The notes beneath the pieces are model-generated. The model ran no database searches. It was not told the origin of the DNA and saw only the letters and a program-made list of their open reading frames with translations. The position numbers were made by a program, and so were the translations under genes. Below, piece by piece: positions 1 through 64,000 of a stretch of DNA of 64,000 bases. This stretch comes from Laetmonice hystrix (taxonomy: Eukaryota). Numbering within the stretch: position 1 is the first letter of the stretch; every line of letters starts with the position of its first letter. The stretch covers positions 15,004,001 to 15,068,000 of the forward strand of contig OZ249445.1 of NCBI GenBank assembly GCA_965235115.1. Direction: 5' to 3'.

Positions 1-3000
1 AAACCAGAACGGGGTAATAAAAGCAACTTTAACAACAATACAACAGAACATGGTACTTAAAATATTAGTTCTTTATTTGTCTTAACATTATCAAAATAAT
101 CAGTCTGTCACATTCATAAAGAACACATTGTCACATTGAATTTCCTGGATTCCATAGCAAGACGTATACTTTCTCAGAATATCGCTGGAATGTTTCCCAC
201 ACTTCACCAGATGTCCTTATTATTTCTCCACGTCATTATGAAGCAATCATTTTGTCGTTTCCATGGTAACTAACTTGGCGTAACTAATCAAAATGGTCCT
301 TATCTTGTATGCAACCTTACAGTGGATGCCTTACCTGCAGCTAATTCGCCAGGATCAATCTAATGTGCGAGAAAATGTCACAATTTATTGTTGCAAATGT
401 TTTTCACTATGGCTACTTGGCCGAATGGTGGCAACAGCAACAGGACGAACAAGTGTATTGAAGTAATTCATTTCATACCTTACATTTCTCATCGTGACAG
501 TCGGCTGTTAGAGAAATACTGGCAGGATTCGGGTTAATCACAGAGCGCCACCTAGAGAGAAACCTGTACATTATCCAGAAGTCATTCTGATTGGCTAGTT
601 ACCTGACGGTCCTCTAACACCAATGTTAGCCCAAGTTTGCATGATGACCTGCGCATCCGTTAGACCTAATCATCTATAATAAGGATAACGACTACTTCAT
701 TGGTGCAAATAACGAGTTTTCTGCCACCATGATGTAATTATTATAAGCGTTTCAACAGGCTCAAGTCCACTGAATCACACGGCAACCTTGCCATTTCATA
801 GTTTCTGGTTGGGTTGTGAACTCCAACCGAGGAGTTTTCTTACCATGTATATGACCTGGTTAAGGTTTTCCCTTTTTCCTCTGGAGTAGCTACATTACCA
901 TTTCCGCCATTACAATGACTGGAAATGAGGCACACTATATAACTCACACAAGTCATTCGGCAGACAAAGAGACGCGTGGATTTGTTCGTCTTTGCCCCAA
1001 AACCTGGTGCACGTATGAGGGAATCACGGCCGTCTAATGACTTGAGCTGTTCATTTTATCGGAGAACAATTTGTGCACCTCAACAATCAGGGACGGGTTA
1101 TTTGATATATACTTAAAAAAAGAAAGAAAACTGTCATTTGTTTTCCAGTAATAATGGATAGATACATTCATCAATATATACATGAATCAAATATAACGGT
1201 AGCATTAATACATGGCAGAGAGCAAGTCTGACTTTGAGTAGAGCATCGGGCGATCGTCTACTAGAACAAGCCAGGTTTGTATCCCAACAATTGAGCGTAA
1301 TGGTCACGTGGGTCATCACCTCAGCTGGCAATGACAATTCTAGGATCCAGTTGCCTTTCACATGGTAGGATTCCCTTCATTGGCTGGTGTTAACTTTAGT
1401 TTTTTTTTAATTCACAGGCTAGCGGAAAAAAGCGTTCAAAAGGGGGTTAGACACATGTTTCATATCTTTATAACATAGAGTAATGAGTGCATAAAGTTTA
1501 GTTATGAATTTCAAACAAAACCAGCAAGACATTTGCTACGAAAACAACTGGTTGTTCTTTATAACATTTTAGGACTCAATTGAAATGGCATCACAAACAC
1601 TTGAAATATCCTGTCAAGACTTACTGCTAGGCTTCAAAGACATGGCTACATAAATGGCCCAGTTTGTACTTGCGAAATTTTGGTTCCTTCAAATATCAAA
1701 CATTTGGTGGAGTATTAGATTAGGCACAGCAGTACCTATCTCGTGATCTTTTCAAATCTTATTCCTACTGCGGGAGCAACAATTTGCGGCACCCTTCAAA
1801 CATCATCGACCACTCTTGTACGTCAATGAGAACACAAAGCTTCATTTTCCACACTTAGATAGAGCCTTAATTTCAAAATCAAAGTACCTGGGAGGAATGG
1901 GTCTAAGTTTCAGGAATGTAAGCTTATTATTAACAATCAGACCAGGCTCGTGCCCTTGGTACCTTGATAAGGCTGTGCGAACAAACAAATCATGGCACAT
2001 ATTACCAACAGAACCTACATACAGCCTCGAAGATGGGACCATAAACACAACATACAATATCCCAAAGTCATCAAATCATTGATGTCGCCTGGTAAAGCTC
2101 ACTGCAATCATGACAAAACCATGGAATCATTGCTTTCTCACGCCACGCAACAAAGGAGTTTTACTTTGTGCATTCTTTCACCCCTTCCTCGGCCTTAATT
2201 GCAAAAGCTAGCTTCTAGGCCCCTCATGGCAGGCTTACCGAATATTGGGCGGGTCACATGAATGAGTACCCTGGGCTGCATACCCTCGGCTACAATCAGT
2301 TTTTACACTTAGCACCTACTACACGACCGGCATCACAGTTCGCTCGGGAATTGTCATTAAAGAGAAAATGCAATGGCTCAAGTTGCTGGCACGTTGGTTC
2401 ATTGTATTCAATGTCTTTTTGTTAGATTATAAATGACGAAACGTACGGGAATGGGGATCTGAACCCAGGGTTGGAATGAAATTTACCGGCGATTGATTAT
2501 CTTCTAATGTGACACATCCCTCAACCTCATCACCAGACTTCCGACCAGTATTGGAGAATTTAGTATTTAGTTCACAAACCCAACCGGTCTACATATAGCT
2601 AGAACGTACTAAGTGAGGTCAATCGGTGGGTACTTGGGTACTGCAGCATCATCAGCAGCAGACAGGTTAATTCTAGGACAAATCTTCCGTAACCTCAGTG
2701 CACACAACTCAATCGTGCACATATATAGATATATATTAAATTGGTAGGCTCCTCTCAACCTCTTTCACTACCATTGGGCATTATACATATAATTATATAA
2801 AGTATATACCATTTTTGTATCATCATCATCATCACTATAGTGAGATAGGATATGATTAGATTGTAGACCCCCATATACACATATACAAGAATGTTAACGA
2901 TTTGTAAAATTTCATCATGCTCTTGTTCATGTTCTATTCTGTTAAGTATAATAATCATTTAGTTTCGAGCAAAAATATGTTTTCAAATATATATAATATG

Positions 3001-3605
3001 TAACAAATGTGAAAAGGCGTTGTGCCTGCGATTGAAAATCCCCGCTTTCCTCTTTACTGGGATGGTTATTTCTCACACTTCTATCCCTTTCTGCTTACAG
3101 ACCTGCCAGTAATTGTTTCAGCGATTCCACTACATTGTGTTGGGAACATTCCATTTGCCATTACCTCTTTGATGAGAACCAGGCTTGCTGCATCCCCAAT
3201 TTCCCCCATACTCTATATACAAGAACATGCATACTGTTTTATGCCATTTAATGTTGCTGTTTGCAATCAATATATCTGACTTCAAACAACAAGCAATCAT
3301 GATATGTGTATCACTTTACTCCTCAGCAGACAAAAACACAAGACAAAGCAATCCCAGGGAAAATTGAAGCCTTCTTATTTTGTTTTTCTCAACAGATTTT
3401 CCACATACACAACAGTAGGAAAAAAAAATTCCAGAGAGGAGAAACTCGATATTCAGGTCAAGTCGTTGGCAAGTGGAGTGTCCCCTGAGTGCAGTGACGC
3501 AACTACATAAAGCCCTCACCCCACCTTGGGGCTCTGTCTTTTTCAAAAAGTGCCCTTCGCTTCATCTTTCTTTGGGCTTTTTACTAAAGGCGTTTTGTGT
3601 TCCAT

Positions 3606-3821
3606 TTACATCTTTTGGAACATATCATACTTTTCCTTCATTGAAAGGTTGTGGACCCGCGGATCGTTCCTTTTCCTGCTCCTGGCCCGGTTGAGTGCCT
3701 CCTGCAATGATCCAGCGAACGGGTCGTTACCCGCCGAGGTGGGTGGAGGCGGCTGGGTGACGTTGACGGGTTCGTTCACCACGGGCTGTGGTGCCGGGAC
3801 GACAGGTGGGGCTGGAGCTTT
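3606..3821 (-). CDS. NHERF: Terminal coding exon (phase 0): Pro-rich linker plus EBP50_C-like ERM-binding tail KAPAPP...FAGSLQEALNRARSRKRNDPRVHNLSMKEKYDMFQKM*
   Basis: Acceptor ttgtccatgttacag|AAA and TAA at 3608-3606. The last 13 aa (LSMKEKYDMFQKM) align without gaps to human NHERF1 MDWSKKNELFSNL, and the preceding SLQEALNRARSRKR aligns to SLAMAKERAHQKR. Confidence 0.85.
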   Translation of the reverse strand, partial: KAPAPPVVPAPQPVVNEPVNVTQPPPPTSAGNDPFAGSLQEALNRARSRKRNDPRVHNLSMKEKYDMFQKM

Positions 3822-6800
3822 CTGTAACATGGACAACAACCGGAACGTTAACAATGCCCTGTGTAAAGAAAGTATATGTCATGCCATTGGATATTTCTTA
3901 ACAAAGTAAGGTATTTATGTACTTATTTCATTATATTTCACTTACACTTTATTTGGTATTCATTTTTAACTTGCAAAAATTGCATAATAAAGATGAACAC
4001 TACCAATAAATTATGTTTAAAAGTTACAAACGTTTTCCACTTTATTATTAGCATGTCATTGGCACAAAAAAACTTGCAGCAAAATTAAGCGATTACTAGG
4101 CCTACACAGAAAGCAAGGAGTACGAAACAGTGTAATAAAAAGGCGTTGTATGCCAATCGAATAAATATCAAAATTACATTTCTCTGAATAAAGAAAGTTG
4201 AATAACAACAGATGTGTGAGGAAAAAAAGCCGTCGTATATGCAGGAAAAATATTTAAAACCGAAAACAGGTTTTAATCTATTAGAAATAAAATAACTAAA
4301 ATACTATATACTTTCAATATTTCTTATAAAATCTTTAAAACATAAATTTAATACGGTATAATGTTCAATATGTTTGAACATTATAATTATTCATGAGGCT
4401 TGACTTCAGAACTAAGTTAAAGCGGGTATTAGCGCCTCTAGTCAACCCTGAAGATTCTGTCTTGCAGTCAGGGCTGTCTATATTTCTGCAGGAAACAGCG
4501 CAGAATTGTGCATTTTGTTTCTTTGCTGTGGCTCACCATACACCTGAAGCCCAGCTGGAAGGTCAGAGCTGTTAAACCCGACACCCAACAAAGCACCATC
4601 CCTTCCGCCCCCTCTAACACAACTCCTCTGTCTGTGCCTGTCGTCCAGGCTGTCGTCACAGACTCCGAACACCTGATGTTTTATATTAGGTGCAATCACT
4701 ACATCACATCCTCCTTTCAGTCTGAATTTGACAGTACCACAGCAGGACTCAACTCCCGGTGGAGTTTGGACAATGATCTCAGTCAAAAACTCGTTGATTT
4801 CTCATACCAATAAAATGACACTGGAGACCACTGATTTGCAACTGGAGAAAGAAGTACGAGTATATATTTATCATGTAACTGATAGAAGAATGTGACAAGG
4901 ACATGACAACAGGACAATACACATCGTACAAGACAATACAATACATGTACGTTTGCTACAGCTGTAAATTCTAAAATTAGTTGGGCAAATATGACATGTT
5001 ATTCTGGGAATATGTACAACGGCCATTCCCTTCTCCGCGTTAATTGCGACGTTTTCACTATCAACACTGAACCAAAAAGTAACTTTCGTCAATTGGTACA
5101 AAATACTACTTTTCTTCACAAGATCTGAAACGGGTCTTAATCACTATGTGATCAAGTTTTATTTTTATCTGTATTGCTACAGACGTGAAGGCACCAGGCG
5201 TGGTCCTTGATTCTAGAGAAGTGTATTTTTCATTACACAATCTTACTACTAAATCCATGAAAAGAGGCGAGACCTCAGCCTTTACCAACATCATCCGTCG
5301 AAATGTTGCAAATACTCAACCTCGGATTGAGGTCTGCGCATCTTTCGTGTGCCTTGGAAAAATTTGATGTACATGGAGGGGTTTGAAAAACCATATAATA
5401 TATGAACAGTCATTGTACCGGTAGCATAAAATGAAGGCCAGCAGTAATGACTTTAGGCAATAGAGAAAACAGGTTAACAGTGTCACAGTGTCGTAGTAGA
5501 TGTCAATAAGTTGGATGTAGCTTTGTGAAACTGCTGACCAAGTGACTTTGGCACTGGCTCCTGGTGGAGTCGCCAACTCTGTTAGTGTGATTGGTAAGAG
5601 AAAGGTTAACTCTGGCTTTGTTTAACCCCAGCGACCGACTGTTACATATAGCGTGAGTCCGATTAGCGCTCTCCCTGAAATGTGAACGGCACAGTTTGAT
5701 TAGTCCAATACCAAAGGCATCAATTTGTTGTGAGCACCTCTTACTTGGCACCATGTGTGTTATGCTCTTAAATTTCAGAACATATTACCGGGACTGGATT
5801 TCTTTTTCGATTGGTCATTTCGCAGTAAGCGTTTTCGACATGGTGCCAAATAGGATTTGCAGCCATGTAGTAGAGTAGCGCTGACTAAGAGGCTACTGGT
5901 AGTGCGATTTGAGGGCAGCTCCATACATAGCTTTTTCTGCCTCCGATGGAAACTCGTGCTTCGGGTGGGGTCATGAACTCTTCAACTTTGACATCGCCCT
6001 CGACATCAGCATCAGCAACATTATACGCCTGCATGGTGATGGAGGAGTCGGTCGAGTTGGAGCGGCTGGATTTGGTTGAGGAGCTACCATCTTCGTTTGC
6101 TTCCACAACACGGCGAGTATCTTCTCCGACTACGGTACGTACCACTGTAGTCTTCACCTGTTCTACCTCGTATGTGGCAGCGCTCTCACCATTCCGCATC
6201 ACAGGAGGCCTTTCTACAACATCACGGCTTGACGACCGAATCTCGTAGGAGGACCTGTCTACGGCGGCAGGCGACTGGCGGCCATCTTGGAACTCATATT
6301 GGGCCTTACGAATGAGCTTCACAGCGTCCTGAGGTGGAACAGAAACTTCCTGCACTGAGGAGCGGGTCTCATAAGATGATGAGTGCGAAACCTCTGGGAC
6401 TTCTGACTGGATTTCATATGTTGAAGATCGTGGACTCTCATAGGATGAGGAGCGAGCACTGCCTGATCCTGCAGAGTGCATCTCATACAATGAGGAGCGT
6501 GCACTGACTGGCACTGAGGAGCGGACCTCATATGAGGATCGTGCACTCCCTGGACCTGAAGATCTCATCGCATATGAGGAGCGTGGACTGACAGGTGCCG
6601 CTGACTTGATCTCATATGACGTGGACCGTCCACTGACTGGTCCTGAAGACCTTATCTCATACGACGAGGAGCGTGCACTGACTGGTGCTGAGGACCGAAT
6701 CTCATATGTTTGGACATTTTCAGCTTCTGGTTTTGAAACCTCACGGCTTGAGTGAACCTCGTAGGTTGAAGAGCGTGTTTTCTCAACAATTTCTGGTTCT

Positions 6801-9800
6801 GGTACCGCTGGTCTCGAAGACCGTACTTCATACGACGAGGAACGCGTACTGTACGGAACTGAAGATCGAATCTCATATGATCGGGCGTTTGACACAACTT
6901 CTGGTTCGGAAACCTCACGTACATTTCGTACAATCTCTGGTTCTGCAACACCACGTACCTCATATGACGAGTGCACAGTATCTGGAACTGAAGATCGAAT
7001 TTCATATGATGAAGAGCGCACATTCTCCACAACCTCTGGCTCCGAGACCTCTCTTCTTGGTGTCTGAATCTCATATGATGATGAAGAAGGGCTGGTCCGT
7101 GGTAGTGACCGCAACTCATATGAAGAATGAACGCTCTCCCTGACTTCTGGTTCATAAACCTCTTTAATTGATGATCGGGTCTCCCGGGGCAGAGAGCTTG
7201 TTCTTATTGGAACTGAAGACTGAACCTGATAGGAATGTCTTTCTGGGACAGAGGTCCTGATCTCTTTCACAACTTCTCGTTCTGAAACTTGAGTTGGCCG
7301 GGTTGCCTGTGAGGACCTGGCTGTGTACGAGGATCGGACCTCGTATGCCGACGGTCGGGCCCTGTGTGAGGCTTCAGGTTGGGGAGCCTGACTTGAAGTG
7401 GGGCGACCGCTATAAGGGAGGGAAGACCGAATCTCGTACGCTGACTTGCGGGTGTCCTTCACAATTTCTGGTTCAGAAACTGTATGTGATGAAGTCCGAC
7501 TGCTGTATGTTGGCGAGGACTTTATTTCATATGCAGTAGTACTGGTGTCTTCTACAAGTTCTGGTCCTGAAACCTTGTAAGATGTTGTACGGCTGCTGTA
7601 TGGGAGGGAAGACCTGACTTCATAAGCTGAAGGCCGGGCATTCTCCACATGTGTTGAGGATCTAGTCTCATATGACGAGGTGCGACCGCTGTAGGGTACT
7701 GACGATCGAATCTCGTATGAAGGGGGCCGTGTGCTGTCTTGGACGGATGATTTTATCTCATGGGATATCAAGCGTACATTCTCATCTACCATTGCTGGTT
7801 TATCTACAATATCTGTTTCTACTGGAACCTGGTCCCCAACTTCATAGCGGACAGTCTCCATGCCATCTGGGGTCCGCTCTCTGACTTCATACCGCACAGT
7901 CTCCACACCATCCAGGGACCGCTCTCTAATTTCATACCGGACAGTTTCCACTGGCGCTGGTGCCTGGTCACCAAATTCATACCGGACAGTTCCCACTGGC
8001 TCTGGTGCCTGGTCCCCAATTTCATACCGGACAGTTTCCACTGGCGTTGGTGCCTGGTCCCCAATTTCATACCGGAGAGTTTCCACTGGCGCTGGTGCCT
8101 GGTCCCCAATTTCATACCGGACAGTTTCCACTGGCGCTGGTGCCTGGTCCCCAATTTCATACCGGACAGTCTCAACACCATCCAGGGATCGTTCTCTAAT
8201 TTCATGCCGGAAGGTTTCCACAACAGCTGGTGCCTGGTTCTCATCTTCATACCGGATAGTCTCAGTGCCATCTGGGGACCTTTCTCTGACTTCATACCTG
8301 ATGGTCTCGATGCCTTCTGGGGTCCGTTCTCTAATTTCATACCGAACAGTTTCCACTTCTGCTGCTACTTGGTTCCTGCCTTCATACTGAACAGTCTCGA
8401 TATCATCAGGTAACTGTTCTCTTGTTTCATACCGGACAGTCTCCACACCATCTGGGGATTGTTCCCTAATTTCATACTGGATAGTCTCAGCTGCTGCTGG
8501 AGCCTGGTCCTCAATTTCATACCGAATAGTCTCAACGCCATCTGCGTCCCGTTCCCTGACTTCATACCGTACGGTCTCAATGCCATCTGGGCTCCGTTCC
8601 CTTATTTCATACCGGACAGTCTCCACAACTGCTGGTGCTTGGTCCCCGAGTTCATACCGAACAGTCTCAATGCCATCCCGGGCCTGTTCCTGGACTTCAT
8701 AGCGGACAGTGTCTATTGATGGCTGATCCCGGACTTCATACCGAACATTCTCCACATTTTCTGAAACCCTTTCTCCGGGTTTATAAACGACAGTTTCCAC
8801 CCTATTTGGGGCCTGGTCTGTAACTTCATACCGGACACCATCCACATCTGTCCGTACCTGGTCTCTCACCTCATACCGGACAGTCTCTACATTTACTGGG
8901 GCGCGTTCCCTGACTTCATACTCAACATGCTCCGGGACCCGCTCTCTGGCTTCATATGCCAGAGACCTTGGATCTACTTCGACTGAAGACTGACCGCTGA
9001 ACCTTGTAGATCTTGTAGGCCCACCAACTACCACTTCCGAACTCACTTCTCCAGTATCCCTTTCTTCAATCAATGCCACATTTCTGACCTCATTCACTAT
9101 TGGCTGAACTCGTGTCGAGTACTGTCTGGTTGTTTCCACTACGTCAGTGAAAGACTCAGGAGGTTCGATGTGTTCACCATGTTTGACCTCTTCCTCTGCG
9201 ATCACCACATTGTTTCCTGTGTAAACGACGCCGGCGGGCACGGAACCCACATTTACTATTTCTGTTGCACGATTGTACCTGTAATCGGGCTGAAGGAAAC
9301 ACGATCGGATATACAAAATAAGTAAATTTGCTCATGAAATGTACGTGAAAGGGGCACCGAAGAATGCCTCCTGTAATCTGGGTTTAATGTGCACTACTGA
9401 CTGCAGGGATGAACAAGTATTGGCAGGTGACAGGGAGAGTCACACGACTAGGCTTACACTGGGCGTGGTCGCCACAAGCATCTTTCTGTGTACGTTGAGC
9501 AGGAGAGGCTTTGCTTGTTGTCAGAAACCATACAATAACATTTGTATACTAACACTGTTTCACATTATCATCTGTAAGAGAATGAGATGCTTCTAATTAG
9601 CAAAGAATTTAACTTCTCAGAAACAATGAACATCATTATGGTTAGCGATATGAAAAGACATGATGTAATATAACATACAACACTGATACAAACCAGAGGC
9701 AGTGTACGCATCTGAACTTACCTGAATCTAATAAAAGAACCTGTTAGATGCCTACCTCGAGCGTAGGTTTTACTCTTAGTACTATACATAAGTCAATCAT

Positions 9801-12800
9801 CCAAGGCTGCTTACCTGCGCAGCATGCTTTGTGCAGTGTTTGCATACGATCCATCTTTTATGGAAATTGACGAGTCAAAAGAATCTCTTGAAGCCATGCA
9901 ATTTTGACACACCTTATCCCAGCAGATATTTTTAATTTTCAAGCTGCAGTCATTTCACCCTTCCTTTCTTAACTACAGAATTTAATTCCGCTTGATTTTT
10001 GTGGTTTCCCCTGTTCCATCTGGCGTGGCCTACATGGGTTAATCTCTAGCAAAATCAGAGTGTTACACTTGTTTAAGTTGCATAGAGCTTGCCTTTACAT
10101 AGCAATTTGGTGCGATGTGATATGAAAAGGAAAACAACGAAGTCCCTCTATTGAGGCCAGTCTTCTACCCTTTTTAACTACACTTATCCGAACAGTGCGA
10201 AGGGCTACTTGGCAAGAACATATAGCTGGGTAATTCAATTTACACAAAGTACCCTTTCTTTCTATCAACTAAAGCCCACTGAGGTTTCAACACTCTGCTG
10301 GCTGTTAGTGTTGTTAGTCGCTAAATGTTGAAAAAATATTGAAGACATGGGAAATAGTATATAATTGATGAACAATCGAACTATAGGTTTTATCTATGGA
10401 GAGTAGCACGATTGCTGCCAAGCTGGCTGTTGCTCTGGTAATCACTTTATATCTCACCTCTGGTTCGACTTGAATAATTTCATTAACAGGCATGGCTTCC
10501 TTCGTAACCTCTACATTGTTACTTTCAATGTATGCGTCTCCATTCATCTGATACACAAAGATGTAAACTATGGGCCCCCGCTTTACATACTGCATTTCAC
10601 ACAAAAAGAAGACTGGCACAATTTCACTTTGCTGCCCTACATTATTTTTCGCAATTGTACTCCTACTACCCATCTCCATAATGCGACACTGAAAATATTT
10701 TTCTGGTTCTTTATCCATTTTTAAATAATTTCCCGCAAACGTGGCTGTTACATGACCGCCGTAATTCAGTAGCTACACCCACAATCTGCCGCCGCGGTTA
10801 GACCGAAAGCTACTAGTCCGAACTTCTCACCTCCTCGGCCGTCACCTCCACTACAGAGATGGCAGCACCCGTCTCGATCACCTCTGCTTCCTTCTCCATC
10901 CCATTCATCTGTTGTGAGACATACACCTTTCACATGGACAACCTGCATACTAACTGACATCTACAATCTACGGCTCTATCTACTGCTAAACGTCGTATAA
11001 TATCAATCAATGTCTACTGTCAACTCCGCCATAAACCAACATCTGCCTTATTCCTCATAACTGAGGTAATGACAAATTGATATAATCAATCAGAGACAAA
11101 TAGTTGAACCGATGCTACGTATTTACTACATGAACGGCATGGCCTATATATTTATAAATAGAAACGTTTCTTTTAATTGTCAACCATTAGTAGTGAAAAA
11201 CTTGAGCTTTTTGTTTAGGTACCATATAGCAGCATGTCCACGGCATTCCTTGTTGCCGTTTGAAATAGAGTTAGTCATACTTGAATCTTTTTTCATCGTG
11301 ATGTCCTTTTAGCATACTTGTATCCCCATTTCCGTAACCCATCTGTTTTTAACATGATTAATTAAACTTCAAACGTGACATCATTATTTTTGTCAGTATA
11401 GTTTTGAAGCAGACAGTTGAGTTAGCACGTTTAAGTGACAGAACCAGAGATTCTGGCAAACTGAAACCATCGACCACCTTGGCCAGTGTCGCCAAGTATA
11501 GGATTGACCTCGTGCCATGCAGATTTGGCTGGCCCACTGCCAACGTTACTCATCAAGCGAGATATGGTCTGTGCAGATTTGGTGTTATTCTATAGTAATT
11601 TACCTGTTAATGTGGTAAATGTACCAAATCAAAGACAAATTGAAAAAGGTACTTTATACAATAATTATCATATCCATTTTACTCTCCTCCGCAACTGACA
11701 GAGTGAAGTTTAATAAGATTAGTTAGATGTTAGGAAAATTTCTCTTTATCATTTCGGAATGGTAAAGAAAATCTAAATAATATGCGACGGAGAAAATCAT
11801 ACGTGAATAAAGTGTTGAGATGTATGCATTTAGTGAAGATTACGTCAGATTATGACAAAATGTGATTATCTTCTCGAAGCAGAGTTTTGTTTCCAAGCCG
11901 ACAGCCAGTAGTGAAACAGGATCATATCCCTCACCTGATATGAAACAAACTCTGTCGGTTGTGTCTCTACATTTACTGTTGTGATTTCATCTGAGCTTCT
12001 ATGAATAGCTGTGGTTGTTGTTGTGGTAGTTGTTGCAGTGGTTGGGATGATGCAAACCGGCTGAACCACGTGGACATGTTCAATGTCACGGTTGAGGTCT
12101 GTGCTGGTTTTCTCTACTACAGCGCTTGTTGTCACATAGTTGACATCAGTGGCACCATTCCGTACAAGCTCAACACCAGCCTGTACAATCACAGCTTATT
12201 CAACTTACTGTTCTTCTCATACATACTACGTGTCGGTCAAATCATAATATTATAGTCATCTTTACCTTGTTAGCACTAAAGTTAAATTAGTTGAACTAGC
12301 TCTGTAAATTGGCCCTTGATTGCTCACCTCTGCGCCTGTTGTAGTAATAGTTTCAAACTTCTCACTGCCGCGTCGTTTGATCTGACGGGAATCAAGTTCA
12401 AAAGGTCAACCTCCGTCATACTCAATGTTACGATGACAACACCACCCCCGGGGTTAGTAAAAATTGCTGGCTCATTCAGCTTTCTCCAATCTTCTAGTGT
12501 TATATCCTTCCTTATTGGGAGAACTGTGAATCTAGTATTTTATATAAACGTCCTGTTCCGTTTCTGTAAGCAAGGTACCTATCAATACAAGAAATATTCA
12601 CTACAGTTCCACGTTTTTATATAACAGTTTCACATCATAATACTATCTTAGGTAACGAATAACACCCTAGCTCGGGTCACAAGGTTACAAGAGGCTTGCT
12701 CACCTCGTCCTGGCTTGTAACCGTTTCAACACTTTCCTCTACAACCATGTCCACTTGTCTGACGATCTGCGAGTACGTACAAAATAACGGGCTTTGTTAC

Positions 12801-15800
12801 ACACAGACAGTACCAACCAACGAGTACCGGGAGGGAGTAGCGGGTAAATTGATTGGGTTAGCTTACGCCAGACTACAGTGTGTGAGTCAGAACGTGTTGA
12901 GTAGCTAACCCTCTCACCTCTTTGTTTGATACGAACTCACGGACAACAGATGCGTGACTCCGCTTGGTATATTCGGCGACCTGCTGCAAACGTATCCATG
13001 CAAATCCCTTCATATGAGGGTCGTCTACAATATCTTGTAACATGTAGTTCTATACATAATATTAGTAAGAATGAATACCCATTATGTATAGCTCATTACT
13101 GGAATTACACTGACAGGTAAAGAAATAAGTTGGAGTTAACATCTTAAAGGTATATACGGGTATGCAAATTACACACTGGCATCGTGAAACAAGACAAGCA
13201 CAAACACGTGTATGGAACAAGGTACCTTTCTATTGAAGACTTTCTTCTGAAAGAAAACTACATCAAATATTGTTGTTAAACCCTTCCACCACAGAAGTGC
13301 TTTCACTTAACGGTTTAGGTGAACATACAGACATCAATTTCACCCTCCCACACATGCAATCCGTTACGGCTTGTTATTAGCGGAAAAGGCTGAAATGAAA
13401 GTGAAGTGAAAGATGAGTGTTAGTAGAGGGAGTGGATAGTTAGCTGAGGGCTGTGGGAATCCAGCATTCTTTGTATCGATACCAGGGATAGGGATCAGAG
13501 TTCTTTGTTAGGTTTCTCCTGCCACCAATCCATTCTATACATTATCTGTCTGAATGTTGCACACACCACAAAGTTAGGATACAGTCACCGAAGGAATCAA
13601 CCAGTAGAGAAACCACTTGGAGGAAGGAAGGCTATGATACAAGGTCATGATACAAACACGGACCCATGGGGGGGGGGGGCTATAGATACATTATGAAGGT
13701 CTACACGAGCCGCCACGAGTCAGGCCCACGTGTCGTCAATCAAGCTCGAGGCCAAAGCCAGCCAACAACTGGAGTCAAAAATCACAGGGCTCAGCCCTCT
13801 ATTTCTAGCCCTCTCCATCTCACTAATTTCTATATTCGAATATTCTGTTCCAACATATGACTTTGAAATAACCCCATCTACCGCAGACTCGGACTGAATT
13901 TGTACGGATCTCCTCATGTTTCATCAAAGGCCAAGAGTACCGAAACCAATTCTAAAGTTCTTGCCAATTGGGCTCCATTTTTTCTACAATGCTGACCAGC
14001 TGTAGCCTGATGATGAAGTGAGGGGAGAGTGTATCTCGTGTCAGGGGTGTGTGTGGGGCCGACCTGTGGGGGGAGTTGGACAGGGTCACCGTTCTCACCT
14101 CGGGTACAGGTGAGGGTTGGCGGTCTGGTTCTGGTGTCAGTTGGCGGACCGGCTCAGGAGACGGCTCGCTCACCGCCGCCACTCGGACCGCCTCCACGTC
14201 GGCGGTGTGACCGTTTGTCTCGGCCACCTCTACCACCTGTATGCGGTAAAAACAATTGGGAGCTGTTAGAAAGTGGAAAACACCGGTACAAGTAGAAATC
14301 GTTGATGGGTGGCACGTTAGCCGCTTCCTGTTCCACCTGGCAAACACTAGCTCAGAAGAAGTATGCTCGCTGACCATTTCGATTCTCAACCATGGTCTCC
14401 GACTTGGACATGGTACCAATACAAATTCAAAAACGCATCCAATACTCCAGCAGACGTAGACGTAGTGAGAGTGGTACTGGTACCACTTACCAATCTACCA
14501 CTTCACCAGCTGCGACAGTAAGGCACCAGGAGGCAGCAATTTCCGAAGTTTTTTACTCTCCCATTTTCAAGGATTCCTGGGCCGCATCGCTCACTTATAT
14601 CTGGACAGACTAGGTCCCTTTCATATACCAACACCTTTTTGTCCAGACTAGACAGACTAGTTTTATTTCACTTGATACCGATAACGATAACATAAACGAT
14701 ATATCAGACAGCAAACGACCTTCCAATCCAAGAAACCGGAGCGCCGGAGTAGAATCCGTTACTCCACAAATACAAGTGTCTCTCCAGATATCCATAACAG
14801 ACAACCCAACCTGCCTGTTGACACACCACTTGACACACTCAATCAGAGGTAGTAGTACCTGGTACAACATATCTCACCCACAGCTCGCTCCAACTCGAGT
14901 AGCATTCACTGCTGCCAGGTACTGACTCCCATCCAGACGACAACACTGCTCAGTCTCTTTGATACTTCCAGTTCATGGTCGGCGCCCGGTCCACCTCTCT
15001 TGTAGCAATGCCAACGCCAGGACAGGACGAATCTTATATAGGCTTCTACTCACCGTGTCCATCTACTCCCGTCAATCTTTACTAAGTGTCAAATTTCTAC
15101 CACGCCTAGTAGGCTTGATGAAATTCACGAGTATTGCTGACAGAAAAAGCCTTTGAAAACCCTATGCAGCTGGCTTTTTCTTCATGAATAACTCAAAATG
15201 ACCGGCACGATTACACAAAGAGAAATGAAGCTTTTATTTATGAAAGGCTGACTCAGTCTGACAGAAATGCACTAAAAACCTCACTGCAAATGATGCATAT
15301 AATTTTCTATGCTTAATCAAGTCTAATTCTACGAGGGGAGAGGAAGGCACAGGCACTGTAAAAACAACTTCAAACATAGACATTTTCAACACTCAGTCTT
15401 TGTGATACAATGGATACCATAAAATCATGGTTGAATCAAAAATGGTAATCAGCACTCGTCACTCGCTTGTAAATATATTGTGTGGAAAACTGGTGCTACA
15501 CTCCAAAGAACAAAGTAGCTACTGCACCATTGGTGTCCTGCTCAACAAACAGGACACAAATGTTTTCTAAAGCTATACACTAAACGACTTTCAGAACACA
15601 CCTTCTCCTGGAATCAATGGCGATTCCTGTCAGATCCTTCCACTTAACAAGTTCAAATCTGTGCCAACTAGTTGGCCTGGGGCTGCCAAAGGCCATACTA
15701 ATTACAGAGTGGTTCTTTTTTTGTTCGTACAAAGAGACAGGAATCTTTCATTATACGGTGTGCGCTGGTGAAGGTCACATAGTGTATAGCTAGGTTAGAC

Positions 15801-18800
15801 GTATAAAACACAGTTCCTCTCTCTCTCCTGCAAAACAGAAACTGAATTGAGGACAGTTTGGGGGGGGGGGGATGTCCGTAAATGATTTGTGCTTTACTTT
15901 ACGGCCAGTTTAACGAGAAGCGAACAGAACGGTGCTCGGTGGCTGACGTAACGCTTCCATGCATGGTAGCAATGATAAGAGAGTGGTTGTCAGACCAGGT
16001 GTGGAGGCTTACCAACGGGTAGAACCTCTCCTCTCCACCCGCAGGCCCTGGCGAACCGTCTCTCGTCACGTGGTCCTCCTCCCAGTCACAATGGTAACCT
16101 CTTCTGTCTCCATAGTAACCGGTAGCAACCATCACCTCTTCATCATCCTCATCCTCCTCCTGACCATAGTAGTAGTCTTCTCTGTGGTGGCGCCGACTCC
16201 TCAACTCCCCTCCGTGATACCCATAGTATTTGTCATTATACTCGCCATCCTCCCTGTATGCTCCGTCGTCTTGCCTTCGTTCGCTGTCGTAGTACCGATT
16301 ATCGTTATAATCATAGTCACCTTCTCTCGGACGAGATCTACGGCTTGCTGACATTGAGTAGGAATCCCCCTGGTAAACTTGACCCGGACTGGTCTGGCCT
16401 TGACCCCTTGGAGACCTGGCTCCAGGGTCATGCTGTCCAGGCTGTGGGCTGACTGGACTCCGGGCATGAGAGAAACCAGCACGACATGTGGCATCGTAAT
16501 CGGCCCATGTTTTCATCTTGCTTGGACCGTTGTCCGGTGACGGAGAGATATATCTCTCCCGACCACTGGCATCATACACGGCCTGGACAACGGGCGAGTG
16601 AGGCAAGGCGCCGGGACGGGTGGCGCCACGCCTTCGCTGGAAATACATACTCGGCTCACCTCGAGTCTACTTGTACCTTACTTGTAAATGACAACATTAA
16701 ACAACTACCTTACTTGTGCTAACAACTTCCATTTTCACCCCAACGTACCATCTTAATTCTTAACTTTACCTTTATTGCAGCATATTTCACTCCTTCCTTT
16801 CCGAGATTTTACTGAGTGAATTGCTGCGAAATTTATGTAAATGAATATCCAAATTACTGGAAATCTTTCCAGAGACAGTACCCTCTTGTTGTACCTAGGT
16901 AATTGACACCTAATGCTAGTAGCGGTTCTAGGACAATATCGAAAAGCTTAGCCCTGGTGACGCATTACCACAGCAAAGTAATCAACCACTGAACCATTCA
17001 CGAAAATACACTCCACAGAACAATTAGAAGAATGGGACATAGCACTTTGGTGACCTCAAACAAGGCAGCGCCAAGACGGACATTCTCACATACATGCCAC
17101 GGCGACTGAACCGAGATGACGTAACTCACTTCTCTGACAGCGCTGTCTGTCGTTAACAGGCGCTGACAGCGCTGTCTATCTTTAACAGGCGCTGACAGCG
17201 CTGTCCATATTTAACAGGCGCTTTCCAAATCACGTATGAGAAGTTTTCGGCAAGCACAAGACAGAGATAACTCTTCAACGAACCGCGACATATGACACAC
17301 CAGGAACCAAACCATCACACGACAACAAGACGGCAAGTTCAGAGTTTGACAAAAACATACACAAAACTTAGTGATTCCAATACCATTTGGAAGTAATATT
17401 CTAGCAATATAGACGACAAAAGCATGCACTAAAAATTAAAGGTCTTAAACGATTATACCAGTACATGCAACATGCTTACCGGTATATGAGGTGGGCAGCA
17501 CGATAAATTAAAAGGTCTTATTTATTTCTAACCACATAAATGATTACACTGAAACGAATTAATTCCTCCCTACCTGAGCTGCTTCCACTGCAGTCGTCAC
17601 CTGTCCATTAGTCTGGGAAACTGTAGAACAAAATAGAAACCGGGTTTTCAGGCGATTTTCCTTTATGTCAAGTTTGCCGCTCACGTTGAATATGGACCTG
17701 GTACAACATTAATACCGGGACACAACATTTTCCATATAATTCTTTAAGCTATGTAACATGTCATTCTCTTGTAATTAGCCTTAAAGTCATGATTCTGTTG
17801 GTCATAAGACATTTACATTCACGTAGTAAGTAGGTTATGTTAAAAATGTTCATCTTTATTCATAATAGAGTTGGACTTGCTTTCCCCATCTTCATCTTTA
17901 TTCCTGACATAAGCCTGATGCCTACTGTTAAATACTATTAATATATGTACATGTACATGCGTCCTATGTGATTATATACAATACGTACCAGTCCAATATC
18001 AATTAAGGATGTAAACTATATTCTGTCTACATGAAATATATACAACCTGAACATTCACGCCGTCACTTAGAGATAATTTGAACAGCAATCGCTGTATCTA
18101 TCAAACGAGCACATCAGAAAAGGCAACTTAGAGGAGTAAAAAACTCTATATGTAAATCTGGCCCCCAAAGTTCCGACCATTTCTTTGATTGCGTGCTCTC
18201 TGTGTGCGTGTAATCACAACGTCATACGTATGTAACGGTCAGCTGTTTAGGACCATGAAGAGACAGCTTACCTGAACACATATACAATCTATGCAGATTA
18301 ATGCTTCGTGAACAGACATGCTTATATACTCAAACAAACCATACATGCAGGGTGAGCGACCGCTTTTATCCAGCAGCAAGTCTTGGAAGAATGTCCGACA
18401 TACATGTACCAGAGCCTTAGGGGAAGTCAGGAACCGTGTAGATACCATACATACCGTACTTTACCGGCTAGCACCAAATGATCCTCCGTCGAAGAATTTG
18501 GTTTTCATTGGTCCAATTAAAGAAGGTGTTTGAGAGAAATAAATCATAGTATATAGATGAGAGTGACTATAGGGCTGTGGCACTGCATGTCATGAATTCT
18601 CCAAGATAACAATCATAGATACCAATGTGAATGAGCCCTGACAGGCTGATATCATGCATCAATCTGCAGACATGGTGAAACATCTGCAGTAATTCTCAGT
18701 CATTCTGTATGTACTGTCAATCATTGTAAAACACCTATACATCATTCTATACACATCATTCGGAATACTACATCTGAGTACATAAAGGCACAATGTTTAC

Positions 18801-21800
18801 GAAAGCAAAATAAGACAAGCATTAATCGCAAATAACCGCCAACAGTTAAAGTTGTAGGAGAAAAGGTTTTCACAGGATACTTCCACAGGCTAAGCACACA
18901 TACTGGCAGTTTACAAAACGTTTTAGACTGCGTACAAAAATTAGCTAAAATTAGCTAAGATACACGGAAAAAATCGTTATTATAGGAAAAAGAAATTCTA
19001 TACCGACTACACTTGGACTGACCCAATGCTGATTGATAGAAATATATAAACACTATGAATGAGACTTTGTCCCCGGTGGACTACACAGGCTGAGAACCTA
19101 CAACCCAAGCGTGGGGGCTGTGTCCAGTGATGGGAACCGGCATTTCCTTCACAACACCATGTGGAATATGGAACGCACTGAACAATGTATTCCCGATCTC
19201 TGGTAAACTCCTTAGATAATTTAGTAATATATCCACAGCCTGATCAGACCCTGGCATTTAAATAAGACCATCTCTTAAATAGAAAGTGGTAATTGTAGAA
19301 CTCTGTTTTTCATGATGTTCCTGTAGAAAAGACTCCCTTGTGACACCACGACCCGGCAGTTTCTATGTGTCACCCCACCAAGTGTGAGGGTGGGGAGGGC
19401 CAAATTTGAATTGACCACCGAGGACTTCATTGTCTAGTTTCCCTAAGAATTAGATCTTCGCTAACCCCATTTCTAATACGAACAAAATATCTATCAAAAT
19501 CCAAAGCAAATCCAAATGCCTTCGCCATAACAATGGCCTTCACTACTTTGGGTTGATCCACTGACTATTGCAGGGATAACGCTCTAAAAACCAAGTACTG
19601 CTATGAAGAGGAGCACCAGACATTAAACAGGACAGGAGCTTTACACAGGCTGTTGATAGCTTTGTGTCTGCTATAGTCATCTCTGGGACAAGCCAGTGCT
19701 CCACAAAGTAATGTTATCGCAAACATAACTCTCTCCAATCTCGTTATCCTCCCCATCTGACTTCTTGATGTCAATGCTCAGGGAAAGGAGTTCCAAATAT
19801 TTCTTGTAAATGATAGATTTTTCTGAAATAAAAAAAAAAAATCTCCTGCACTGCGACAGGGTAGATAGGTAGGTTAATCAGCCTACTAAGGTCGTTTCCT
19901 ATACAGCTCTATCAAATACGCAAAAAAAAGAAAGAAACAAAAAGACGTCTGTGAATGAATCCACATCATGTGTTTTCTGTATCTTCACATCCATGTGCTT
20001 TATACACCATTTTGTTTTCATGCACTTTGAAAAGAAACCATAACGTTCATGCAGGCTGGCGTCGAGAAGGCGAGGTCGGCCGTGCCTGCCGCCATCAGCC
20101 AGGTGAGTTCAGACAGTGAAGCTTCAACCAGTCACAGAGAGATATCCCACATCAGCTACCATTTATTTTAAGGTGGTAAGTTACTACTACTGGTTATATA
20201 AAGCAGAAATATTATTTGGAGAAAAAAATTGAGCCTCCTTTTCCCTGGGAGTTATGATGTTATACCGGTTCCATGCCTAGAGGGCTGTGACGGTCTTACC
20301 TCTGGGTTCCTCGGGTGGACAGGCCAAATGGACAACACTGGGCATGGATGCATTGGGCCAAATCCCTCGCTCCACATAATAACTGTTTGCAACTTCATCC
20401 ACCACCAAGAGTCGTACTTGGTTCGGGTCGCCAGTGATCCTGTTAACCACAGTGCGATGTTCCTCTCCTTCCACGCTGACGTCATTCACCTCGATAACCC
20501 GGTCTCCCTTCATCAGCCCGGCCAGGTCGGCGGGTGTCCTCGGCTCAACCCGGCCCACAAAGTTCCCCGTCTTGGTCTTGTCGTCATGGAGACGGAACCC
20601 GTAACCTGTGTACGTCGGCCATTTACGCAGGTGACAGAGTCGGATCTGAGGTTCTTGCCCTGTTGTCTGCGGCGGTGCCTGCTCCAGAGTGTCGATGCGC
20701 TCCACGACTGATGGCAATAGTATTTACAAGTCAGAGGGTGAGGTCTTGACCGTGAACTCAATATAACCAACTCTAACTACTCCCATCTCTGTCATCATCT
20801 ACATATGAAGACAGCCCAAAGGTCATAATGTCAATCATCAACCGGCCACAAGGGATTACTGTAATACAATGTATATGTGAAGCATTCCCTTGTTCAGTTG
20901 ATATGTGAGATGCGTAACGCCTAAAGAAGATTGACATGGGTAAAACATGATAATATAAATTATTCAATTATGTTTCCAGTGGTCAGAAATATTCTTGTCG
21001 GTTTTCCTATTAATGGATCTCCATGAACATATACATGAATATACACAAATATCATTAAATTAGCTGTTTCATGGATTAGTTATTTCATGTTTGTATGGGA
21101 AAGGGCAGTTATGGTTTTGATGGTATATTTAAATTCTACAAGGCTATACCTATACTCATCTAAATAAGCAAGCTACAATTAGTGTCAATGGTCTACCTAT
21201 AAACGGAAATGGAAACTACACCCAAAAAATATTCAATTGTCCTTTGATGCTATGAACTCTTGGTGGAATACACACTACATTTGTTTATAGTTCAAACCTG
21301 TTTTTTTTCTTGCAATCATGTGTTTCATTAAGAAATTTTAACTACTGAAAATAGTGATACAGCCCCCCCCCCCCCCCCCGCTTGAGGACGCCTGGGGCGC
21401 AAACTATCTGACTTGGATACTATATGTTAGCTTTAATGTAAAACTGCTAATGATTCAGTAACTGAAGTAGACCTACATGTAATTCAGTTGACAACATGAT
21501 TCATATAAATTGACTTGTTATATGAAAGGTGACAGTCAATACCCCTAAATACTTGCGAAGTCCTCCATATGAATTTCCTTTCTTCTTATCAAAGAAATAT
21601 TATTGTGTTGAACAAGTCGCTCACTCCCTACCTGACTAACCTCGCTTTTGTCTATATTGTGTAACCTACAGTGACCTAGCTTTCTTTTATCAAAAGTCAG
21701 TGCCGTCCAGTGACGTACAATCTCTATATCATGCCATATCATTAGAAAACAACGCTTTTTCTTCAATGGCAGTTACCAAGCAGCGTTCCCAACAAAATTA

Positions 21801-24800
21801 AAAAAAAGGCAAATGAATCAAGAAGTGACCGTCAAATTTATGTTCATAAAGGAAAAAAAACTGCCTTCCAAATGACGCCTGTATATCGGCATACCCGACC
21901 ACAATCCCTTCAATCTGTGTTATGCTGTGCATATTGATACCAGATATCAAGGCAGTACCCCAATACGTGAACGTGTCCTAGAACCTGAATCTGACCGAAA
22001 TCTCATAAACCAATGAAAGGTGTGCAGACGTTGTTAAAGCTCAGCAACCTTTGGACCCCTCTACACTAGTACTCCCGTAACCTCGTGTTATCAGCCACAA
22101 ATTGACTGCCTTAATTAACAAAGCCGTCCACAAAAATCAATGGTGTTAGACCTCACCACCAGCGGATAAGTTCCTGCAACAAACACAGGGTGGCGCTACC
22201 GATCTTTGAGTGATCCATGCTCGGCGGTGACGTGGTTCAAGGTAGGCCTAAACGTTTTGCAGTGGTTCCTGAGGCGAACAGTTAGTGGCAGTGGTGCGTT
22301 TCGCTCCGTCCGCCGCCAGGGGTCAGTGCGAGGCGGTATCTACAGGTTAGATCCCATCATCCAACTATGGATAGTAGTAGTACCTCCTCCATGATCCTTA
22401 CCTTCTCGGCGGTCGGGTGACGTCAGGTGGACGATGCCGTCAAGGCGCGAGTGCGGCCAGATCTGGTCGTACAAGTACTTGTTGACGACATCAGGGGGCG
22501 CCACCAGCATCTCGACATCGTCCTGGCGTGAAGTGATGCGCTGGATGACGGCGCTGTGGTCGTCGTTACGGATGCTCATACCGTTTACCTCAAAGATTTG
22601 ATCCCCGACCTCCAGGCCAGCCGCTTCAGCTGGGTAGCCTTCCTCTATGTTTCCAACAAAGTGACCTGGCTTTCCCTGTTCTTCATGAAGATTGAAGCCA
22701 TAGCCATCACAATCGTGCCACTTCCTGACAGTTATCAGTCTCAGTGTACGCGCAGGTTCGTGTAGGCCGTTAGTCTTCACCTCCACGGCTACAGGTACAG
22801 ATTGGCATCTCATTAGATTCCCTTTCTCTCTCTTTGGGGCCTGACTGGTGTAATTCTAGACCGTAAACTTTGTCTACGGATAACCGACAATTATCAGGTT
22901 TTTTCGATACCTATTCATCTCTACCCACCACCATGTATTAGTTCCCCCGCCTGGAGGTCGTGGTCATTGAAGGACAATTGTTATGTTGTCATGGAAACTC
23001 TGTCTGTAGAATCTATCTAATGGAGATTTAAAACATATCTTTTACACCAATTATATTGTGAAATATTAGGAGCAATACCTCCTTGCAGAAGATACACCAA
23101 TCTCCGCAAACAAACCATGTATGTATTTTTCTAATATATCCTTGATAGTGTGCAATTCATGTACTATTTTTATGAATCGAGTTGGTACACAAATGGCACA
23201 ATATGAATATCATATCAGTAATTAGGACACGACCCTTTTAAACGAGTAAGATTCTGAGAGACACTCAAGGCAAACGGAGACAGGAATGTTGCGCCTATTA
23301 CCTACATATGGCAGACGTACACCAAACATGCATGAGTGATTGAGTATGAAAGACCACGCCTGTGGGTGACGAGTGACGTGACAAGTTGTTTATACTGTGG
23401 TACTATGAGATTAATAATACGGTGTAGTAGAGCCAGGAGATGGCTGCCACTGGCAGCGGTCTCGGTGTTAACACTCAAACCTACTAGCAGTAGAAGTAGG
23501 AGCAGCAGCAGGCGCGGCGGCCCAGGGTTAGTTGGAGTTTCAAACGGTGCATGTCGGCGCCGACGCTTACCTTGGACAGGAGCGTCCCGTTCTGGGCAGT
23601 CAAGCACTGTGATGTTGGGCAGGTCACAATGTGGCCACATCCCCCGGGACCTGTAGAATTGGTCGGCGTCAGTGTCCGCCACCAACAGTTCAACCTTGTT
23701 GTCCTCCGACTTGACCTTCTTGATCACCTCATAGTGGTCGTCACCGAACACGCTGTGACCGCCTACCTCAATGATCTTATCCCCGACTCGTAGGCCTGCT
23801 GCCTCGGCCGGCGAGTCGGCATCTACGTTGCCCACATAGTGCCCTGGTTTGCCCTTTTCATCGTGCAGGTTGAATCCATAGCCGTCGAAGAACTTCCACT
23901 TTCTGAGGCGACAAAGTCGCAGCATTGGGGCTTGGTCTTCCTCTACGACAGGTTTTGGGACTTCTGAAGCAACCGCTACGACAGTCGCTGCTTCCATATG
24001 GTTAGCTGTTTAAAAATCCCAGGTTGTTTTACCAAAACAATCCCGTTGAACATATATTTGTTAGCCCGATCTATCAAGTCGTCATATTCTTTTATATAAT
24101 GTAAGTACAAGTCTGCTGGGACTGGACATATGAAACTATGAGAAGAATTATTTACCTTCTTGAACAAGAACAAAAAACTCAAACTTGAGAACCTATCTCG
24201 TCTTAAACTTACAATATCTACATAACAAATTACAATAAATACTATCATGATTCGACATAAATGTACCCTAAAGCAAAGAACTTATAATCACGTCATCTCC
24301 ACACACTGCTTTAGACTAATAATGAGGAACTCGTGGTACCTCAGATATTAGTTGTAGTTAATGAAGGCGTTAACTGTTTGCCCTGAACCACTCACGGTCA
24401 TCAGTTAAACCCATGTTATCACTATAACTAAGAGAAAATCTCATTATTATATTAGACATAGCGAATGCCAGGATGGCAATCGTATGATCTGGTCATTATT
24501 GACTGAGGACTACGTTAGCACTACTATACTATGCTATAGTCAATTAAACACTAAGACTACTTCCACACGTTACAAAACGAGTACATAACACACATACCTA
24601 AACAAAGCTTCACGAAATGTTACAAGCAATTTGAAAAGTTAAAGCCATCACTACAGTAGGACAAACGGTATGCACAAAATAATTTATTGTTTGATTATAT
24701 GGGACTTAACTTCTAATACATGCTGTTTGTTACGTTTATACCTTCTACGCAAACTAGCAACTAGTAGGTTAAATTAAAACTACAAATCAAAGGTTGTTAA

Positions 24801-25215
24801 GTTCTTCCTTATTGCTTTTAAACCACAGTTTGAAGCAATAAGCAAAGGAACCCCAGGTCTTCCTAACCCACATAACGCAGATGCCATGAGGTTTTTTTGA
24901 TATACCAGATACCTTGAAACGAAATGCTCAATTTATCTATGAGCACTATGTTGAGAAACTTTGTCATCAACTTAGAAATTTTTGGCATGAACGAAAAAAA
25001 TGTGTGAAATGAAAGCAGACGAAAGTTGATGACCGAACAACTAAATGTTGTGTCCGTCTCCATGACGACAGATTCCCGGATGATGACCGCTGACGTTTTA
25101 CTACGTCTGACGTCATCCACCAATGGTGGTGGCCGGTTGGTGGTGTTAGTATTAGGTGTGTTAGTCTGACGGAGTGTGTTCAGTACGGGTTAAATCAATG
25201 GGTGGGGGTGGGGGT

Positions 25216-25246
<31 letters not shown>

Positions 25247-28200
25247 CAGTAGCCCAAGTGGAAGTCTTGTCTTAACCAAGACTTGCAGCTTACCTGAGGA
25301 CTGACGATCTGGACACTGAATGACGTGCACGTTGTCCATCTTGCTGTGCACCCAGATTGACTTGTCCTGATAGTACCGTTCCGTGTCAAGGTCCACCACT
25401 AGCAGATCGACATGGTCGCTGTGTTTCTTGATATGTTCCACCACCTGTTGGTGAGAGTCTTCCAGAGCGTTGTGGCCGTTCACCTCCACTATTTTATCGT
25501 CTTTCTTCAGACCAGCGGCGTCGGCCGGCGAGCCGGTGTCGACGGAACCGATCAGGTGGCCTGGTCTCATCTTTTCCTCATGGAGGTTAAACCCATAGCC
25601 GTCAAAGTCTGACCACTTTCTGAGGCAGCAGAGGCGTGGCCGAGGGCCTGTCTCGGGTGAAGCTGTTGGTGGCAGGCCAACAAGGACAGGACCGTTACAT
25701 ACGTCAATAAACACAAATAATCGGTCGAGTTCAATCAATGCCCTCGAGCTGAAATCCTCAAGTTAAGAATTTCATCTTTTGGTACTTAAACCACATACAA
25801 GGAATTCCCACTGCACCCCAAACAGATCAATGCAAGAATTCATTGCTATCAGAAACACTGGAAGTCCTCAAGTCGTTTACAAGACACCGCTGATATTATG
25901 TATAGTTATAACCTAGTGAAAGATTGTGGAAGAATAAAACAGCAGTGAGTGAACGTGATCGATCAATGCTGCACCAAGTACATCAATACAGAACAATCCT
26001 GAAACAGAAAGTACACACTCCACGACGACAAAATCTGGTGTTAGTATCTACCGACGATACATTATGATGGAAGGAAAAAGGTTCAAAGCAAAATGACAAA
26101 TAGGGTGGGAAAATGTAAACTTAGTGGCAAAAATACTAGGAAGCGACTGAAGACTAAAAATAGTAAAATATTAGCAATATGTCTCAGTAACAGTACATTT
26201 TTCACCGTTTGTACACGGTAAGTTAATTCTCCCTCCTTTTGAAACCACAGGTCACACTTATTGTTCTCTCACCAGCAAGTACCACTAAATCCACATTCCC
26301 TTAGAACCTGTTATTTTCAAACCTATTTGTAAGTATCTAATCCACAGAGTGACGACCCACCAGTATACGTCACGTATGACGAGTTCGTCGAGGCCTTCAT
26401 TCTAGTTAACCAATTCATATTAGAAATGGCATACTACAGTTTCCTCCTTAACGTATAATTGGACAGAGTTTCTGGTTATACTTGGTTAATTCAAAACTAA
26501 AGTAGCCTGTCGATATGTAAAGTATATCCCTTGTAGATTAAAGCATGAAGTGTCCGCGCGTGAAACCTTAACTTCTACAAACCACCAAACCCTGCCCGTG
26601 TCATACCACTAAGTAACGACAGGCGAGTGTAACAGTGAACCATAGTTTGACACATTATGACTCAGAGTTTGATACATTATAAAACAGAGTTTGAGTAATT
26701 TCAAACCATGAAAGTCTCCCACGACCTGCTACTGCCTAAGGACTGTGAGATGATCTCTCTATCAGCACAGCCATCCTGGCTGATTTCCTGGGCAGCAACC
26801 TTCATACTGTGTTAGCCTGTTGATCATGTGACCTGTTAAAGGGTGACTTCAACGGTTCTCATTAGGTAAGAGTGCTGGATGTGCATTGCTAACGTGCAGT
26901 AGTTGTCCTTCCCAGTACTGAGCCCTTGTCTGGCTTATTTGTAATATAACCAAACAGAACACTCGAGGACTCTTACCTGTTACGGCCACATAGGAGGAGT
27001 CCATTACGTCCAGCCCTGCCATTTTGCTATCAACTGTGATTGACTGGCTTTTGAAGTACTTTTCAGCCTCAGAATCGACCACCAAGAGTTGGACTTCATT
27101 GGGGCTCTGAATGATCTTTGCCACCACCTGTTTGTGGCTGTCACCGACAACGTTTTGACCGTTCACCTCAACTACTTTGTCCCACTCACGTAAACCAGCG
27201 GCATGGGCAGGAGAGCCTTGTTCTATTGCGGTAACCAAGTGGCCTGGCTCGTTCTTCCTCTCTTGGAGGTTAAAGCCATAGCCAGTGTAGTCAGGTCTCG
27301 TCTTTATGTGGTAGAGGCGGGCTCGTGGACCTGTGCCTAGTAGAAGGTATGTCGCTATTTATGGCAAAGATTTGTCAATTCAAATTTTTACCAGAGATAT
27401 GAAATTATGCAGATCTAATATTTAACCTTCCACCTACAATTATTACTTAATGACACCATTCCAGTTTTGTATTAGTTTCAGACACGTAGAACAAGTACTG
27501 TGAGATGTACTCATTAAGAACCAAATGGTGCATAAATGGATTGGAGCTGATGTGAAAGAAATATCAAGATGTCAACTATCCTCCAAAATTGTGAGCAAAG
27601 GACACCAAATTTACATCATTGGAATGCCAAAATGGGATACTCATGAAGATATTTTCTTCACACTTGTCTTTTTAAGTCGTTTGAATTGCAGTTTCTTTTT
27701 TTTGTATTTGCAATTTTAAAAAGGTCGTCAGCCAGAAGAAACCAATCTTTTTTCTCTTTTCCTAAGATGCTATTGTGTTTTGGTTTCTATACTCTATCTT
27801 GTTCTCGGGTACTGTGAATATGATGGTGCATTCCTTCAAATTCAGCACACTTTGGCTGCATCTGAAATGTGTGCTTTATAAACAAATAAAGTGCTGTGTG
27901 CAAGGGTGAGGATGATACTATAGGTGCAAGGTGACACAGACTCAATCTACAGTACATTTAATTTTCATTTTTAATTCAATGTTTTGATTGTTTTTTTTTT
28001 AGTAAATCCTAATTATCTGAGCGTGATTAATCTGTGATTGCCAGCACACTGAAGCACAAAAACCGTACTTGAAAGAACACAATAATGGTTCACACTGCCT
28101 CACTTGACTGTAGACCATTGAACCAACACCTTAATGTTAGCATGTGATTTCAATGTTCCAGTGGCAATAATTAACGTGGAATGCTAGTAGTTCCCAATAC

Positions 28201-31200
28201 CAGGCCCATCTGTGTTATACAGCCAAACGCCCTAGGACTCTTACCTGTTACGGCCACATAGGAGGAGTCCACTACGTCCAGCCCTGCCATTTTGCTATCA
28301 ACTGTGATTGACCGACTTTTGAAATATTTTTCAGCCTCAGAATCAACCACCAACAGTTGGACTTCATTGGGGCTCTGAATGATCTTTGCCACCACCTGTT
28401 TGTGGCTGTCACCGACAACGTTTTGACCGTTCACCTCAACTACTTTGTCCCAATCACGTAAACCAGCGGCATGGGCAGGAGAGCCTTGTTCTATGGCGGC
28501 AACCAAGTGGCCTGGCTCGTTCTTCCTCTCTTGGAGGTTAAAGCCATAGCCAGTGTAGTCAGGTCTCGTCTTTATGTGGTAGAGGCGGGCTCGTGGACCT
28601 GTGCCTAGTAGAAGGGTACGTCTCTATTTCAGGTAAATTCTTTTTGTTCAAAACAGCCTGTATTTCATGGCAATTATTATCATCATAAATGTTACACGTT
28701 CTAAACTAATTTCTGTTTAAACATATTAAACATAATATATTATAGTTATTGCATGTTTACGACTATCAGGACTTAATATCCAGTAACGAAAACATCAAAT
28801 CCAGTGGCATTGATAGAATGGTTTTTTTTTACCAGACATCATGATATTGTCCATTTTAAAAAGAAGAGTTGTTAATTACTAGTACTATATCGATATGATT
28901 AGAGACTGTACTGTTTACCAGTGCAACAGCAACTCTTGCCACCATCCTTTTATTAGATTGTACGTGAACAACTTACAACAGTTATATCATGTCACGTGTT
29001 GTGGTGAAGTCACAAAAGCTGCGTGTAAGAGCCAGGACCCAGTTCCTAAAAACTTAAGATCTTGCTGAAGTTTAACGTTTCTGATTGCCTGGTCTAAGCA
29101 GACGAGCCAATCAGAAACGTTAAGCTTAAGCTTAAACAAGAAGTTTTTAGGAACTGGGTCCTGGTCTGTGAACAAGTTACCGACATGCAATCCCTTGGGC
29201 ACACCCAAGCCCAACTTATCTGTTACCCACATTAATTCCTTTGTTATAGCACCATCCTGAATGCATACCTTAGGCAACTTATTTTATACATGTGTATTAT
29301 GTATGCTTTACTTAGGTGCCCCCAACACCAGGTAAATTTGTCATCATTTCTTTTTTTTCTTTTTTTCCCATAACTTTTTTAGTGCAGTTCATCACTATGT
29401 TATGGAGCAATAAACCTTTGTCGACGCCTGTGTTATATGACAGCAGCCACCACTACAGGGTTAATGATGTGTGTTGGTTTAAGTCACATTAACCCCTGCC
29501 TGCCGCTGTGGTTCGCCTGGTGCAGGGTTAGTTTGGGTACTTACCCACGGTACCCAGGTGGGGCGTGACGTCATTGACGACGACGGTGGCCGGGGCCTGT
29601 TGACGGGAGACCAGGAGGGCCTGTTGACCGGTGACCGGGATGGCCTGTTGACGGGTGACCGGGAGGGACTGGCTCCGGTAGTAGTCGTCCGTCTCGGCCG
29701 TCACCAGTAAGAGCTTCACCCGGCCCTCCTGCTCCTTCACCTTACGCACGACGTCATCGTGCGAGGCGAGCACCACTTTCATATCGTTTACCTCGATGAG
29801 CACGTCGTTATCGCGTACCCCGGCCGCCTCCGCCGGTGACCCCGGCTCCACGGCGCCGATAATGTGCCCCGACCGATGGGCCTGCTCTTGGACTTCGAAC
29901 CCGTAGCCGTCAAAGTCGGGCCGCAGGGCCAGGTTACATATGCGGGGATGGATACTTGGGGGGTTGACGACGTCCACTGACGGGGAGGCTGAACAGGACC
30001 AAATGAGAACACCCAGTCACCCACTGCAGGCATAAACCGACACTCACACCGGCAAGTAGAGGTTTCCCTCTCAACCATCATACACAAACCTGTGATTGCA
30101 TTCTCCAAACCCTTCCTCTCAATGTATCGGTTTGATGGCACCATACAAGTCATCATCTATCACTACAAGCCAAGCCAACAATTTGCTTTAGCCATCTGTG
30201 CATCATTTACACACAAAAAACTCTTCTTTTTCAATGGTTTCATTCAATCTGGTTTCGTCATTCTTGCCATATCGATCATAAAGCGATTGTTTATGACCTG
30301 GTAAGGTCAGTGTCCAACTGTTGGTGATCACCACACCTGTCACCTTCCATACCTGCCCGCCACCTGGTACAGTGTCGCCACCTTGTGGCCCCTCTGCACA
30401 CCCCGCCAACCGCCGGGCTGCCAAGTGCAGTCTGCATCATATGTTACAATTTCCCTGCCAACTCTGATTAAAAACCGTAAGAAAAATTCCATCAATATCT
30501 TGCAGCCAAAGAGTCACTTTCTGTTAAAGCACTCATATAAATAAAGTGTCTTCCCGACGGGAACTTCTGGCATAAGTATTGTAACAAAACAAATGCCGAC
30601 TCTTCTGTTAATCATGGTGTTAAAGCTCCAGTGAATCTTTTAGCGTGATGTGTTACTATTTCTAGACTAACTAACGAATTAAAGTTCCTGATTTCACAAT
30701 CATATTGGACGTGGGCCCTTTGTGCGTTACTTGTTAAAAGCTCAAGGTATCTTTACATGTGTCGGCATTGAAAGCAATGGCTTGTAACCATTCACCATTA
30801 GTGGCGTGACCTACACCATTATATAGGTCAACGGTTGGCACATCATTATGCATCTGTTGGATGTCATGTTTTATACATGGGCCTACCTCCTGTTTCACTT
30901 CCAAGCTTGCGTGTGTTTTTTTAACAGCAGTGAGTCTCGAGTCATTTTGTACAAGCTTGTCTCTGCTAGATCAGAGGAAGATGTGAGAATGCCGATGTAA
31001 GCACCCCGAAGCCGGATCCAAACGCACACAGATCCAAACGGTCAGACTCTCTCCAAGTTCTCTTCTGAACCAACTCCGTACATGAGCATTCCATTAGTCT
31101 CCAGGTTAGCCAACTGTGAGATTCATTTGCATTCCGTTTTATTTTTGTAATTATTTCTGGTGAGGAGGCGGTTAAGTCCCTTGAATGCAGCGGTAGTTGC

Positions 31201-34200
31201 TTACCTAACGTGTCGGGAGGGTCTGGACATTCCACCAACATAATGTTGTCCATCTTTCCATGAATGATCATTTTCTCCCGACGGTAGAAGTCCCGTCCTG
31301 TCTCATTCACGACCAGCAGTCGCACGTTGTCGGGCGACCGTACGATTGACTCCACCACCTCTTGGTGTGATCTGTCCTCCACATTCTCTCCATTCACCTC
31401 GATGAGAACGTCTAACGGTTTGAGACCGCTCGCCGCCGCCGGACTCCCTTCATCCACCGAGCCAATAAAATGTCCTTCTTTCCCTTTCTCCTCGACCAGG
31501 TCGAACCCATAGCCGGACACTTTGGGCCACACTCTGAGGCTGCAGAGGCGGACAGCTGGGGCCCCCACAACAGGCACGGTTCCCACAGCTGGGGCCCCCA
31601 CAACAGGCACCGTTCCCACAGCTGGTCCTTTGGTTCTCAAGCTCCCTTCGCCAGAAGAAGTAAAATGGATTATATTCACAGAAAACACTCAAAAAATAAC
31701 CGTTCTGTATTCCTTTACAACTTCCATTCCTAGTAGGAACTATTATAATCAATGCTTTGGGGGAGATTTCTTGGGCTGTTTGATAAAAGGGAGGCTCGTT
31801 AAAAAGAGTGATCCATCACCCACATTTAATCGCGAGTTCCTATGAGAGATTACTGCATCTCACTGCAGTCGGGTTTCTAAAGTTAATGAACATAACTGAA
31901 CAGATGAGTCCTACAAACTACATGTATTTGAGGGGATCTTTATGATGCGTGGTACCTTTGAGAAGGTTCCTTACCTAACGGTACGGAGCCCTCCGGGCAC
32001 TCTATCACTTTGAGCATCTCCATGTTTCCATGGACTGACAGATTGTTGGTCCGGAAGTAGTCCAGGTCATCCCTGTCCACCGCCAGAATACGGACACTGT
32101 TAGGAGACTCCACAATCAGTTCAACCACCTCTTGGTGGGATCTGTCCTCCACATTCTCGCCATTTACTTCGATGACAACGTCTCCTGGTTTCAGACCGCC
32201 TACTGACGCCGGACTGCCTTCATCCACCGAGCCAATAAAATGTCCTCGTTTTCCTTCCTCCTCAAACAGGTCGAACCCATAGCCGGACACTTGGGGCCAC
32301 ACTCTGAGGCAGCAAAGTCGGGCCACTGGGACCTCCTCCTCAGGTACCACTGGGACCTCCACCTCATGTACCACTGGGACCTCCACCTCATGTACCACTG
32401 GGACCTCCGCCTCAGGTATCACTGGGACCTCCGCCTCAGGTACCACCGGGACCTCCACCTCAGGTACCACACTCAAACGAGGCACTACATTATGGCCAGA
32501 AGAAGCACGATTTATAGACTGCAAGGATCTTTTCTATACTTTCTGATACTTTCTATCATTCACTCAAAGGAGGGACAGAAATAACAGACGTCTCTCATGG
32601 GTGAATTTGAACCAAACCAAACCACCATATTGCGAATTATATATTCAATTTTACACCCTCCTGATCTGGGAGGTGGGGGGGTCCAAGCATTCATCAGTTG
32701 TATCTTTGATCATTTTGACTCTAGAACATTTCTTACCCGCTTCCAGTGTGCGTTGTGGACATTCTATGACCGTGATGTTGTCCATGTGTTCGTGAATGTG
32801 AATATTGTTGGCGCGGCAGTATCCGAGCTCGGCTTCATTCACCACGAGCAGCCGGACACTATCGGAGGATTCCATAATACAACCCACAACCTGCTCCAGC
32901 GATTTCCGTTCCACATTGGTACCGTTAACCTCTATGAGGTTGTCGTAGGGCTGCAGCCCGCCAGCCGCTGCAGGCGAGTCCTCATCCACCCGCCCGATCA
33001 CAAGGCCCGTTTCTCCCTTCTCTTGCCGCAAGTCAAACCCGTAGCCTGACACGTCCGGCCAGGTCTTAAGGCAGCACAGACGGGCAGATGAGCTTCGAAC
33101 TGGCGCCACAACCGGGGCCACAACTGGCGCCACAACCGTGGGTATATCTGGCTGCTGCACATTTATCCGTGGCACTTCAGTTCTGACGTACTCCGTATTC
33201 CGCCACTCTGACCACGGAGAACAACATCAGTTTTAGTCATACAACAAGACTTTACGACACCTCTCAACAACACCCAGCGCTCCCCCTCCGGTTATGAAGC
33301 TTAATAATCATTTCATATCCAGTACAGATATAATAGGGTCTCCAAGCATTAAGAAACTTGTCAGGCGTTTATAGAATGGACAATAGAAACTGTGGTGAGC
33401 CTTATTTTTTTGTTACTGTTTGCTCTAAAACAAATACAATATTTCTCCTGCTGTCTTGGGTAAGTAGCCAGCGAGCTTCTCCTTACCAATCAGAGAAGCT
33501 CATCAAGAGGCGAAGATTCCAACTACCTCTCAACCTGTGAACTGTCAGTATATCAAACCAACTGACCACCAACAGATTAGTGTACTGTACATTGGATTCC
33601 ACATGTTTAATGCCTGTGGCCACCCTGGCCTCCAGTGTTAACGCTGAAGCAGATAAAGGTCCTTACCTCCATTGGCCCAGCCGGCCTTAGGAGATGATGT
33701 CACCTTGAGCCCCTCCATGCGGCCATGGATGGGGATGTTGTTCTGAACAAAGTAATCGTAGTCGGCGGCGCTCACGACAAGGAGGCGTAAATTAGAGGTT
33801 GAGCCTTTCACCAACTCCACCACGCGACTGTGGGGTTTGTGCTCCACATTCTCTCCATTCACTTCTATCACTTTGTCAAGGGACTGTAAGCCGCTTGCTT
33901 CAGCCGGGGACCCTTCATCGACCTTACCGATCAAATGTCCAGGTTTGCCCTCCTCCTCCAGCAGATCGAAGCCGTAGCTCAGGTCATTTGGCATTTTCTT
34001 CATGACGCATAGACGAACAGCTGGAGGTGGACCAGCTGCTTGAGATAATGTAACTCGATTGTCTGCCATAACGGGAATGTGATCGTTTGCTTGAATTGGA
34101 ATCTGATTGGCTGTGACAATAATTGGGAAGTGATCGTCTGCTCGAACTGGCATCCGATTGGTCCTCAAAACTGGAATCTGATCGTCTTCTCGAACTGCGA

Positions 34201-37200
34201 TCTGATTGGCTGTCACAACAACCGGAATCTGATCGTCTTCTCGAACTGCGATCTGATTGGCTGTCACAACAACCGGAATCTGATCGTCTGCTCGAACTGG
34301 AATCTGATTGGCTGTCACAACAACAGGAATCTGATTGGCAGCTCGAATCCCGTGTGCTGGAGTAGGATCAAGCTTACATTCAGCATAGAAACACTCAAGT
34401 GGGAAGCACTGCGTCCTCATTTAAAGGACGAACGCTCTATTTACGTAATGGATTATAACGAACACGATATGTACTGTAATGAGGATAAGTTTTGTCTTTA
34501 ACAATGCCATTGTCAAACCTCTCCTCCACCCGCACCTGGCTCTGCGTTAGGACAGTTTGCAGACATTGGCAAAAAGCTTGCCCACCTCCCGTCTTGCAGG
34601 AAATGCCCAAGACGTGCCCATTTGAGTTTAAATCATTAATCAGTTGTGTCTCTGCACACACACCCCGTAAAAAATGCAAAATATGTGAGCTGACATCTAA
34701 TCTACAAGCGCGTTGTGATCAGCGTCCTTCCACCATCACCTGGCATTGGATTAGTGTGAGATTTCAGCCTTCTGTATATTGTTGGAATATTAAAACTGTA
34801 TTTTAGTTTCTGCTTCTAATACAGGCGTGAGAAGAACCAGCAGGCCCGCCCTGCCTTCAACCCCCAACGGGGCTGGTGCACGTGTATCTTTTGTTTTTTG
34901 TTGCAGTCTAAAACAACAGAAGGCAGTGTCATCGGACATTATCTATGTTATATACACTAGCGATAGTCCACAGGAACCAAAAAGACAACAACTGCATACT
35001 GAAGAGTCAGGCAGAACAGATTCACATCGAGTATTTCCAGAGGAAATCCACAAGAAAGCACATGTTAAAAGATGACGGCTACCACTAGATTATGATGACG
35101 TAAGATGGCCGGCCGGTGTGTGTTGGCACCAGACCGGACAGGGCTTACCTTGCGGCCTCCGCCTTGGGCCTTCCCTCACCGTTATACTGTCCATCTTTCC
35201 GTGTACCCAGATAGAGTTGTTATCGTAATATTTCTCAGCCTCTGAATCAATCACCAGTAATCTAACTTCGTCCTTTTGTTTTATCCGCTCCACAACTTGC
35301 TTGTGAGTGTCCTCTAGAACATTCTGACCGTTCACCTCTACGATTTTGTCCCCTTTCTCCAGTCCGACCACCTCAGCGGGTGAGCCGGCATCAATGCCCC
35401 CTATCATGTGACCTGGGTTGTTCCTCTCGTGATACAGGTCAAATCCGTAGCCGACGAAGTCGGACCACTTGTAGAGGATGAAGAGTCTCGGCCCAGGCAC
35501 CGCCATCACTGAGCTCACCGTCTCAACTTTTCCTGACATCAAAATTCACACATGAGCATGCATGATCAACGACAAACACCACCAGCTTACAGTTTTAAGG
35601 TAAATACAGAACATAAATCCACCTGAAATAGGAGACATTTAGAAAATGTAACCACACGGCCAGTATGGCTTTTGTTTATGTTTCATGCACTGCACATGAA
35701 ACATGTCTGTTGAAGTCATGGTCGAGAGACATGTCACGTGAGTGACATTAATAACAATTTAATGTTATACGTCATCACAACATGTTTCATCCTCATTAAA
35801 AAAATGTCAAATCGATCATTTCACGTCCATCTTCCCTCTACACATTTACAAGTAACATTACACTTTTTTTCATTTTTCATTTTTACGAAGCAAGTACTAA
35901 TAGGCCTGTCGCTGTGGATTCGACGAGAGTAAATTTTTGCGTGTGCAACCCATCAGTCGATTCCAGCAGGCACTCCGCCTTTGTCAACAGTCTACCTCTA
36001 ACCGTCTAAGTGTCCATGCAAGGTTATTGTCTGGTGGTGCTCAAATCCCATGTTCCTAGGGTGGGCTTGGGTGTCAAGAGCAGCATCCCCATCACCTGGA
36101 GATTGAGGATTAATCAAACATAACATGGAATGGTGGCGCCTAGTAGTTAATGCCAGTGATAACCTACGAGTGTATGGAAACCCCGATACCAGCGTCACCC
36201 GTCAGCAACCGAACTCAAACACACCTTCTACTACGGAGGCTACAATAGACAGATTGGAGTCAGTCTAGAATGTCGTTGTCAGTACCATTCAACACTGGAC
36301 AAGACTATGTATTTAAAGACAGGAGGGGTAAGAGCAATAAACAGCACAAAAATGAAGAACAGATGTCAAGAACCACAGATAAAAAAGGTCGGGATGGGAG
36401 GGTATGGGAGAGATCAGGCTAAAAAAAAGACAACGCTAAGCTACCCATTGCTGGCACCAGGCACTGTCTTACCTGCCGCTGGTTGTTCATCAGGACAAAC
36501 TATGACTTCTATATTATCCATGCGGCCATGTATCCAGATAGAGTTTTGTAGGCAGTGACGGTCGGTGTCTGAGTCAACCACGAGCAGTTTCACCTCGCTG
36601 CTGTGGTCACGTATCTTCTCTACTACTTGCTGGTGCGACAGGTCAAGTACATGGTGGCCGTTCACCTCTACTATTTTGTCCTCCTTGCGAAGTCCAGCCG
36701 CCTCTCCGGGGGAATTGGGATCCACAGATCCAATTAAGTGACCAGGGTGCTTAAGTCTCTCATGGAGGTTGAAGCCGTAGCCACTAAAGTTGGGCCACTT
36801 TTTCAGGTGACAGAGTCGGGGCCTACACACTGCTAGAAGCAATGCAAACAAGGACACTTAGAGTTATGTTCATCGTGTTGGGAAGAATGCACAGTACAAG
36901 GCTCCACCTCCTTGTAAAAAAAGACTGTCCTTAAAACGGGACACATTATAACTGGCTATACTCCCTTCCCGTGTTGAGGTTTAAAGAACTGTTTTAGCAT
37001 ACTTTTAGAGAGATCAAAACAGATATAATTTATGGTATCACAAATGTCTCACAAAATGCATTCCCAGTCCTACAGCCCCAAAGAGGACGTTATTAGTCAG
37101 AAAACCGTTCACCTCACAATCCGAGGATTCAACACCTTTCAGTCCAAGAGCCCAACGCCGGACACCAACCAGTCCCTGAGATTCACATTCCCAGTATACC

Positions 37201-40200
37201 ACTGGCTATTAGACAATTTATACAAGGATTCACCAAGATTTTCCATTAAATAAAAAACATGCTTTCTCAAAACCTCTCATGGATTAGTTCAAGGCTCTCA
37301 CCGTATATGAAAATAAAAACAACTGAATAATGAGTATTTTCTTGCGCCTTACAAAAAGTTTATGGCAATCAATGGATAGATTACGCCTCTGATAGGTAGC
37401 CATAATGTAGCCTGAATTGCAAGTCTACAGCACAAAAACAATTCTTTCAGCTTTGGGGGTTGCTACTTTGATGTTAGTAAATGAATCACCATCGCTGCGA
37501 CAGTTTCTCGTTCACCCTCATTAACTATCGTTTTTATGTGCCACAACATATCAAAGACGCCTAGACAGCTGGCCTTCGTCTTTAAAAACTATTCTCTGCA
37601 TATGGCTCTCTTTGTGAAATTCAAACTCAAAATATCTTCAAATCTTTTGATGAAAAGACTTGCACGGACTGACAAAAACAGGACACTAGGGATGTTCCAT
37701 TTTACTTTCTTACTTTCCTTCCTGTTCCGGGTATAAACACTTCTCATCTCTGTTTCTAAACAAAATTTACAATTCCCAATCCCTGGATCAATTTGAATTC
37801 TGGTGCTAAAACTGCGACCACAGAAATAAACACCCCTAACTCCACAGAGAACACCTCTTATTGACATGCCCAGCCAGCTAACACCGAACCAAAGTGAAGG
37901 TACTCTGGTGGACAGAATGAGGTCTGTGACCTATGAGGCGACCTGTCCTACCCTTGACAGAGCTGCCGTAACCTGGCGGCTACACGGCGGGGTGGGGTGT
38001 GGCTGCCCGCCTAGCGCCAGGTGGCCATCCAGGATGTGAGAATCCTGTAGGGGCGGGAAGGGGTCCCGGTACCTCCCCCACCGTCACTACTGATCACCTA
38101 CCTGCAGGAAATGACTCCATTCTACATGTAACCTGTCTGCTCTGTGGCGCCGTTCGATGTTATGTGGCCGTTAAACGTTTGGGCCCGGAGATTTATGGCG
38201 GGAAACCTGGGCGGCCGTTTGTGCGCAGGCCACGTTTCAGTCCCCACGCATGAGAGTATTCCCTTGAAAAACACCGCTCGGACAGCGGTGTGCAGTGGAC
38301 AAAGCCTTGACGGATATCATGTATACGACTCAGGGACATGATGGGGGTGGGTGGGGGTGGGGGGTGGGGGGTCTGGTGGCAGGGGTCCAAGGGGTCATGA
38401 TCAGTTGGCCAACAGGTACGGCGGCCGTGGTCAGAGTCACTGACTGGTCAAATACTGGTCCCCCCTCCATCTATACATAACTTTTATACACCTCTCTATC
38501 TCTCTGCTTCTCTCACTCTCTATGAAGCTTTTCTATGAATAATCTTCAGAGTTTCATGAACCTATAATCTTATCACACTACTGCGGGGTTTGCAAGATAT
38601 TTTCGTTTCCCGACGTCTTCAAATGTTTTACACGATAATAAATATTTCCAAGCTTTTCCTGGATGCCCTATATACACGACCACCTATGTTGTGTACTGCT
38701 ATACATGCATGCAGTGAATGCTGATTGTGTTTAGCAGTGGTAGATTATGTACAGGTAATGCACCAAATATCCGCCATCTAAATATCCATACTAGACATCT
38801 TGTGAATGTTAACGGAGTTTTTGTATGGTACAAGCACTTCCTTTCCTGTCATAAATTTATGGATTTCTTCACCTTCCTCCCTGTGGTAGGTTGTCAGTCT
38901 CTATAATTATGTGTATAATGGGCGTACTCTGACACGTATCGTCCCGCTTGTAGGACGTGCACGGTAGAAAACAATTGTTGATATAAAACGCGACCATCAG
39001 CTGGACGTCGAGTCTCGCCCACTAGTTTCCCACGACCATGTTTTCTGGAGGTAGCCTACCGTTTACCTGGTGATGTTTTTATGAGCGTCTGTCTGACATC
39101 TTTCTATGAGGCCGCCACGTGTCCCTGACCCCCGCGTGCTATAGTTTGTCATCACACAGCCTGACGACGACAAACGAGGGATGCTGACAGCAGAGAGCAT
39201 ACGTCACAGTCTTCTCTCACCTGTCATCCTCTCACAATAACTCTCTCGGCACGGCTCTGATGGCACCCACAGCACGGCTCTGATGGCACCCACAGCACGG
39301 CTCTGATGGCACCCACAGCACCTTCAATTTACTCCCTTCTCACCATCACCAAAATATCCCTCTTCATCGATCCAAGTCTCAGATAACTCGACGCCCTTTT
39401 TATTCTGCCACTTTCTACCAACCAGCCTCTGGCAATTCAAAATTCAACATTTCGAAATTCCTCTCACCTTTGAAGGTATAATGGTATTATACATCCTTTG
39501 ATGAAGGAGGCGGGAAGACAGCGGATCATTGGTACCGCCATATTTAATTACCTGTCCCTCCCTCCATCTTCCAATGAGATTTTCCAATTCCTCCAATAAA
39601 TATTTCTACCATTAGAAACACGACTTGCTCGTGGCATGAAAAGCGTGCAGAGACTCGGTGCCGTACGGAGACCAGAGTGTTCCTGTAGCAGGCCTCTATT
39701 GTCTGGCCGTGTTCTGACGATGAATGGGAGCAGTAAAAGAGGGAGGTATGTCGGCCAACACCTCCACAACATCTGCCAACACCGCGTCCGGGTAGCAGCT
39801 GCTGTGTTTTCTCTAACTACCACCAGAGGGAGACACAAAATGACCTAATAAATCTACGTCCACTGATTAGTGAGGTAACCGCCGCACGTTCACCAATCTA
39901 TTCGGATGTCTCTCAAATGGGACATTGGCTCCAATGGCTCTCCAATGGCTCCAACTTAGAGCCGACAAACATAAGCGCTTGTTGTCTCCCCTTTTCCCTA
40001 GAACGCTTGCTGAGTTAAAATATGCCACCGGTTGGCGGTAATGTGCGCATGGGTCGCGTGCCCCACCGAGTAAATTTACTGCCCTTCCGGGTTGCCATAA
40101 AGCCGAGCTGTTGGTACTCAATACACAGACCATAACGGTGAGGTGTCCCGCACCTAGCACTGCCGACTCTCACAGGTGTATCTGTACAAGTCGACACCAT

Positions 40201-43200
40201 CTGCTCTCTCCTTCTAAATAAACTCGACAAAAACATATATCATTTTGTCAACCTTTTCTCCTTAACAACCTACCATATATTTCTCTCATTCTATTCTATT
40301 TCTCAGGCAATTTGTTCTGGTTCCAGTGCAGACAATCATCCCTCAACGTGGATCGAGTGTTATCAGAGGTCGAGTTTTTCATGAAAATATATGTCGTTAA
40401 CAAACACATGTCATAGTCACATAGCATTGACTCTGCGCTTGGCCTAAATAATTTCACAACATATTCCTACAACGATATACATATAACTTGCCATGAATAC
40501 AAAATGTATCTACAAGTGCAGTATGTTGAAGAAGTACTTGAAGAATGTGAATTGTTTATTGCCCAATTTTTGTTTAATTCGCGTTCAGTCAGCTTAGCAT
40601 TTCCTGCTGCATTACATTTGGTTGATTCTAACCACAACCTGAGGAGATGAAAACAGACTGTGTGTCACTTCAACAATATCCATCCCTCCATTCCACACAC
40701 GTACCTGACTCATGTATACGTAATCTTCAACCCTCACTTGTCTTACTCTAACATATGCAGCATGGATTCATAATTTATAGTCCTCATTTAATTCCTTCAT
40801 CATTAGGTCGGTGGTCACGATGGCCCGAGGGTTCGTGAACTCCCACGTAGGCCCGTCACATGTCGTGTCACCGGCATGTGGTGACACCTGAAAGATATCA
40901 ACCAAATGTCAACAGGAAATCCTTCCTGCTTTTCCCACTCAGGTGGGATGGCACTCCTGCAAAGACACCTGGTTTTTCTTGAGGCTTGGCTGACCGCGGT
41001 CCTCCCAGCTCACCATCTGGGAAACACTCAGCATTGCATAAAGCGACAAGTTCGGGAAGAGATTCAGGTCACGTTCTAGGCATCCATCTGAAATACAAAC
41101 AAAACATCATGCCCTGTCACCTCCAGGGGAGGCTGGCCTGGCGTCCTCCGGCCTCCATTCTCACTGATCTTCTACTGATGAATCGTCATGACAACCACCA
41201 CGGAGCAGCAACAACAATCAAATCTCATCTAGCGATGTCTTGATGGGTCTTCATCGTAAGGGGATTTCTTGATTGTCCGGTAGGAGACTTAGGTCAAATC
41301 TAGACGTCTACTGGGTATTATTCTACATCTTAGCTGAAACACCCAACTAAATTTTCCACCATAGCAGTAACAGGAAGAGAACGAGGACCTTCCACAGTAC
41401 AGGGACAGACAGGTATTCATAGATGTCCACTGGTTGGAGAGATACACCGTGCTGCCTGTCAGTACGCCAGAGCCAGGGAGTGGGTACCATATGGTGGGTA
41501 TGATCCACAACCAAGGGGAATCATTAGATGACCCGTTGGGTAGGGGTGGGTGGGAAGGAGGAGGTCCTATTCTAGAAGACGGTGGATTCCTTGCCGGCAG
41601 GGTGGTAACTACTGCCTTACCTTTGCTGGGCTTGCGGTCAGGGCATGTAATGACCTCCACTTCCGACAGCCCACTATGCACGGTCTTGCCCTTGTTATTG
41701 TAGTACATCTCCGTCTCGTTATCTACGACTAACATAGAGACTTGACTAGGGCTCCCCTTGATCCTTTTCACCACGTCTGAATGTTTGTCATTCAGTGTGT
41801 TGTCCCCGTTCACCTCCACGATCCTGTCCCCTTTCTTCAATCCTGCCGCCGCCGCCGGGGAGTCGGCCTCAACCACACCCAGGAAATTCCCTGGTTTGTT
41901 CTTTTCGGCGTGGAGGTTGAACCCGTAGCCCTGGAAGTCTGGCCATTTCTTGATGTGACAGAGGCGCGGGCGTGGGCCTTTATCTTCTACAACAGCTGCT
42001 GTTGTTACGGCTGCGGCTACTGCCGTTTCTGTGACTACGTCAGCTGTTTCTGTTTTTGCTGTTGTTGCTGCGGTTGCTAGAAACGTATGAGTACATGCAA
42101 ATAGCAATCCGTAAGGTCACCTTTTAAAAGGCCTACGTCTATTTCATTTTTCTGCGAATAGCCTACAATGGAGAAGTAATGTTTTGAACTTCCTCTAACC
42201 CACTGGATACTTATCGTCATAATACCAAGACGAACCACTACTGCCGTCAACACTTAAATCATCTGATGTCTTTGCTATAACATCAGACAAAAGCTGACTT
42301 CACTCTGTAAATCATCTCCTACAGTATTGAGTAATTCCGCAGCATGTCAAAGCTGGAAACAATCTCTTACAGTATTGAGTAATTCCGCAGCATGTCAAAG
42401 CTGGAAACAATCTCTTACAGTATTGAGTAATTCCGCAGCATGTCAAAGCTGGAAACAAAGCTAACGCAGACAATAGGTATGAGATTTTTGTGATCGTCAT
42501 CCCATTGCCTCGAATCTGCTTACGTCATAGGTGTCGGAGTGGAGGGATGGGGATAAGGTAGTAGGTTATAGAAGGGAGAGTGTTGGGATGACCTCATGCT
42601 CACCTCCAGTCGCGGACATAGCGGGATCCTGGTCAGGACAAACCATCACCTTCACGTTGGCCATGTCGCCATGAACTTTCACTCCGAGCTGCCGGTAGTA
42701 GGCGTCCGTCTCCTCGTCTATCACAAGTAAGCTCACCTTTCCCAGCTCGGCCGTCACTTTGCCAACAACCACGCTGTGGCTGTCCTCAAACACGTTACTA
42801 CCGTTCACCTCCACCACTATGTCGTCTTTCTTCACGCCCGTTACGTCGGCGGGGGAGCCACTGTCTACGGTCCCGATCACGTGACTGTTCCTGGTTTTGT
42901 CAGCGTGCAGATTGAAACCGTAACCTTTGCCGTCCGACCATTTCTTGAGGTGGCACAGACGGGGGGAAGGAGCGTCTCCGGCGACGGTTGGGACGGCGGA
43001 CACGGCCATGACGGCGGCGGCACTCGGGCCGGCCAGACCGCTCACATTCACGTCTGGTTCTGGCTTCGACTCTGCTTCTGGTTCTTCTTTAGCGTTAACT
43101 TCATCTTCTGCTTCAACTTCGGTAGCCACTGCAAGTGCTGCCACAGCGACCACCTCCTCAGGCTCGGGTTCATACAGGTCCTTCTCGATTCCGGGAAGTT

Positions 43201-46200
43201 TCTCTGGAATTGGTGGAGGTTGCTCCTCTGTGAGGCAAACATGAGCCACGCAATGTGAAGAGCTCATCCTTTAAAACACATTCTATGTCCCACTCGTTTT
43301 TCTTCACTGGTCACTACATTGTTAGAGTAATGATCATGACCTTTGAAAGGCACTCTACAGCCAATCTCCTCTCTGAATTTACGTTTTAAGACCTTACTTT
43401 ATCAAGACATTGGGATGTTACTATTCGTGATTTTCACTGAAATCGAAAAGTTTCATCGATTATAATTTCTTTACTGACATTCAGTCATATTGCTAAGAGA
43501 CTTGACTTGCGTGATATTTTAACAATACACAAACTACTGGCTAAGTAAAACGGACTTATAACACTAAATGTTTGTTAAAAATTACGTTTTGATTCACTTC
43601 TTACCAGGTTTGTAGGGTTCAGGTGAGGCTTACCATGAGTATGACTAATTCAGAAATCAACTTACCTCTTATTTACCATAATAAACGTTTCAAGTTTAGA
43701 AATAGAATTATCTCATAAAAGGGGATTCCTGAAAACTAGAACTAGAGGACTAGATACCTATACAACCTATCCAACCTAAAAATAACGGAGGGAACATCTA
43801 ACTACCAGTACCGCACTAAGGGAATCATCACGGGTTTCGAAATGGAGGTTTACGTAGCACACAGCGAGTTTTAAGCCAGGGTTTCCACTTATACACAGGA
43901 GAGATTATGCCTTAACAAGTACTAAATTAACACTAATTAAGGATAGGTACTTTAAGAACTGGACAGTGGTTTCCTCATTCATAATCTGCCACAAATTATT
44001 ACCCCCTAAAGCGGAAGTGTAGAACCCCCAACGCTGTTTTCTGAATTAAATATTCTACTGTTTATAGCAGTCATCTCAGACCTATGCAGCCACCGGCGCA
44101 GAAACAAAACGGTATATTTCACTCGGTGCTGTGTGGACAAGACAGTGAATGCACTGACCCGTGTAGTAATCGACAGCCTGTGTGTGGTGGACATGGCTCA
44201 GCGAACAATAATCATATGGATTCTGGCTCCTTACCTGGCACCCAGATGTGATTATCGATCAGTGGTGCACCGATCGGAATGCCGGCCAGGGTGTGGGTGT
44301 GGGTGTGGGTGTGGGTGCGGGGGGGGGGGTAGTGGATGGTATGGAGCCATCGAACGGTTGGCCACACCTACAGTGTCTCTCCGCCTGTTAACTGCTGCCA
44401 CTTAGCGCTACAATATCACACCGTTATAACGGGAATACGTGATGTACCCATACAATGTGACACTTGTGTTAACTCGCCCCATAACACCATGACCACTCAG
44501 CTTTAAGTGAGCGCTACTCGGAACAAACGCTTCCTACGTTAGCAGGCACAACTGCTCAATTACTCCACCCGTCTGGGGTTGGTATGGTTTGGATCACGCA
44601 AACTTCTCTCCAAGAAGGGCTGCCTGCCTTACAATCCGCACCCTTCCCTCGCCCAGCTCTGTGTGCTGTCAGGCATGATTGCCAGCCCCGGCGTGACGAC
44701 CCACTGACGTCGACAAGATCTGTCCTCAATTCACGAAAATTACTACAAGGTCTTCTCCGATCACTGGAAACAACTATAGCGTTCTCCACCAATTTGGGTA
44801 GCAATAACTGCAATTTATCCCAACTGAGAGCTAACCAAATTCTCAACACGATTCAATGATTCCCCCCGGTATTCTATAATTTAATATAATTTCTATACAA
44901 AAAACCTCTTGGTGCCTCTTATTTCAGCCTTATCTTTTTCACATTTACTAACATTGGGTCCGCTAGCACACTGACTTATTCGTGCATTCCAAGATATACT
45001 AATATTATGTTATTTACGTCAAACTAAAACCTTCTCCGCCGACTGCATGCTAGTCTGACTGCTTTCTTTCTGCCTACTGTGAGCAGTCCCAGAAACGGAG
45101 CAGAAATAGTAACCAGGAGGACCTGGACTGAGAATTCTGAAAGTGTTTATCTTTGCCTCCAGTTCTCTATCGTCGTACCGATACTCCCCTCATCTTCAGC
45201 CAGAGCCCGATTCCTGATATCCAGTCCCTCTTCCCACTCCCCAACCCTATTATTGGACCTCGCCCCTGCCTTCTTCAGATATCAACCAAATGAAGCCCCT
45301 GCCTTCGCAATCCTGATACAACTAGCCTCGCCTTCCGACGTCAGGACCTCTAGCATTGCCGGTTGCCACCAATGAGGTCAGACCTCTCACTCTATCACAC
45401 CTTTACACGCAGTCACTGAGAGCCCACTAATTACATGGACATTCATTAAGACCTACTTGTCCCAAGATCAGGTCATATGACTGCCCAACCATTGTTATGA
45501 CAATCTGTGACAGCCTCCAAACTTCCTGGTTTTCTCAACACACATAGTACAGTAACCAATCATGTAGTAAGTGCCAGTAAACTTCGCTTTACATAGGGCC
45601 TTTCCCTGCCAGTAAACTTCGCTTTACATAGGGCCTTTCCCTGCCAGTAAACTTCGCTTTACATAGGGCCTTTCCCTTCCAGTAAACTTCGCTTTACATA
45701 GGGCCTTTCCCTGCCAGTAAACTTCGCTTTACATAGGGCCTTTCCCTGCCAGTAAACTTCGCTTCACATAGGGCCTTTCCCTGCCAGTAAACTTCGCTTT
45801 ACATAGGGCCTTTCCCTGCCAGTAAACTTCGCTTTACATAGGCCCTTTCCCTCTCACCTGTAAACTCGAGTCATTATTCAAATCAGGAACTAGTAAACAA
45901 CGATAGAGTGATCTCGGGTATTTTTTAGGATGACCTTGCTGGGCCGTATTGTGGAGCGTGTCTTCAAGGAATGTCACGTTTAACGCAAGATCTTTGCCCA
46001 TCCCATCCTTCGCCGTTAATTTCCACATCACTCTGACAAGGTATGGGTACCTCACCTCCACTGGCAACTAACTTTACAATCATACTTTACAACTTTACAA
46101 CTTACAACTTTACAATAGATTTTTACTATGCCTTATCTGAAAATGCTGTACGGTCAGGCAAGAAATAAAATTAAAAGTTACTTTGGCAACACAAACCAAG

Positions 46201-49200
46201 AAGTCCGTGACCTCTTTCAAGGTGTCCCTTACCTCCTATCACACATGAATTACGACACGGCAAGTGGCACAGAGCACACATGTACTGTCACTAGAAGAAA
46301 TGCCCTCTGGATATCCCATAAAGAACGCTTAGGACTACGTTGTACACCGCTACAAATAATTTCCTGTGAGAAACCCCAGGACAGCCAGTTCAGTTAGGTC
46401 GGCCCTACACACACACCCTCCCACCCTGTACGAGCTCAAGCGTTGAGAAAATATGGGACTTCATCCTGTAAGTCTTCCAAGGTTACCTATGTATCCCTTT
46501 TAGGTTTATGGGTGATACTGTTATAGTCAATCTGGTCATTAGGTCGCTATGAAGAATGAAACTAAGATTCTGTCATTCTTGATAGGTGACCTTGAATTGA
46601 GGTTTCACATGACACCTTCCAAACAGACTCTCCTCACTGAAGGCCGAGCTAGTAGTGCTTGGTTCCAAAGGACGGTAGAGCTGTAAATGTAGGATACATG
46701 TATATAACAACGCCGGAGAGACATCCTTCCTCCTTCCCACCACACCCAACAGTGACGTCATTCGTCATTGAATATGCTTCACCTAACAATGGGGGTTTGT
46801 TCTCACACTCATTACGATCGGAAAACTGGGTCTTCCTACCCTTCACTGGTCTCTCTACAATGTGCTGTTCTCACACTCATTACGATCGGAAAACTGGGTC
46901 TTCCTACCCTTCACTGTTCTCTCTACAATGTGCTGTTCTCACACTCATTACGATGGGAAAACTGGGTCTTCCTACCCTTCACTGTTCTCTCTACAATGTG
47001 CTGTTCTCACACTCATTACGATCGGAAAACTGGGTCTTCCTACCCTTCACTGTTCTCACTACAATGTGGCTATACAATTAGATATCTAGACGGCAAAATA
47101 TTTCTAGGTTACCACATTTTCTTTTCATTTCAATAACTGGCACATCATCGCGCCGAGATAAAGACACAACAAGAAAGCATAACATTATTGTGAAAATGTT
47201 CATGTCAAGGTTATTTCAGCCATTCATCTTTAGAAACGGTAGGGGAATACCTCTGCTATCGTCAATTAACGATGCAACCCGAGTATATCATCATACACAA
47301 GCAATAAGAAATCTATTTTTCAGTGCGACAGGTAACATAATTAGTTTTAAAAATGGAAATTATTCAAATGTCTTCATCTGAAATAGGCACGTTTTTATCA
47401 CAGATACCAGATTGTAAGAAACAAGAATAAATTTAGAACGTTAGCCAACTGGTAAAATCGTATAAATTTACACACAAAAATTGTGAGCAACTGACACCCC
47501 CCGCCCCGCCCACTCTGCCACTATGAAACCGAATAATTATGACATAGGCCTATATCGCAAGGCTGAAGCGACCGGCAGAATTCTGCAAATATCCATCTCC
47601 CAAAGTAATTGATGTCTACCTACCGGGGGTAGTCCATTCTACTTAAAAAAGAGTTACTTAAAAGCTTGTACATACATGTACTGTAGCACTATAAACTAAT
47701 TTTAGTGGCCGGTTAGCAATGTGCCACACAGCAGGAGATTAAGGCAGCCAAGCTTCAACATTATAGCTTTCCCATGACTGGTCTTTCAATAACAGTTAGA
47801 TTCCATCAATTGGCTCATTTACGGTAATTGACTATATGCCCCATTACTATTATATCGGAAACGCATTAACAAAGAGCGCGCAGTCAACCATTCCAAACGT
47901 TCCCCTAAATGGTGATATCCCTTATATCAAATCTGGGTAACATCCAGTAATATGAGTGGTCATACCCATTGGAAGCTGAAATAACTCTAAATATGTGAAC
48001 TTTTTACGTAAATTTGTGTTTTATTCTGACTACCGGTACTAAGATTACGTCAGAAACATGTCCTGGAGACTAACCAGGTAGTACTACCGTCATGTACACG
48101 CAATTACAACGGGGATCACCCCTCCCCCCCCCCTTACAAAAAACTGGTGACGGCAAGATACTGAATATTTCTCCAGCTTTTCCTGAAAATAAAACTGTCC
48201 AAAAATGGACCCTTACTTAGTCGGTTATGCTAGTATCGAAGCATTCTTATAAAGACATGAGCATGCTTAAGGTAATTTGAATGGGAAGCGAACCAACCAT
48301 ACCCAACTTACCCCGGTACTTAGGCCGCTATAATTATTGCTATAAATCACAGTTATTATTAGTTCTATATTAGGTTAGAAACCACCGAGTGTCAATCTTA
48401 ACCAACTACAAGAAGGTTACTTACACAAAGCGGACAAACACTGACACCGACATAACACTGTCTTCAACAACTTTTGACACTTACAAACTTTAGGTGTCCT
48501 TTTTGTTACAATGACCTTTTGCTGCTGACTTTAAACATTTAAATTTAATCAGGCAGTTTGAGAAAAGAAATCAGATCTCATCGTGTTACAATGTGGTCTC
48601 AGATACAGTGTTTTAACTTGAGCTCTGTCCCGCCCGGGCGACTTTCTTTGTAATTTCCTTGTGATTTTGCGCCATTTAATTGATACCCATCCCTGTTTCT
48701 GACAATGAGTTCCACACTTTAAAATTAGAAAGTGATGTCAAACTCGCAAGGAATTCACAAGCAAAATCGGCAGCCAGCGACCACGGACCTTAGGGATCCC
48801 TCCACCTTCCCGACCATGAGGCCGGCCCAGGTGTTCCGACCCTGGATTCGACCTCTGACCTTTGACCCTGGCTCACCTTCGGCGTGTCTGTCTGGAGTTT
48901 GCCTTGTAATAACCTGCGGCATGTCGCCGCGTACGACGGTACCGCGCTGCGTGTAGAAGTCGTCTGCCTCGCGGTCCAGTACGAGCATGGTGACCTGGTC
49001 GGTGTGCGCCTTGATCCTCGACACCACCTGTTGGTGATTCTCGCCGCCAATGTGCACATCGTTAACCTCTACAATCCGGTCACCCTCCCGGAGACCTGCC
49101 GTCGAGGCCGGAGAGTTGTCGTCCACCTTGCCGATGTACTGGCCCGGCTTGCCCTTCTCGGCGTGCAGGTTGAAACCGTAACCTTGGAAATCTGGCCACA

Positions 49201-49242
49201 GCTTCATCACACATCGCCGAGGGTGCGGCTCCTCTTCAGGCT
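3606..49242 (-). CDS. NHERF: Giant NHERF/EBP50 (SLC9A3R)-family scaffold gene: 16 PDZ domains, long repetitive low-complexity region, C-terminal ERM-binding motif; about 27 exons, about 4,000 aa, 5' end not resolved
   Basis: 16 minus-strand ORF segments carry the NHERF-type PDZ signature PRLC..[21 protein letters not shown]..AGL...D.IVEVNG......H..VV..I. The terminal exon matches the spacing of the NHERF FERM-binding motif. All exons have AG/GT boundaries that join in frame. Confidence 0.88.
5927..9289 (-). CDS. Giant repetitive exon (3363 nt, 1121 aa, phase 0-0) rich in E/V/R/S/Y with ETVRYE and SSYEIRSS repeats
   Basis: Uninterrupted 1143-codon ORF 5885..9316. Strong acceptor tcgtgtttccttcag|CCC at 9289. 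The 3' end is either a modest donor TAT|gtatgg at 5927 or read-through to TAG at 5885. Confidence 0.8.
10458..10547 (-). CDS. Phase 0-0 cassette exon, MNGDAYIESNNVEVTKEAMPVNEIIQVEPE
   Basis: atctttgtgtatcag|ATG...GAG|gtgaga; 90 nt; in frame with neighbours. Confidence 0.75.
10831..10908 (-). CDS. Phase 0-0 cassette exon, MNGMEKEAEVIETGAAISVVEVTAEE
   Basis: tatgtctcacaacag|ATG...GAG|gtgaga; 78 nt; E/V-rich like neighbours; not shown in the ORF track. Confidence 0.75.
11935..12180 (-). CDS. Phase 0-0 exon, Thr/Val-rich (AGVELVRNGATD...TTATTTTTTTTA...TEFVSYQ)
   Basis: gtgattgtacag|GCT...CAG|gtgagg; 246 nt within ORF 11866..12192. Confidence 0.75.
12328..12381 (-). CDS. Phase 0-0 small exon, IKRRGSEKFETITTTGAE
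   Basis: cttgattcccgtcag|ATC...GAG|gtgagc; 54 nt; contains an RRGS basophilic (PKA-type) kinase motif. Confidence 0.7.
12704..12766 (-). CDS. Phase 0-0 small exon, IVRQVDMVVEESVETVTSQDE
   Basis: gtacgtactcgcag|ATC...GAG|gtgagc; 63 nt. Confidence 0.7.
12918..12980 (-). CDS. Phase 0-0 small exon, VAEYTKRSHASVVREFVSNKE (tandem NAGNAG acceptor could add a Gln)
   Basis: acgtttgcagcag|GTC...GAG|gtgaga; 63 nt, open in phase 0. Confidence 0.6.
14099..14236 (-). CDS. Phase 0-0 exon, VVEVAETNGHTADVEAV...EPSPEPVRQLTPEPDRQPSPVPE
   Basis: tttttaccgcatacag|GTG...GAG|gtgaga; 138 nt within ORF 13952..14419. Confidence 0.78.
16013..16636 (-). CDS. Phase 0-0 exon, 208 aa, Tyr/Asp/Arg/Gly-rich low-complexity region
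   Basis: gtatgtatttccag|CGA...TTG|gtaagc; within ORF 15899..16648. Confidence 0.7.
17134..17220. repeat. 3 x 29-bp tandem repeat, each copy carrying the 12-bp palindrome GACAGCGCTGTC
   Basis: Units start at 17134, 17163 and 17192 (ctgacagcgctgtc...ttaacaggcg). Confidence 0.9.
17574..17620 (-). CDS. 47-nt phase 1-0 exon, (V)SQTNGQVTTAVEAAQ, linking the PDZ block to the tail block
   Basis: Strong acceptor ctattttgttctacag|TT and donor CAG|gtaggg; the phase change needed to join PDZ16 (phase 1) to exon 16636 (phase 0). Confidence 0.75.
20300..20707 (-). CDS. PDZ exon 16 (RLCHLRKWPTYTGYGFRLHDDK...)
   Basis: ttgccatcag|TC...G|gtaaga; 408 nt, phase 1-1. Confidence 0.9.
22402..22788 (-). CDS. PDZ exon 15 ([26 protein letters not shown]...)
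   Basis: ctgtacctgtag|CC...G|gtaagg; 387 nt, phase 1-1. Confidence 0.88.
23571..24005 (-). CDS. PDZ exon 14 ([26 protein letters not shown]...)
   Basis: gatttttaaacag|CT...G|gtaagc; 435 nt, phase 1-1. Confidence 0.9.
25217..25252 (+). repeat. (CAG)9-TAG-CAG-TAG trinucleotide microsatellite just downstream (in transcript direction) of the PDZ13 donor
   Basis: Read directly; encodes Leu12 on the minus strand in frame with PDZ13. Confidence 0.9.
25294..25662 (-). CDS. PDZ exon 13 ([22 protein letters not shown]...)
   Basis: ctgccaccaacag|CT...G|gtaagc; 369 nt, phase 1-1. Confidence 0.9.
26977..27336 (-). CDS. PDZ exon 12 (RLYHIKTRPDYTGYGFNLQERK...), near-identical to exon 11
   Basis: ccttctactag|GC...G|gtaaga; 360 nt, phase 1-1. 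Confidence 0.88.
28245..28604 (-). CDS. PDZ exon 11, near-identical to exon 12
   Basis: cccttctactag|GC...G|gtaaga; 360 nt, phase 1-1. Confidence 0.88.
29032..29164. mobile_element. 133-bp fold-back, MITE-like element
   Basis: Perfect 24-bp terminal inverted repeat CCAGGACCCAGTTCCTAAAAACTT (29032-29055 / 29141-29164) plus an inner 16-bp inverted repeat TTAACGTTTCTGATTG (29072-29087 / 29108-29123); no clean TSD. Confidence 0.65.
29545..29988 (-). CDS. PDZ exon 10 (RICNLALRPDFDGYGFEVQEQ...)
   Basis: ggtcctgttcag|CC (alternative phase-1 acceptor at 29976)...G|gtaagt; 444 nt. Confidence 0.88.
31205..31645 (-). CDS. PDZ exon 9 (RLCSLRVWPKVSGYGFDLVEEK...)
   Basis: Donor G|gtaagc is clear; acceptor is either cttcttctggcgaag| (31645) or ggaccag| (31621), both phase 1. 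Confidence 0.87.
31975..32484 (-). CDS. PDZ exon 8 with 8-aa VVPEVEVP repeat linker (RLCCLRVWPQVSGYGFDLFEEE...)
   Basis: cttcttctggccataatgtag|TG...G|gtaagg; 510 nt, phase 1-1. Confidence 0.87.
32737..33207 (-). CDS. PDZ exon 7 (RLCCLKTWPDVSGYGFDLRQEK...; alphaB His replaced by Leu)
   Basis: ttgttctccgtggtcag|AG (a closer phase-1 acceptor ccag|AT is also possible)...G|gtaaga. Confidence 0.87.
33667..34356 (-). CDS. PDZ exon 6 with 17-aa QIPVVVTANQIAVREDD repeat linker (RLCVMKKMPNDLSYGFDLLEEE...)
   Basis: gatcctactccag|CA...G|gtaagg; 690 nt, phase 1-1; a shorter acceptor (caagcag|CT) could exclude the repeat. Confidence 0.82.
35149..35532 (-). CDS. PDZ exon 5 (RLFILYKWSDFVGYGFDLYHER...)
   Basis: ttttgatgtcag|GA...G|gtaagc; 384 nt, phase 1-1. 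Confidence 0.9.
36473..36832 (-). CDS. PDZ exon 4 ([21 protein letters not shown]...)
   Basis: cattgcttctag|CA...G|gtaaga; 360 nt, phase 1-1. Confidence 0.9.
39249..39321. repeat. 3 x 23-bp tandem repeat gcacggctctgatggcacccaca
   Basis: Three identical units read directly. Confidence 0.9.
41621..42076 (-). CDS. PDZ exon 3 ([26 protein letters not shown]...), canonical NHERF type
   Basis: catacgtttctag|CA...G|gtaagg; 456 nt, phase 1-1. Confidence 0.92.
42314..42458. repeat. 3 x 48-bp minisatellite
   Basis: acagtattgagtaattccgcagcatgtcaaagctggaaac recurs at 42321, 42369 and 42417. Confidence 0.9.
42604..43227 (-). CDS. PDZ exon 2 with acidic/Ala-rich linker ([22 protein letters not shown]...)
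   Basis: gtttgcctcacag|AG...G|gtgagc; 624 nt, phase 1-1. Confidence 0.9.
45572..45851. repeat. 8 x 35-bp minisatellite tgccagtaaacttcgctttacatagggcctttccc
   Basis: Head-to-tail units with single substitutions and no spacers. Confidence 0.95.
46798..47068. repeat. 4 x 68-bp minisatellite
   Basis: tctcacactcattacgat recurs at 46801, 46869, 46937 and 47005. Confidence 0.93.
48877..49242 (-). CDS. PDZ exon 1 ([33 protein letters not shown]...), the most canonical NHERF PDZ
   Basis: ggttgctatgttacag|AG...G|gtgagc; 366 nt, phase 1-1. Confidence 0.92.
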
Positions 49243-52200
49243 CTGTAACATAGCAACCAATCTACTTTAATACACATTCTTGTTAAAGTTAAACAAACAC
49301 AGACCTTTCAACAATATCAGTTAACTTTCCTGTAAGATGAAGATGAAAGAAGATCTCCTCTGATGGGATCAGTATGTTTTTGCTTTCACCCTCTCTCACC
49401 TTGCAGTTGGAGGGGACAACGTGACAGAATCATTAATTAAGTTCAAAGTGATACTACCATGTAATCAAATTCGACTTACTAATATCCCATATTGTGAAAT
49501 AGGTTATACTGGATCAAGTACGTCATATTCGTAATATTCGCATACAGGCGTTCTCTGCAGGAGCGGCCGGATTTTGTCCTCTAGAATCACAGTTCACGCC
49601 ATGGGTCAGAGGTCACAGGAGGTCAGATATGTTATTAATGTTTAAGCCTTTAATAAACGAAATTTACGAGAGGATATAAGGTAATTTCAGGAACCTATTT
49701 CGCTGTCAAGAATGACTGGACCATATGATACCATTTGTTTAGATATTCAAGGTTTCTTGGAGTTTGTATTAATGTATGTGTTGACCTGGCTGAGAGCCAT
49801 GTGAACACTCTCACTGCTCAGTCCCGCCTCCCAATGAGGACACGACTCCCAATATTGACTCCTATTCAGAAGTGTTTTCTTGTAAACAGAAGTGTTTTTA
49901 TCACGCCAAACAACAATCCTGACAGGTATCGTTTACCTTGACACAGTTCTCAGGGAAAGAAAATTACATTTTTACGGCTCTCTCAAAGCACATGTAAAAA
50001 CATTCTCTGAGCGTGGTATTTACAGCCAAGCGTATAGCTGTTTTCTCGGATCTGTCACCACACAGCGATTTTTTATCCAGACACTGCGCTGGGTAAAACG
50101 TCACAACACGAAGTGGGCTCATCCAGGAATGTGTTCTGTACCATTAGGTGCCATTCTCTTGGATTCGAATCTTCTTTAAAGTAAATGACCACATTCTCTT
50201 TTGTTCTTTACTCAAGATTTTACATTTCAACATCTCCTCATCTTCGGAGAAATCTCTCGATGACGTTTGGCACTTTCCCCTGGCAATAATAGCCTATTGT
50301 TTGCCGTCAAGGTGCCCCAGTCAGGACTATGTCTGTCCACCAGAAATGGTATCCTGGGCGGAGCAGCAGGTTATCCAGGACTGTGGATACGTAATTATGT
50401 ATCGTCTCAAGGCCAGCTAACCACCTGTCCATCAGACAATCACATGGCCACCTGCTAACGCTGTTACCAACCTATACCAATATACACGAGCTATGATCGG
50501 GTCAAATATCTCCTGGATGTTCCTGAACTCACAGCCCATAAAGATTCATTAACCGGGCATCTACTTCATGGCTATTATTAGAGTTTAATTCATTTCCGCA
50601 GAAGTATTATGACTTAGTATTCATGTGCCTCACCAGGTGGCACACTTAGTACTGGTATCCCCGTGCGATCTCTATAATCATCCCCTGTCGGAAGATGAAG
50701 GTACACTAGACGTCAAGGTGGACTGACCTAGTTTCCTACTTGAATGATGTGTAACATATCAGGTACACTGCGCCAGTTACATTAATTAACCTGAGGCCAT
50801 GCACCACTTGGCAGGTCGGCTGAGACTACCTACATGGTACGCTGTGCTATCTCTATGGATCAGTCACTTCTGAAGATAAACTGAATATCTCCTCCAGCAC
50901 GAGACTTACACAGATCTACTTTTCACTGTCCAGATGGTATGTAGTATATGCGTATATTAGCATGCTCTACATGACAACGAGTCTCTAAAAAACAACTTCT
51001 TTGACCTGTATACATGATCAAAGGCGACGATAATGACCCATTAGCGAGGTTACATGGGCAGTGGCCCTAAGCTAAGGGGCCGTTCAAAAATTACGTAAAG
51101 CCCATGTTATATATCAGCGTGACAATTATATGCATCAGGAAATTCACGAGAAAATGACTTTCTTTAATGTTACGCTTAAAGACAGGAGACAACATAATGG
51201 GGCATAGTTTATAATGTTTAGTTCACATGATCCAAAGGTCACCCAAATACAGCAAGTGTGGCGTGCCTTAAAGCGATGGGCATAACAAGTGATTGTTGAC
51301 CAGAAAATCCCATTGTCATCTGCCAAGCCCACACTCCCATGGCTGCCAACAGGCCCCTCTAAAGCATGGGTTTTCGTCTCGCTGCCTGCACACTCAGCTT
51401 CAAGCGTCTTCTGTGAATAGGCAGCTACATATATCAGGAGTGCTTCATGATTTCTGAGTATCAGGGATTCTGCCTGGAACATGAGGAAGCCACCCACCCA
51501 CCCACTCTGGCCCAGCATTTGCGGGGAACCGTCAGCCTATTCTTGACTGTCCCTTTGCCAGCAAGGTACAGTGTGTGTGTTGGGTGGGATGGGGGAGGGG
51601 GAGGTGGTCCTCATCACCGGTCAAAGGGGGCGGGGTTCTCTACCAGAACAGATCTAAGCAGCTGTTGGCAACATTTAACGACGTCCTTGTGGTCCCTATA
51701 TAATCGGGGTTCACTTTGCGATTCCTGGTTCGATTTTATTACCAGATTCTATTTGCTTTCGTCTAACCCACGACATGACGGCATGCTCCGCGCTCGTCTA
51801 TATAAACCCGGCTCAAAAGGTTCTGCTCTGAAAATATTTTGCTCTAGATGAACGGCGGAAGGCCTGCTGCCGGGCCTGAAGTATGACCTGGTTCTCCTTT
51901 TCGGATCCAATGTGGCACACCACTCAACACCACTATAACAATACAGCAGCAATATACATACACGGCACTGACCCTGCCATGGGCAAACTTCTTTTCTACA
52001 ACCTACCACTTTAAATTGGAGCTTGTAATGCACTCGACAAATTCCTCTTCTTTCTCCCACCACACACAGTGATCTCTTATCAACTGAGCACAAGCTCTGA
52101 TATATAACGAACTCCTTCAAGAGGGAACAAGATAACAAAATACCCCCTATAACCACCCCCCCCCCACCCAATACAAAACGGATCAAATGCCCTTCATGTT

Positions 52201-53398
52201 TATCAGCCCAACCCCATGGTCAATTCATAATCCGACCATCAAAACCAAAGGGTTCTTGATGTCAGACTTTATGAGGATCTCCACATTTTTATATCTAATA
52301 AATTCTCACAAACAATATAAAAGCGTAGCTAAGTCGCCGACGTTATTGCCATGACCACTGAGGTCAAGGCATGAAAATGGTTCCAATCGCCAGCCACCGC
52401 CTGATATCCTGACAAGTGTCACTGCAGAACTCCACATCCCTGACATACCAGGGTACAGGAGTTCACCTGCCTCGGGCCGCCTGGGGCCCGCGGTAAGGGG
52501 GGGGGGGGGTACGTAACCATGTTCAACTTGTGTTGTCGTCCTGCCTGGCTTTTGTCAACATTGACACGCCATAATGAGCCCCTCTATAAATGGCCGGCCC
52601 TTCAATGCACCTCTCTTCACTGTATCCAGTCTCAGGACCTTTTTCGTCCCGCCCCCGCCCTCCCCTCCAACACTGATACAACCCAGCCCACAAACCATGC
52701 CGTAAATGTCTGTGGAGTGTTATTTGTGACTGCCGATTCCAACCTCCCACCCGTCCACCTACACACGTATACTCGGTATGTTTGTAGACGAACAAGGCTT
52801 GTGTCTCAGACAGAAACAGCCCCGGGGCCTTCAGTCTTCTATCAGCCTAGAAGGCAGTGTGTGACTAGCAAGTAGCATGGACAGGTCCATGTAGCAGCGT
52901 TTGGGACTGGTGGAGGAGCACAGACAGTTCTATCACATACTGTACATCCAGTTTCGTGGATGGCATTTCAATGATATAGACTGGTACAGAGAAGTCTATG
53001 AAGTAATACACACATCATCATGACTTGAGTACTAACTCCGAATCACCAAATGTTTCTCAATAAACTTCCTTGATAATATTGGGAGTTTCCCTTTTCGTCC
53101 TTGATTTCTAATGTTTTCAGTCGAATCGTGACGCACGGCCTGCATGCCAGCAACCATGACCAAAGACACTTTGTCTTGCCTATCTAATCTCTCCGAATAA
53201 AGATAAGAATTATAGATCAATAGCTTACTTTGTCACAGAATATGACATTGAACATGATGCGTCACGTTGCCTCTTGACAAACTCAACCTGTATAAATCTA
53301 GTCAATTTTAAAGATTACTATTGAAAGTCTACCAATCTCATGAAACTTTGACAAATGCTGGGTTATCTGTACATCAGGGACACGTTCGTATCCAATGG

Positions 53399-53821
53399 CA
53401 AGGTGTCAAGTGCCAATGACCCTCAAAAAATAGGAAAATAGGAATTTGCTGTGGCAAAAAATAGGAATAAAATAGGAATATCAAACAGAAAATACATGTA
53501 CATATATGGAAAATATGATTTTTTTGAATAGTCACTATCGACTTAGATAAACATGTAATATTTTTTGACTAATTTCTTGAGATTCTAAAGCTTAAGTCCT
53601 TGTAAAAAAAATGTCCAGCGACGAGGTGGTGTTCACTTTGGTACCATTTATTGAAATTCACGCACTTTTACGGTTTATAAAAATCGACAAAAGACATGTG
53701 TAGAAATACTTTAGGGATCTATACTGCCCCAAAATAGGAAAAAATAGGAATTTTACTCCAAAAATAGGAATAAATAGAAAAGATGCCGAAAAATAGGAAA
53801 AAATAGGAACTTGACACCCTG
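53399..53821. mobile_element. 423-bp non-autonomous DNA transposon (MITE), hAT/P-like CARGG termini
   Basis: TIRs CAAGGTGTCAAGT / CAGGGTGTCAAGT (12 of 13 match); flanking direct repeat CAATGG (53393-53398 / 53822-53827); about 10 subterminal AAATAGGAA motifs clustered at both ends. Confidence 0.85.
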
Positions 53822-56800
53822 CAATGGTAATCCGGTAATCCGTGGCTGTGGGTGTCGATTAGTGACCTGATCAACAAACTCTCCCTTACTGATTGTCTGT
53901 ATCTATACTGCTAAATCTAGGAAGATCACACCGTTATGAAACAGCACCGTTGTTTGGGGAATCAATAGCAATACCCTATCGCTCTCGTTTAATGTATGCC
54001 ATCATCATCAACGTATCATATCGTCACTCTGGGTAATTGAGTAGTGACCCTTACATCAGACACATACAACATGAGGATGACGGAACTGATGATGAAATAA
54101 TACACAGTTTATTCGTTTCTAAGTGCAGGGAAAAGGTCTCCCCTCTGCCAAGTATTTACTGTCCACTTGCCATGTAATCGGTGAGATTTATTAGCCCCCT
54201 AACCTTGCTAACTCTAACCAAGGCTTTAAACGGCTAGTTTTCTCAGGAACGCTAGCTGCGTTATTTTAATCAATACCTTCGAATGTTCAATTCAGAAGAT
54301 CTGCAAATATAACACTTGTCATCCTCTTGTATCCTATCAATTATCCGATAGATCTGGGTCAGTGCTTGCAGATATTAAACTGCACAACCTAAAAACACCC
54401 CCGTTCCCAGACAAGTCATGAACAAGCTCAAGGACATCTACGCTTCACAAGGCTATCTTTCCAGCATCAGCTTTGTGTTAATTATTATTTCTCAAATATT
54501 TCGATCCACGGCACTGGTACCAAGGAAGGTGTGCTTCAAACTTTAACCTCTGGCAAGACTGTATGTACCTTTAAAGTCCAAGGTGCAGTACAAAAAGTCT
54601 AAATACAGTGCGAGTCTCTAGTTCCTGAAAAATTTAGATAGCCTAGAGGCCCAAAACCGATTTACAATAAGTGCCAGTATGTGTTGTCTTTTCATTCAAT
54701 AGTCAACAAATAAAGTTGGCATGACGGAGGGGAACAACTGAAGTATAACGTTTTTGCGTCTTGCGTTTATTTACTGAAACCTTGTAAGGTGGCCATAAAA
54801 AGATCTCAAATCTCCATGAATGTTAATTTGTTCACGGTGACAATCTACTCTGGCAAGAATTGCTTTCAAGATTAATTTTACCGGCAGCGATGCAGTAAAC
54901 CTTTTGTCAACTTCGGATGTCATTCCCTTCATACTTCAAATACTGGGAGAATAAAAAAAAACTGGAAAATTTTCTAAGAACCACTACACACAATCTGTGA
55001 CACTGATTCCATTTAATCAATATGTCCGGGTTACCCGGCGTCCAAGGGTGGTGCGGTTCTCGATCGTATCAGTAAAGAACGATACGGCCGTTTCAGACAC
55101 CTACATGCCTGAATAGGAATCACATCATAGCGAGTTTCTCCTCCTACACAAGTATTCGATACTCCTAGTCCTATTCATGAGGACTATGATGAGGTTATGG
55201 GGCTGTACAAATATTGGGCAATGCTGAATCAAGCTTCATTCACCCATCTTCTCCCCAGCCTTTTATAGATATCGCAATGGAAGGACACGTGGAAGTTTCT
55301 GTACAACACTGGCAGCAGTCTGCTACCTTACCCCTCCCATATCCTCCTCTGTGTGGGCCGATTGTCCCTGAAAGCCACACGGCTAGCCACTAACCCCCCC
55401 CCCCCCATCACTCACACCCACACAGACGATATTATCAATCCCCATCCTCCATGTACTGATAACTCTGGCAATACATCCTTATCTAGTCTCCATTCAAGTA
55501 TTGCTGGTTCACACGGTCTGGTTTAGTATTATGATGACTAATGTCTGAAAGTGAAAAATTCAGGTTTTCCTCTCAAACCACTGCACCGGTACTGAATTCA
55601 TAATTGTTTAGACAAAACTAAGCCATTGCCTGACAACGAAAACTTATTTCAGAGCTTATCAGAAGGCAACTGTATGACTTTCTGTTGGCTCTCGTTCTCT
55701 GAATTCCCTATGTACCCCTGGATTAGACTGGGCTTCCTAACAATGAGAGTTTACGAAAACTGCCCTTATCGATCCGGGCGATACAGTCTGATTACGTTTG
55801 AACAGAGGATGACACCGGCCACATTTACCAGCGGACGTTTTGAAGCGTTCCTCCAGAGGTCGGCTGCCGTGATTGTGACGGAGGTTTCAGGTGGTCCCTG
55901 GTCGGTCACCTGATGTACGATAAACTGACTGACACAGGTCGACAGTCCAACAATACATCAGTTGGCTCGGAGCATCTCTCGAACAGTATTGGTTCAAAAA
56001 CGTCAGAGAAATTGTTCCCAAAACAGTAGAGCCATAACTATATCAACAGTAACTGTTCATATTTTTCCTCTGAGAGACATTTTGTATGTTTGGACTTCCG
56101 CATATTTTGTGCCAATCTTTACTCCTACCGAATCGCAAGAATGATTGTCTGGAGCATCTCCATTAAAAACAATTCTCACCCAACGGCATTCTGTGTTCTA
56201 ACCCCGCACACCCCCTCAAATATCTGAGTTACTCTCATTACATGTTCTCCCACTCCAGCAGGCACTGAGAACCGTATCGTTCAATCTCGGGATCAATCTT
56301 GTGATGGAAAAAAAATTACAATAAAAACAACAAAACTCATACGACGCGGGTGAGAAACGTATTTCTGAGACTCAATTTTCTGTGATATATTTGGATCTGT
56401 ATCCAATAGGATTTCTTTTACTGGTTCTTTTACTGGTTCCCTGCCTTCAAGTCCATGTTTCGAAATTGATTTCTGAAGGTCTGATATGCTGATGAGGTGT
56501 ACTGGGGAGTCTGTGAGGTAAAGACGTAAACGGCAGAAAGCATTCCGTTGGCCTTAAGACACGATGTACAGGTTTCTATCCCCATTGACTTGTTGACTGC
56601 TCGGCTATCAGACACAGTAAGATAAGCCGCTTAGGACGCTTAGACTTGATGACCTCTTGGTTTCTACAAGAGTACCAGTAATCCCTTTCTCCCATGACAA
56701 ACCACTTCAGGGATTTCTTAATGTGCCGACCATGTGTTAAAGTGACACACAGAACCGTTTGGCCCTCCGCACATCGCAAGTACAATGTAGTGAGAATTTG

Positions 56801-59800
56801 ACCAGACTCTCAGACACATAATCCCCAATGCTTGCCACTCACGGTAAATTGACGGTTTTACGTCCTGAGGACGAGAACAAGGCTTTCATTTATCCTTCCA
56901 GTTCCATAAGGAAAAACGGAACACAACTTTGAAACCCTTTACGGTACTTCCTATCATTTTCTGTTTGAACTAATTCCATACAGAGACCGGGAGCCTGACG
57001 GTTACATTATCCTTCTATGCTGGCCACATTAAGATCAGGACTAAAGGAACCACCTCGAAACAACCATACTACACATGCTACCTTGATAGATACAGCTGTA
57101 ACTTCTTGAAAATAACCTCGGGCTACATAAAAACTCCTGTCCTACTATGCCAAGTCCAGCCGTCCTTTGAAGATAAAAACTTCATCACAATTCACTTGGC
57201 AGAGTGCAATTAGAATAAGGACTTCTTTTTTGTTTGGGGGGGGGGGGGGGGCATCACTGAGGGGAACAACCATCGTTACAAAACAACTCGAACAAATTTA
57301 TTCATGATAACTGCGCTCCATGCTTGGAATTCTAACGCCCTGAAGCGCCCGATCATTTGCGTCGTTACAAACATGTGACCTCGACAAGGGCAAAACTATC
57401 AGTTCTTCCTGAGCTCCCTGGAATCTGTAATGACCGCAAGCCAGCTGCCAACGCTGGGAAATTCCAGAAACTGGGACGGTTCGGTTTCTACTAATTTACA
57501 ATTACATGTGCTTCATATTCATTACGATATCTAATGCAATAGAACTTTATATCCAAACAACAATCCATAACAGTCCATAACAATCCGTAACAATCAAAAA
57601 CAGGTGAAGAAATTATCCACGTCCTGACAATGGTCATTGGCTTTAGAGAAATACAGTGCCGGGTCCCCACTGTGTTACAGATAACTCCAGGGAGGAGTCC
57701 TACCAAGCTGTTATGTATAGCGCCACCAATCACAATTAATTACTTACCTGGTCAGCCTGTGAACTCCAATTACAACCGCTAATTGACCCAGTATGTTAGA
57801 TATCCACAAACTCACGTCAATCTATATCAAGTTGATGGTAGTACTTTGGTTGCGACTTGGCCAGGGTAACCAAATAGAGTGAAAACCGATGACCTAATTG
57901 GCACTTAATGAAACATTATGGATTGTATTCAGATGACCTGCTTCCTCAAGGCAAGGCTACGGTTAATTGTATGGACAGATTTGAGAGTGAACAGCTTGTT
58001 CAAATGTCAATTATCTTCCATCCAATGACCAGAGAAAATACCAACACAGACTGAGATTGAATTTGAAGCAGCAGGAAGAATTGGAATCGTTTGGAATCAC
58101 GCTCAAATGTCTATTCATACTACATAACATATGTTTACTTCTATGATCACCAATTCCAGGGAGAGAAATTGAAATTTAAACAAATAGGCAAATACAACTA
58201 CAAATCCCCAGTATGTCAGCGAAGAGTATGTTGTGATCGTAGTGTAGAAAACCCATGTTGCTTGTGACGGATTTCACCGTTGAGCAGGAGTATTTAGACC
58301 ATGATGACACCGACCATTTCCATCTCTCTGAGTTATTACACGCTGGATAAAACAACTCATTCCACACATTCCATGTCTATCCCTCGGCGCTACTCTAGGC
58401 CTACTAATGGCAACTAACAAAGCAATCCAATAGCAAATCTTGTTACTACTCTCGGTAAGGGAAAGTTTACAGTCTACTTTACTTTTAGTGGGACCTTTTT
58501 CTTTTTTTGGTTGGGGGGAGGGGGATACGAATATTTTATTTTACTTCATTTTTCAATTTCTTCAACAGCCATTAACAAGGCTATTATCAAGGTTATTAGC
58601 TTCCATCTGATTACCCTTATAACATCCTGCCATGAAAGCCAAGAAAAAATATAAACCGAGTCGACTCCCTCACTCAACCCGCCTCCCTTAAACTGCCACT
58701 GACCAGGATGTGCCCGTTTACCTGTATAGAAACGTTCCCCTCCGTACCGATCTCAGTCTTTGTGGTACCTTCTCTCAGATCATGACTCACCCTTCCTCAC
58801 TGTGACATCACCTAGCACCATAACAAGCTGCTCAGTTACCATGGCAACCAAGCAAACACTGTAATAAGCATGATTAATGAGGAGCCAAGGGTTTGCCGCG
58901 ACTTCCTTGTACCCATGTAAGCCACCCATTCAACATAAGAGGTTTTTCTTGTGACGTCAGGCTTACAGTTCGGTAGGTCTGAGAGTGGTGGAATCCAGAC
59001 TGAATGCTTTGAGGAGTTTCTCACGGTATCGATACGGTTACACGCCTGACTGCCCACTCTCTGACAGAACAAGACATGTCTGGGATCAGGATCTCCTCAC
59101 GACCTCCTCAGTTACTGCTGGTGTGCTTTAACACCATGCTGGGGAATCACGACTGCTATACTGCAAAACGTCTTCAAATACCTGGCTTCATTTCTCCCGG
59201 AGTCCAAGATTCGGGATGGCTTCAATATCTGAACGAGTTTAGAAACAATCCGGGTTAGATAGCGAGCGCAGTTTCCTTGCCCACACTGCAGGGCTGTTGA
59301 TACGGTGTACATGACCGTCTCTACATGACACTTCTACTTGACCTCTAATAAAACCTATAACTTATTCATAGATGAAATCCTCATCTCTCTCTCCCACTTT
59401 AGAATACAGCCGTGCCTCCTCTGGGAACAAATAGTATCGTTTGCATATATTTTCATATTTGCAATTTCATGCAAAATTCTTTGGTGGTACCTTTTTGTAT
59501 TCACTACAAGTCGACTGAAAAGAATGTTATTTCTGATAAATGCTGACCGAGCAGACTCTGTCTGACATGATTGGGGCCATCTTCAATGAGACATGGCAGA
59601 CACTCCAGGTCTTGGAAGATAGAATCTACTTGGCCAACCTTTAGGTTATGTAACATCAGACGATTCGACTGCTGACAAAGCAGGCCTTGGTCGTCGTTTA
59701 ATGGACATCAGATTCAGTCAGCCAAGACTAGGTTGGCTGGCTGTGACAGGTTGTATATGAGACCCTGTATATCTGAGAGTAGAACTCGATGGGGACGGCT

Positions 59801-60461
59801 TGTCTCGGGTATAAAGGCAGTACGCCGGCCACATACCGGGACCGGGGGGAGGGGGGACATGGGTCTCTGATTGTTGGACTCCGAGACCGGCTCATATCGT
59901 TTGCCAACTCTCACATTATGTGCGTTCACAATGGACCGTGAGGCAGACTTTCAATGAAACGGCAATATGCATTGGATTCCGACACTGAAGTCTCACCTGC
60001 ACGAGTGGGTGGGTGGATGGCCCCCACCTGATCACATGGTACACCTGAGCTGACAATCTTACCTGATGATTGGTATAGGTCGTATTAAGATTAACTGTCG
60101 GTTTGGCCATTCCTGACATACGAACAATATTTCATAATATTAACCAACCCATTCTTGCCGTATGTACGTGTTTAGGTCACACTTCTCAGCCGTGAACTAA
60201 AATACTGGCCATACACCTCAATCTTTCCAGTCGGCAGAAGATCTAAGTGCCGCCTTCGTAGGGAAACGTCCTATTGCTAGTTATGGTTATAATAATTATA
60301 TCATTGGTTCCACTGACCCTAAACATTCCAAGCATGTATCCACATGGTGCTAACATCAATTATCAAGAAATGTCAACAATGGAGAGAACCAGATTTAATG
60401 GGAAAAGGGTGTCTGGTCACCAGGTCCAAGCGGCCTCCACTGATCCAATCCCAGGTCCCAT

Positions 60462-60511
60462 GTCTACCACGCTTACATTACACCACGTCTACCACGCTTA
60501 CATTACACCAC
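60462..60511. repeat. 25-bp tandem duplication gtctaccacgcttacattacaccac x2
   Basis: Read directly. Confidence 0.85.
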
Positions 60512-63500
60512 TGGCACTGCCACTGTAACATGAGACACCTGCTGCACGGCGAAAAAATACGACAAATTAATTCAATTCAGCCCAGTCTGAGGCTGAAATA
60601 CACCCGTGACGTTAGCGGGATACACGCCAGGCTTTACCTGACCCATAAACAGGCAAAATAGGCTGTTGGAGACGTGAAAGGGCAAGTTCCTCCATTGTGA
60701 GGTGTCCTCAAAACGACCTTGTATCTCAAAGTCCATTTTGACAGGGATCGAGATAGAGGCTGGTTAATTGATAAATTGGTGGTTGTTGAACGCCACGTCG
60801 ACATTCGAGGTCAAATCATGGTCACAACATGCAAATGTTACGCCGTAATGTGTCCGGTGATGCTGATTTTAACAGGTCGGACATCTCTCATTGGACCCAA
60901 TAATTGTCGTTTTTTTATATTTTGGGACTAGTGTTGTAAATCTGGCGAACATCTGAGAGGACCTTTATTTTTAAGTTTATTCTGTGATAGTCAGGATGGA
61001 TCAACAGGTGGAGAAACCTGGCAAAGTGGGGATTTCATATCCAAAATCTGGAAGCCCACTAAAAACATCATCTATGTATCGGCTTCGCTGCCCTAAAATA
61101 AATACCTAGCCCTACTGCTGTTCCAAAACATTTAACCTCATTTGTTGTCCAATGGCAAGGCCGTTCAATTTGAAACAAAAACTCTTGTCAAAATGCTCAA
61201 TGTTACTTGATAATGGATGATGTCAGTCTACAGTCCGTGTTCGAGGTAGGAAATGTCTGAAATCTTCGTTTTTCTTGTAAGGCTCAGTGGGTTAGCAAGG
61301 TGTGTTGCCAAGTTGGCTGTCTTATTTTGTAAGTTATCAGGCTGAGCGCATGCATGGGCGGCCTGTGGCTGATTACTTGGTGTCACCTGAAATCTCCAAG
61401 CTAACCCAGAGAAAGCAACAACTGTGTAGCCTGAACCACCAACCGCACCAGCGCCCCACTCAGTCTCTGCACGGCCTACTTGCTGCATACCAAATATCTT
61501 GCCGACATGACCGGTCAGGTTGAGCGAGACAGGGCGAACATATAATATAAGTATATAAAGCCCTGACCGCCTCCAGTGACAAGAAAAAAAATCAGGTCAT
61601 CACCACACATAAGGCCGGGGGAAAAAGCGTAAAGTGAGCACTGCAGTATAAATATTCTGATCTTTTATCGCAAAGCAGGAATACCCAATCAATACGGGAG
61701 GGGAAGCCACCTGTTGTCTTTCTGCACACTGGAATTGTCCTTTTTCATGATTTTATCAACTGTGTCATGAACAAGTTGTGAAGTAAGGCCTCCTCGGGCA
61801 GCCTACCCGGGGCAACAATTGTAAGCAGAGAGGTCTACAGAAAGAGGGCGCATTCTTGGTGCAGTGCCCAGGTTTTTATACTGATCACGGACGGTGGGCT
61901 GCACGCTTGATGTGTCCACACAGTCTGTATCACAGGTTCATTTTTAATACCAATACACCCACCTACTGACACGTACTATGAAGTACTGGGATCAACCTGG
62001 AAAAAATACCAGCAAGTCGTCAACGTAATACATACCATATCAAAATATTTGGCTCTCTACGGAACATTTCAATGCCACAACATACACGCACTTCATCACT
62101 CTTGCAAACACAACGGCTCTACAGGATTTAAAGTACAAACAAAACTTTCTTCAAACTTAGAATATTTGAGAAAAGGCCAGAGTTGGAGGATTGGCTGGAC
62201 ACCCTCTGGCCCAATGACCAGTTTTGCCCTTTTGCAGGCGATGAGATTAGACAAATAAGTAAACCACGCCTTGGAAGGTTCCTACAGAAACAAGCCTTCA
62301 AGTTTGACTGTATACCATGTATCCGGTACTCGTCTACCCTGAGGGCACTACATCTGACCAAGTGCACGACCGTATCTTGCCATAGGAAAGGCCAGATATG
62401 GTACTATGAATCTATGAAATCTGTCCTGGCCTGACACGTTCTGCATGGTGTGAGTTTGTGGTAAAGGTACCTCGTGGATGAACACAGACAACGACCTTCT
62501 ACCTCCTCAGTCATACACCCATCCCTGAAAGGTCACCCCATCCCCCCCCCCCACCCCCGAAAAAAAACGGTTATCGAGTTCACTGAGAAATGGTGGGGTG
62601 TCTCGTCAACTGACATGGCGTCGACATTTGTTATTCAACCTATAGAACCCGGTCTTTGCCTGCCACCTGTTTGATTATTATAGCTCTAGAACCTGGTCAA
62701 CGTTTTCTGTGTGTCTGACATTCAATATACAGAACCTGATACAGTGACCAATGTTTCCTGTATATAAACTCAACCATATTCATATTGAACAGTTTCCAAC
62801 ACGACAATATGTTTTACGCTTCCAGTCACCAGCCCTACCAACCAATGTACCCATGTACCCACTCTGTGAACACTATGCACACAACGACTCCACAATCCTA
62901 GCCTTGAAAAAAATACGGCCAAATAAAATCTCCCCACCCTGAGGGAGAACCCCCTGTTGTCAGGTTTATAACAAACAGACTGAGCCGGAGAAGCTCAATG
63001 AACCCCATCGGGAGCAGCAGCGACAGGCAGACAACCTGGACACTTTTCCTTGCCTTGTTTGCTTGGCACATTTTTTTATCCCTGATCCCACAATGCTGCG
63101 TGTTTGCAGTGAATTGAATATTCCCAGGTTAAACCGACACCAGAAAGACACCTCAGGCCGGACACAAAGCTTCAGTATCAACGCTATCCTATTACTTAGG
63201 GTCAGGTTAACACGATGGTCAACCGGCTGCCGATTAATTGTATACTGTATCCACGACAGGTTTTTTTATTTACTTGGGGGAGGGATGTCTGTATATATAC
63301 ACAAATATATAGTAAACTTGGATTTCTTACAAAGCAAAACTTGTTTCTAGTTGATATACTATTGGTGGATCATTGGTGCACTGCATTAATGTAAGGACTC
63401 AACGGCTAAAGTTTGAACGCAATGATTGTTAGAATCAGGATCATCAATATATATATGAGCCTATCATCAACCAACTTCAGATCATGTTGTCAGACACGAA

Positions 63501-64000
63501 ACATTGCTTATAATGGCCGGAGGGAACGGCATGCTATCATATTGACCTCACAACACATTGCATTTAATGAGTCCTAATGAACATGCATGAATGATTTACA
63601 TCTAGTATAGTATGCATTTATATATTGGTAAGTAGACTGCAAAAATATAAAAAAAAACCTCCCCCCTTCTTTATGTGCAATACAGCAAACGCCCAGAGAC
63701 ATCTCAGATCAAAATGTGGCTAGCCGAGTTTGCACTTAGAGCTGCCAACATACTGGTACTGCAATGTCATCTCCACTGGCATTGTGACTTTGTCCCCTCC
63801 CAGGTGCCAACGCTTGCTGTAAAAGGTGAAACAACAAAGGTAGGGCTGCTGTTTAAAACTTGCAGCTTGAGCACACAAAAACACAGCCAAATGCCAAATG
63901 CTTCCTGTCTAGCAAACACATTAGAAATCTGCCGTGTTCACTAACTTCAATTAAATAGAACAAATAAGATTAGCATAAAATAGTGTTCATCACAGCGTCT

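Follow-up and report, generated by a model that had tools for sequence, protein, structure and literature searches.

A 1,121-codon Tyr-Glu repeat exon in a NHERF-family scaffold gene of Laetmonice hystrix: a candidate splicing-set tether

A single exon of 3,363 nt that encodes 49 Tyr-Glu pairs, many of them exactly 15 residues apart, lies in what is probably a very large NHERF-family scaffold gene of Laetmonice hystrix. 

The window is the whole stretch of 64,000 nt that was analysed (contig OZ249445.1, positions 15,004,001 to 15,068,000), and 16 PDZ exons of the host gene fall within it. We favour, with a probability of roughly 0.55, the view that the giant exon is a genuine protein-coding cassette, built by repeat expansion, which acts as a splicing-set tether with a multivalent Tyr-Glu surface. 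The best reading of the sequence is that this lineage-restricted cassette would lengthen the tether between the PDZ array and an ERM-binding-like tail. RNA evidence came from X4, an RNA-like run among four public runs of a single sample; it was drawn from contigs, which give no inclusion levels. The features discussed are as follows, in window positions.

20280..49261, minus strand: sixteen single-exon NHERF-type PDZ domains, upstream of the giant exon (stop-to-stop frames with the GYGF motif)
17574..17620, minus strand: 47-nt exon (X4 loose end, splice sites, one open frame)
16013..16636, minus strand: predicted phase 0-0 exon of about 208 residues, rich in Tyr, Asp, Arg and Gly, between the 47-nt and giant exons (open frame and in-phase AG/GT only)
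11935..12180, minus strand: predicted phase 0-0 exon with uncertain boundaries, most likely the next exon upstream of the giant one (open frame and in-phase AG/GT only)
5927..9289, minus strand: giant coding exon (open frame, AG acceptor, GT donor, X4 contigs)
8960..9289, minus strand: non-repetitive N-terminal part of the giant exon, residues 1-110 (no YE period before residue 112; AF2 pLDDT about 30)
7805..8959, minus strand: repeat family A, residues 111-495 (unit listing, Tandem Repeats Finder periods)
6125..7804, minus strand: repeat family B, residues 496-1055 (unit listing, composition)
5927..6124, minus strand: non-repetitive C-terminal part, residues 1056-1121 (open frame, unit listing)
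3606..3821, minus strand: last coding exon, 71 residues and a stop, ending LSMKEKYDMFQKM (X4 joints to the giant exon and to the 47-nt exon)

The giant exon, its splicing and its host gene

The original prediction of a single 1,121-residue coding exon in phase 0-0 is borne out, and its strand is minus. The minus-strand frame runs through all 1,121 codons without a stop, nested in a stop-to-stop frame of 1,148 codons (5888-9331), and the plus-strand frame contains many stops. On the minus strand the acceptor side reads TTCCTTCAG before position 9289, and a GTATGG donor follows 5927 (AG/GT). Since the earliest Met is codon 477, translation has to enter the exon from exons upstream; together with a fall in X4 depth to 3.4 beyond the 9289 acceptor, this marks it as an internal exon rather than an independent start.

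The exon is also expressed. X4 contigs, which lie solely on exons, cover 5927-7936, 8089-8996 and 9063-9291, and X4 depth is low in the flanking introns. One X4 joint links 3821 to 5927 across 2,105 skipped nucleotides, whose ends (CT..AC) read GT..AG on the minus strand, and joins the giant exon to the tail exon in the same reading frame. X4 also contains a short form that lacks the giant exon: a 26-nt loose end at 3824 is an exact and unique match to window positions 17577-17602, and in this second form the 47-nt exon is joined directly to the tail exon with everything between them omitted. The 47-nt exon has visible splice sites and a single open frame that finishes in phase 0, and the tail is therefore read identically in the two RNA forms; both joins translate in frame, and the long and short isoforms end in one common C-terminus. 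The suggestion that the giant exon can be skipped whole is upheld in part: an X4 form omits it, but the jump removes the entire block from the 47-nt exon to the tail, and skipping of the exon by itself was not seen in X4.

The surrounding minus-strand exons, with their GYGF motifs, agree with the NHERF-type setting proposed earlier. Pfam PDZ (PF00595) was found in all five PDZ exons tested (E 6e-12 to 5e-7), and a PDB search with the exon at 25193-25762 gave NHERF1, NHERF2 and NHERF3 as its top matches, some 35 in number (best 1.3e-21), the best solved relatives being PDZ2 and PDZ1 of NHERF1. The shared strand, the phase 0-0 boundaries and the lack of any Met ahead of codon 477 suggest that the giant exon and the PDZ exons are carried in one mRNA.

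The ERM-binding Motif-2 of NHERF proteins is MDWxxxxx(L/I)Fxx(L/F)-COOH. The end of the tail, LSMKEKYDMFQKM-COOH, aligns with MDWSKKNELFSNL through a Phe at -3 and hydrophobic residues at -4, 0, -10 and -12, with the Asp and Trp of MDW absent; its terminus reads M-F-x-x-M-COOH against [L/I]Fxx[L/F]-COOH in NHERF. The tail exon has no Pfam match, EBP50_C included (E<=0.1), and no PDB match (phmmer, E<=10). This partial motif match suggests that the tail resembles the ERM-binding end of NHERF1/2 only in part. The likeness to NHERF1/EBP50 and NHERF2 (SLC9A3R1/2) extends to the order of the parts, PDZ modules followed by a Ser-rich linker and a short helix-like tail, and to a C-terminus of the form aromatic-x-x-hydrophobic-COOH. 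However, those proteins have two PDZ domains where there are 16 PDZ exons here, and the linker, roughly a hundred residues in vertebrates, can here gain at least 1,121. The tail also differs in lacking the MDW of Motif-2 and in ending with -QKM, which is not a class I PDZ ligand, and this makes NHERF1-like head-to-tail autoinhibition doubtful.

Two repeat families and signs of constraint

The chain encoded by the giant exon is rich in Ser (14.1%), Glu (13.5%), Val (12.8%) and Arg (10.9%), in line with its first description. It contains exactly 49 YE pairs, with Glu following 49 of its 65 Tyr residues, whereas 20,000 composition-preserving shuffles gave 8.8 +/- 2.7 and at most 21. The 49 repeats originally ascribed to YE(I/V) thus hold for YE, but only 36 are YE(I/V). 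A spacing of about 15 residues was confirmed: of the 48 gaps between successive YE pairs, 27 measure exactly 15 residues, and the autocorrelation of Tyr positions has maxima at lags 15, 30 and 45. At the DNA level Tandem Repeats Finder gave 45-nt and 135-nt periods over 7828-8710 (19.6 copies, 72% matches) and a 45-nt period over 6436-6706. Pfam gave no credible domain, as predicted; the only matches, HTH_92 and DUF3145, with no single stretch passing alone, are evidently repeat noise. No relative was found among 1.84 billion representative proteins or elsewhere in the Laetmonice hystrix genome.

Families A and B have in common the core Y-E-(I/V)-R and the 15-residue spacing. Family A consists of about 26 units of 15 residues (consensus ETVRYEIRERSPDGV), in which ETVRYE(I/V)RERSPDG(V/I) units alternate with ETVRYEIGDQAPAPV in a 45-residue super-repeat; it is acidic, with a net charge of -0.12 per residue and a charged fraction of 0.37. 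Its core codons are nearly uniform (of 24 units, all encode Tyr as TAT and 23 encode Glu as GAA), from which the array would be young or homogenised. In family B, which is Ser/Arg-rich (29% Ser+Thr, 36 RS dipeptides), 25 YE units follow the pattern R-S-S-S-Y-E-(I/V)-R-S-S-x-P-x-S-x, and five EPE(I/V)V motifs are scattered among them. Here Tyr is encoded by TAT (19) or TAC (6), Glu by GAG (19) or GAA (6), and the flanking Ser by TCA, TCG, TCC and TCT; this variation of synonymous codons at the motif indicates that Y-E has been kept at the protein level.

Variation points the same way. Among the 22 variants listed between the runs, which are of one sample, 14 are synonymous and eight are replacements, mostly conservative, against an expected synonymous share of 25-29% (excess p 1e-4 to 8e-4 for these 22), and a 6-nt indel between runs preserves the frame. 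The mostly silent variants and the frame-keeping indel argue for constraint on the protein. Between units, pN/pS is 0.29 in the family A core, 0.68 in the family A linker and 0.47 in the family B cores. With a between-unit pS of 0.76 in their cores, the family B copies appear to be old, yet they retain Y-E with mixed codons. Selection need not explain the regularity of family A, which may stem from recent expansion or gene conversion, since there is almost no synonymous variation at its YE core. Unrelated 45-nt minisatellites are abundant in this genome, and repeat expansion may accordingly be mutationally easy in it.

A tether and the alternatives to it

The giant exon would most likely provide a long tether or a multi-site docking strip. 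Where included, it would separate the PDZ array, which binds cargo, from the tail facing the cytoskeleton by 1,121 low-complexity residues. Of the repeats, the first 385 residues would form an acidic, strand-prone polyampholyte, and the next 560 a Ser/Arg-rich, probably disordered chain in which EPE(I/V)V motifs reminiscent of PEVK occur along with numerous R-x-x-S sites. Set by splicing, such a tether, with a contour length of about 400 nm and spanning tens of nm as a random coil, would greatly increase the reach from membrane cargo to the cortex, while the approximately 49 evenly spaced Tyr-Glu sites could offer a multivalent, probably phospho-tunable surface. That a tether is the default reading for low-complexity linkers weighs against it; in its favour, with neither a domain nor a homologue found, nothing in the exon suggests an enzymatic or other folded function. 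One parallel is with titin PEVK and other entropic-spring linkers, which are likewise long, cassette-spliced, low-complexity chains of repeat units with charged Pro/Glu/Val sequence, and the five EPE(I/V)V motifs add to the resemblance. However, titin PEVK is about 70% Pro, Glu, Val and Lys, and these make up 35% of the giant exon (46% with Arg), which is Tyr- and Ser-rich, is not divided into many small exons, and is part of a cortical scaffold instead of a sarcomeric filament. With only five such motifs besides, the exon does not have the composition of a PEVK-type entropic spring.

The exon could also be a tolerated by-product, in which a 45-nt minisatellite expanded within an optional exon and selection asked only for an open frame and a harmless chain, leaving Tyr-Glu with no specific role. 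This is unlikely. The near-uniform family A core codons, the many unrelated 45-nt arrays, the want of a homologue in the searches above and the X4 form that omits the exon would all fit it. On the other hand, the synonymous excess is greater than is needed merely to avoid stops, the old family B copies have kept Y-E, two distinct repeat families display the same core and spacing, and only one of six frames is open across 3.4 kb, unlike this genome's satellites, which are open in several. Structure prediction raises another possibility, which we regard as unlikely: that family A is a long up-and-down antiparallel beta-meander rod of about 12 nm, spacing or self-associating, and only family B is flexible. 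The original description of the chain as likely disordered does fit family B (AF2 pLDDT about 30, no secondary structure), but the acidic ETVRYE half is weakly predicted as regular beta strands, one per 15-residue unit (pLDDT 50-65 in the whole exon, 61 for the part alone). When residues 193-492 were modelled alone, 10-residue strands and 5-residue turns resulted, and pLDDT reached 70-80 across some 120 residues. Hydrophobic and charged residues alternate along the unit (T-V-R-Y-E-I-R), whose end, SPDG or APAP, is turn-like. The nearest shapes found by Foldseek are beta-meanders, namely the TCP10 domain of CPAP and single-layer-sheet variants of OspA; Z values of 9-12 were obtained for beta-barrel walls and an OspA variant, and a CENPJ C-terminal domain is among the AlphaFold DB matches. 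Like the OspA central sheet with its engineered extensions and the CPAP/CENPJ G-box, the predicted shape of family A is an up-and-down antiparallel meander of short repeats with charged strands. Against this, the shape is a weak single-sequence prediction on which the five models disagree (mean pLDDT 61, 48, 42, 42 and 41), AF2 is prone to building regular sheets from repeats, and there is no sequence relationship to those proteins. The best Foldseek match, an OspA mutant, is not significant (E 6e-3, TM 0.12), and the likeness to OspA (VIA-align Z 9.3) is no better than to a generic barrel wall (Z 12.1), Z 9-12 for repeats indicating a common arrangement only. The charged fraction of family A also fits a disordered polyampholyte.

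Two further proposals give the tyrosines themselves specific partners. According to the one put forward at the outset, which we think improbable, the exon would be a multi-tyrosine phospho-platform in the manner of p130Cas (BCAR1), whose repeats are phosphorylated by kinases, perhaps on stretching, and then dock SH2/PTB proteins. It draws on the 65 Tyr residues, of which 49 are regularly spaced and directly followed by Glu, on that Glu at +1, an acidic residue there being tolerated or liked by many tyrosine kinases, and on the prediction that family B is unstructured and its Tyr hence accessible; those of family A, in contrast, fall inside predicted strands. The likeness to Src substrates and SH2 ligands claimed at the outset was not sustained: no YE has a hydrophobic residue at +3 (YE.[ILVMF] 0 of 49; Arg in 28), the exon has no YEE[IVL], YxN or YxxM, and no canonical SH2 ligand class is present among the YE motifs. 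The residue at -1 is mainly Arg (20) or Ser (14), whereas Src and Abl prefer an aliphatic one. Similarly, the comparison with the p130Cas substrate domain fails on YxxP, which occurs once here and 15 times, irregularly spaced, in Cas, the motif here being Y-E-(I/V)-R at a strict 15-residue spacing. Both are low-complexity stretches of a scaffold protein with many Tyr in a repeated short motif, and that of p130Cas has been proposed as an extensible element, but a protein search found no sequence similarity between them. The other proposal is the more novel option, though a rather unlikely one: the 43 Yx[FILV] sites (12.3 in shuffles) might form a multivalent docking array for the FERM domains of ERM proteins (ezrin/radixin/moesin), in which the Y-x-(I/V) cores would lie in the F3b groove as extra beta strands. 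Of the two sites on ERM FERM domains, F3b accepts Yx[FILV] peptides and F3a accepts NHERF tails (PMC10249358); the older Motif-1alpha, RxxTYxVxxA, is bound as a short strand on beta5C (PMC3155308). Six family B sites match the relaxed form R..[ST]Y.[VI]..[AS] (0.05 expected), including RSSSYEIRSS at residues 758 and 873 and RSSSYEVRSS at residue 816; the exact RxxTYxVxxA does not occur in the giant exon. Yx[FILV] is, however, a low-information motif that leaves the invariant +1 Glu unexplained, the [ST] and [AS] positions are easily filled in a Ser-rich chain, and in family A the residues at -4 and -1 are Glu and Arg rather than R..T. Known added-strand ligands of F3b (ICAM-2, Crumbs, MISP, KIRREL3, TBX4) share the Y-x-(I/V) core, but carry one motif in a juxtamembrane tail, as opposed to the dozens of candidate sites here in a cytoplasmic scaffold. 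F3a ligands are moreover reported to inhibit F3b binding allosterically, which counts against this proposal. If such docking did take place, the long isoform would gather many ERM molecules besides one bound by the tail at F3a. In its favour, the host would itself belong to the ERM-binding NHERF type of protein, and the genome carries a very conserved ERM gene whose F3 lobe, by our own reading, is nearly identical to that of vertebrate moesin.

Expression and splicing of the giant exon

Young and born of repeats, the giant exon (5927-9289) is coding and expressed, and its protein carries signs of constraint. The coordinates originally proposed for it hold, but its reading frame lies on the minus strand, where 1,121 of 1,121 codons are open; translation of the plus strand meets many stops. 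The stop-to-stop frame around it extends over 1,148 codons (5888-9331, minus strand), and on this strand a pyrimidine-rich tract that closes with CAG lies just before the exon, with GTATGG just after it.

Four public sequencing runs, all from one sample and none labelled as RNA, contain the stretch. Three are DNA-like, with contigs that continue through introns. The fourth, X4, was classed as RNA-like because its contigs (3556-3821, 5927-7936, 8089-8996 and 9063-9291, with almost no depth in the gaps) lie on exons only and include spliced joints. One joint connects 5927 with 3821, leaving out 2,105 nt; the ends of this gap, CT..AC, read GT..AG on the minus strand, the mark of a spliced transcript. 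The giant exon is in this way expressed and joined in frame to the last coding exon, the tail (3606-3821, minus strand), with ...GGRKSY running into KAPAPP... and a stop after 71 codons, in agreement with the phase 0-0 that had been predicted for it. A second X4 contig uses the same acceptor, and its 26 loose letters match 17577-17602 exactly and, in the window, uniquely. This match falls within a 47-nt exon (17574-17620, minus strand) whose splice sites are visible and whose single open frame ends in phase 0, so that the same tail is read in the short form. The joint to the tail and the loose end in the 47-nt exon together show that there are two mRNA forms, one containing the giant exon and one passing from the 47-nt exon straight to the tail. 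It had been proposed that the giant exon can be skipped whole; the short form does omit it, together with everything else between the 47-nt exon and the tail.

The depths of the X4 contigs, about 120 for the tail exon and about 33 for the giant exon, are not a measure of abundance and give no more than a hint that the short form is the commoner. Just beyond the 9289 acceptor X4 depth drops to 3.4, and the first Met of the giant exon is codon 477; together with the phase 0-0 of the exon, this speaks for splicing to coding exons upstream. Three further phase-0 open segments, lying between the 47-nt exon and the giant exon, are predicted exons:

about 16013-16636, minus strand, predicted phase-0 open segment
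within 13955-14494, minus strand, predicted phase-0 open segment
about 11935-12180, minus strand, predicted phase-0 open segment

The predicted exon at about 16013-16636 lies inside the block omitted by the short RNA form, and the open segment 15902-16666 (minus strand) is rich in Tyr, Asp, Arg and Gly, with the runs DYDYNDNRYY and EDYYYG. A contig of the DNA-like run X2 ends at 6048, inside the giant exon, with 29 loose letters that find no match in the 64-kb window even when up to 3 mismatches are allowed; a structural variant, a difference between haplotypes or an artefact of the assembly graph may lie behind this end.

Repeat structure, relatives and constraint

The giant exon has four parts. 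Residues 1-110 and 1056-1121 (numbered within the exon) are non-repetitive, and between them lie two families of 15-residue Tyr-Glu repeats:

residues 111-495, minus strand, family A, about 26 units
residues 496-1055, minus strand, family B, 25 looser units

The consensus of family A, ETVRYE(I/V)RERSPDG(V/I), alternates with ETVRYEIGDQAPAPV in a super-repeat of 45 residues, and over residues 193-492 the period is exactly 15 with no indels. With a charged fraction of 0.37 and a net charge of -0.12 per residue, the family A half is a strong polyampholyte. The units of family B follow the pattern R-S-S-S-Y-E-(I/V)-R-S-S-x-P-x-S-x, and five EPE(I/V)V motifs are scattered among them; Ser and Thr make up 29% of this part, in which there are 36 RS dipeptides and 23 R-x-x-S sites. 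Apart from the core Y-E-(I/V)-R and a spacing of 15 residues, the two families have nothing in common. Tyr is followed by Glu at 49 of its 65 positions, against 8.8 +/- 2.7 (maximum 21) in 20,000 composition-preserving shuffles. The original prediction had given about 49 for YE(I/V); this is the count of YE, since YE[IV] occurs only 36 times, and of the 48 spacings from one YE to the next, given as roughly 15 residues, 27 are exactly 15. Tyr positions correlate at lags of 15, 30 and 45, and the DNA of the repeats has tandem periods of 45 nt and 135 nt with about 72% matches. As had been anticipated, the exon contains no recognisable domain: Pfam gave only HTH_92 and DUF3145, both rejected as repeat noise because no single stretch passes alone.

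Searches for relatives found none. A word-indexed search of 5.8 billion proteins, which sees proteins of 616-1,962 aa, returned nothing at E<=0.001, and a feature search of the ESM Atlas gave no usable match. An exhaustive HMMER search of 1.84 billion representatives yielded 41 matches; all four of those that were read (DFGDFSAAPAEVKKD, KEKYEVRDNVSDPCI, a collagen-like repeat and VEVPKYDFAVGQPET) are unrelated proteins with 13- to 18-residue repeats of their own, and are regarded as periodicity artefacts. In the animal's own 627-Mb genome only the giant exon itself and unrelated 45-nt minisatellites, either open in several frames or stop-filled, were found, with no paralogue. The giant exon is single-copy and, within the libraries searched, lineage-restricted. 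Long and very uniform minisatellites with a period near 45 nt are numerous in the genome, as at L002-L008 (contigs C30, C3, C18, C7 and C2); several have two or three open frames, and all non-self matches in the genome come from them. The 643-aa protein P0002, which from its N-terminal part we take to be Ku80-like, ends in sixteen copies of the 15-residue KEKYEVRDNVSDPCI, a Y-E-V-R repeat of the same period in an unrelated protein.

Among the runs 22 variants are listed in the giant exon, a sample made up of the best-supported ones, and 14 of these are synonymous, where 25-29% of random changes would be expected to be so (binomial p 1e-4 to 8e-4). Seven of the eight replacements are conservative (S/N, T/S, A/S, K/Q, A/T, V/I and D/E, the remaining one being Q/L), and an allele with 6 nt deleted at 6799 leaves the frame intact. 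Between units of family A, pN/pS is 0.29 in the seven-residue core and 0.68 in the eight-residue linker. The core codons are almost uniform (Tyr TAT in 24 of 24 units, Glu GAA in 23 of 24), so that recent expansion or gene conversion may explain much of this family's regularity. Family B cores have a pS of 0.76 and a pN/pS of 0.47 between units; their motif codons are mixed (TAT 19 and TAC 6, GAG 19 and GAA 6) and four Ser codons are used in the flanks. Y-E is kept despite this mixture, which is conservation at the level of the protein. Family B is older than family A, and the giant exon bears signs of purifying selection.

Host gene and tail

NHERF proteins are the classic adaptors by which receptors and transporters are anchored, via ERM proteins, at the actin cortex, and they have a short linker with a regulatory role. 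NHERF1 and NHERF2 have two PDZ domains, whereas the giant NHERF-type gene described here has 16 PDZ exons in the window, each a single-exon domain upstream of the giant exon on the same strand (20280-49261). Pfam PDZ was found on all five exons tested, and a PDB search with one of them placed the PDZ domains of NHERF1, NHERF2 and NHERF3 closest (best E 1.3e-21). The neighbouring PDZ exons 26852-27358 and 28174-28623 (minus strand) are 95% identical in DNA (398 of 419 aligned bases), and look like a very recent tandem duplication. Several PDZ exons within 29531-34420 (minus strand) begin with short tandem peptide repeats of their own, in units such as EVPVV, ANQIPV and VGAPAVGTVPV, which suggests that growth of linker repeats is a general habit of this gene. 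We found nothing relevant in the literature on giant or repeat-bearing NHERFs.

The tail ends in LSMKEKYDMFQKM-COOH and has no sequence match in Pfam or the PDB. In NHERF1 and NHERF2 the sequences that bind FERM, at its F3a site, are MDWSKKNELFSNL and MDWNRKREIFSNF, and the motif of NHERF tails is [L/I]Fxx[L/F]-COOH or MDWxxxxx(L/I)Fxx(L/F) (PMC10249358; PMC3155308). Of this motif the tail has Phe and the hydrophobic positions, with no Asp-Trp, and ERM binding by it is plausible.

Possible functions of the Tyr-Glu array

We consider that the most defensible mechanism, with a probability of about 0.55, is a long tether, or a multivalent strip, that is controlled by splicing and links the PDZ array with the tail. 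Splicing in this gene can add a linker more than 10-fold longer than those of NHERF proteins, and if the repeats act as a tether, this would be a natural experiment on linker length and valency in membrane-cortex complexes. It is also possible to regard the array as a largely neutral minisatellite expansion, which is unlikely although it stands first among the alternatives: near-uniform codons in family A and unrelated 45-nt arrays elsewhere in the genome would be expected from it, but the 14 synonymous changes among 22 and the mixed Y-E codons of family B would not. A folded beta-meander rod formed by family A, which could coexist with a tether, comes next in likelihood and is doubtful. In an AF2 model of the whole giant exon made without an alignment, mean pLDDT was 39. 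Family B and the ends were at about 30 and had no secondary structure, as fits the disordered chain originally predicted, and family A, for which that description is less apt, reached 50-65 with one weakly predicted strand per 15 residues. Residues 193-492 alone gave a pLDDT of 61 in the best of five models (41-48 in the others), with 10-residue strands, 5-residue turns and values of 70-80 over about 120 residues. In the unit, hydrophobic and charged residues alternate along T-V-R-Y-E-I-R, with SPDG or APAP coming next, and the predicted shape is an up-and-down antiparallel meander. The best Foldseek matches to it, engineered OspA single-layer sheets and the CPAP TCP10 domain, were non-significant (E 6e-3, TM 0.12); VIA-align matched it at Z of 9-12 with an OspA variant, lipovitellin and beta-barrel walls, and among the matches in the AlphaFold DB were a titin-like protein and a CENPJ C-terminal domain. 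The meander is a weak prediction, and AF2 is prone to make repeats look more regular than they are.

The ERM FERM domain binds Yx[FILV] peptides at its F3b site (PMC10249358), where the motif pairs as an added strand (PMC3155308). The giant exon holds 43 such motifs against 12.3 expected, in an NHERF-type host of the ERM-binding kind, and six family B units fit R..[ST]Y.[VI]..[AS], a relaxed form of the ICAM-2-type pattern, where 0.05 would be expected. The motif is nevertheless low in information and leaves the invariant Glu at +1 unaccounted for, and a FERM docking array, read from sequence, is improbable, ranking behind the rod. In the full form of this idea, a shade less probable again, the dozens of evenly spaced Y-E-(I/V) units would dock in the F3b groove and each scaffold in its long form would recruit many ERM molecules or other FERM proteins; F3a would be left to the tail, phosphorylation of Tyr or Ser in the repeats would switch docking off, and splicing would set the valency of the membrane-cortex linker. 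A complex prediction combining a 45-residue family B segment with three exon pieces of an ERM F3 lobe scored 0.02, with no alignments, a split domain and a peptide-like, disordered partner, which places it outside calibration, so that the score speaks neither for binding nor against it. The least probable reading is a phosphotyrosine platform. The likeness to Src substrates and SH2 ligands in the original prediction is not borne out at the level of motifs, as none of the 49 YE sites is hydrophobic at +3 and, of the motif classes of SH2 ligands, YEE(I/V/L), YxN and YxxM are missing and YxxP occurs once; the residue at -1 is Arg or Ser. Should the repeats dock FERM or be phosphorylated, they would represent a new way to make a scaffold multivalent.

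Two ERM/merlin-like genes are present in the genome, L017 (C6:12735000-12744999) and L018 (C18:2485000-2494999). The F3 lobe of the C6 copy, almost identical to that of vertebrate moesin in our own reading of the sequence, supplied the pieces for the complex prediction and was read from these exons:

L017 7158-7265, C6 copy, F3 lobe exon
L017 7537-7632, C6 copy, F3 lobe exon
L017 7781-7918, C6 copy, F3 lobe exon

The best FERM_C match in the genome, L009 on contig C2, resembles a band 4.1 protein instead.

What the first reader, a model, noticed from the sequence alone, without database searches (positions are those of the whole stretch)
20300..49242. A NHERF with 16 tandem PDZ domains
Seen: 16 intact NHERF-type PDZ exons, none with stops or frameshifts, upstream of a single ERM-binding tail. 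Established: NHERF1/2 have 2 PDZ domains plus an ERM tail; PDZK1/NHERF4 have 4 and lack the classic tail; even MPDZ has 13, of a different lineage. Inference: a lineage-specific mega-scaffold able to cluster many apical transporters or receptors on one actin anchor, e.g. in ion-transporting, brush-border or biomineralising epithelia. I know of no described equivalent but could not search.
Basis: partly seen in the sequence, partly recalled or inferred. Interest (0 to 1): 0.9.

Follow-up and report, generated by a model that had tools for sequence, protein, structure and literature searches.

The report
NHERF scaffold gene with 17 PDZ exons
This marine worm's only NHERF gene, which encodes a protein that tethers membrane transporters to the cell skeleton, holds 17 intact, expressed copies of its docking domain where studied animals have one to four, and RNA shows the copies are spliced in series with whole blocks sometimes skipped.

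Summary
Sixteen intact NHERF-type PDZ exons lie on the minus strand between 49242 and 20300. All pass Pfam's PDZ threshold, and all are symmetric phase 1-1 exons.

Three corrections:
- A 17th PDZ exon carrying the start codon lies about 22 kb upstream, outside the window.
- The single tail exon is at 3606-3821, outside the stated range.
- The exons are not simply all joined together.

An RNA run shows serial splicing (PDZ5-6, 7-8, 8-9, 9-10). It also shows block skipping (PDZ5 to 10, PDZ10 to 13).

The genome holds no other NHERF-type PDZ exon and no other tail, so this is the sole NHERF locus. There are no decayed copies, and dN/dS is 0.19-0.35.

A related genome shares the array: its ATG-exon, PDZ4 and PDZ5 orthologues are 72-83% identical. 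It has fewer copies in the same span.

The expansion is independent of the one in Priapulus caudatus, whose unstudied RefSeq model has 10 PDZ domains plus a tail. No protein among 1.84 billion representatives has more than 10 such domains, and I found no paper on an expanded NHERF.

Still unproven: that all 17 domains and the tail ever sit in one molecule, and that the tail binds ERM proteins. The scan's other notes on this locus are first-stage only.

The parts
48877..49242 (-). PDZ exon 1 of the window (second PDZ of the gene; PDZ1-type duplicate)
   Evidence: Pfam PDZ. Phase-1 donor AAG|GTGAGC at 48877. Predicted acceptor TTACag at 49242. 68% identical to Patella NHE-RF1 PDZ1. Groups with canonical PDZ1 at 99/93.
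42604..43227 (-). PDZ exon 2 with long acidic linker
   Evidence: Pfam PDZ. Donor GAG|GTGAGC. Acceptor predicted only.
41621..42076 (-). PDZ exon 3
   Evidence: Pfam PDZ. Donor AAG|GTAAGG. Acceptor predicted only.
36473..36832 (-). PDZ exon 4
   Evidence: Pfam PDZ. Donor CAG|GTAAGA. 83% identical orthologous ORF P0310 in a related genome.
35149..35532 (-). PDZ exon 5
   Evidence: Donor at 35149 confirmed by two RNA joints, to 34356 and to 29988. 72% orthologue P0311 in the relative.
33667..34356 (-). PDZ exon 6 with 17-aa Pro/Val-rich tandem repeats in its linker
   Evidence: Acceptor 34356 confirmed by RNA joint. Donor GAG|GTAAGG. 51-nt repeat.
32737..33207 (-). PDZ exon 7 (the only copy with Leu in place of the alphaB1 His)
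   Evidence: Donor 32737 confirmed by RNA joint to 32484. Residues.
31975..32484 (-). PDZ exon 8 with 8-aa EVPV repeats
   Evidence: Acceptor 32484 and donor 31975 both confirmed by RNA joints. 24-nt repeat.
31205..31645 (-). PDZ exon 9
   Evidence: Acceptor near 31645 and donor 31205 confirmed by RNA joints.
29545..29988 (-). PDZ exon 10
   Evidence: Acceptor 29988 confirmed by two RNA joints. An RNA contig runs on from donor 29545 into the start of exon 13.
28245..28604 (-). PDZ exon 11 (cassette; skipped in one RNA contig)
   Evidence: Pfam PDZ. 97% identical to exon 12 in the exon only. The RNA run holds 23% of the words of 26977-28604.
26977..27336 (-). PDZ exon 12 (cassette; skipped in one RNA contig)
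   Evidence: As for exon 11. dN/dS against exon 11 = 0.19.
25294..25662 (-). PDZ exon 13
   Evidence: Acceptor 25662 confirmed: the 29-nt loose end of the RNA contig beyond donor 29545 matches 25634-25662 exactly.
23571..24005 (-). PDZ exon 14
   Evidence: Pfam PDZ. Donor AAG|GTAAGC. Acceptor predicted only.
22402..22788 (-). PDZ exon 15
   Evidence: Pfam PDZ. Donor AAG|GTAAGG. Acceptor predicted only.
20300..20707 (-). PDZ exon 16
   Evidence: Pfam PDZ. Donor GAG|GTAAGA. Acceptor predicted only.
17574..17620 (-). Predicted 47-nt exon that would shift the frame from phase 1 to phase 0
   Evidence: Strong acceptor ttgttctacag| and donor CAG|gtaggg. Open in the required frame. No RNA evidence.
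3606..3821 (-). Terminal exon with the NHERF C-terminal tail and stop codon
   Evidence: Ends ...RKRNDPRVHNLSMKEKYDMFQKM*. Aligns to the C-termini of more than 20 NHERF-family proteins, including Patella NHE-RF1 (E 1e-6). Only copy in the genome. Best acceptor at 3821 is phase 0.

Best explanation
This is the animal's single NHERF (EBP50/SLC9A3R-family) gene. Its PDZ-coding exon has been copied in tandem until the locus holds 17 one-domain exons. An ATG exon with a PDZ1-type domain lies just outside the window, and 16 more exons lie inside it. One C-terminal NHERF tail exon lies downstream. Each exon encodes linker + PDZ + a short C-terminal extension and is symmetric (phase 1-1), so any subset can be joined without breaking the frame. 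Shown: the exons are transcribed and spliced head-to-tail, and whole blocks (PDZ6-9, PDZ11-12) are alternatively skipped. All copies keep the carboxylate-binding loop, 15 of the 16 window copies keep the class-I His, and the copies are under purifying selection. Inferred: the products are apical scaffolds of variable, very high valency (up to 17 docking sites). They would bind C-terminal motifs of transporters and receptors and, through the tail, attach to ERM proteins and cortical actin. Splicing would set how many and which docking sites each cell type deploys.
For: Domains and type. Uniform phase-1 donors and exon lengths divisible by 3. One locus only: the whole genome has 17 NHERF-type PDZ exons, all here on one strand, one ATG-PDZ exon with a phase-1 donor, one tail, and no ORF over 145 aa in the window part of the 22-kb first intron. 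RNA: run X4 covers exons only and carries GT..AG joints that are absent from the DNA runs: 35149>34356, 32737>32484, 31975>31645, 31205>29988, 35149>29988 and 29545>25662. X4 also holds PDZ11/12-type words. Selection: no decayed copies; dN/dS 0.19 (PDZ11/12) and 0.35 (PDZ8/9); 8 synonymous versus 7 non-synonymous haplotype differences. Conservation: a related genome has orthologues of the ATG exon, PDZ4 and PDZ5 (72-83%) and 8 PDZ ORFs in 12.5 kb with matching spacing. Precedent for long isoforms: Priapulus RefSeq isoform with 10 PDZ plus tail, and a Logan transcript with 6-7 PDZ plus tail on one 3.1-kb contig. Tail homology. ERM binding by NHERF tails in C. elegans: PMC8860247.
Against: No single RNA molecule spanning many exons was seen. 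Logan contigs are 180-475 nt, so co-inclusion of all 17 is not shown. Junctions were examined only in 29541-35540. ATG exon to PDZ1, PDZ1-5, PDZ13-16, PDZ16 to the 47-nt exon, and the route to the tail are predictions. The tail exon's best acceptor is phase 0 while the PDZ exons end in phase 1, so a phase-shifting exon (predicted 17574-17620) or the weaker acceptor at 3817 is needed. Large minus-strand ORFs (15899-16648; 5885-9316, 1143 aa) lie between the array and the tail, and their relation to the transcript is untested. Pfam EBP50_C does not hit the tail, although it also misses annotated mollusc NHE-RF1. The RNA run is from the same sample and study as the assembly, and only one sample was seen.
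Confidence: 0.78

Rival explanations
1. Cassette-choice reading: the exons are mainly alternatives. Typical products would be ordinary-sized NHERFs carrying a few PDZ domains chosen from the array, and a 16-17-domain protein would be rare or absent.
For: Two block-skipping joints were seen in a 6-kb sample of the gene: PDZ5>10, and PDZ10>13 as the contig's continuation. All exons are symmetric, so any skip is in frame. RefSeq lists several isoforms for the Priapulus and mollusc genes.
Against: Four consecutive junctions (5>6, 7>8, 8>9, 9>10) exist in the same RNA, so at least PDZ5-10 can be joined in series. Exons differ greatly in linker length (360-690 nt), unlike mutually exclusive exon sets. 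Transcripts with 6-10 PDZ in one molecule exist in other species.
Confidence: 0.3
2. The PDZ array and the tail are not in the same protein. Array transcripts would end elsewhere, for example in the repeat-rich exons at 16.6-5.9 kb, and the tail would be reached only by short isoforms or not at all.
For: The tail acceptor is phase 0 while the PDZ donors are phase 1. 16.5 kb with large ORFs lies in between. Another species' 5-PDZ transcript (P0004) ends in an acidic repeat region with no tail.
Against: It is the only tail and the only NHERF locus in the genome, on the same strand. A well-formed 47-nt exon would convert phase 1 to phase 0. Priapulus and Logan890 proteins join 6-10 PDZ directly to a homologous tail.
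Confidence: 0.15
3. Several separate neighbouring genes, or dead duplicated exons in an intron.
For: None beyond the absence of full-length RNA.
Against: There is only one exon with a start codon, and the others begin mid-linker with acceptors. RNA joints link neighbouring exons. There are no stops or frameshifts, no decayed copies, and dN/dS is below 0.4.
Confidence: 0.03
4. Assembly artefact: falsely expanded tandem copies.
For: PDZ11 and PDZ12 are 97% identical.
Against: All other copies are only 29-68% identical. The PDZ11/12 identity stops about 20-25 nt beyond the exon and the introns are unrelated. DNA contigs of runs X1 and X3 tile nearly all of 30.0-35.5 kb without structural disagreement. 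A related genome has the same array layout.
Confidence: 0.02

Closest known systems
NHERF1/EBP50 and NHERF2/E3KARP (vertebrates), NRFL-1 (C. elegans), mollusc NHE-RF1
   Same: Same PDZ subtype (102-114 bits to NHERF1/2 structures). The ATG exon starts directly with PDZ1, as in canonical NHERF, and is 70% identical to Patella PDZ1. Homologous C-terminal tail. Single gene in an invertebrate genome.
   Different: These have two PDZ domains, and Drosophila Sip1 has one (PMC8860247). Here there are 17 PDZ exons, with cassette-style block skipping.
Priapulus caudatus LOC106807044 isoform X5 (XP_014664751.1), an uncharacterised RefSeq prediction
   Same: NHERF-type PDZ1, then many PDZ copies (10 in all), then a homologous tail ...KKKKDPRMSAQLDAKTKSDMLNKL.
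   Different: Independent expansion: its PDZ2-10 form their own clade (97/80) that excludes every window domain. It has 10 domains, not 17. Its linker to the tail is about 70 aa. No publication was found.
PDZK1/NHERF3 and PDZD3/NHERF4
   Same: NHERF-family scaffolds with more than two PDZ domains (four).
   Different: Weaker PDZ similarity (74-86 and 65 bits). By established knowledge they lack the classic ERM-binding tail. In the tree the two 4-PDZ proteins that I labelled PDZK1-like from their length and domain count do not group with the window's sub-arrays.
MPDZ/MUPP1 (13 PDZ), PATJ/InaD-like (10 PDZ), and choanoflagellate multi-PDZ proteins (17-20)
   Same: Very high PDZ counts in one polypeptide.
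   Different: A different PDZ lineage: about 15 bits per domain against this profile, and InaD-like scores 52 bits. By established knowledge they have an L27 N-terminus and no ERM tail, and their domains are not one-per-symmetric-exon copies of each other.

Membership tests
NHERF (EBP50/SLC9A3R) family | PDZ domains of the NHERF subtype | tested here: met
   The profile of the 16 domains ranks NHERF1/2 first (102-114 bits), then NHERF3 and NHERF4, then a gap to about 53 bits or less for other single-domain PDZ chains. The nearest full proteins are annotated NHE-RF1/2 of molluscs.
NHERF (EBP50/SLC9A3R) family | Intact peptide-binding pocket (GYGF loop, alphaB1 His of class-I PDZ) | tested here: met
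   GYGF in 15 of 16 and SYGF in one. His in 15 of 16, with Leu in PDZ7.
NHERF (EBP50/SLC9A3R) family | N-terminal PDZ1 orthologous to canonical PDZ1 | tested here: met
   Window PDZ1 groups with mollusc and Priapulus PDZ1 (99/93). The out-of-window ATG exon is 70% identical to Patella PDZ1.
NHERF (EBP50/SLC9A3R) family | C-terminal ERM-binding tail present in the gene | tested here: met
   3609-3770 aligns to the C-termini of more than 20 NHERF proteins and is the only copy in the genome. Pfam EBP50_C is silent, but it also misses annotated mollusc NHE-RF1, so that result is uninformative.
NHERF (EBP50/SLC9A3R) family | Tail and PDZ domains joined in one mRNA | not tested
Only splice-site and phase logic is available.
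NHERF (EBP50/SLC9A3R) family | Tail binds the FERM domain of ERM proteins | not testable with these tools
   No contiguous ERM sequence of this animal could be handed to the complex predictor. This is inferred from NRFL-1 (PMC8860247).
MPDZ/PATJ multi-PDZ family | PDZ domains of the MPDZ/InaD lineage | tested here: not met
   InaD-like scores 52 bits against more than 100 for NHERF1/2. Library proteins with 13-20 PDZ average about 15 bits per domain.

The most novel reading that the evidence does not exclude
The locus is a combinatorial scaffold generator. Seventeen symmetric, individually diverged PDZ exons, some organised in co-skipped blocks such as PDZ6-9 with their own Pro/Val-rich spacers, would let splicing set both the number and the ligand repertoire of docking sites per molecule, cell type by cell type. 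The longest isoform would be a protein of about 2,500 or more residues with 17 PDZ domains on one ERM anchor. That would be a way of building apical transporter assemblies not known in any model animal.
Probability: 0.35. Interest if true: 0.75.

Novelty: new variant of a known kind. Interest (0 to 1): 0.62.

Why it matters
In studied animals NHERF proteins carry one, two or four PDZ domains, and their valency is thought to set how transporters, receptors and the ERM-actin cortex are assembled at apical membranes. A natural NHERF with 17 conserved, expressed docking modules and block-wise alternative splicing is an extreme test case of how scaffold valency evolves. It also shows that the 'one PDZ per symmetric exon' layout, which was also seen in an unrelated species' contig, predisposes this gene to repeated independent expansion: here, in priapulids, and possibly in rotifers and tunicates. 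It gives a concrete gene for studying ion-transporting or absorptive epithelia in marine worms.

Tried and rejected
- **No RNA run on record.** X4 turned out to be RNA only when its contigs were laid on the window.
- **No proteins from this species' own RNA contigs.** The searches returned none, so the junctions ATG exon>PDZ1 and PDZ16>downstream could not be read that way.
- **Relative's contig (ERZ26222911).** A search with PDZ14 found no orthologue on it, so the distal half of the relative's array and its total count remain unknown.
- **Priapulus gene structure.** It could not be fetched.
- **Weak BLAST hints of decayed PDZ relics.** The hints were in ORFs 16516-16253 and 10628-10392. The HMM scan did not support them (E above 1), so I rejected them.
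- **Pfam on the downstream ORFs.** It gave only spurious repeat hits.
- **Rfam.** It found nothing in the window.
- **Origin of PDZ2-16.** The tree cannot resolve whether they all descend from canonical PDZ2, because that region is an unresolved polytomy.
- **Not run.** No complex prediction (no usable ERM sequence) and no structure prediction (PDZ assignment is unambiguous).
Full report
**What is there.** The feature is on the minus strand. A six-frame scan finds 16 open reading stretches between 49261 and 20280, each with a G/S-Y-G-F loop. Aligned, they share a 119-position core at 29-68% pairwise identity, apart from PDZ11/PDZ12 at 97%. All 16 pass Pfam's PDZ threshold. A profile built from them ranks solved NHERF1 and NHERF2 PDZ domains first (102-114 bits), then NHERF3/PDZK1 (74-86), then NHERF4 (65). 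Other single-domain PDZ chains score about 53 bits or less. The closest full-length proteins are annotated NHE-RF1/2 of molluscs, up to 67-68% identical over PDZ1. Fifteen copies have GYGF and one has SYGF. Fifteen keep the class-I alphaB1 His, and PDZ7 has Leu.

**Exon architecture.** Each domain, with its N-terminal linker and a conserved C-terminal extension (...YY..xxIxVHGxMxxxxVxxCP...), sits in one exon. Each exon ends in a phase-1 donor, G|GTAAG in 14 exons and G|GTGAG in two. Each has at least one compatible phase-1 acceptor. With the RNA-confirmed or best acceptors, every exon length is a multiple of 3, from 360 to 690 nt. Any subset can therefore be spliced in frame.

**A 17th exon and the ends of the gene.** A search of the whole 627-Mb assembly with the domain profile finds 17 matches. 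Sixteen are in the window. One is at C11:15075399-15075746 (-), about 7.4 kb beyond the window's right edge. That exon opens with ATG (MSSAVPNDAPAPRLCHLKKWPDFSGYGFNLHAEKG...), like canonical NHERFs. It is 70% identical to Patella PDZ1 and ends in a phase-1 donor CAG|GTGGGT. The part of the roughly 22-kb gap that lies in the window has no ORF over 145 aa.

At the other end, one ORF at 3606-3821 (-) ends ...RKRNDPRVHNLSMKEKYDMFQKM*. It aligns to the C-termini of more than 20 NHERF-family proteins (Patella ...KKMDPRNQKVDFKQKYELFQKM, Priapulus ...KKKDPRMSAQLDAKTKSDMLNKL). It is the only such sequence in the genome. Pfam's EBP50_C model does not hit it. That model recognises a vertebrate-type NHERF but also misses the annotated mollusc proteins, so its silence says nothing. 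One start exon, 17 PDZ exons and one tail, all on one strand and with nothing similar elsewhere, make this the animal's sole NHERF locus.

**RNA evidence.** No run is labelled RNA. When run X4 was laid on 29541-35540, its contigs covered only the exons. They carried joints with GT..AG ends on the minus strand that are absent from the DNA runs X1 and X3.

| Junction | Coordinates (donor > acceptor) | Kind |
|---|---|---|
| PDZ5>6 | 35149>34356 | consecutive |
| PDZ7>8 | 32737>32484 | consecutive |
| PDZ8>9 | 31975>~31645 | consecutive |
| PDZ9>10 | 31205>29988 | consecutive |
| PDZ5>10 | 35149>29988 | skips PDZ6-9 |
| PDZ10>13 | 29545>25662 | skips PDZ11 and PDZ12 |

For PDZ8>9, the 14 'between' letters are the start of exon 9. 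For PDZ10>13, the contig ending at the PDZ10 donor continues with 29 nt that match 25634-25662 exactly, which is the start of exon 13. X4 nevertheless holds 23% of the words of 26977-28604, about one exon's worth, so PDZ11/12-type sequence is expressed too.

The exons are thus real, expressed and joined in series, and whole blocks are alternatively skipped. The skipped block PDZ6-9 is also a well-supported clade in the domain tree, (6,(7,(8,9))), at 100/94. It carries Pro/Val-rich tandem repeats in its linkers, which lie inside RNA-confirmed exons.

The limits of this evidence are clear. Contigs are only 180-475 nt. Only one sample was seen, the same one as the assembly. Only 6 kb was examined. 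Co-inclusion of all exons in one molecule, and every junction outside PDZ5-13, remain predictions.

**Between the array and the tail.** The tail's best acceptor (TTACag|AAAGC at 3821) is phase 0, whereas the PDZ donors are phase 1. A 47-nt exon proposed in an earlier first-stage note (17574-17620) has an excellent acceptor and donor, is open in the right frame, and would make that shift. Large minus-strand ORFs lie in between, including 15899-16648 and a 1143-aa Tyr-Glu-repeat ORF at 5885-9316 with a phase-0 acceptor at 9289. I could not test whether they belong to the transcript. In the Priapulus and Logan890 proteins the last PDZ is followed by a short linker and then the tail.

**Real, and maintained by selection.** The copies are old and diverged. 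The 97% identity of PDZ11/12 ends about 20-25 nt outside the exon, and their introns do not align. This indicates exon-limited gene conversion, not a mis-assembly. Independent DNA contigs tile nearly all of 30.0-35.5 kb without structural disagreement. A sensitive HMM scan finds 17 strong copies and no decayed ones. dN/dS is 0.19 for PDZ11/12 and 0.35 for PDZ8/9. Haplotype differences inside exons split 8 synonymous to 7 non-synonymous, against roughly a 1:3.3 ratio of sites.

**Relatives.**
- *Close relative.* A genome on an ENA contig of 653 kb holds orthologues of the ATG exon (80%), PDZ4 (83%, including the residues that flank the acceptor) and PDZ5 (72%). It has eight PDZ ORFs on one strand within 12.5 kb, spaced as in the window. 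It has six where the window has nine in the same downstream span, which fits the view that the youngest window pairs (8/9, 11/12) are later additions.
- *Another species.* A further contig has three tandem PDZ exons, each with the same G|GTAAG phase-1 donor. The exon layout that permits expansion is therefore widespread.

**How unusual.** Among 1.84 billion representative proteins, the profile's best hit is Priapulus caudatus XP_014664751.1, 'uncharacterized protein LOC106807044 isoform X5', with 10 NHERF-type PDZ domains and a homologous tail. Next comes a Logan transcript-derived protein with 6-7 PDZ plus tail. After that come weaker multi-PDZ proteins of rotifers, Oikopleura and Pristionchus. 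No protein has more than 10 strong domains. Proteins with 13-20 stretches are choanoflagellate or environmental multi-PDZ proteins at about 15 bits per domain. In the domain tree, Priapulus PDZ2-10 plus the Logan890 domains form a clade (97/80) that excludes all window domains, so the expansions are independent.

Full-text searches found no paper on an expanded NHERF. The characterised family members have one PDZ (Sip1), two (NHERF1/2, NRFL-1) or four. The NRFL-1 tail is required for ERM-1 binding and apical localisation (PMC8860247).

**Verdict.** This is a real, expressed, selectively maintained NHERF gene with 17 PDZ exons and cassette-like block skipping. It is the largest NHERF-type array I could find, and it arose in this lineage. 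It is a new variant of a known kind. It is not categorically new, because 5-10-domain NHERF-like proteins already sit undescribed in databases. The 'one mega-scaffold on one actin anchor' reading is plausible but unproven, and the evidence favours a family of isoforms of variable valency. The organism is called a marine worm in earlier notes of this scan (unchecked). Earlier notes on this locus (the 47-nt exon and the 1,121-aa exon) are first-stage only.

Noticed in passing
window 5885-9316 (-): A single 1143-aa open frame of Tyr-Glu-rich repeats (VETVRYEIRERSPDG..., SSYEIRSS...) lies between PDZ16 and the tail exon, with a good phase-0 acceptor at 9289. I tested neither its expression nor its membership of the NHERF transcript. 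An earlier first-stage note (s1-353748) also flagged it.
   Followed up: partly
window 26977-28604 (-): The PDZ11 and PDZ12 exons are 97% identical, but the identity stops about 20-25 nt outside each exon and the introns are unalignable. This points to exon-limited gene conversion between neighbouring cassette exons.
   Followed up: yes
window 34070-34347 and 32323-32470 (-): Coding tandem repeats sit inside the linkers of PDZ6 (51 nt x 5.5, ANQIPVVVT-type) and PDZ8 (24 nt x 6.2, EVEVPVVH-type). Both lie within RNA-confirmed exons. These Pro/Val-rich spacers are confined to the co-skipped block PDZ6-9.
   Followed up: partly
window 31628-31630: The RNA contig lacks 3 nt (in frame) in the PDZ9 linker relative to the assembly. 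This is probably an allele.
   Followed up: no
window 15899-16648 (-), 13952-14419 (-), 11866-12192 (-), 10314-10718 (-): Further long minus-strand open frames lie between the PDZ array and the tail. They have no Pfam match and low-complexity composition. They may be linker exons of the same gene.
   Followed up: partly
window 45572-45852, 46798-47068, 42314-42458; L012 3353-3925: Intronic satellites with 35-nt, 68-nt and 48-nt units at 97-98% identity, plus a repeat that reads as a 190-aa HGYIIYRYIHHGQ frame in the first intron.
   Followed up: no
L011 (Logan ERR14368245 contig, 3297 nt): Another species expresses a 5-PDZ NHERF-like transcript (P0004). Its C-terminus is a long acidic repeat region with no ERM-type tail. 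Some of its domains group with window PDZ10 and PDZ14-16 in the tree.
   Followed up: partly
L015 9923-14391 (+) (ENA ERZ25069296 ctg20970): Three tandem NHERF-type PDZ exons within 4.5 kb in a further species, two of them near-duplicates. Each ends in a G|GTAAG phase-1 donor.
   Followed up: partly

Follow-up and report, generated by a model that had tools for sequence, protein, structure and literature searches.

The question raised by the PDZ locus of Laetmonice hystrix is whether its exons are selected by a splicing code or are the product of tandem duplication with inherited symmetry. The window, that is, the whole 64,000-nucleotide stretch that was analysed (G000:C11:15004001-15068000), carries exactly 16 units with a GYGF-type loop on its minus strand, as established by a motif and open-frame scan. 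The first-pass annotation had proposed that regulated, Dscam-like choice among 2^16 exon subsets sets the cargo specificity of an intracellular scaffold, and we regard this as very improbable. The locus is probably a tandem-duplicated NHERF PDZ array with inherited symmetry and with exons that are spliced one after the other.

Anatomy and identity of the PDZ exons

All 16 PDZ exons were found to be intact, stop-free and of phase 1-1, with lengths divisible by three and one domain wholly within each. This bears out the earlier description of one PDZ per exon of 360-690 nt, and the outer coordinates of the array, 20300 and 49242 (a span of ~29 kb), also match. Pfam PDZ was matched in each of the 10 units scanned (E 1e-7 to 1e-14). 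Every PDZ open frame was closed by an upstream stop and contained an AG acceptor with two leading bases (phase 1). The donors are uniformly of consensus strength, are all in phase 1 and lie at a constant position, a few codons past the conserved C-terminal extension of the domain. The donor scan gave AAG|gtgagc for PDZ1, GAG|gtgagc for PDZ2 and NNG|gtaag for PDZ3-16, in agreement with the G|GTGAG and G|GTAAG sites reported before. With the best acceptors, the exons sum to 7065 nt and are as follows.

PDZ1 exon, 48877..49242, minus strand: 366 nt, phase 1-1, donor AAG|gtgagc; nearest paralogue of the first-exon PDZ that lies outside the window
PDZ2 exon, 42604..43227, minus strand: 624 nt, long and acidic N-terminal linker, donor GAG|gtgagc
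PDZ3 exon, 41621..42076, minus strand: 456 nt, donor AAG|gtaagg
PDZ4 exon, 36473..36832, minus strand: 360 nt, acceptor 36832 or 36829, donor CAG|gtaaga; without RNA-derived contig
PDZ5 exon, 35149..35532, minus strand: 384 nt, donor AAG|gtaagc; donor 35149 spliced to 34356 in a contig
PDZ6 exon, 33667..34356, minus strand: 690 nt, 51/99-nt tandem repeat within the exon encoding linker; acceptor 34356 confirmed by a contig
PDZ7 exon, 32737..33207, minus strand: 471 nt, the sole unit without the alpha-B1 histidine; donor 32737 spliced to 32484
PDZ8 exon, 31975..32484, minus strand: 510 nt, linker with a 24-nt repeat present six times; both ends confirmed by contigs
PDZ9 exon, 31205..31645, minus strand: 441 nt, linker with a 33-nt repeat, 3-nt indel allele at 31628; acceptor ~31645 and donor 31205 confirmed
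PDZ10 exon, 29545..29988, minus strand: 444 nt, the most divergent unit, C-terminal tail with a 24-nt repeat; acceptor 29988 matches a contig end
PDZ11 exon, 28245..28604, minus strand: 360 nt, protein 97% identical to PDZ12
PDZ12 exon, 26977..27336, minus strand: 360 nt
PDZ13 exon, 25294..25662, minus strand: 369 nt, modelled as a PDZ core followed by a C-terminal helix and strand
PDZ14 exon, 23571..24005, minus strand: 435 nt, acceptor 24005, or 23963 in the same phase
PDZ15 exon, 22402..22788, minus strand: 387 nt, acceptor 22788, or 22827 in the same phase
PDZ16 exon, 20300..20707, minus strand: 408 nt, donor GAG|gtaaga

Alternative acceptors were noted for PDZ4, 11, 12, 14 and 15 at distances of 3-42 nt. 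None of them alters the phase, and the symmetry of the exons therefore holds whichever acceptor is used. Furthermore, since every PDZ exon ends in G, the junction codons are GNN and can never be a stop, whichever exons are combined. The claim that any subset can be joined in frame is therefore arithmetically true, given the 3n lengths, the phase 1-1 borders and the GNN codons.

The aligned products of the 16 exons share a common PDZ core followed by a conserved extension of ~30 residues that nearly reaches the donor. The differences in length are all located in the N-terminal linker and are due in part to tandem repeats within the exon. An AF2 model was computed for one of the 16 units, PDZ13, with a pLDDT of 92.4; after the core it predicts a helix (91-99) and a strand (112-115), and the last residues alone are disordered. 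The top PDB matches of this model were the extended PDZ2 and PDZ1 domains of human NHERF1 (2kjd, 6rqr, 2m0t), followed by NHERF2 and PDZK1, and a profile built from the 16 exons ranked NHE-RF1/2 proteins first. From the PDZ13 fold, its structural matches and the profile match, each array exon is deduced to encode one complete, autonomous PDZ of the extended NHERF type. The array product is accordingly assigned, on its sequence, as a putative class-I PDZ scaffold of the NHERF type.

Three residues of the GYGF loop (tyrosine, second glycine and phenylalanine) do not vary among the 16 units; its first glycine, like the alpha-B1 histidine, is found in at least 90% of them. This conservation makes all 16 units look functional. 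Pairwise identity between units is 26-64%, except for PDZ11 and PDZ12 (97%), between which a hand count on the alignment gave 6 synonymous and 4 non-synonymous changes. A recent duplication of the whole PDZ11/12 unit was considered and rejected, as the surrounding introns are unrelated and the homology extends beyond the exon by no more than ~25 nt on the upstream side and a few tens of nt on the downstream side.

Extent of the gene and origin of the phase 1-1 layout

For two relatives, Bulinus truncatus and Priapulus caudatus, the protein was mapped exon by exon on its own locus. The NHERF gene of the snail B. truncatus is canonical and encodes two PDZs. The ATG and PDZ1 are in its exon 1, the end of which is of phase 1. 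Two exons (149 + 301 nt) make up the PDZ2 unit, which has phase 1 at either end, and between this unit and the tail a 41-nt exon brings the frame back to phase 0. The skeleton found in L. hystrix is the same: an exon 1 that ends in phase 1, one or more PDZ units flanked by phase 1, and a short exon that restores phase 0. The parts of this skeleton that lie downstream of the array within the window are the following.

47-nt exon, 17574..17620, minus strand: phase 1 to phase 0, good acceptor and donor, stop-free; counterpart of the 41-nt exon in Bulinus NHERF
Candidate last coding exon, within the open frame, 3606..3854, minus strand: NHERF-type C-terminal tail ending ...KEKYDMFQKM and then a stop

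As a candidate for the ERM-binding tail of the NHERF1/2 type, the product of 3606-3854(-) could be aligned with the tail of the Priapulus protein (E 2e-7) and looks similar to the Bulinus tail by eye; Pfam EBP50_C was not detected in it. Large non-PDZ exons are also present downstream of the array.

A 17th PDZ was located on the same strand as the array ~7 kb outside the window, at G000:C11:15075345-15075773. It begins with an ATG, its donor is CAG|GTGGGT in phase 1, and over 141 residues its product shares 65% identity with the N-terminus of P0166, a 7-PDZ protein from a short 4.3-kb contig. This exon is very probably exon 1 of the array gene, to which we infer that the array is joined. The 16 PDZs counted by the first-pass annotation are thus correct for the window, and what it had called PDZ1 would be the second PDZ of the gene. 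In the 627-Mb, 35-contig assembly, all 17 of the NHERF-type PDZ matches scored fall in this locus; only the best candidates were scored, and the count is to be read as at least 17. On this evidence the locus appears to be the sole NHERF gene of the genome.

Since the scored matches all lie in one locus, a family of graded scaffolds might arise from this single gene by block skipping of symmetric PDZ exons. Such a family would range from a two-PDZ NHERF (exon 1, the last PDZ and the tail) to a 17-PDZ giant, with splicing taking the place of the vertebrate NHERF1-4 paralogues. We hold this to be improbable.

Another interpretation is that internal promoters or polyadenylation sites in two long introns split the array into several transcription units encoding shorter NHERF proteins. 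The introns after PDZ1 (5.6 kb) and PDZ3 (4.8 kb) far exceed all others and contain satellites and long open frames, and low-depth RNA-derived contigs were found in the intron between PDZ4 and PDZ5. However, an in-frame stop precedes each PDZ exon, which starts in phase 1 and has no initiator context, so that each separate unit would need a first exon of its own, unseen here, ending in phase 1. The only exon found with both an ATG and a PDZ lies upstream of the whole array. The RNA piece in the PDZ4-5 intron, also considered as an extra coding exon, was rejected as such because it contains stops in all three frames. The splitting of the array is consequently judged quite improbable.

The preferred reading of a single array gene with inherited symmetry is supported by the Bulinus locus. 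The presence of phase-1 introns around the PDZ of this two-PDZ gene suggests that the phase 1-1 frame is ancestral and existed in the NHERF gene before amplification, in which case an explanation in terms of a splicing code is not needed. The 16 identical phases would have been inherited through duplication and do not represent 16 independent events. Moreover, tandem duplication preserves the reading frame only when the duplicated unit is symmetric, and all copies are thus expected to be of phase 1-1. This logic of symmetry and tandem duplication is established for class 1-1 modules (Patthy, PMC8001218). The earlier remark that the symmetry goes together with exon duplication is upheld by the exon anatomy, the domain tree and the Bulinus phases.

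The top HMMER match overall, with the PDZ3 exon as the query, was P. caudatus LOC106807044 (XP_014664746-XP_014664751), annotated as 'uncharacterized protein'. This gene encodes 11 NHERF-type PDZs and a tail. For eight of the PDZs, the whole domain is encoded by one symmetric exon (369-426 nt); these exons are all of phase 0-0, with donors that are mostly off-consensus (gtacat, gtacaa, gtatac, gtattg). In the domain tree, clades restricted to the window comprised PDZ6-9 (98/92), PDZ11-12 (100/100) and, more weakly, PDZ2, 4, 5 and 10-15 (80/79), while Priapulus PDZ4 and 6-10 formed a clade of their own; clear orthology across taxa was limited to the first PDZ. These lineage-only clades argue that the two arrays were amplified independently, and on different intron phases.

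Exon junctions in RNA and the search for a splicing code

Four sequencing runs were available from one sample. Three are genomic, and the fourth, X4, is RNA-derived, as its contigs are spliced. The contigs of this one small run were examined across 6 kb (PDZ4-PDZ9), where they cover 4 of the 15 array junctions; such contigs lose rare isoforms. The joints read directly were 35149>34356 (PDZ5-6), 32737>32484 (PDZ7-8) and 31975>~31645 (PDZ8-9, in the allele with the 3-nt deletion). The fourth, PDZ9-10, was recognized from a loose contig end of 28 nt after 31205, which corresponds to the exact start of the PDZ10 exon at 29988. Four acceptors (34356, 32484, 31645 and 29988) and four donors (35149, 32737, 31975 and 31205) are therefore supported by spliced contigs. 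All four junctions connect neighbouring exons in genomic order, which is what constitutive inclusion predicts. Non-adjacent PDZ-PDZ junctions, the expected signature of combinatorial joining, were absent from the X4 contigs in the 6 kb examined. Searches of protein collections with HMMER (PDZ3 exon) and with the 16-exon profile returned other species only, at identities of ~64% or less, and none of the organism's own transcripts.

Docking and selector complementarity, as suggested by the first-pass annotation, was looked for in the array introns by three means. The inverted-repeat scan revealed a single local hairpin. Counting against shuffled sequences, no 12-mer had its reverse complement in three or more other introns, and in a blastn-short comparison of all introns with each other on both strands, no intron position paired with more than one other intron. 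Shared or complementary elements of the docking/selector type were thus not found among the array introns beyond 12-16-mers at chance level; scans of this kind could miss short or imperfect duplexes.

The regulated combinatorial code derives some support from the fact that any subset is truly joinable in frame, from domains diverged enough (26-64% identity) for differing partner preferences, and from the locus being apparently the sole NHERF gene. Against it, neighbouring array exons are spliced together in RNA, which excludes mutual exclusion of the Dscam type. The introns show neither docking/selector complementarity nor a shared motif, strong splice sites are found throughout, and ancestry, as read from the Bulinus phases, accounts for the symmetry. 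The proposal of regulated exon choice is hence unsupported by the four neighbour joints, the introns, the donors and the ancestral phase alike.

A more modest form of exon choice is ordinary frame-preserving cassette skipping, as opposed to a combinatorial code. Most transcripts would be full length, and one or a few PDZ exons would be dropped in some tissues, tuning valency or partner range. All exons are multiples of three with junction codons that are never stops, and since each exon corresponds to an autonomous fold, its loss would spare the neighbouring domains. Symmetric 3n modules have been described as particularly suited to exon skipping (PMC8001218). A precedent is also provided by the annotation of Priapulus LOC106807044, where the PDZ5 exon (375 nt), neither more nor less, is missing from isoform X4, and a 138-nt linker exon from isoform X3. 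Isoform X5 was rejected as a splice event because its halves join at homologous points within two near-identical exons and not at a canonical junction; an artefact of repeat alignment, or else variation in copy number, is the likelier explanation. At the level of annotation, then, single-exon skipping is possible in such genes. Nevertheless, the Priapulus isoforms are computed models, and donors there are mostly off-consensus, whereas those of L. hystrix are consensus G|GTAAG or G|GTGAG. Run X4 had no contig at PDZ4 or at parts of PDZ6 and PDZ7, and the gap at PDZ4 would fit skipping of this exon, but a hole in contig coverage proves nothing. No non-adjacent joint occurs in the 6 kb examined. 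Limited cassette skipping is accordingly a plausible, if less likely, reading.

In-order inclusion of the whole array is the reading that we favour, and constitutive inclusion of all array exons is what we infer. Several points weigh against it. The annotated Priapulus isoform skips exactly one PDZ exon. The 4 of 15 junctions seen come from contigs of one small run, in which minor isoforms are lost, and PDZ4 and parts of PDZ6 and PDZ7 lack such contigs. Lastly, a single NHERF locus could mean that shorter isoforms are needed for the ordinary functions of NHERF.

The events leading to the array may be proposed as follows. In the ancestral NHERF gene, phase-1 introns would have flanked the PDZ unit, which was followed by a short exon restoring phase 0. 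A one-exon version of this unit, comprising the extended PDZ and its linker, would then have been duplicated in tandem many times in the lineage, each copy inheriting the phase 1-1 borders and the G|GTRAG donor. The copies would later have diverged to 26-64% identity, with one pair recently homogenised. The locus in the window would be the middle of a giant NHERF-family scaffold gene, and in its default transcript the exons would follow one another as they do in the genome. The product would be a highly multivalent class-I scaffold, to which the window contributes 16 PDZs and exon 1 a 17th.

Comparison with known systems and significance

The array gene is an unusual variant of the known NHERF family. 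Its PDZs share with NHERF1/EBP50, NHERF2, PDZK1/NHERF3 and NHERF4 the GYGF loop of class I, and with NHERF1 the C-terminal extension; NHE-RF1/2 and PDZK1 are its best matches in sequence and fold. As in other members of the family, the ATG and the first PDZ lie together in the first exon, and the tail resembles those of other invertebrate NHERFs. Known NHERFs, however, have 2-4 PDZs compared with 16-17 here, where each array copy is contained in a single symmetric exon, and the array gene differs also in its large downstream non-PDZ exons and in a tail that Pfam EBP50_C does not see. The closest analogue in architecture is Priapulus LOC106807044, which likewise has single-exon symmetric PDZs of the NHERF type from lineage-specific tandem duplication. 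It differs in its phase 0-0 exons, mostly off-consensus donors, annotated exon-dropping isoforms and independent amplification.

Outside the family, MUPP1/MPDZ (13 PDZs, the count usually quoted) is likewise intracellular and very long, with PDZs accounting for almost all of the protein. It belongs to another PDZ lineage, with E about 1e-40 compared with 0 to 1e-245 for NHERF-type arrays, and it contains an L27 domain and PDZs that are not recent tandem copies. Titin, for its part, is well known to be differentially spliced. Together with twitchin it belongs to the class 1-1 module proteins (PMC8001218), which resemble the array in having a beta-rich autonomous domain per phase 1-1 exon, a glycine-type junction codon and tandem amplification; PDZ is not among the modules of that review (0 occurrences). 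Mutually exclusive clusters of the Dscam type and tandem duplicated exon substitutions (PMC9013439, PMC9741552) are similar in consisting of homologous tandem exons of one phase that arose by duplication. In these clusters one exon is chosen per mRNA, whereas the PDZ exons are spliced together, and docking/selector pairing is used where none was found here; the PDZ exons, moreover, are whole domains of unequal length.

The literature search turned up no account of an NHERF array with 16-17 PDZs. Only if a regulated, patterned choice of exons proved true would the locus be important as a new route to diversify an intracellular scaffold. If all exons are included, the array is a striking yet conventional product of tandem exon duplication: an NHERF scaffold with 16-17 PDZs, more than the 13 of MUPP1, and a clean case in which the class 1-1 module that was amplified is an intracellular domain, the phase 0-0 amplification in the priapulid being independent. 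Studies of exon duplication and of scaffold valency should benefit from such an array.

Repeats, haplotypes and intronic RNA within the array

The variable linkers of PDZ6, PDZ8, PDZ9 and PDZ10 were found to be encoded by tandem repeats lying inside the exons. Near-perfect minisatellites were located in the two introns that follow PDZ1 and PDZ2. The only sizeable hairpin of the array was an inverted repeat in the PDZ10-11 intron. Window coordinates are as follows.

34070-34347: PDZ6 linker, in-exon tandem repeat, period 51/99 nt
32323-32470: PDZ8 linker, in-exon tandem repeat, period 24 nt
31552-31625: PDZ9 linker, in-exon tandem repeat, period 33 nt
29593-29671: PDZ10 variable linker, in-exon tandem repeat, period 24 nt
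45572-45852: intron after PDZ1, minisatellite, 35 nt x8
46798-47068: intron after PDZ1, minisatellite, 68 nt x4
42314-42458: intron after PDZ2, minisatellite, 48 nt x3
29064-29131: PDZ10-11 intron, inverted repeat, 32 nt, 88% complementary, 4-nt loop

A 3-nt indel allele at 31628 was present in a DNA run and in the RNA-derived contig; linker length is therefore polymorphic. The two haplotypes also differ at 32485-32560 in the PDZ7-8 intron, directly upstream of the PDZ8 acceptor; two DNA runs from one sample show a dense cluster of small indels there, among them an insertion of 13 nt that follows 32513.

Low-depth RNA-derived contigs were observed at two positions of the PDZ4-5 intron.

36213-36363: RNA-derived piece with stops in every frame
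35533-35570: RNA-derived contig extending past the PDZ5 acceptor, 38 nt upstream into the intron

These contigs were deemed probably to represent unspliced precursor RNA.

Near-identical PDZ exons

Two exons of the array were ~97% identical in both DNA and protein, with 4 non-synonymous and 6 synonymous changes between them.

26977-27336 (minus strand): PDZ12 exon
28245-28604 (minus strand): PDZ11 exon

The homology ends ~25 nt 5' of the acceptor; on the donor side it stops a few tens of nt downstream, and the flanking introns are unrelated to each other. The similarity looks like the product of gene conversion confined to the exon rather than of a young duplication of the whole unit.

In Priapulus caudatus, annotated isoform X5 fuses the two near-identical PDZ exons at 14194-14589 and 16342-16731 of locus L001 (from KQ715074.1) at homologous internal points, with no canonical splice junction at the fusion point. 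X5 was rejected as a splice form since its non-canonical joint lies inside two near-identical exons, and it is likely to reflect either misalignment of the repeated exons or copy-number variation of one unit.

Extent of the gene

In the whole-genome search of the L. hystrix assembly, all 17 NHERF-type PDZ matches (E 1e-18 to 1e-97) fell within a single locus, and no separate canonical two-PDZ NHERF gene was found among the best-scoring candidates; as only these were scored, the genome holds at least 17 such domains. Two features flank the array.

5885-9316 (minus strand): open frame of 1143 codons, downstream in the same orientation
G000:C11:15075345-15075773 (minus strand; 1441-1869 of locus L006 on the contig carrying the window): exon with an ATG and the 17th NHERF-type PDZ, outside the window

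The open frame is dense in repeated '...VETVRYE(I/V)R(E/D)...' and 'SSYE(I/V)RSS' units. The ATG-bearing exon, ~7.3 kb past the high end of the window and ~22 kb upstream of PDZ1, has a phase 1 donor (CAG|GTGGGT). As the probable true first exon of the gene, it would bring the protein to a total of 17 PDZs.
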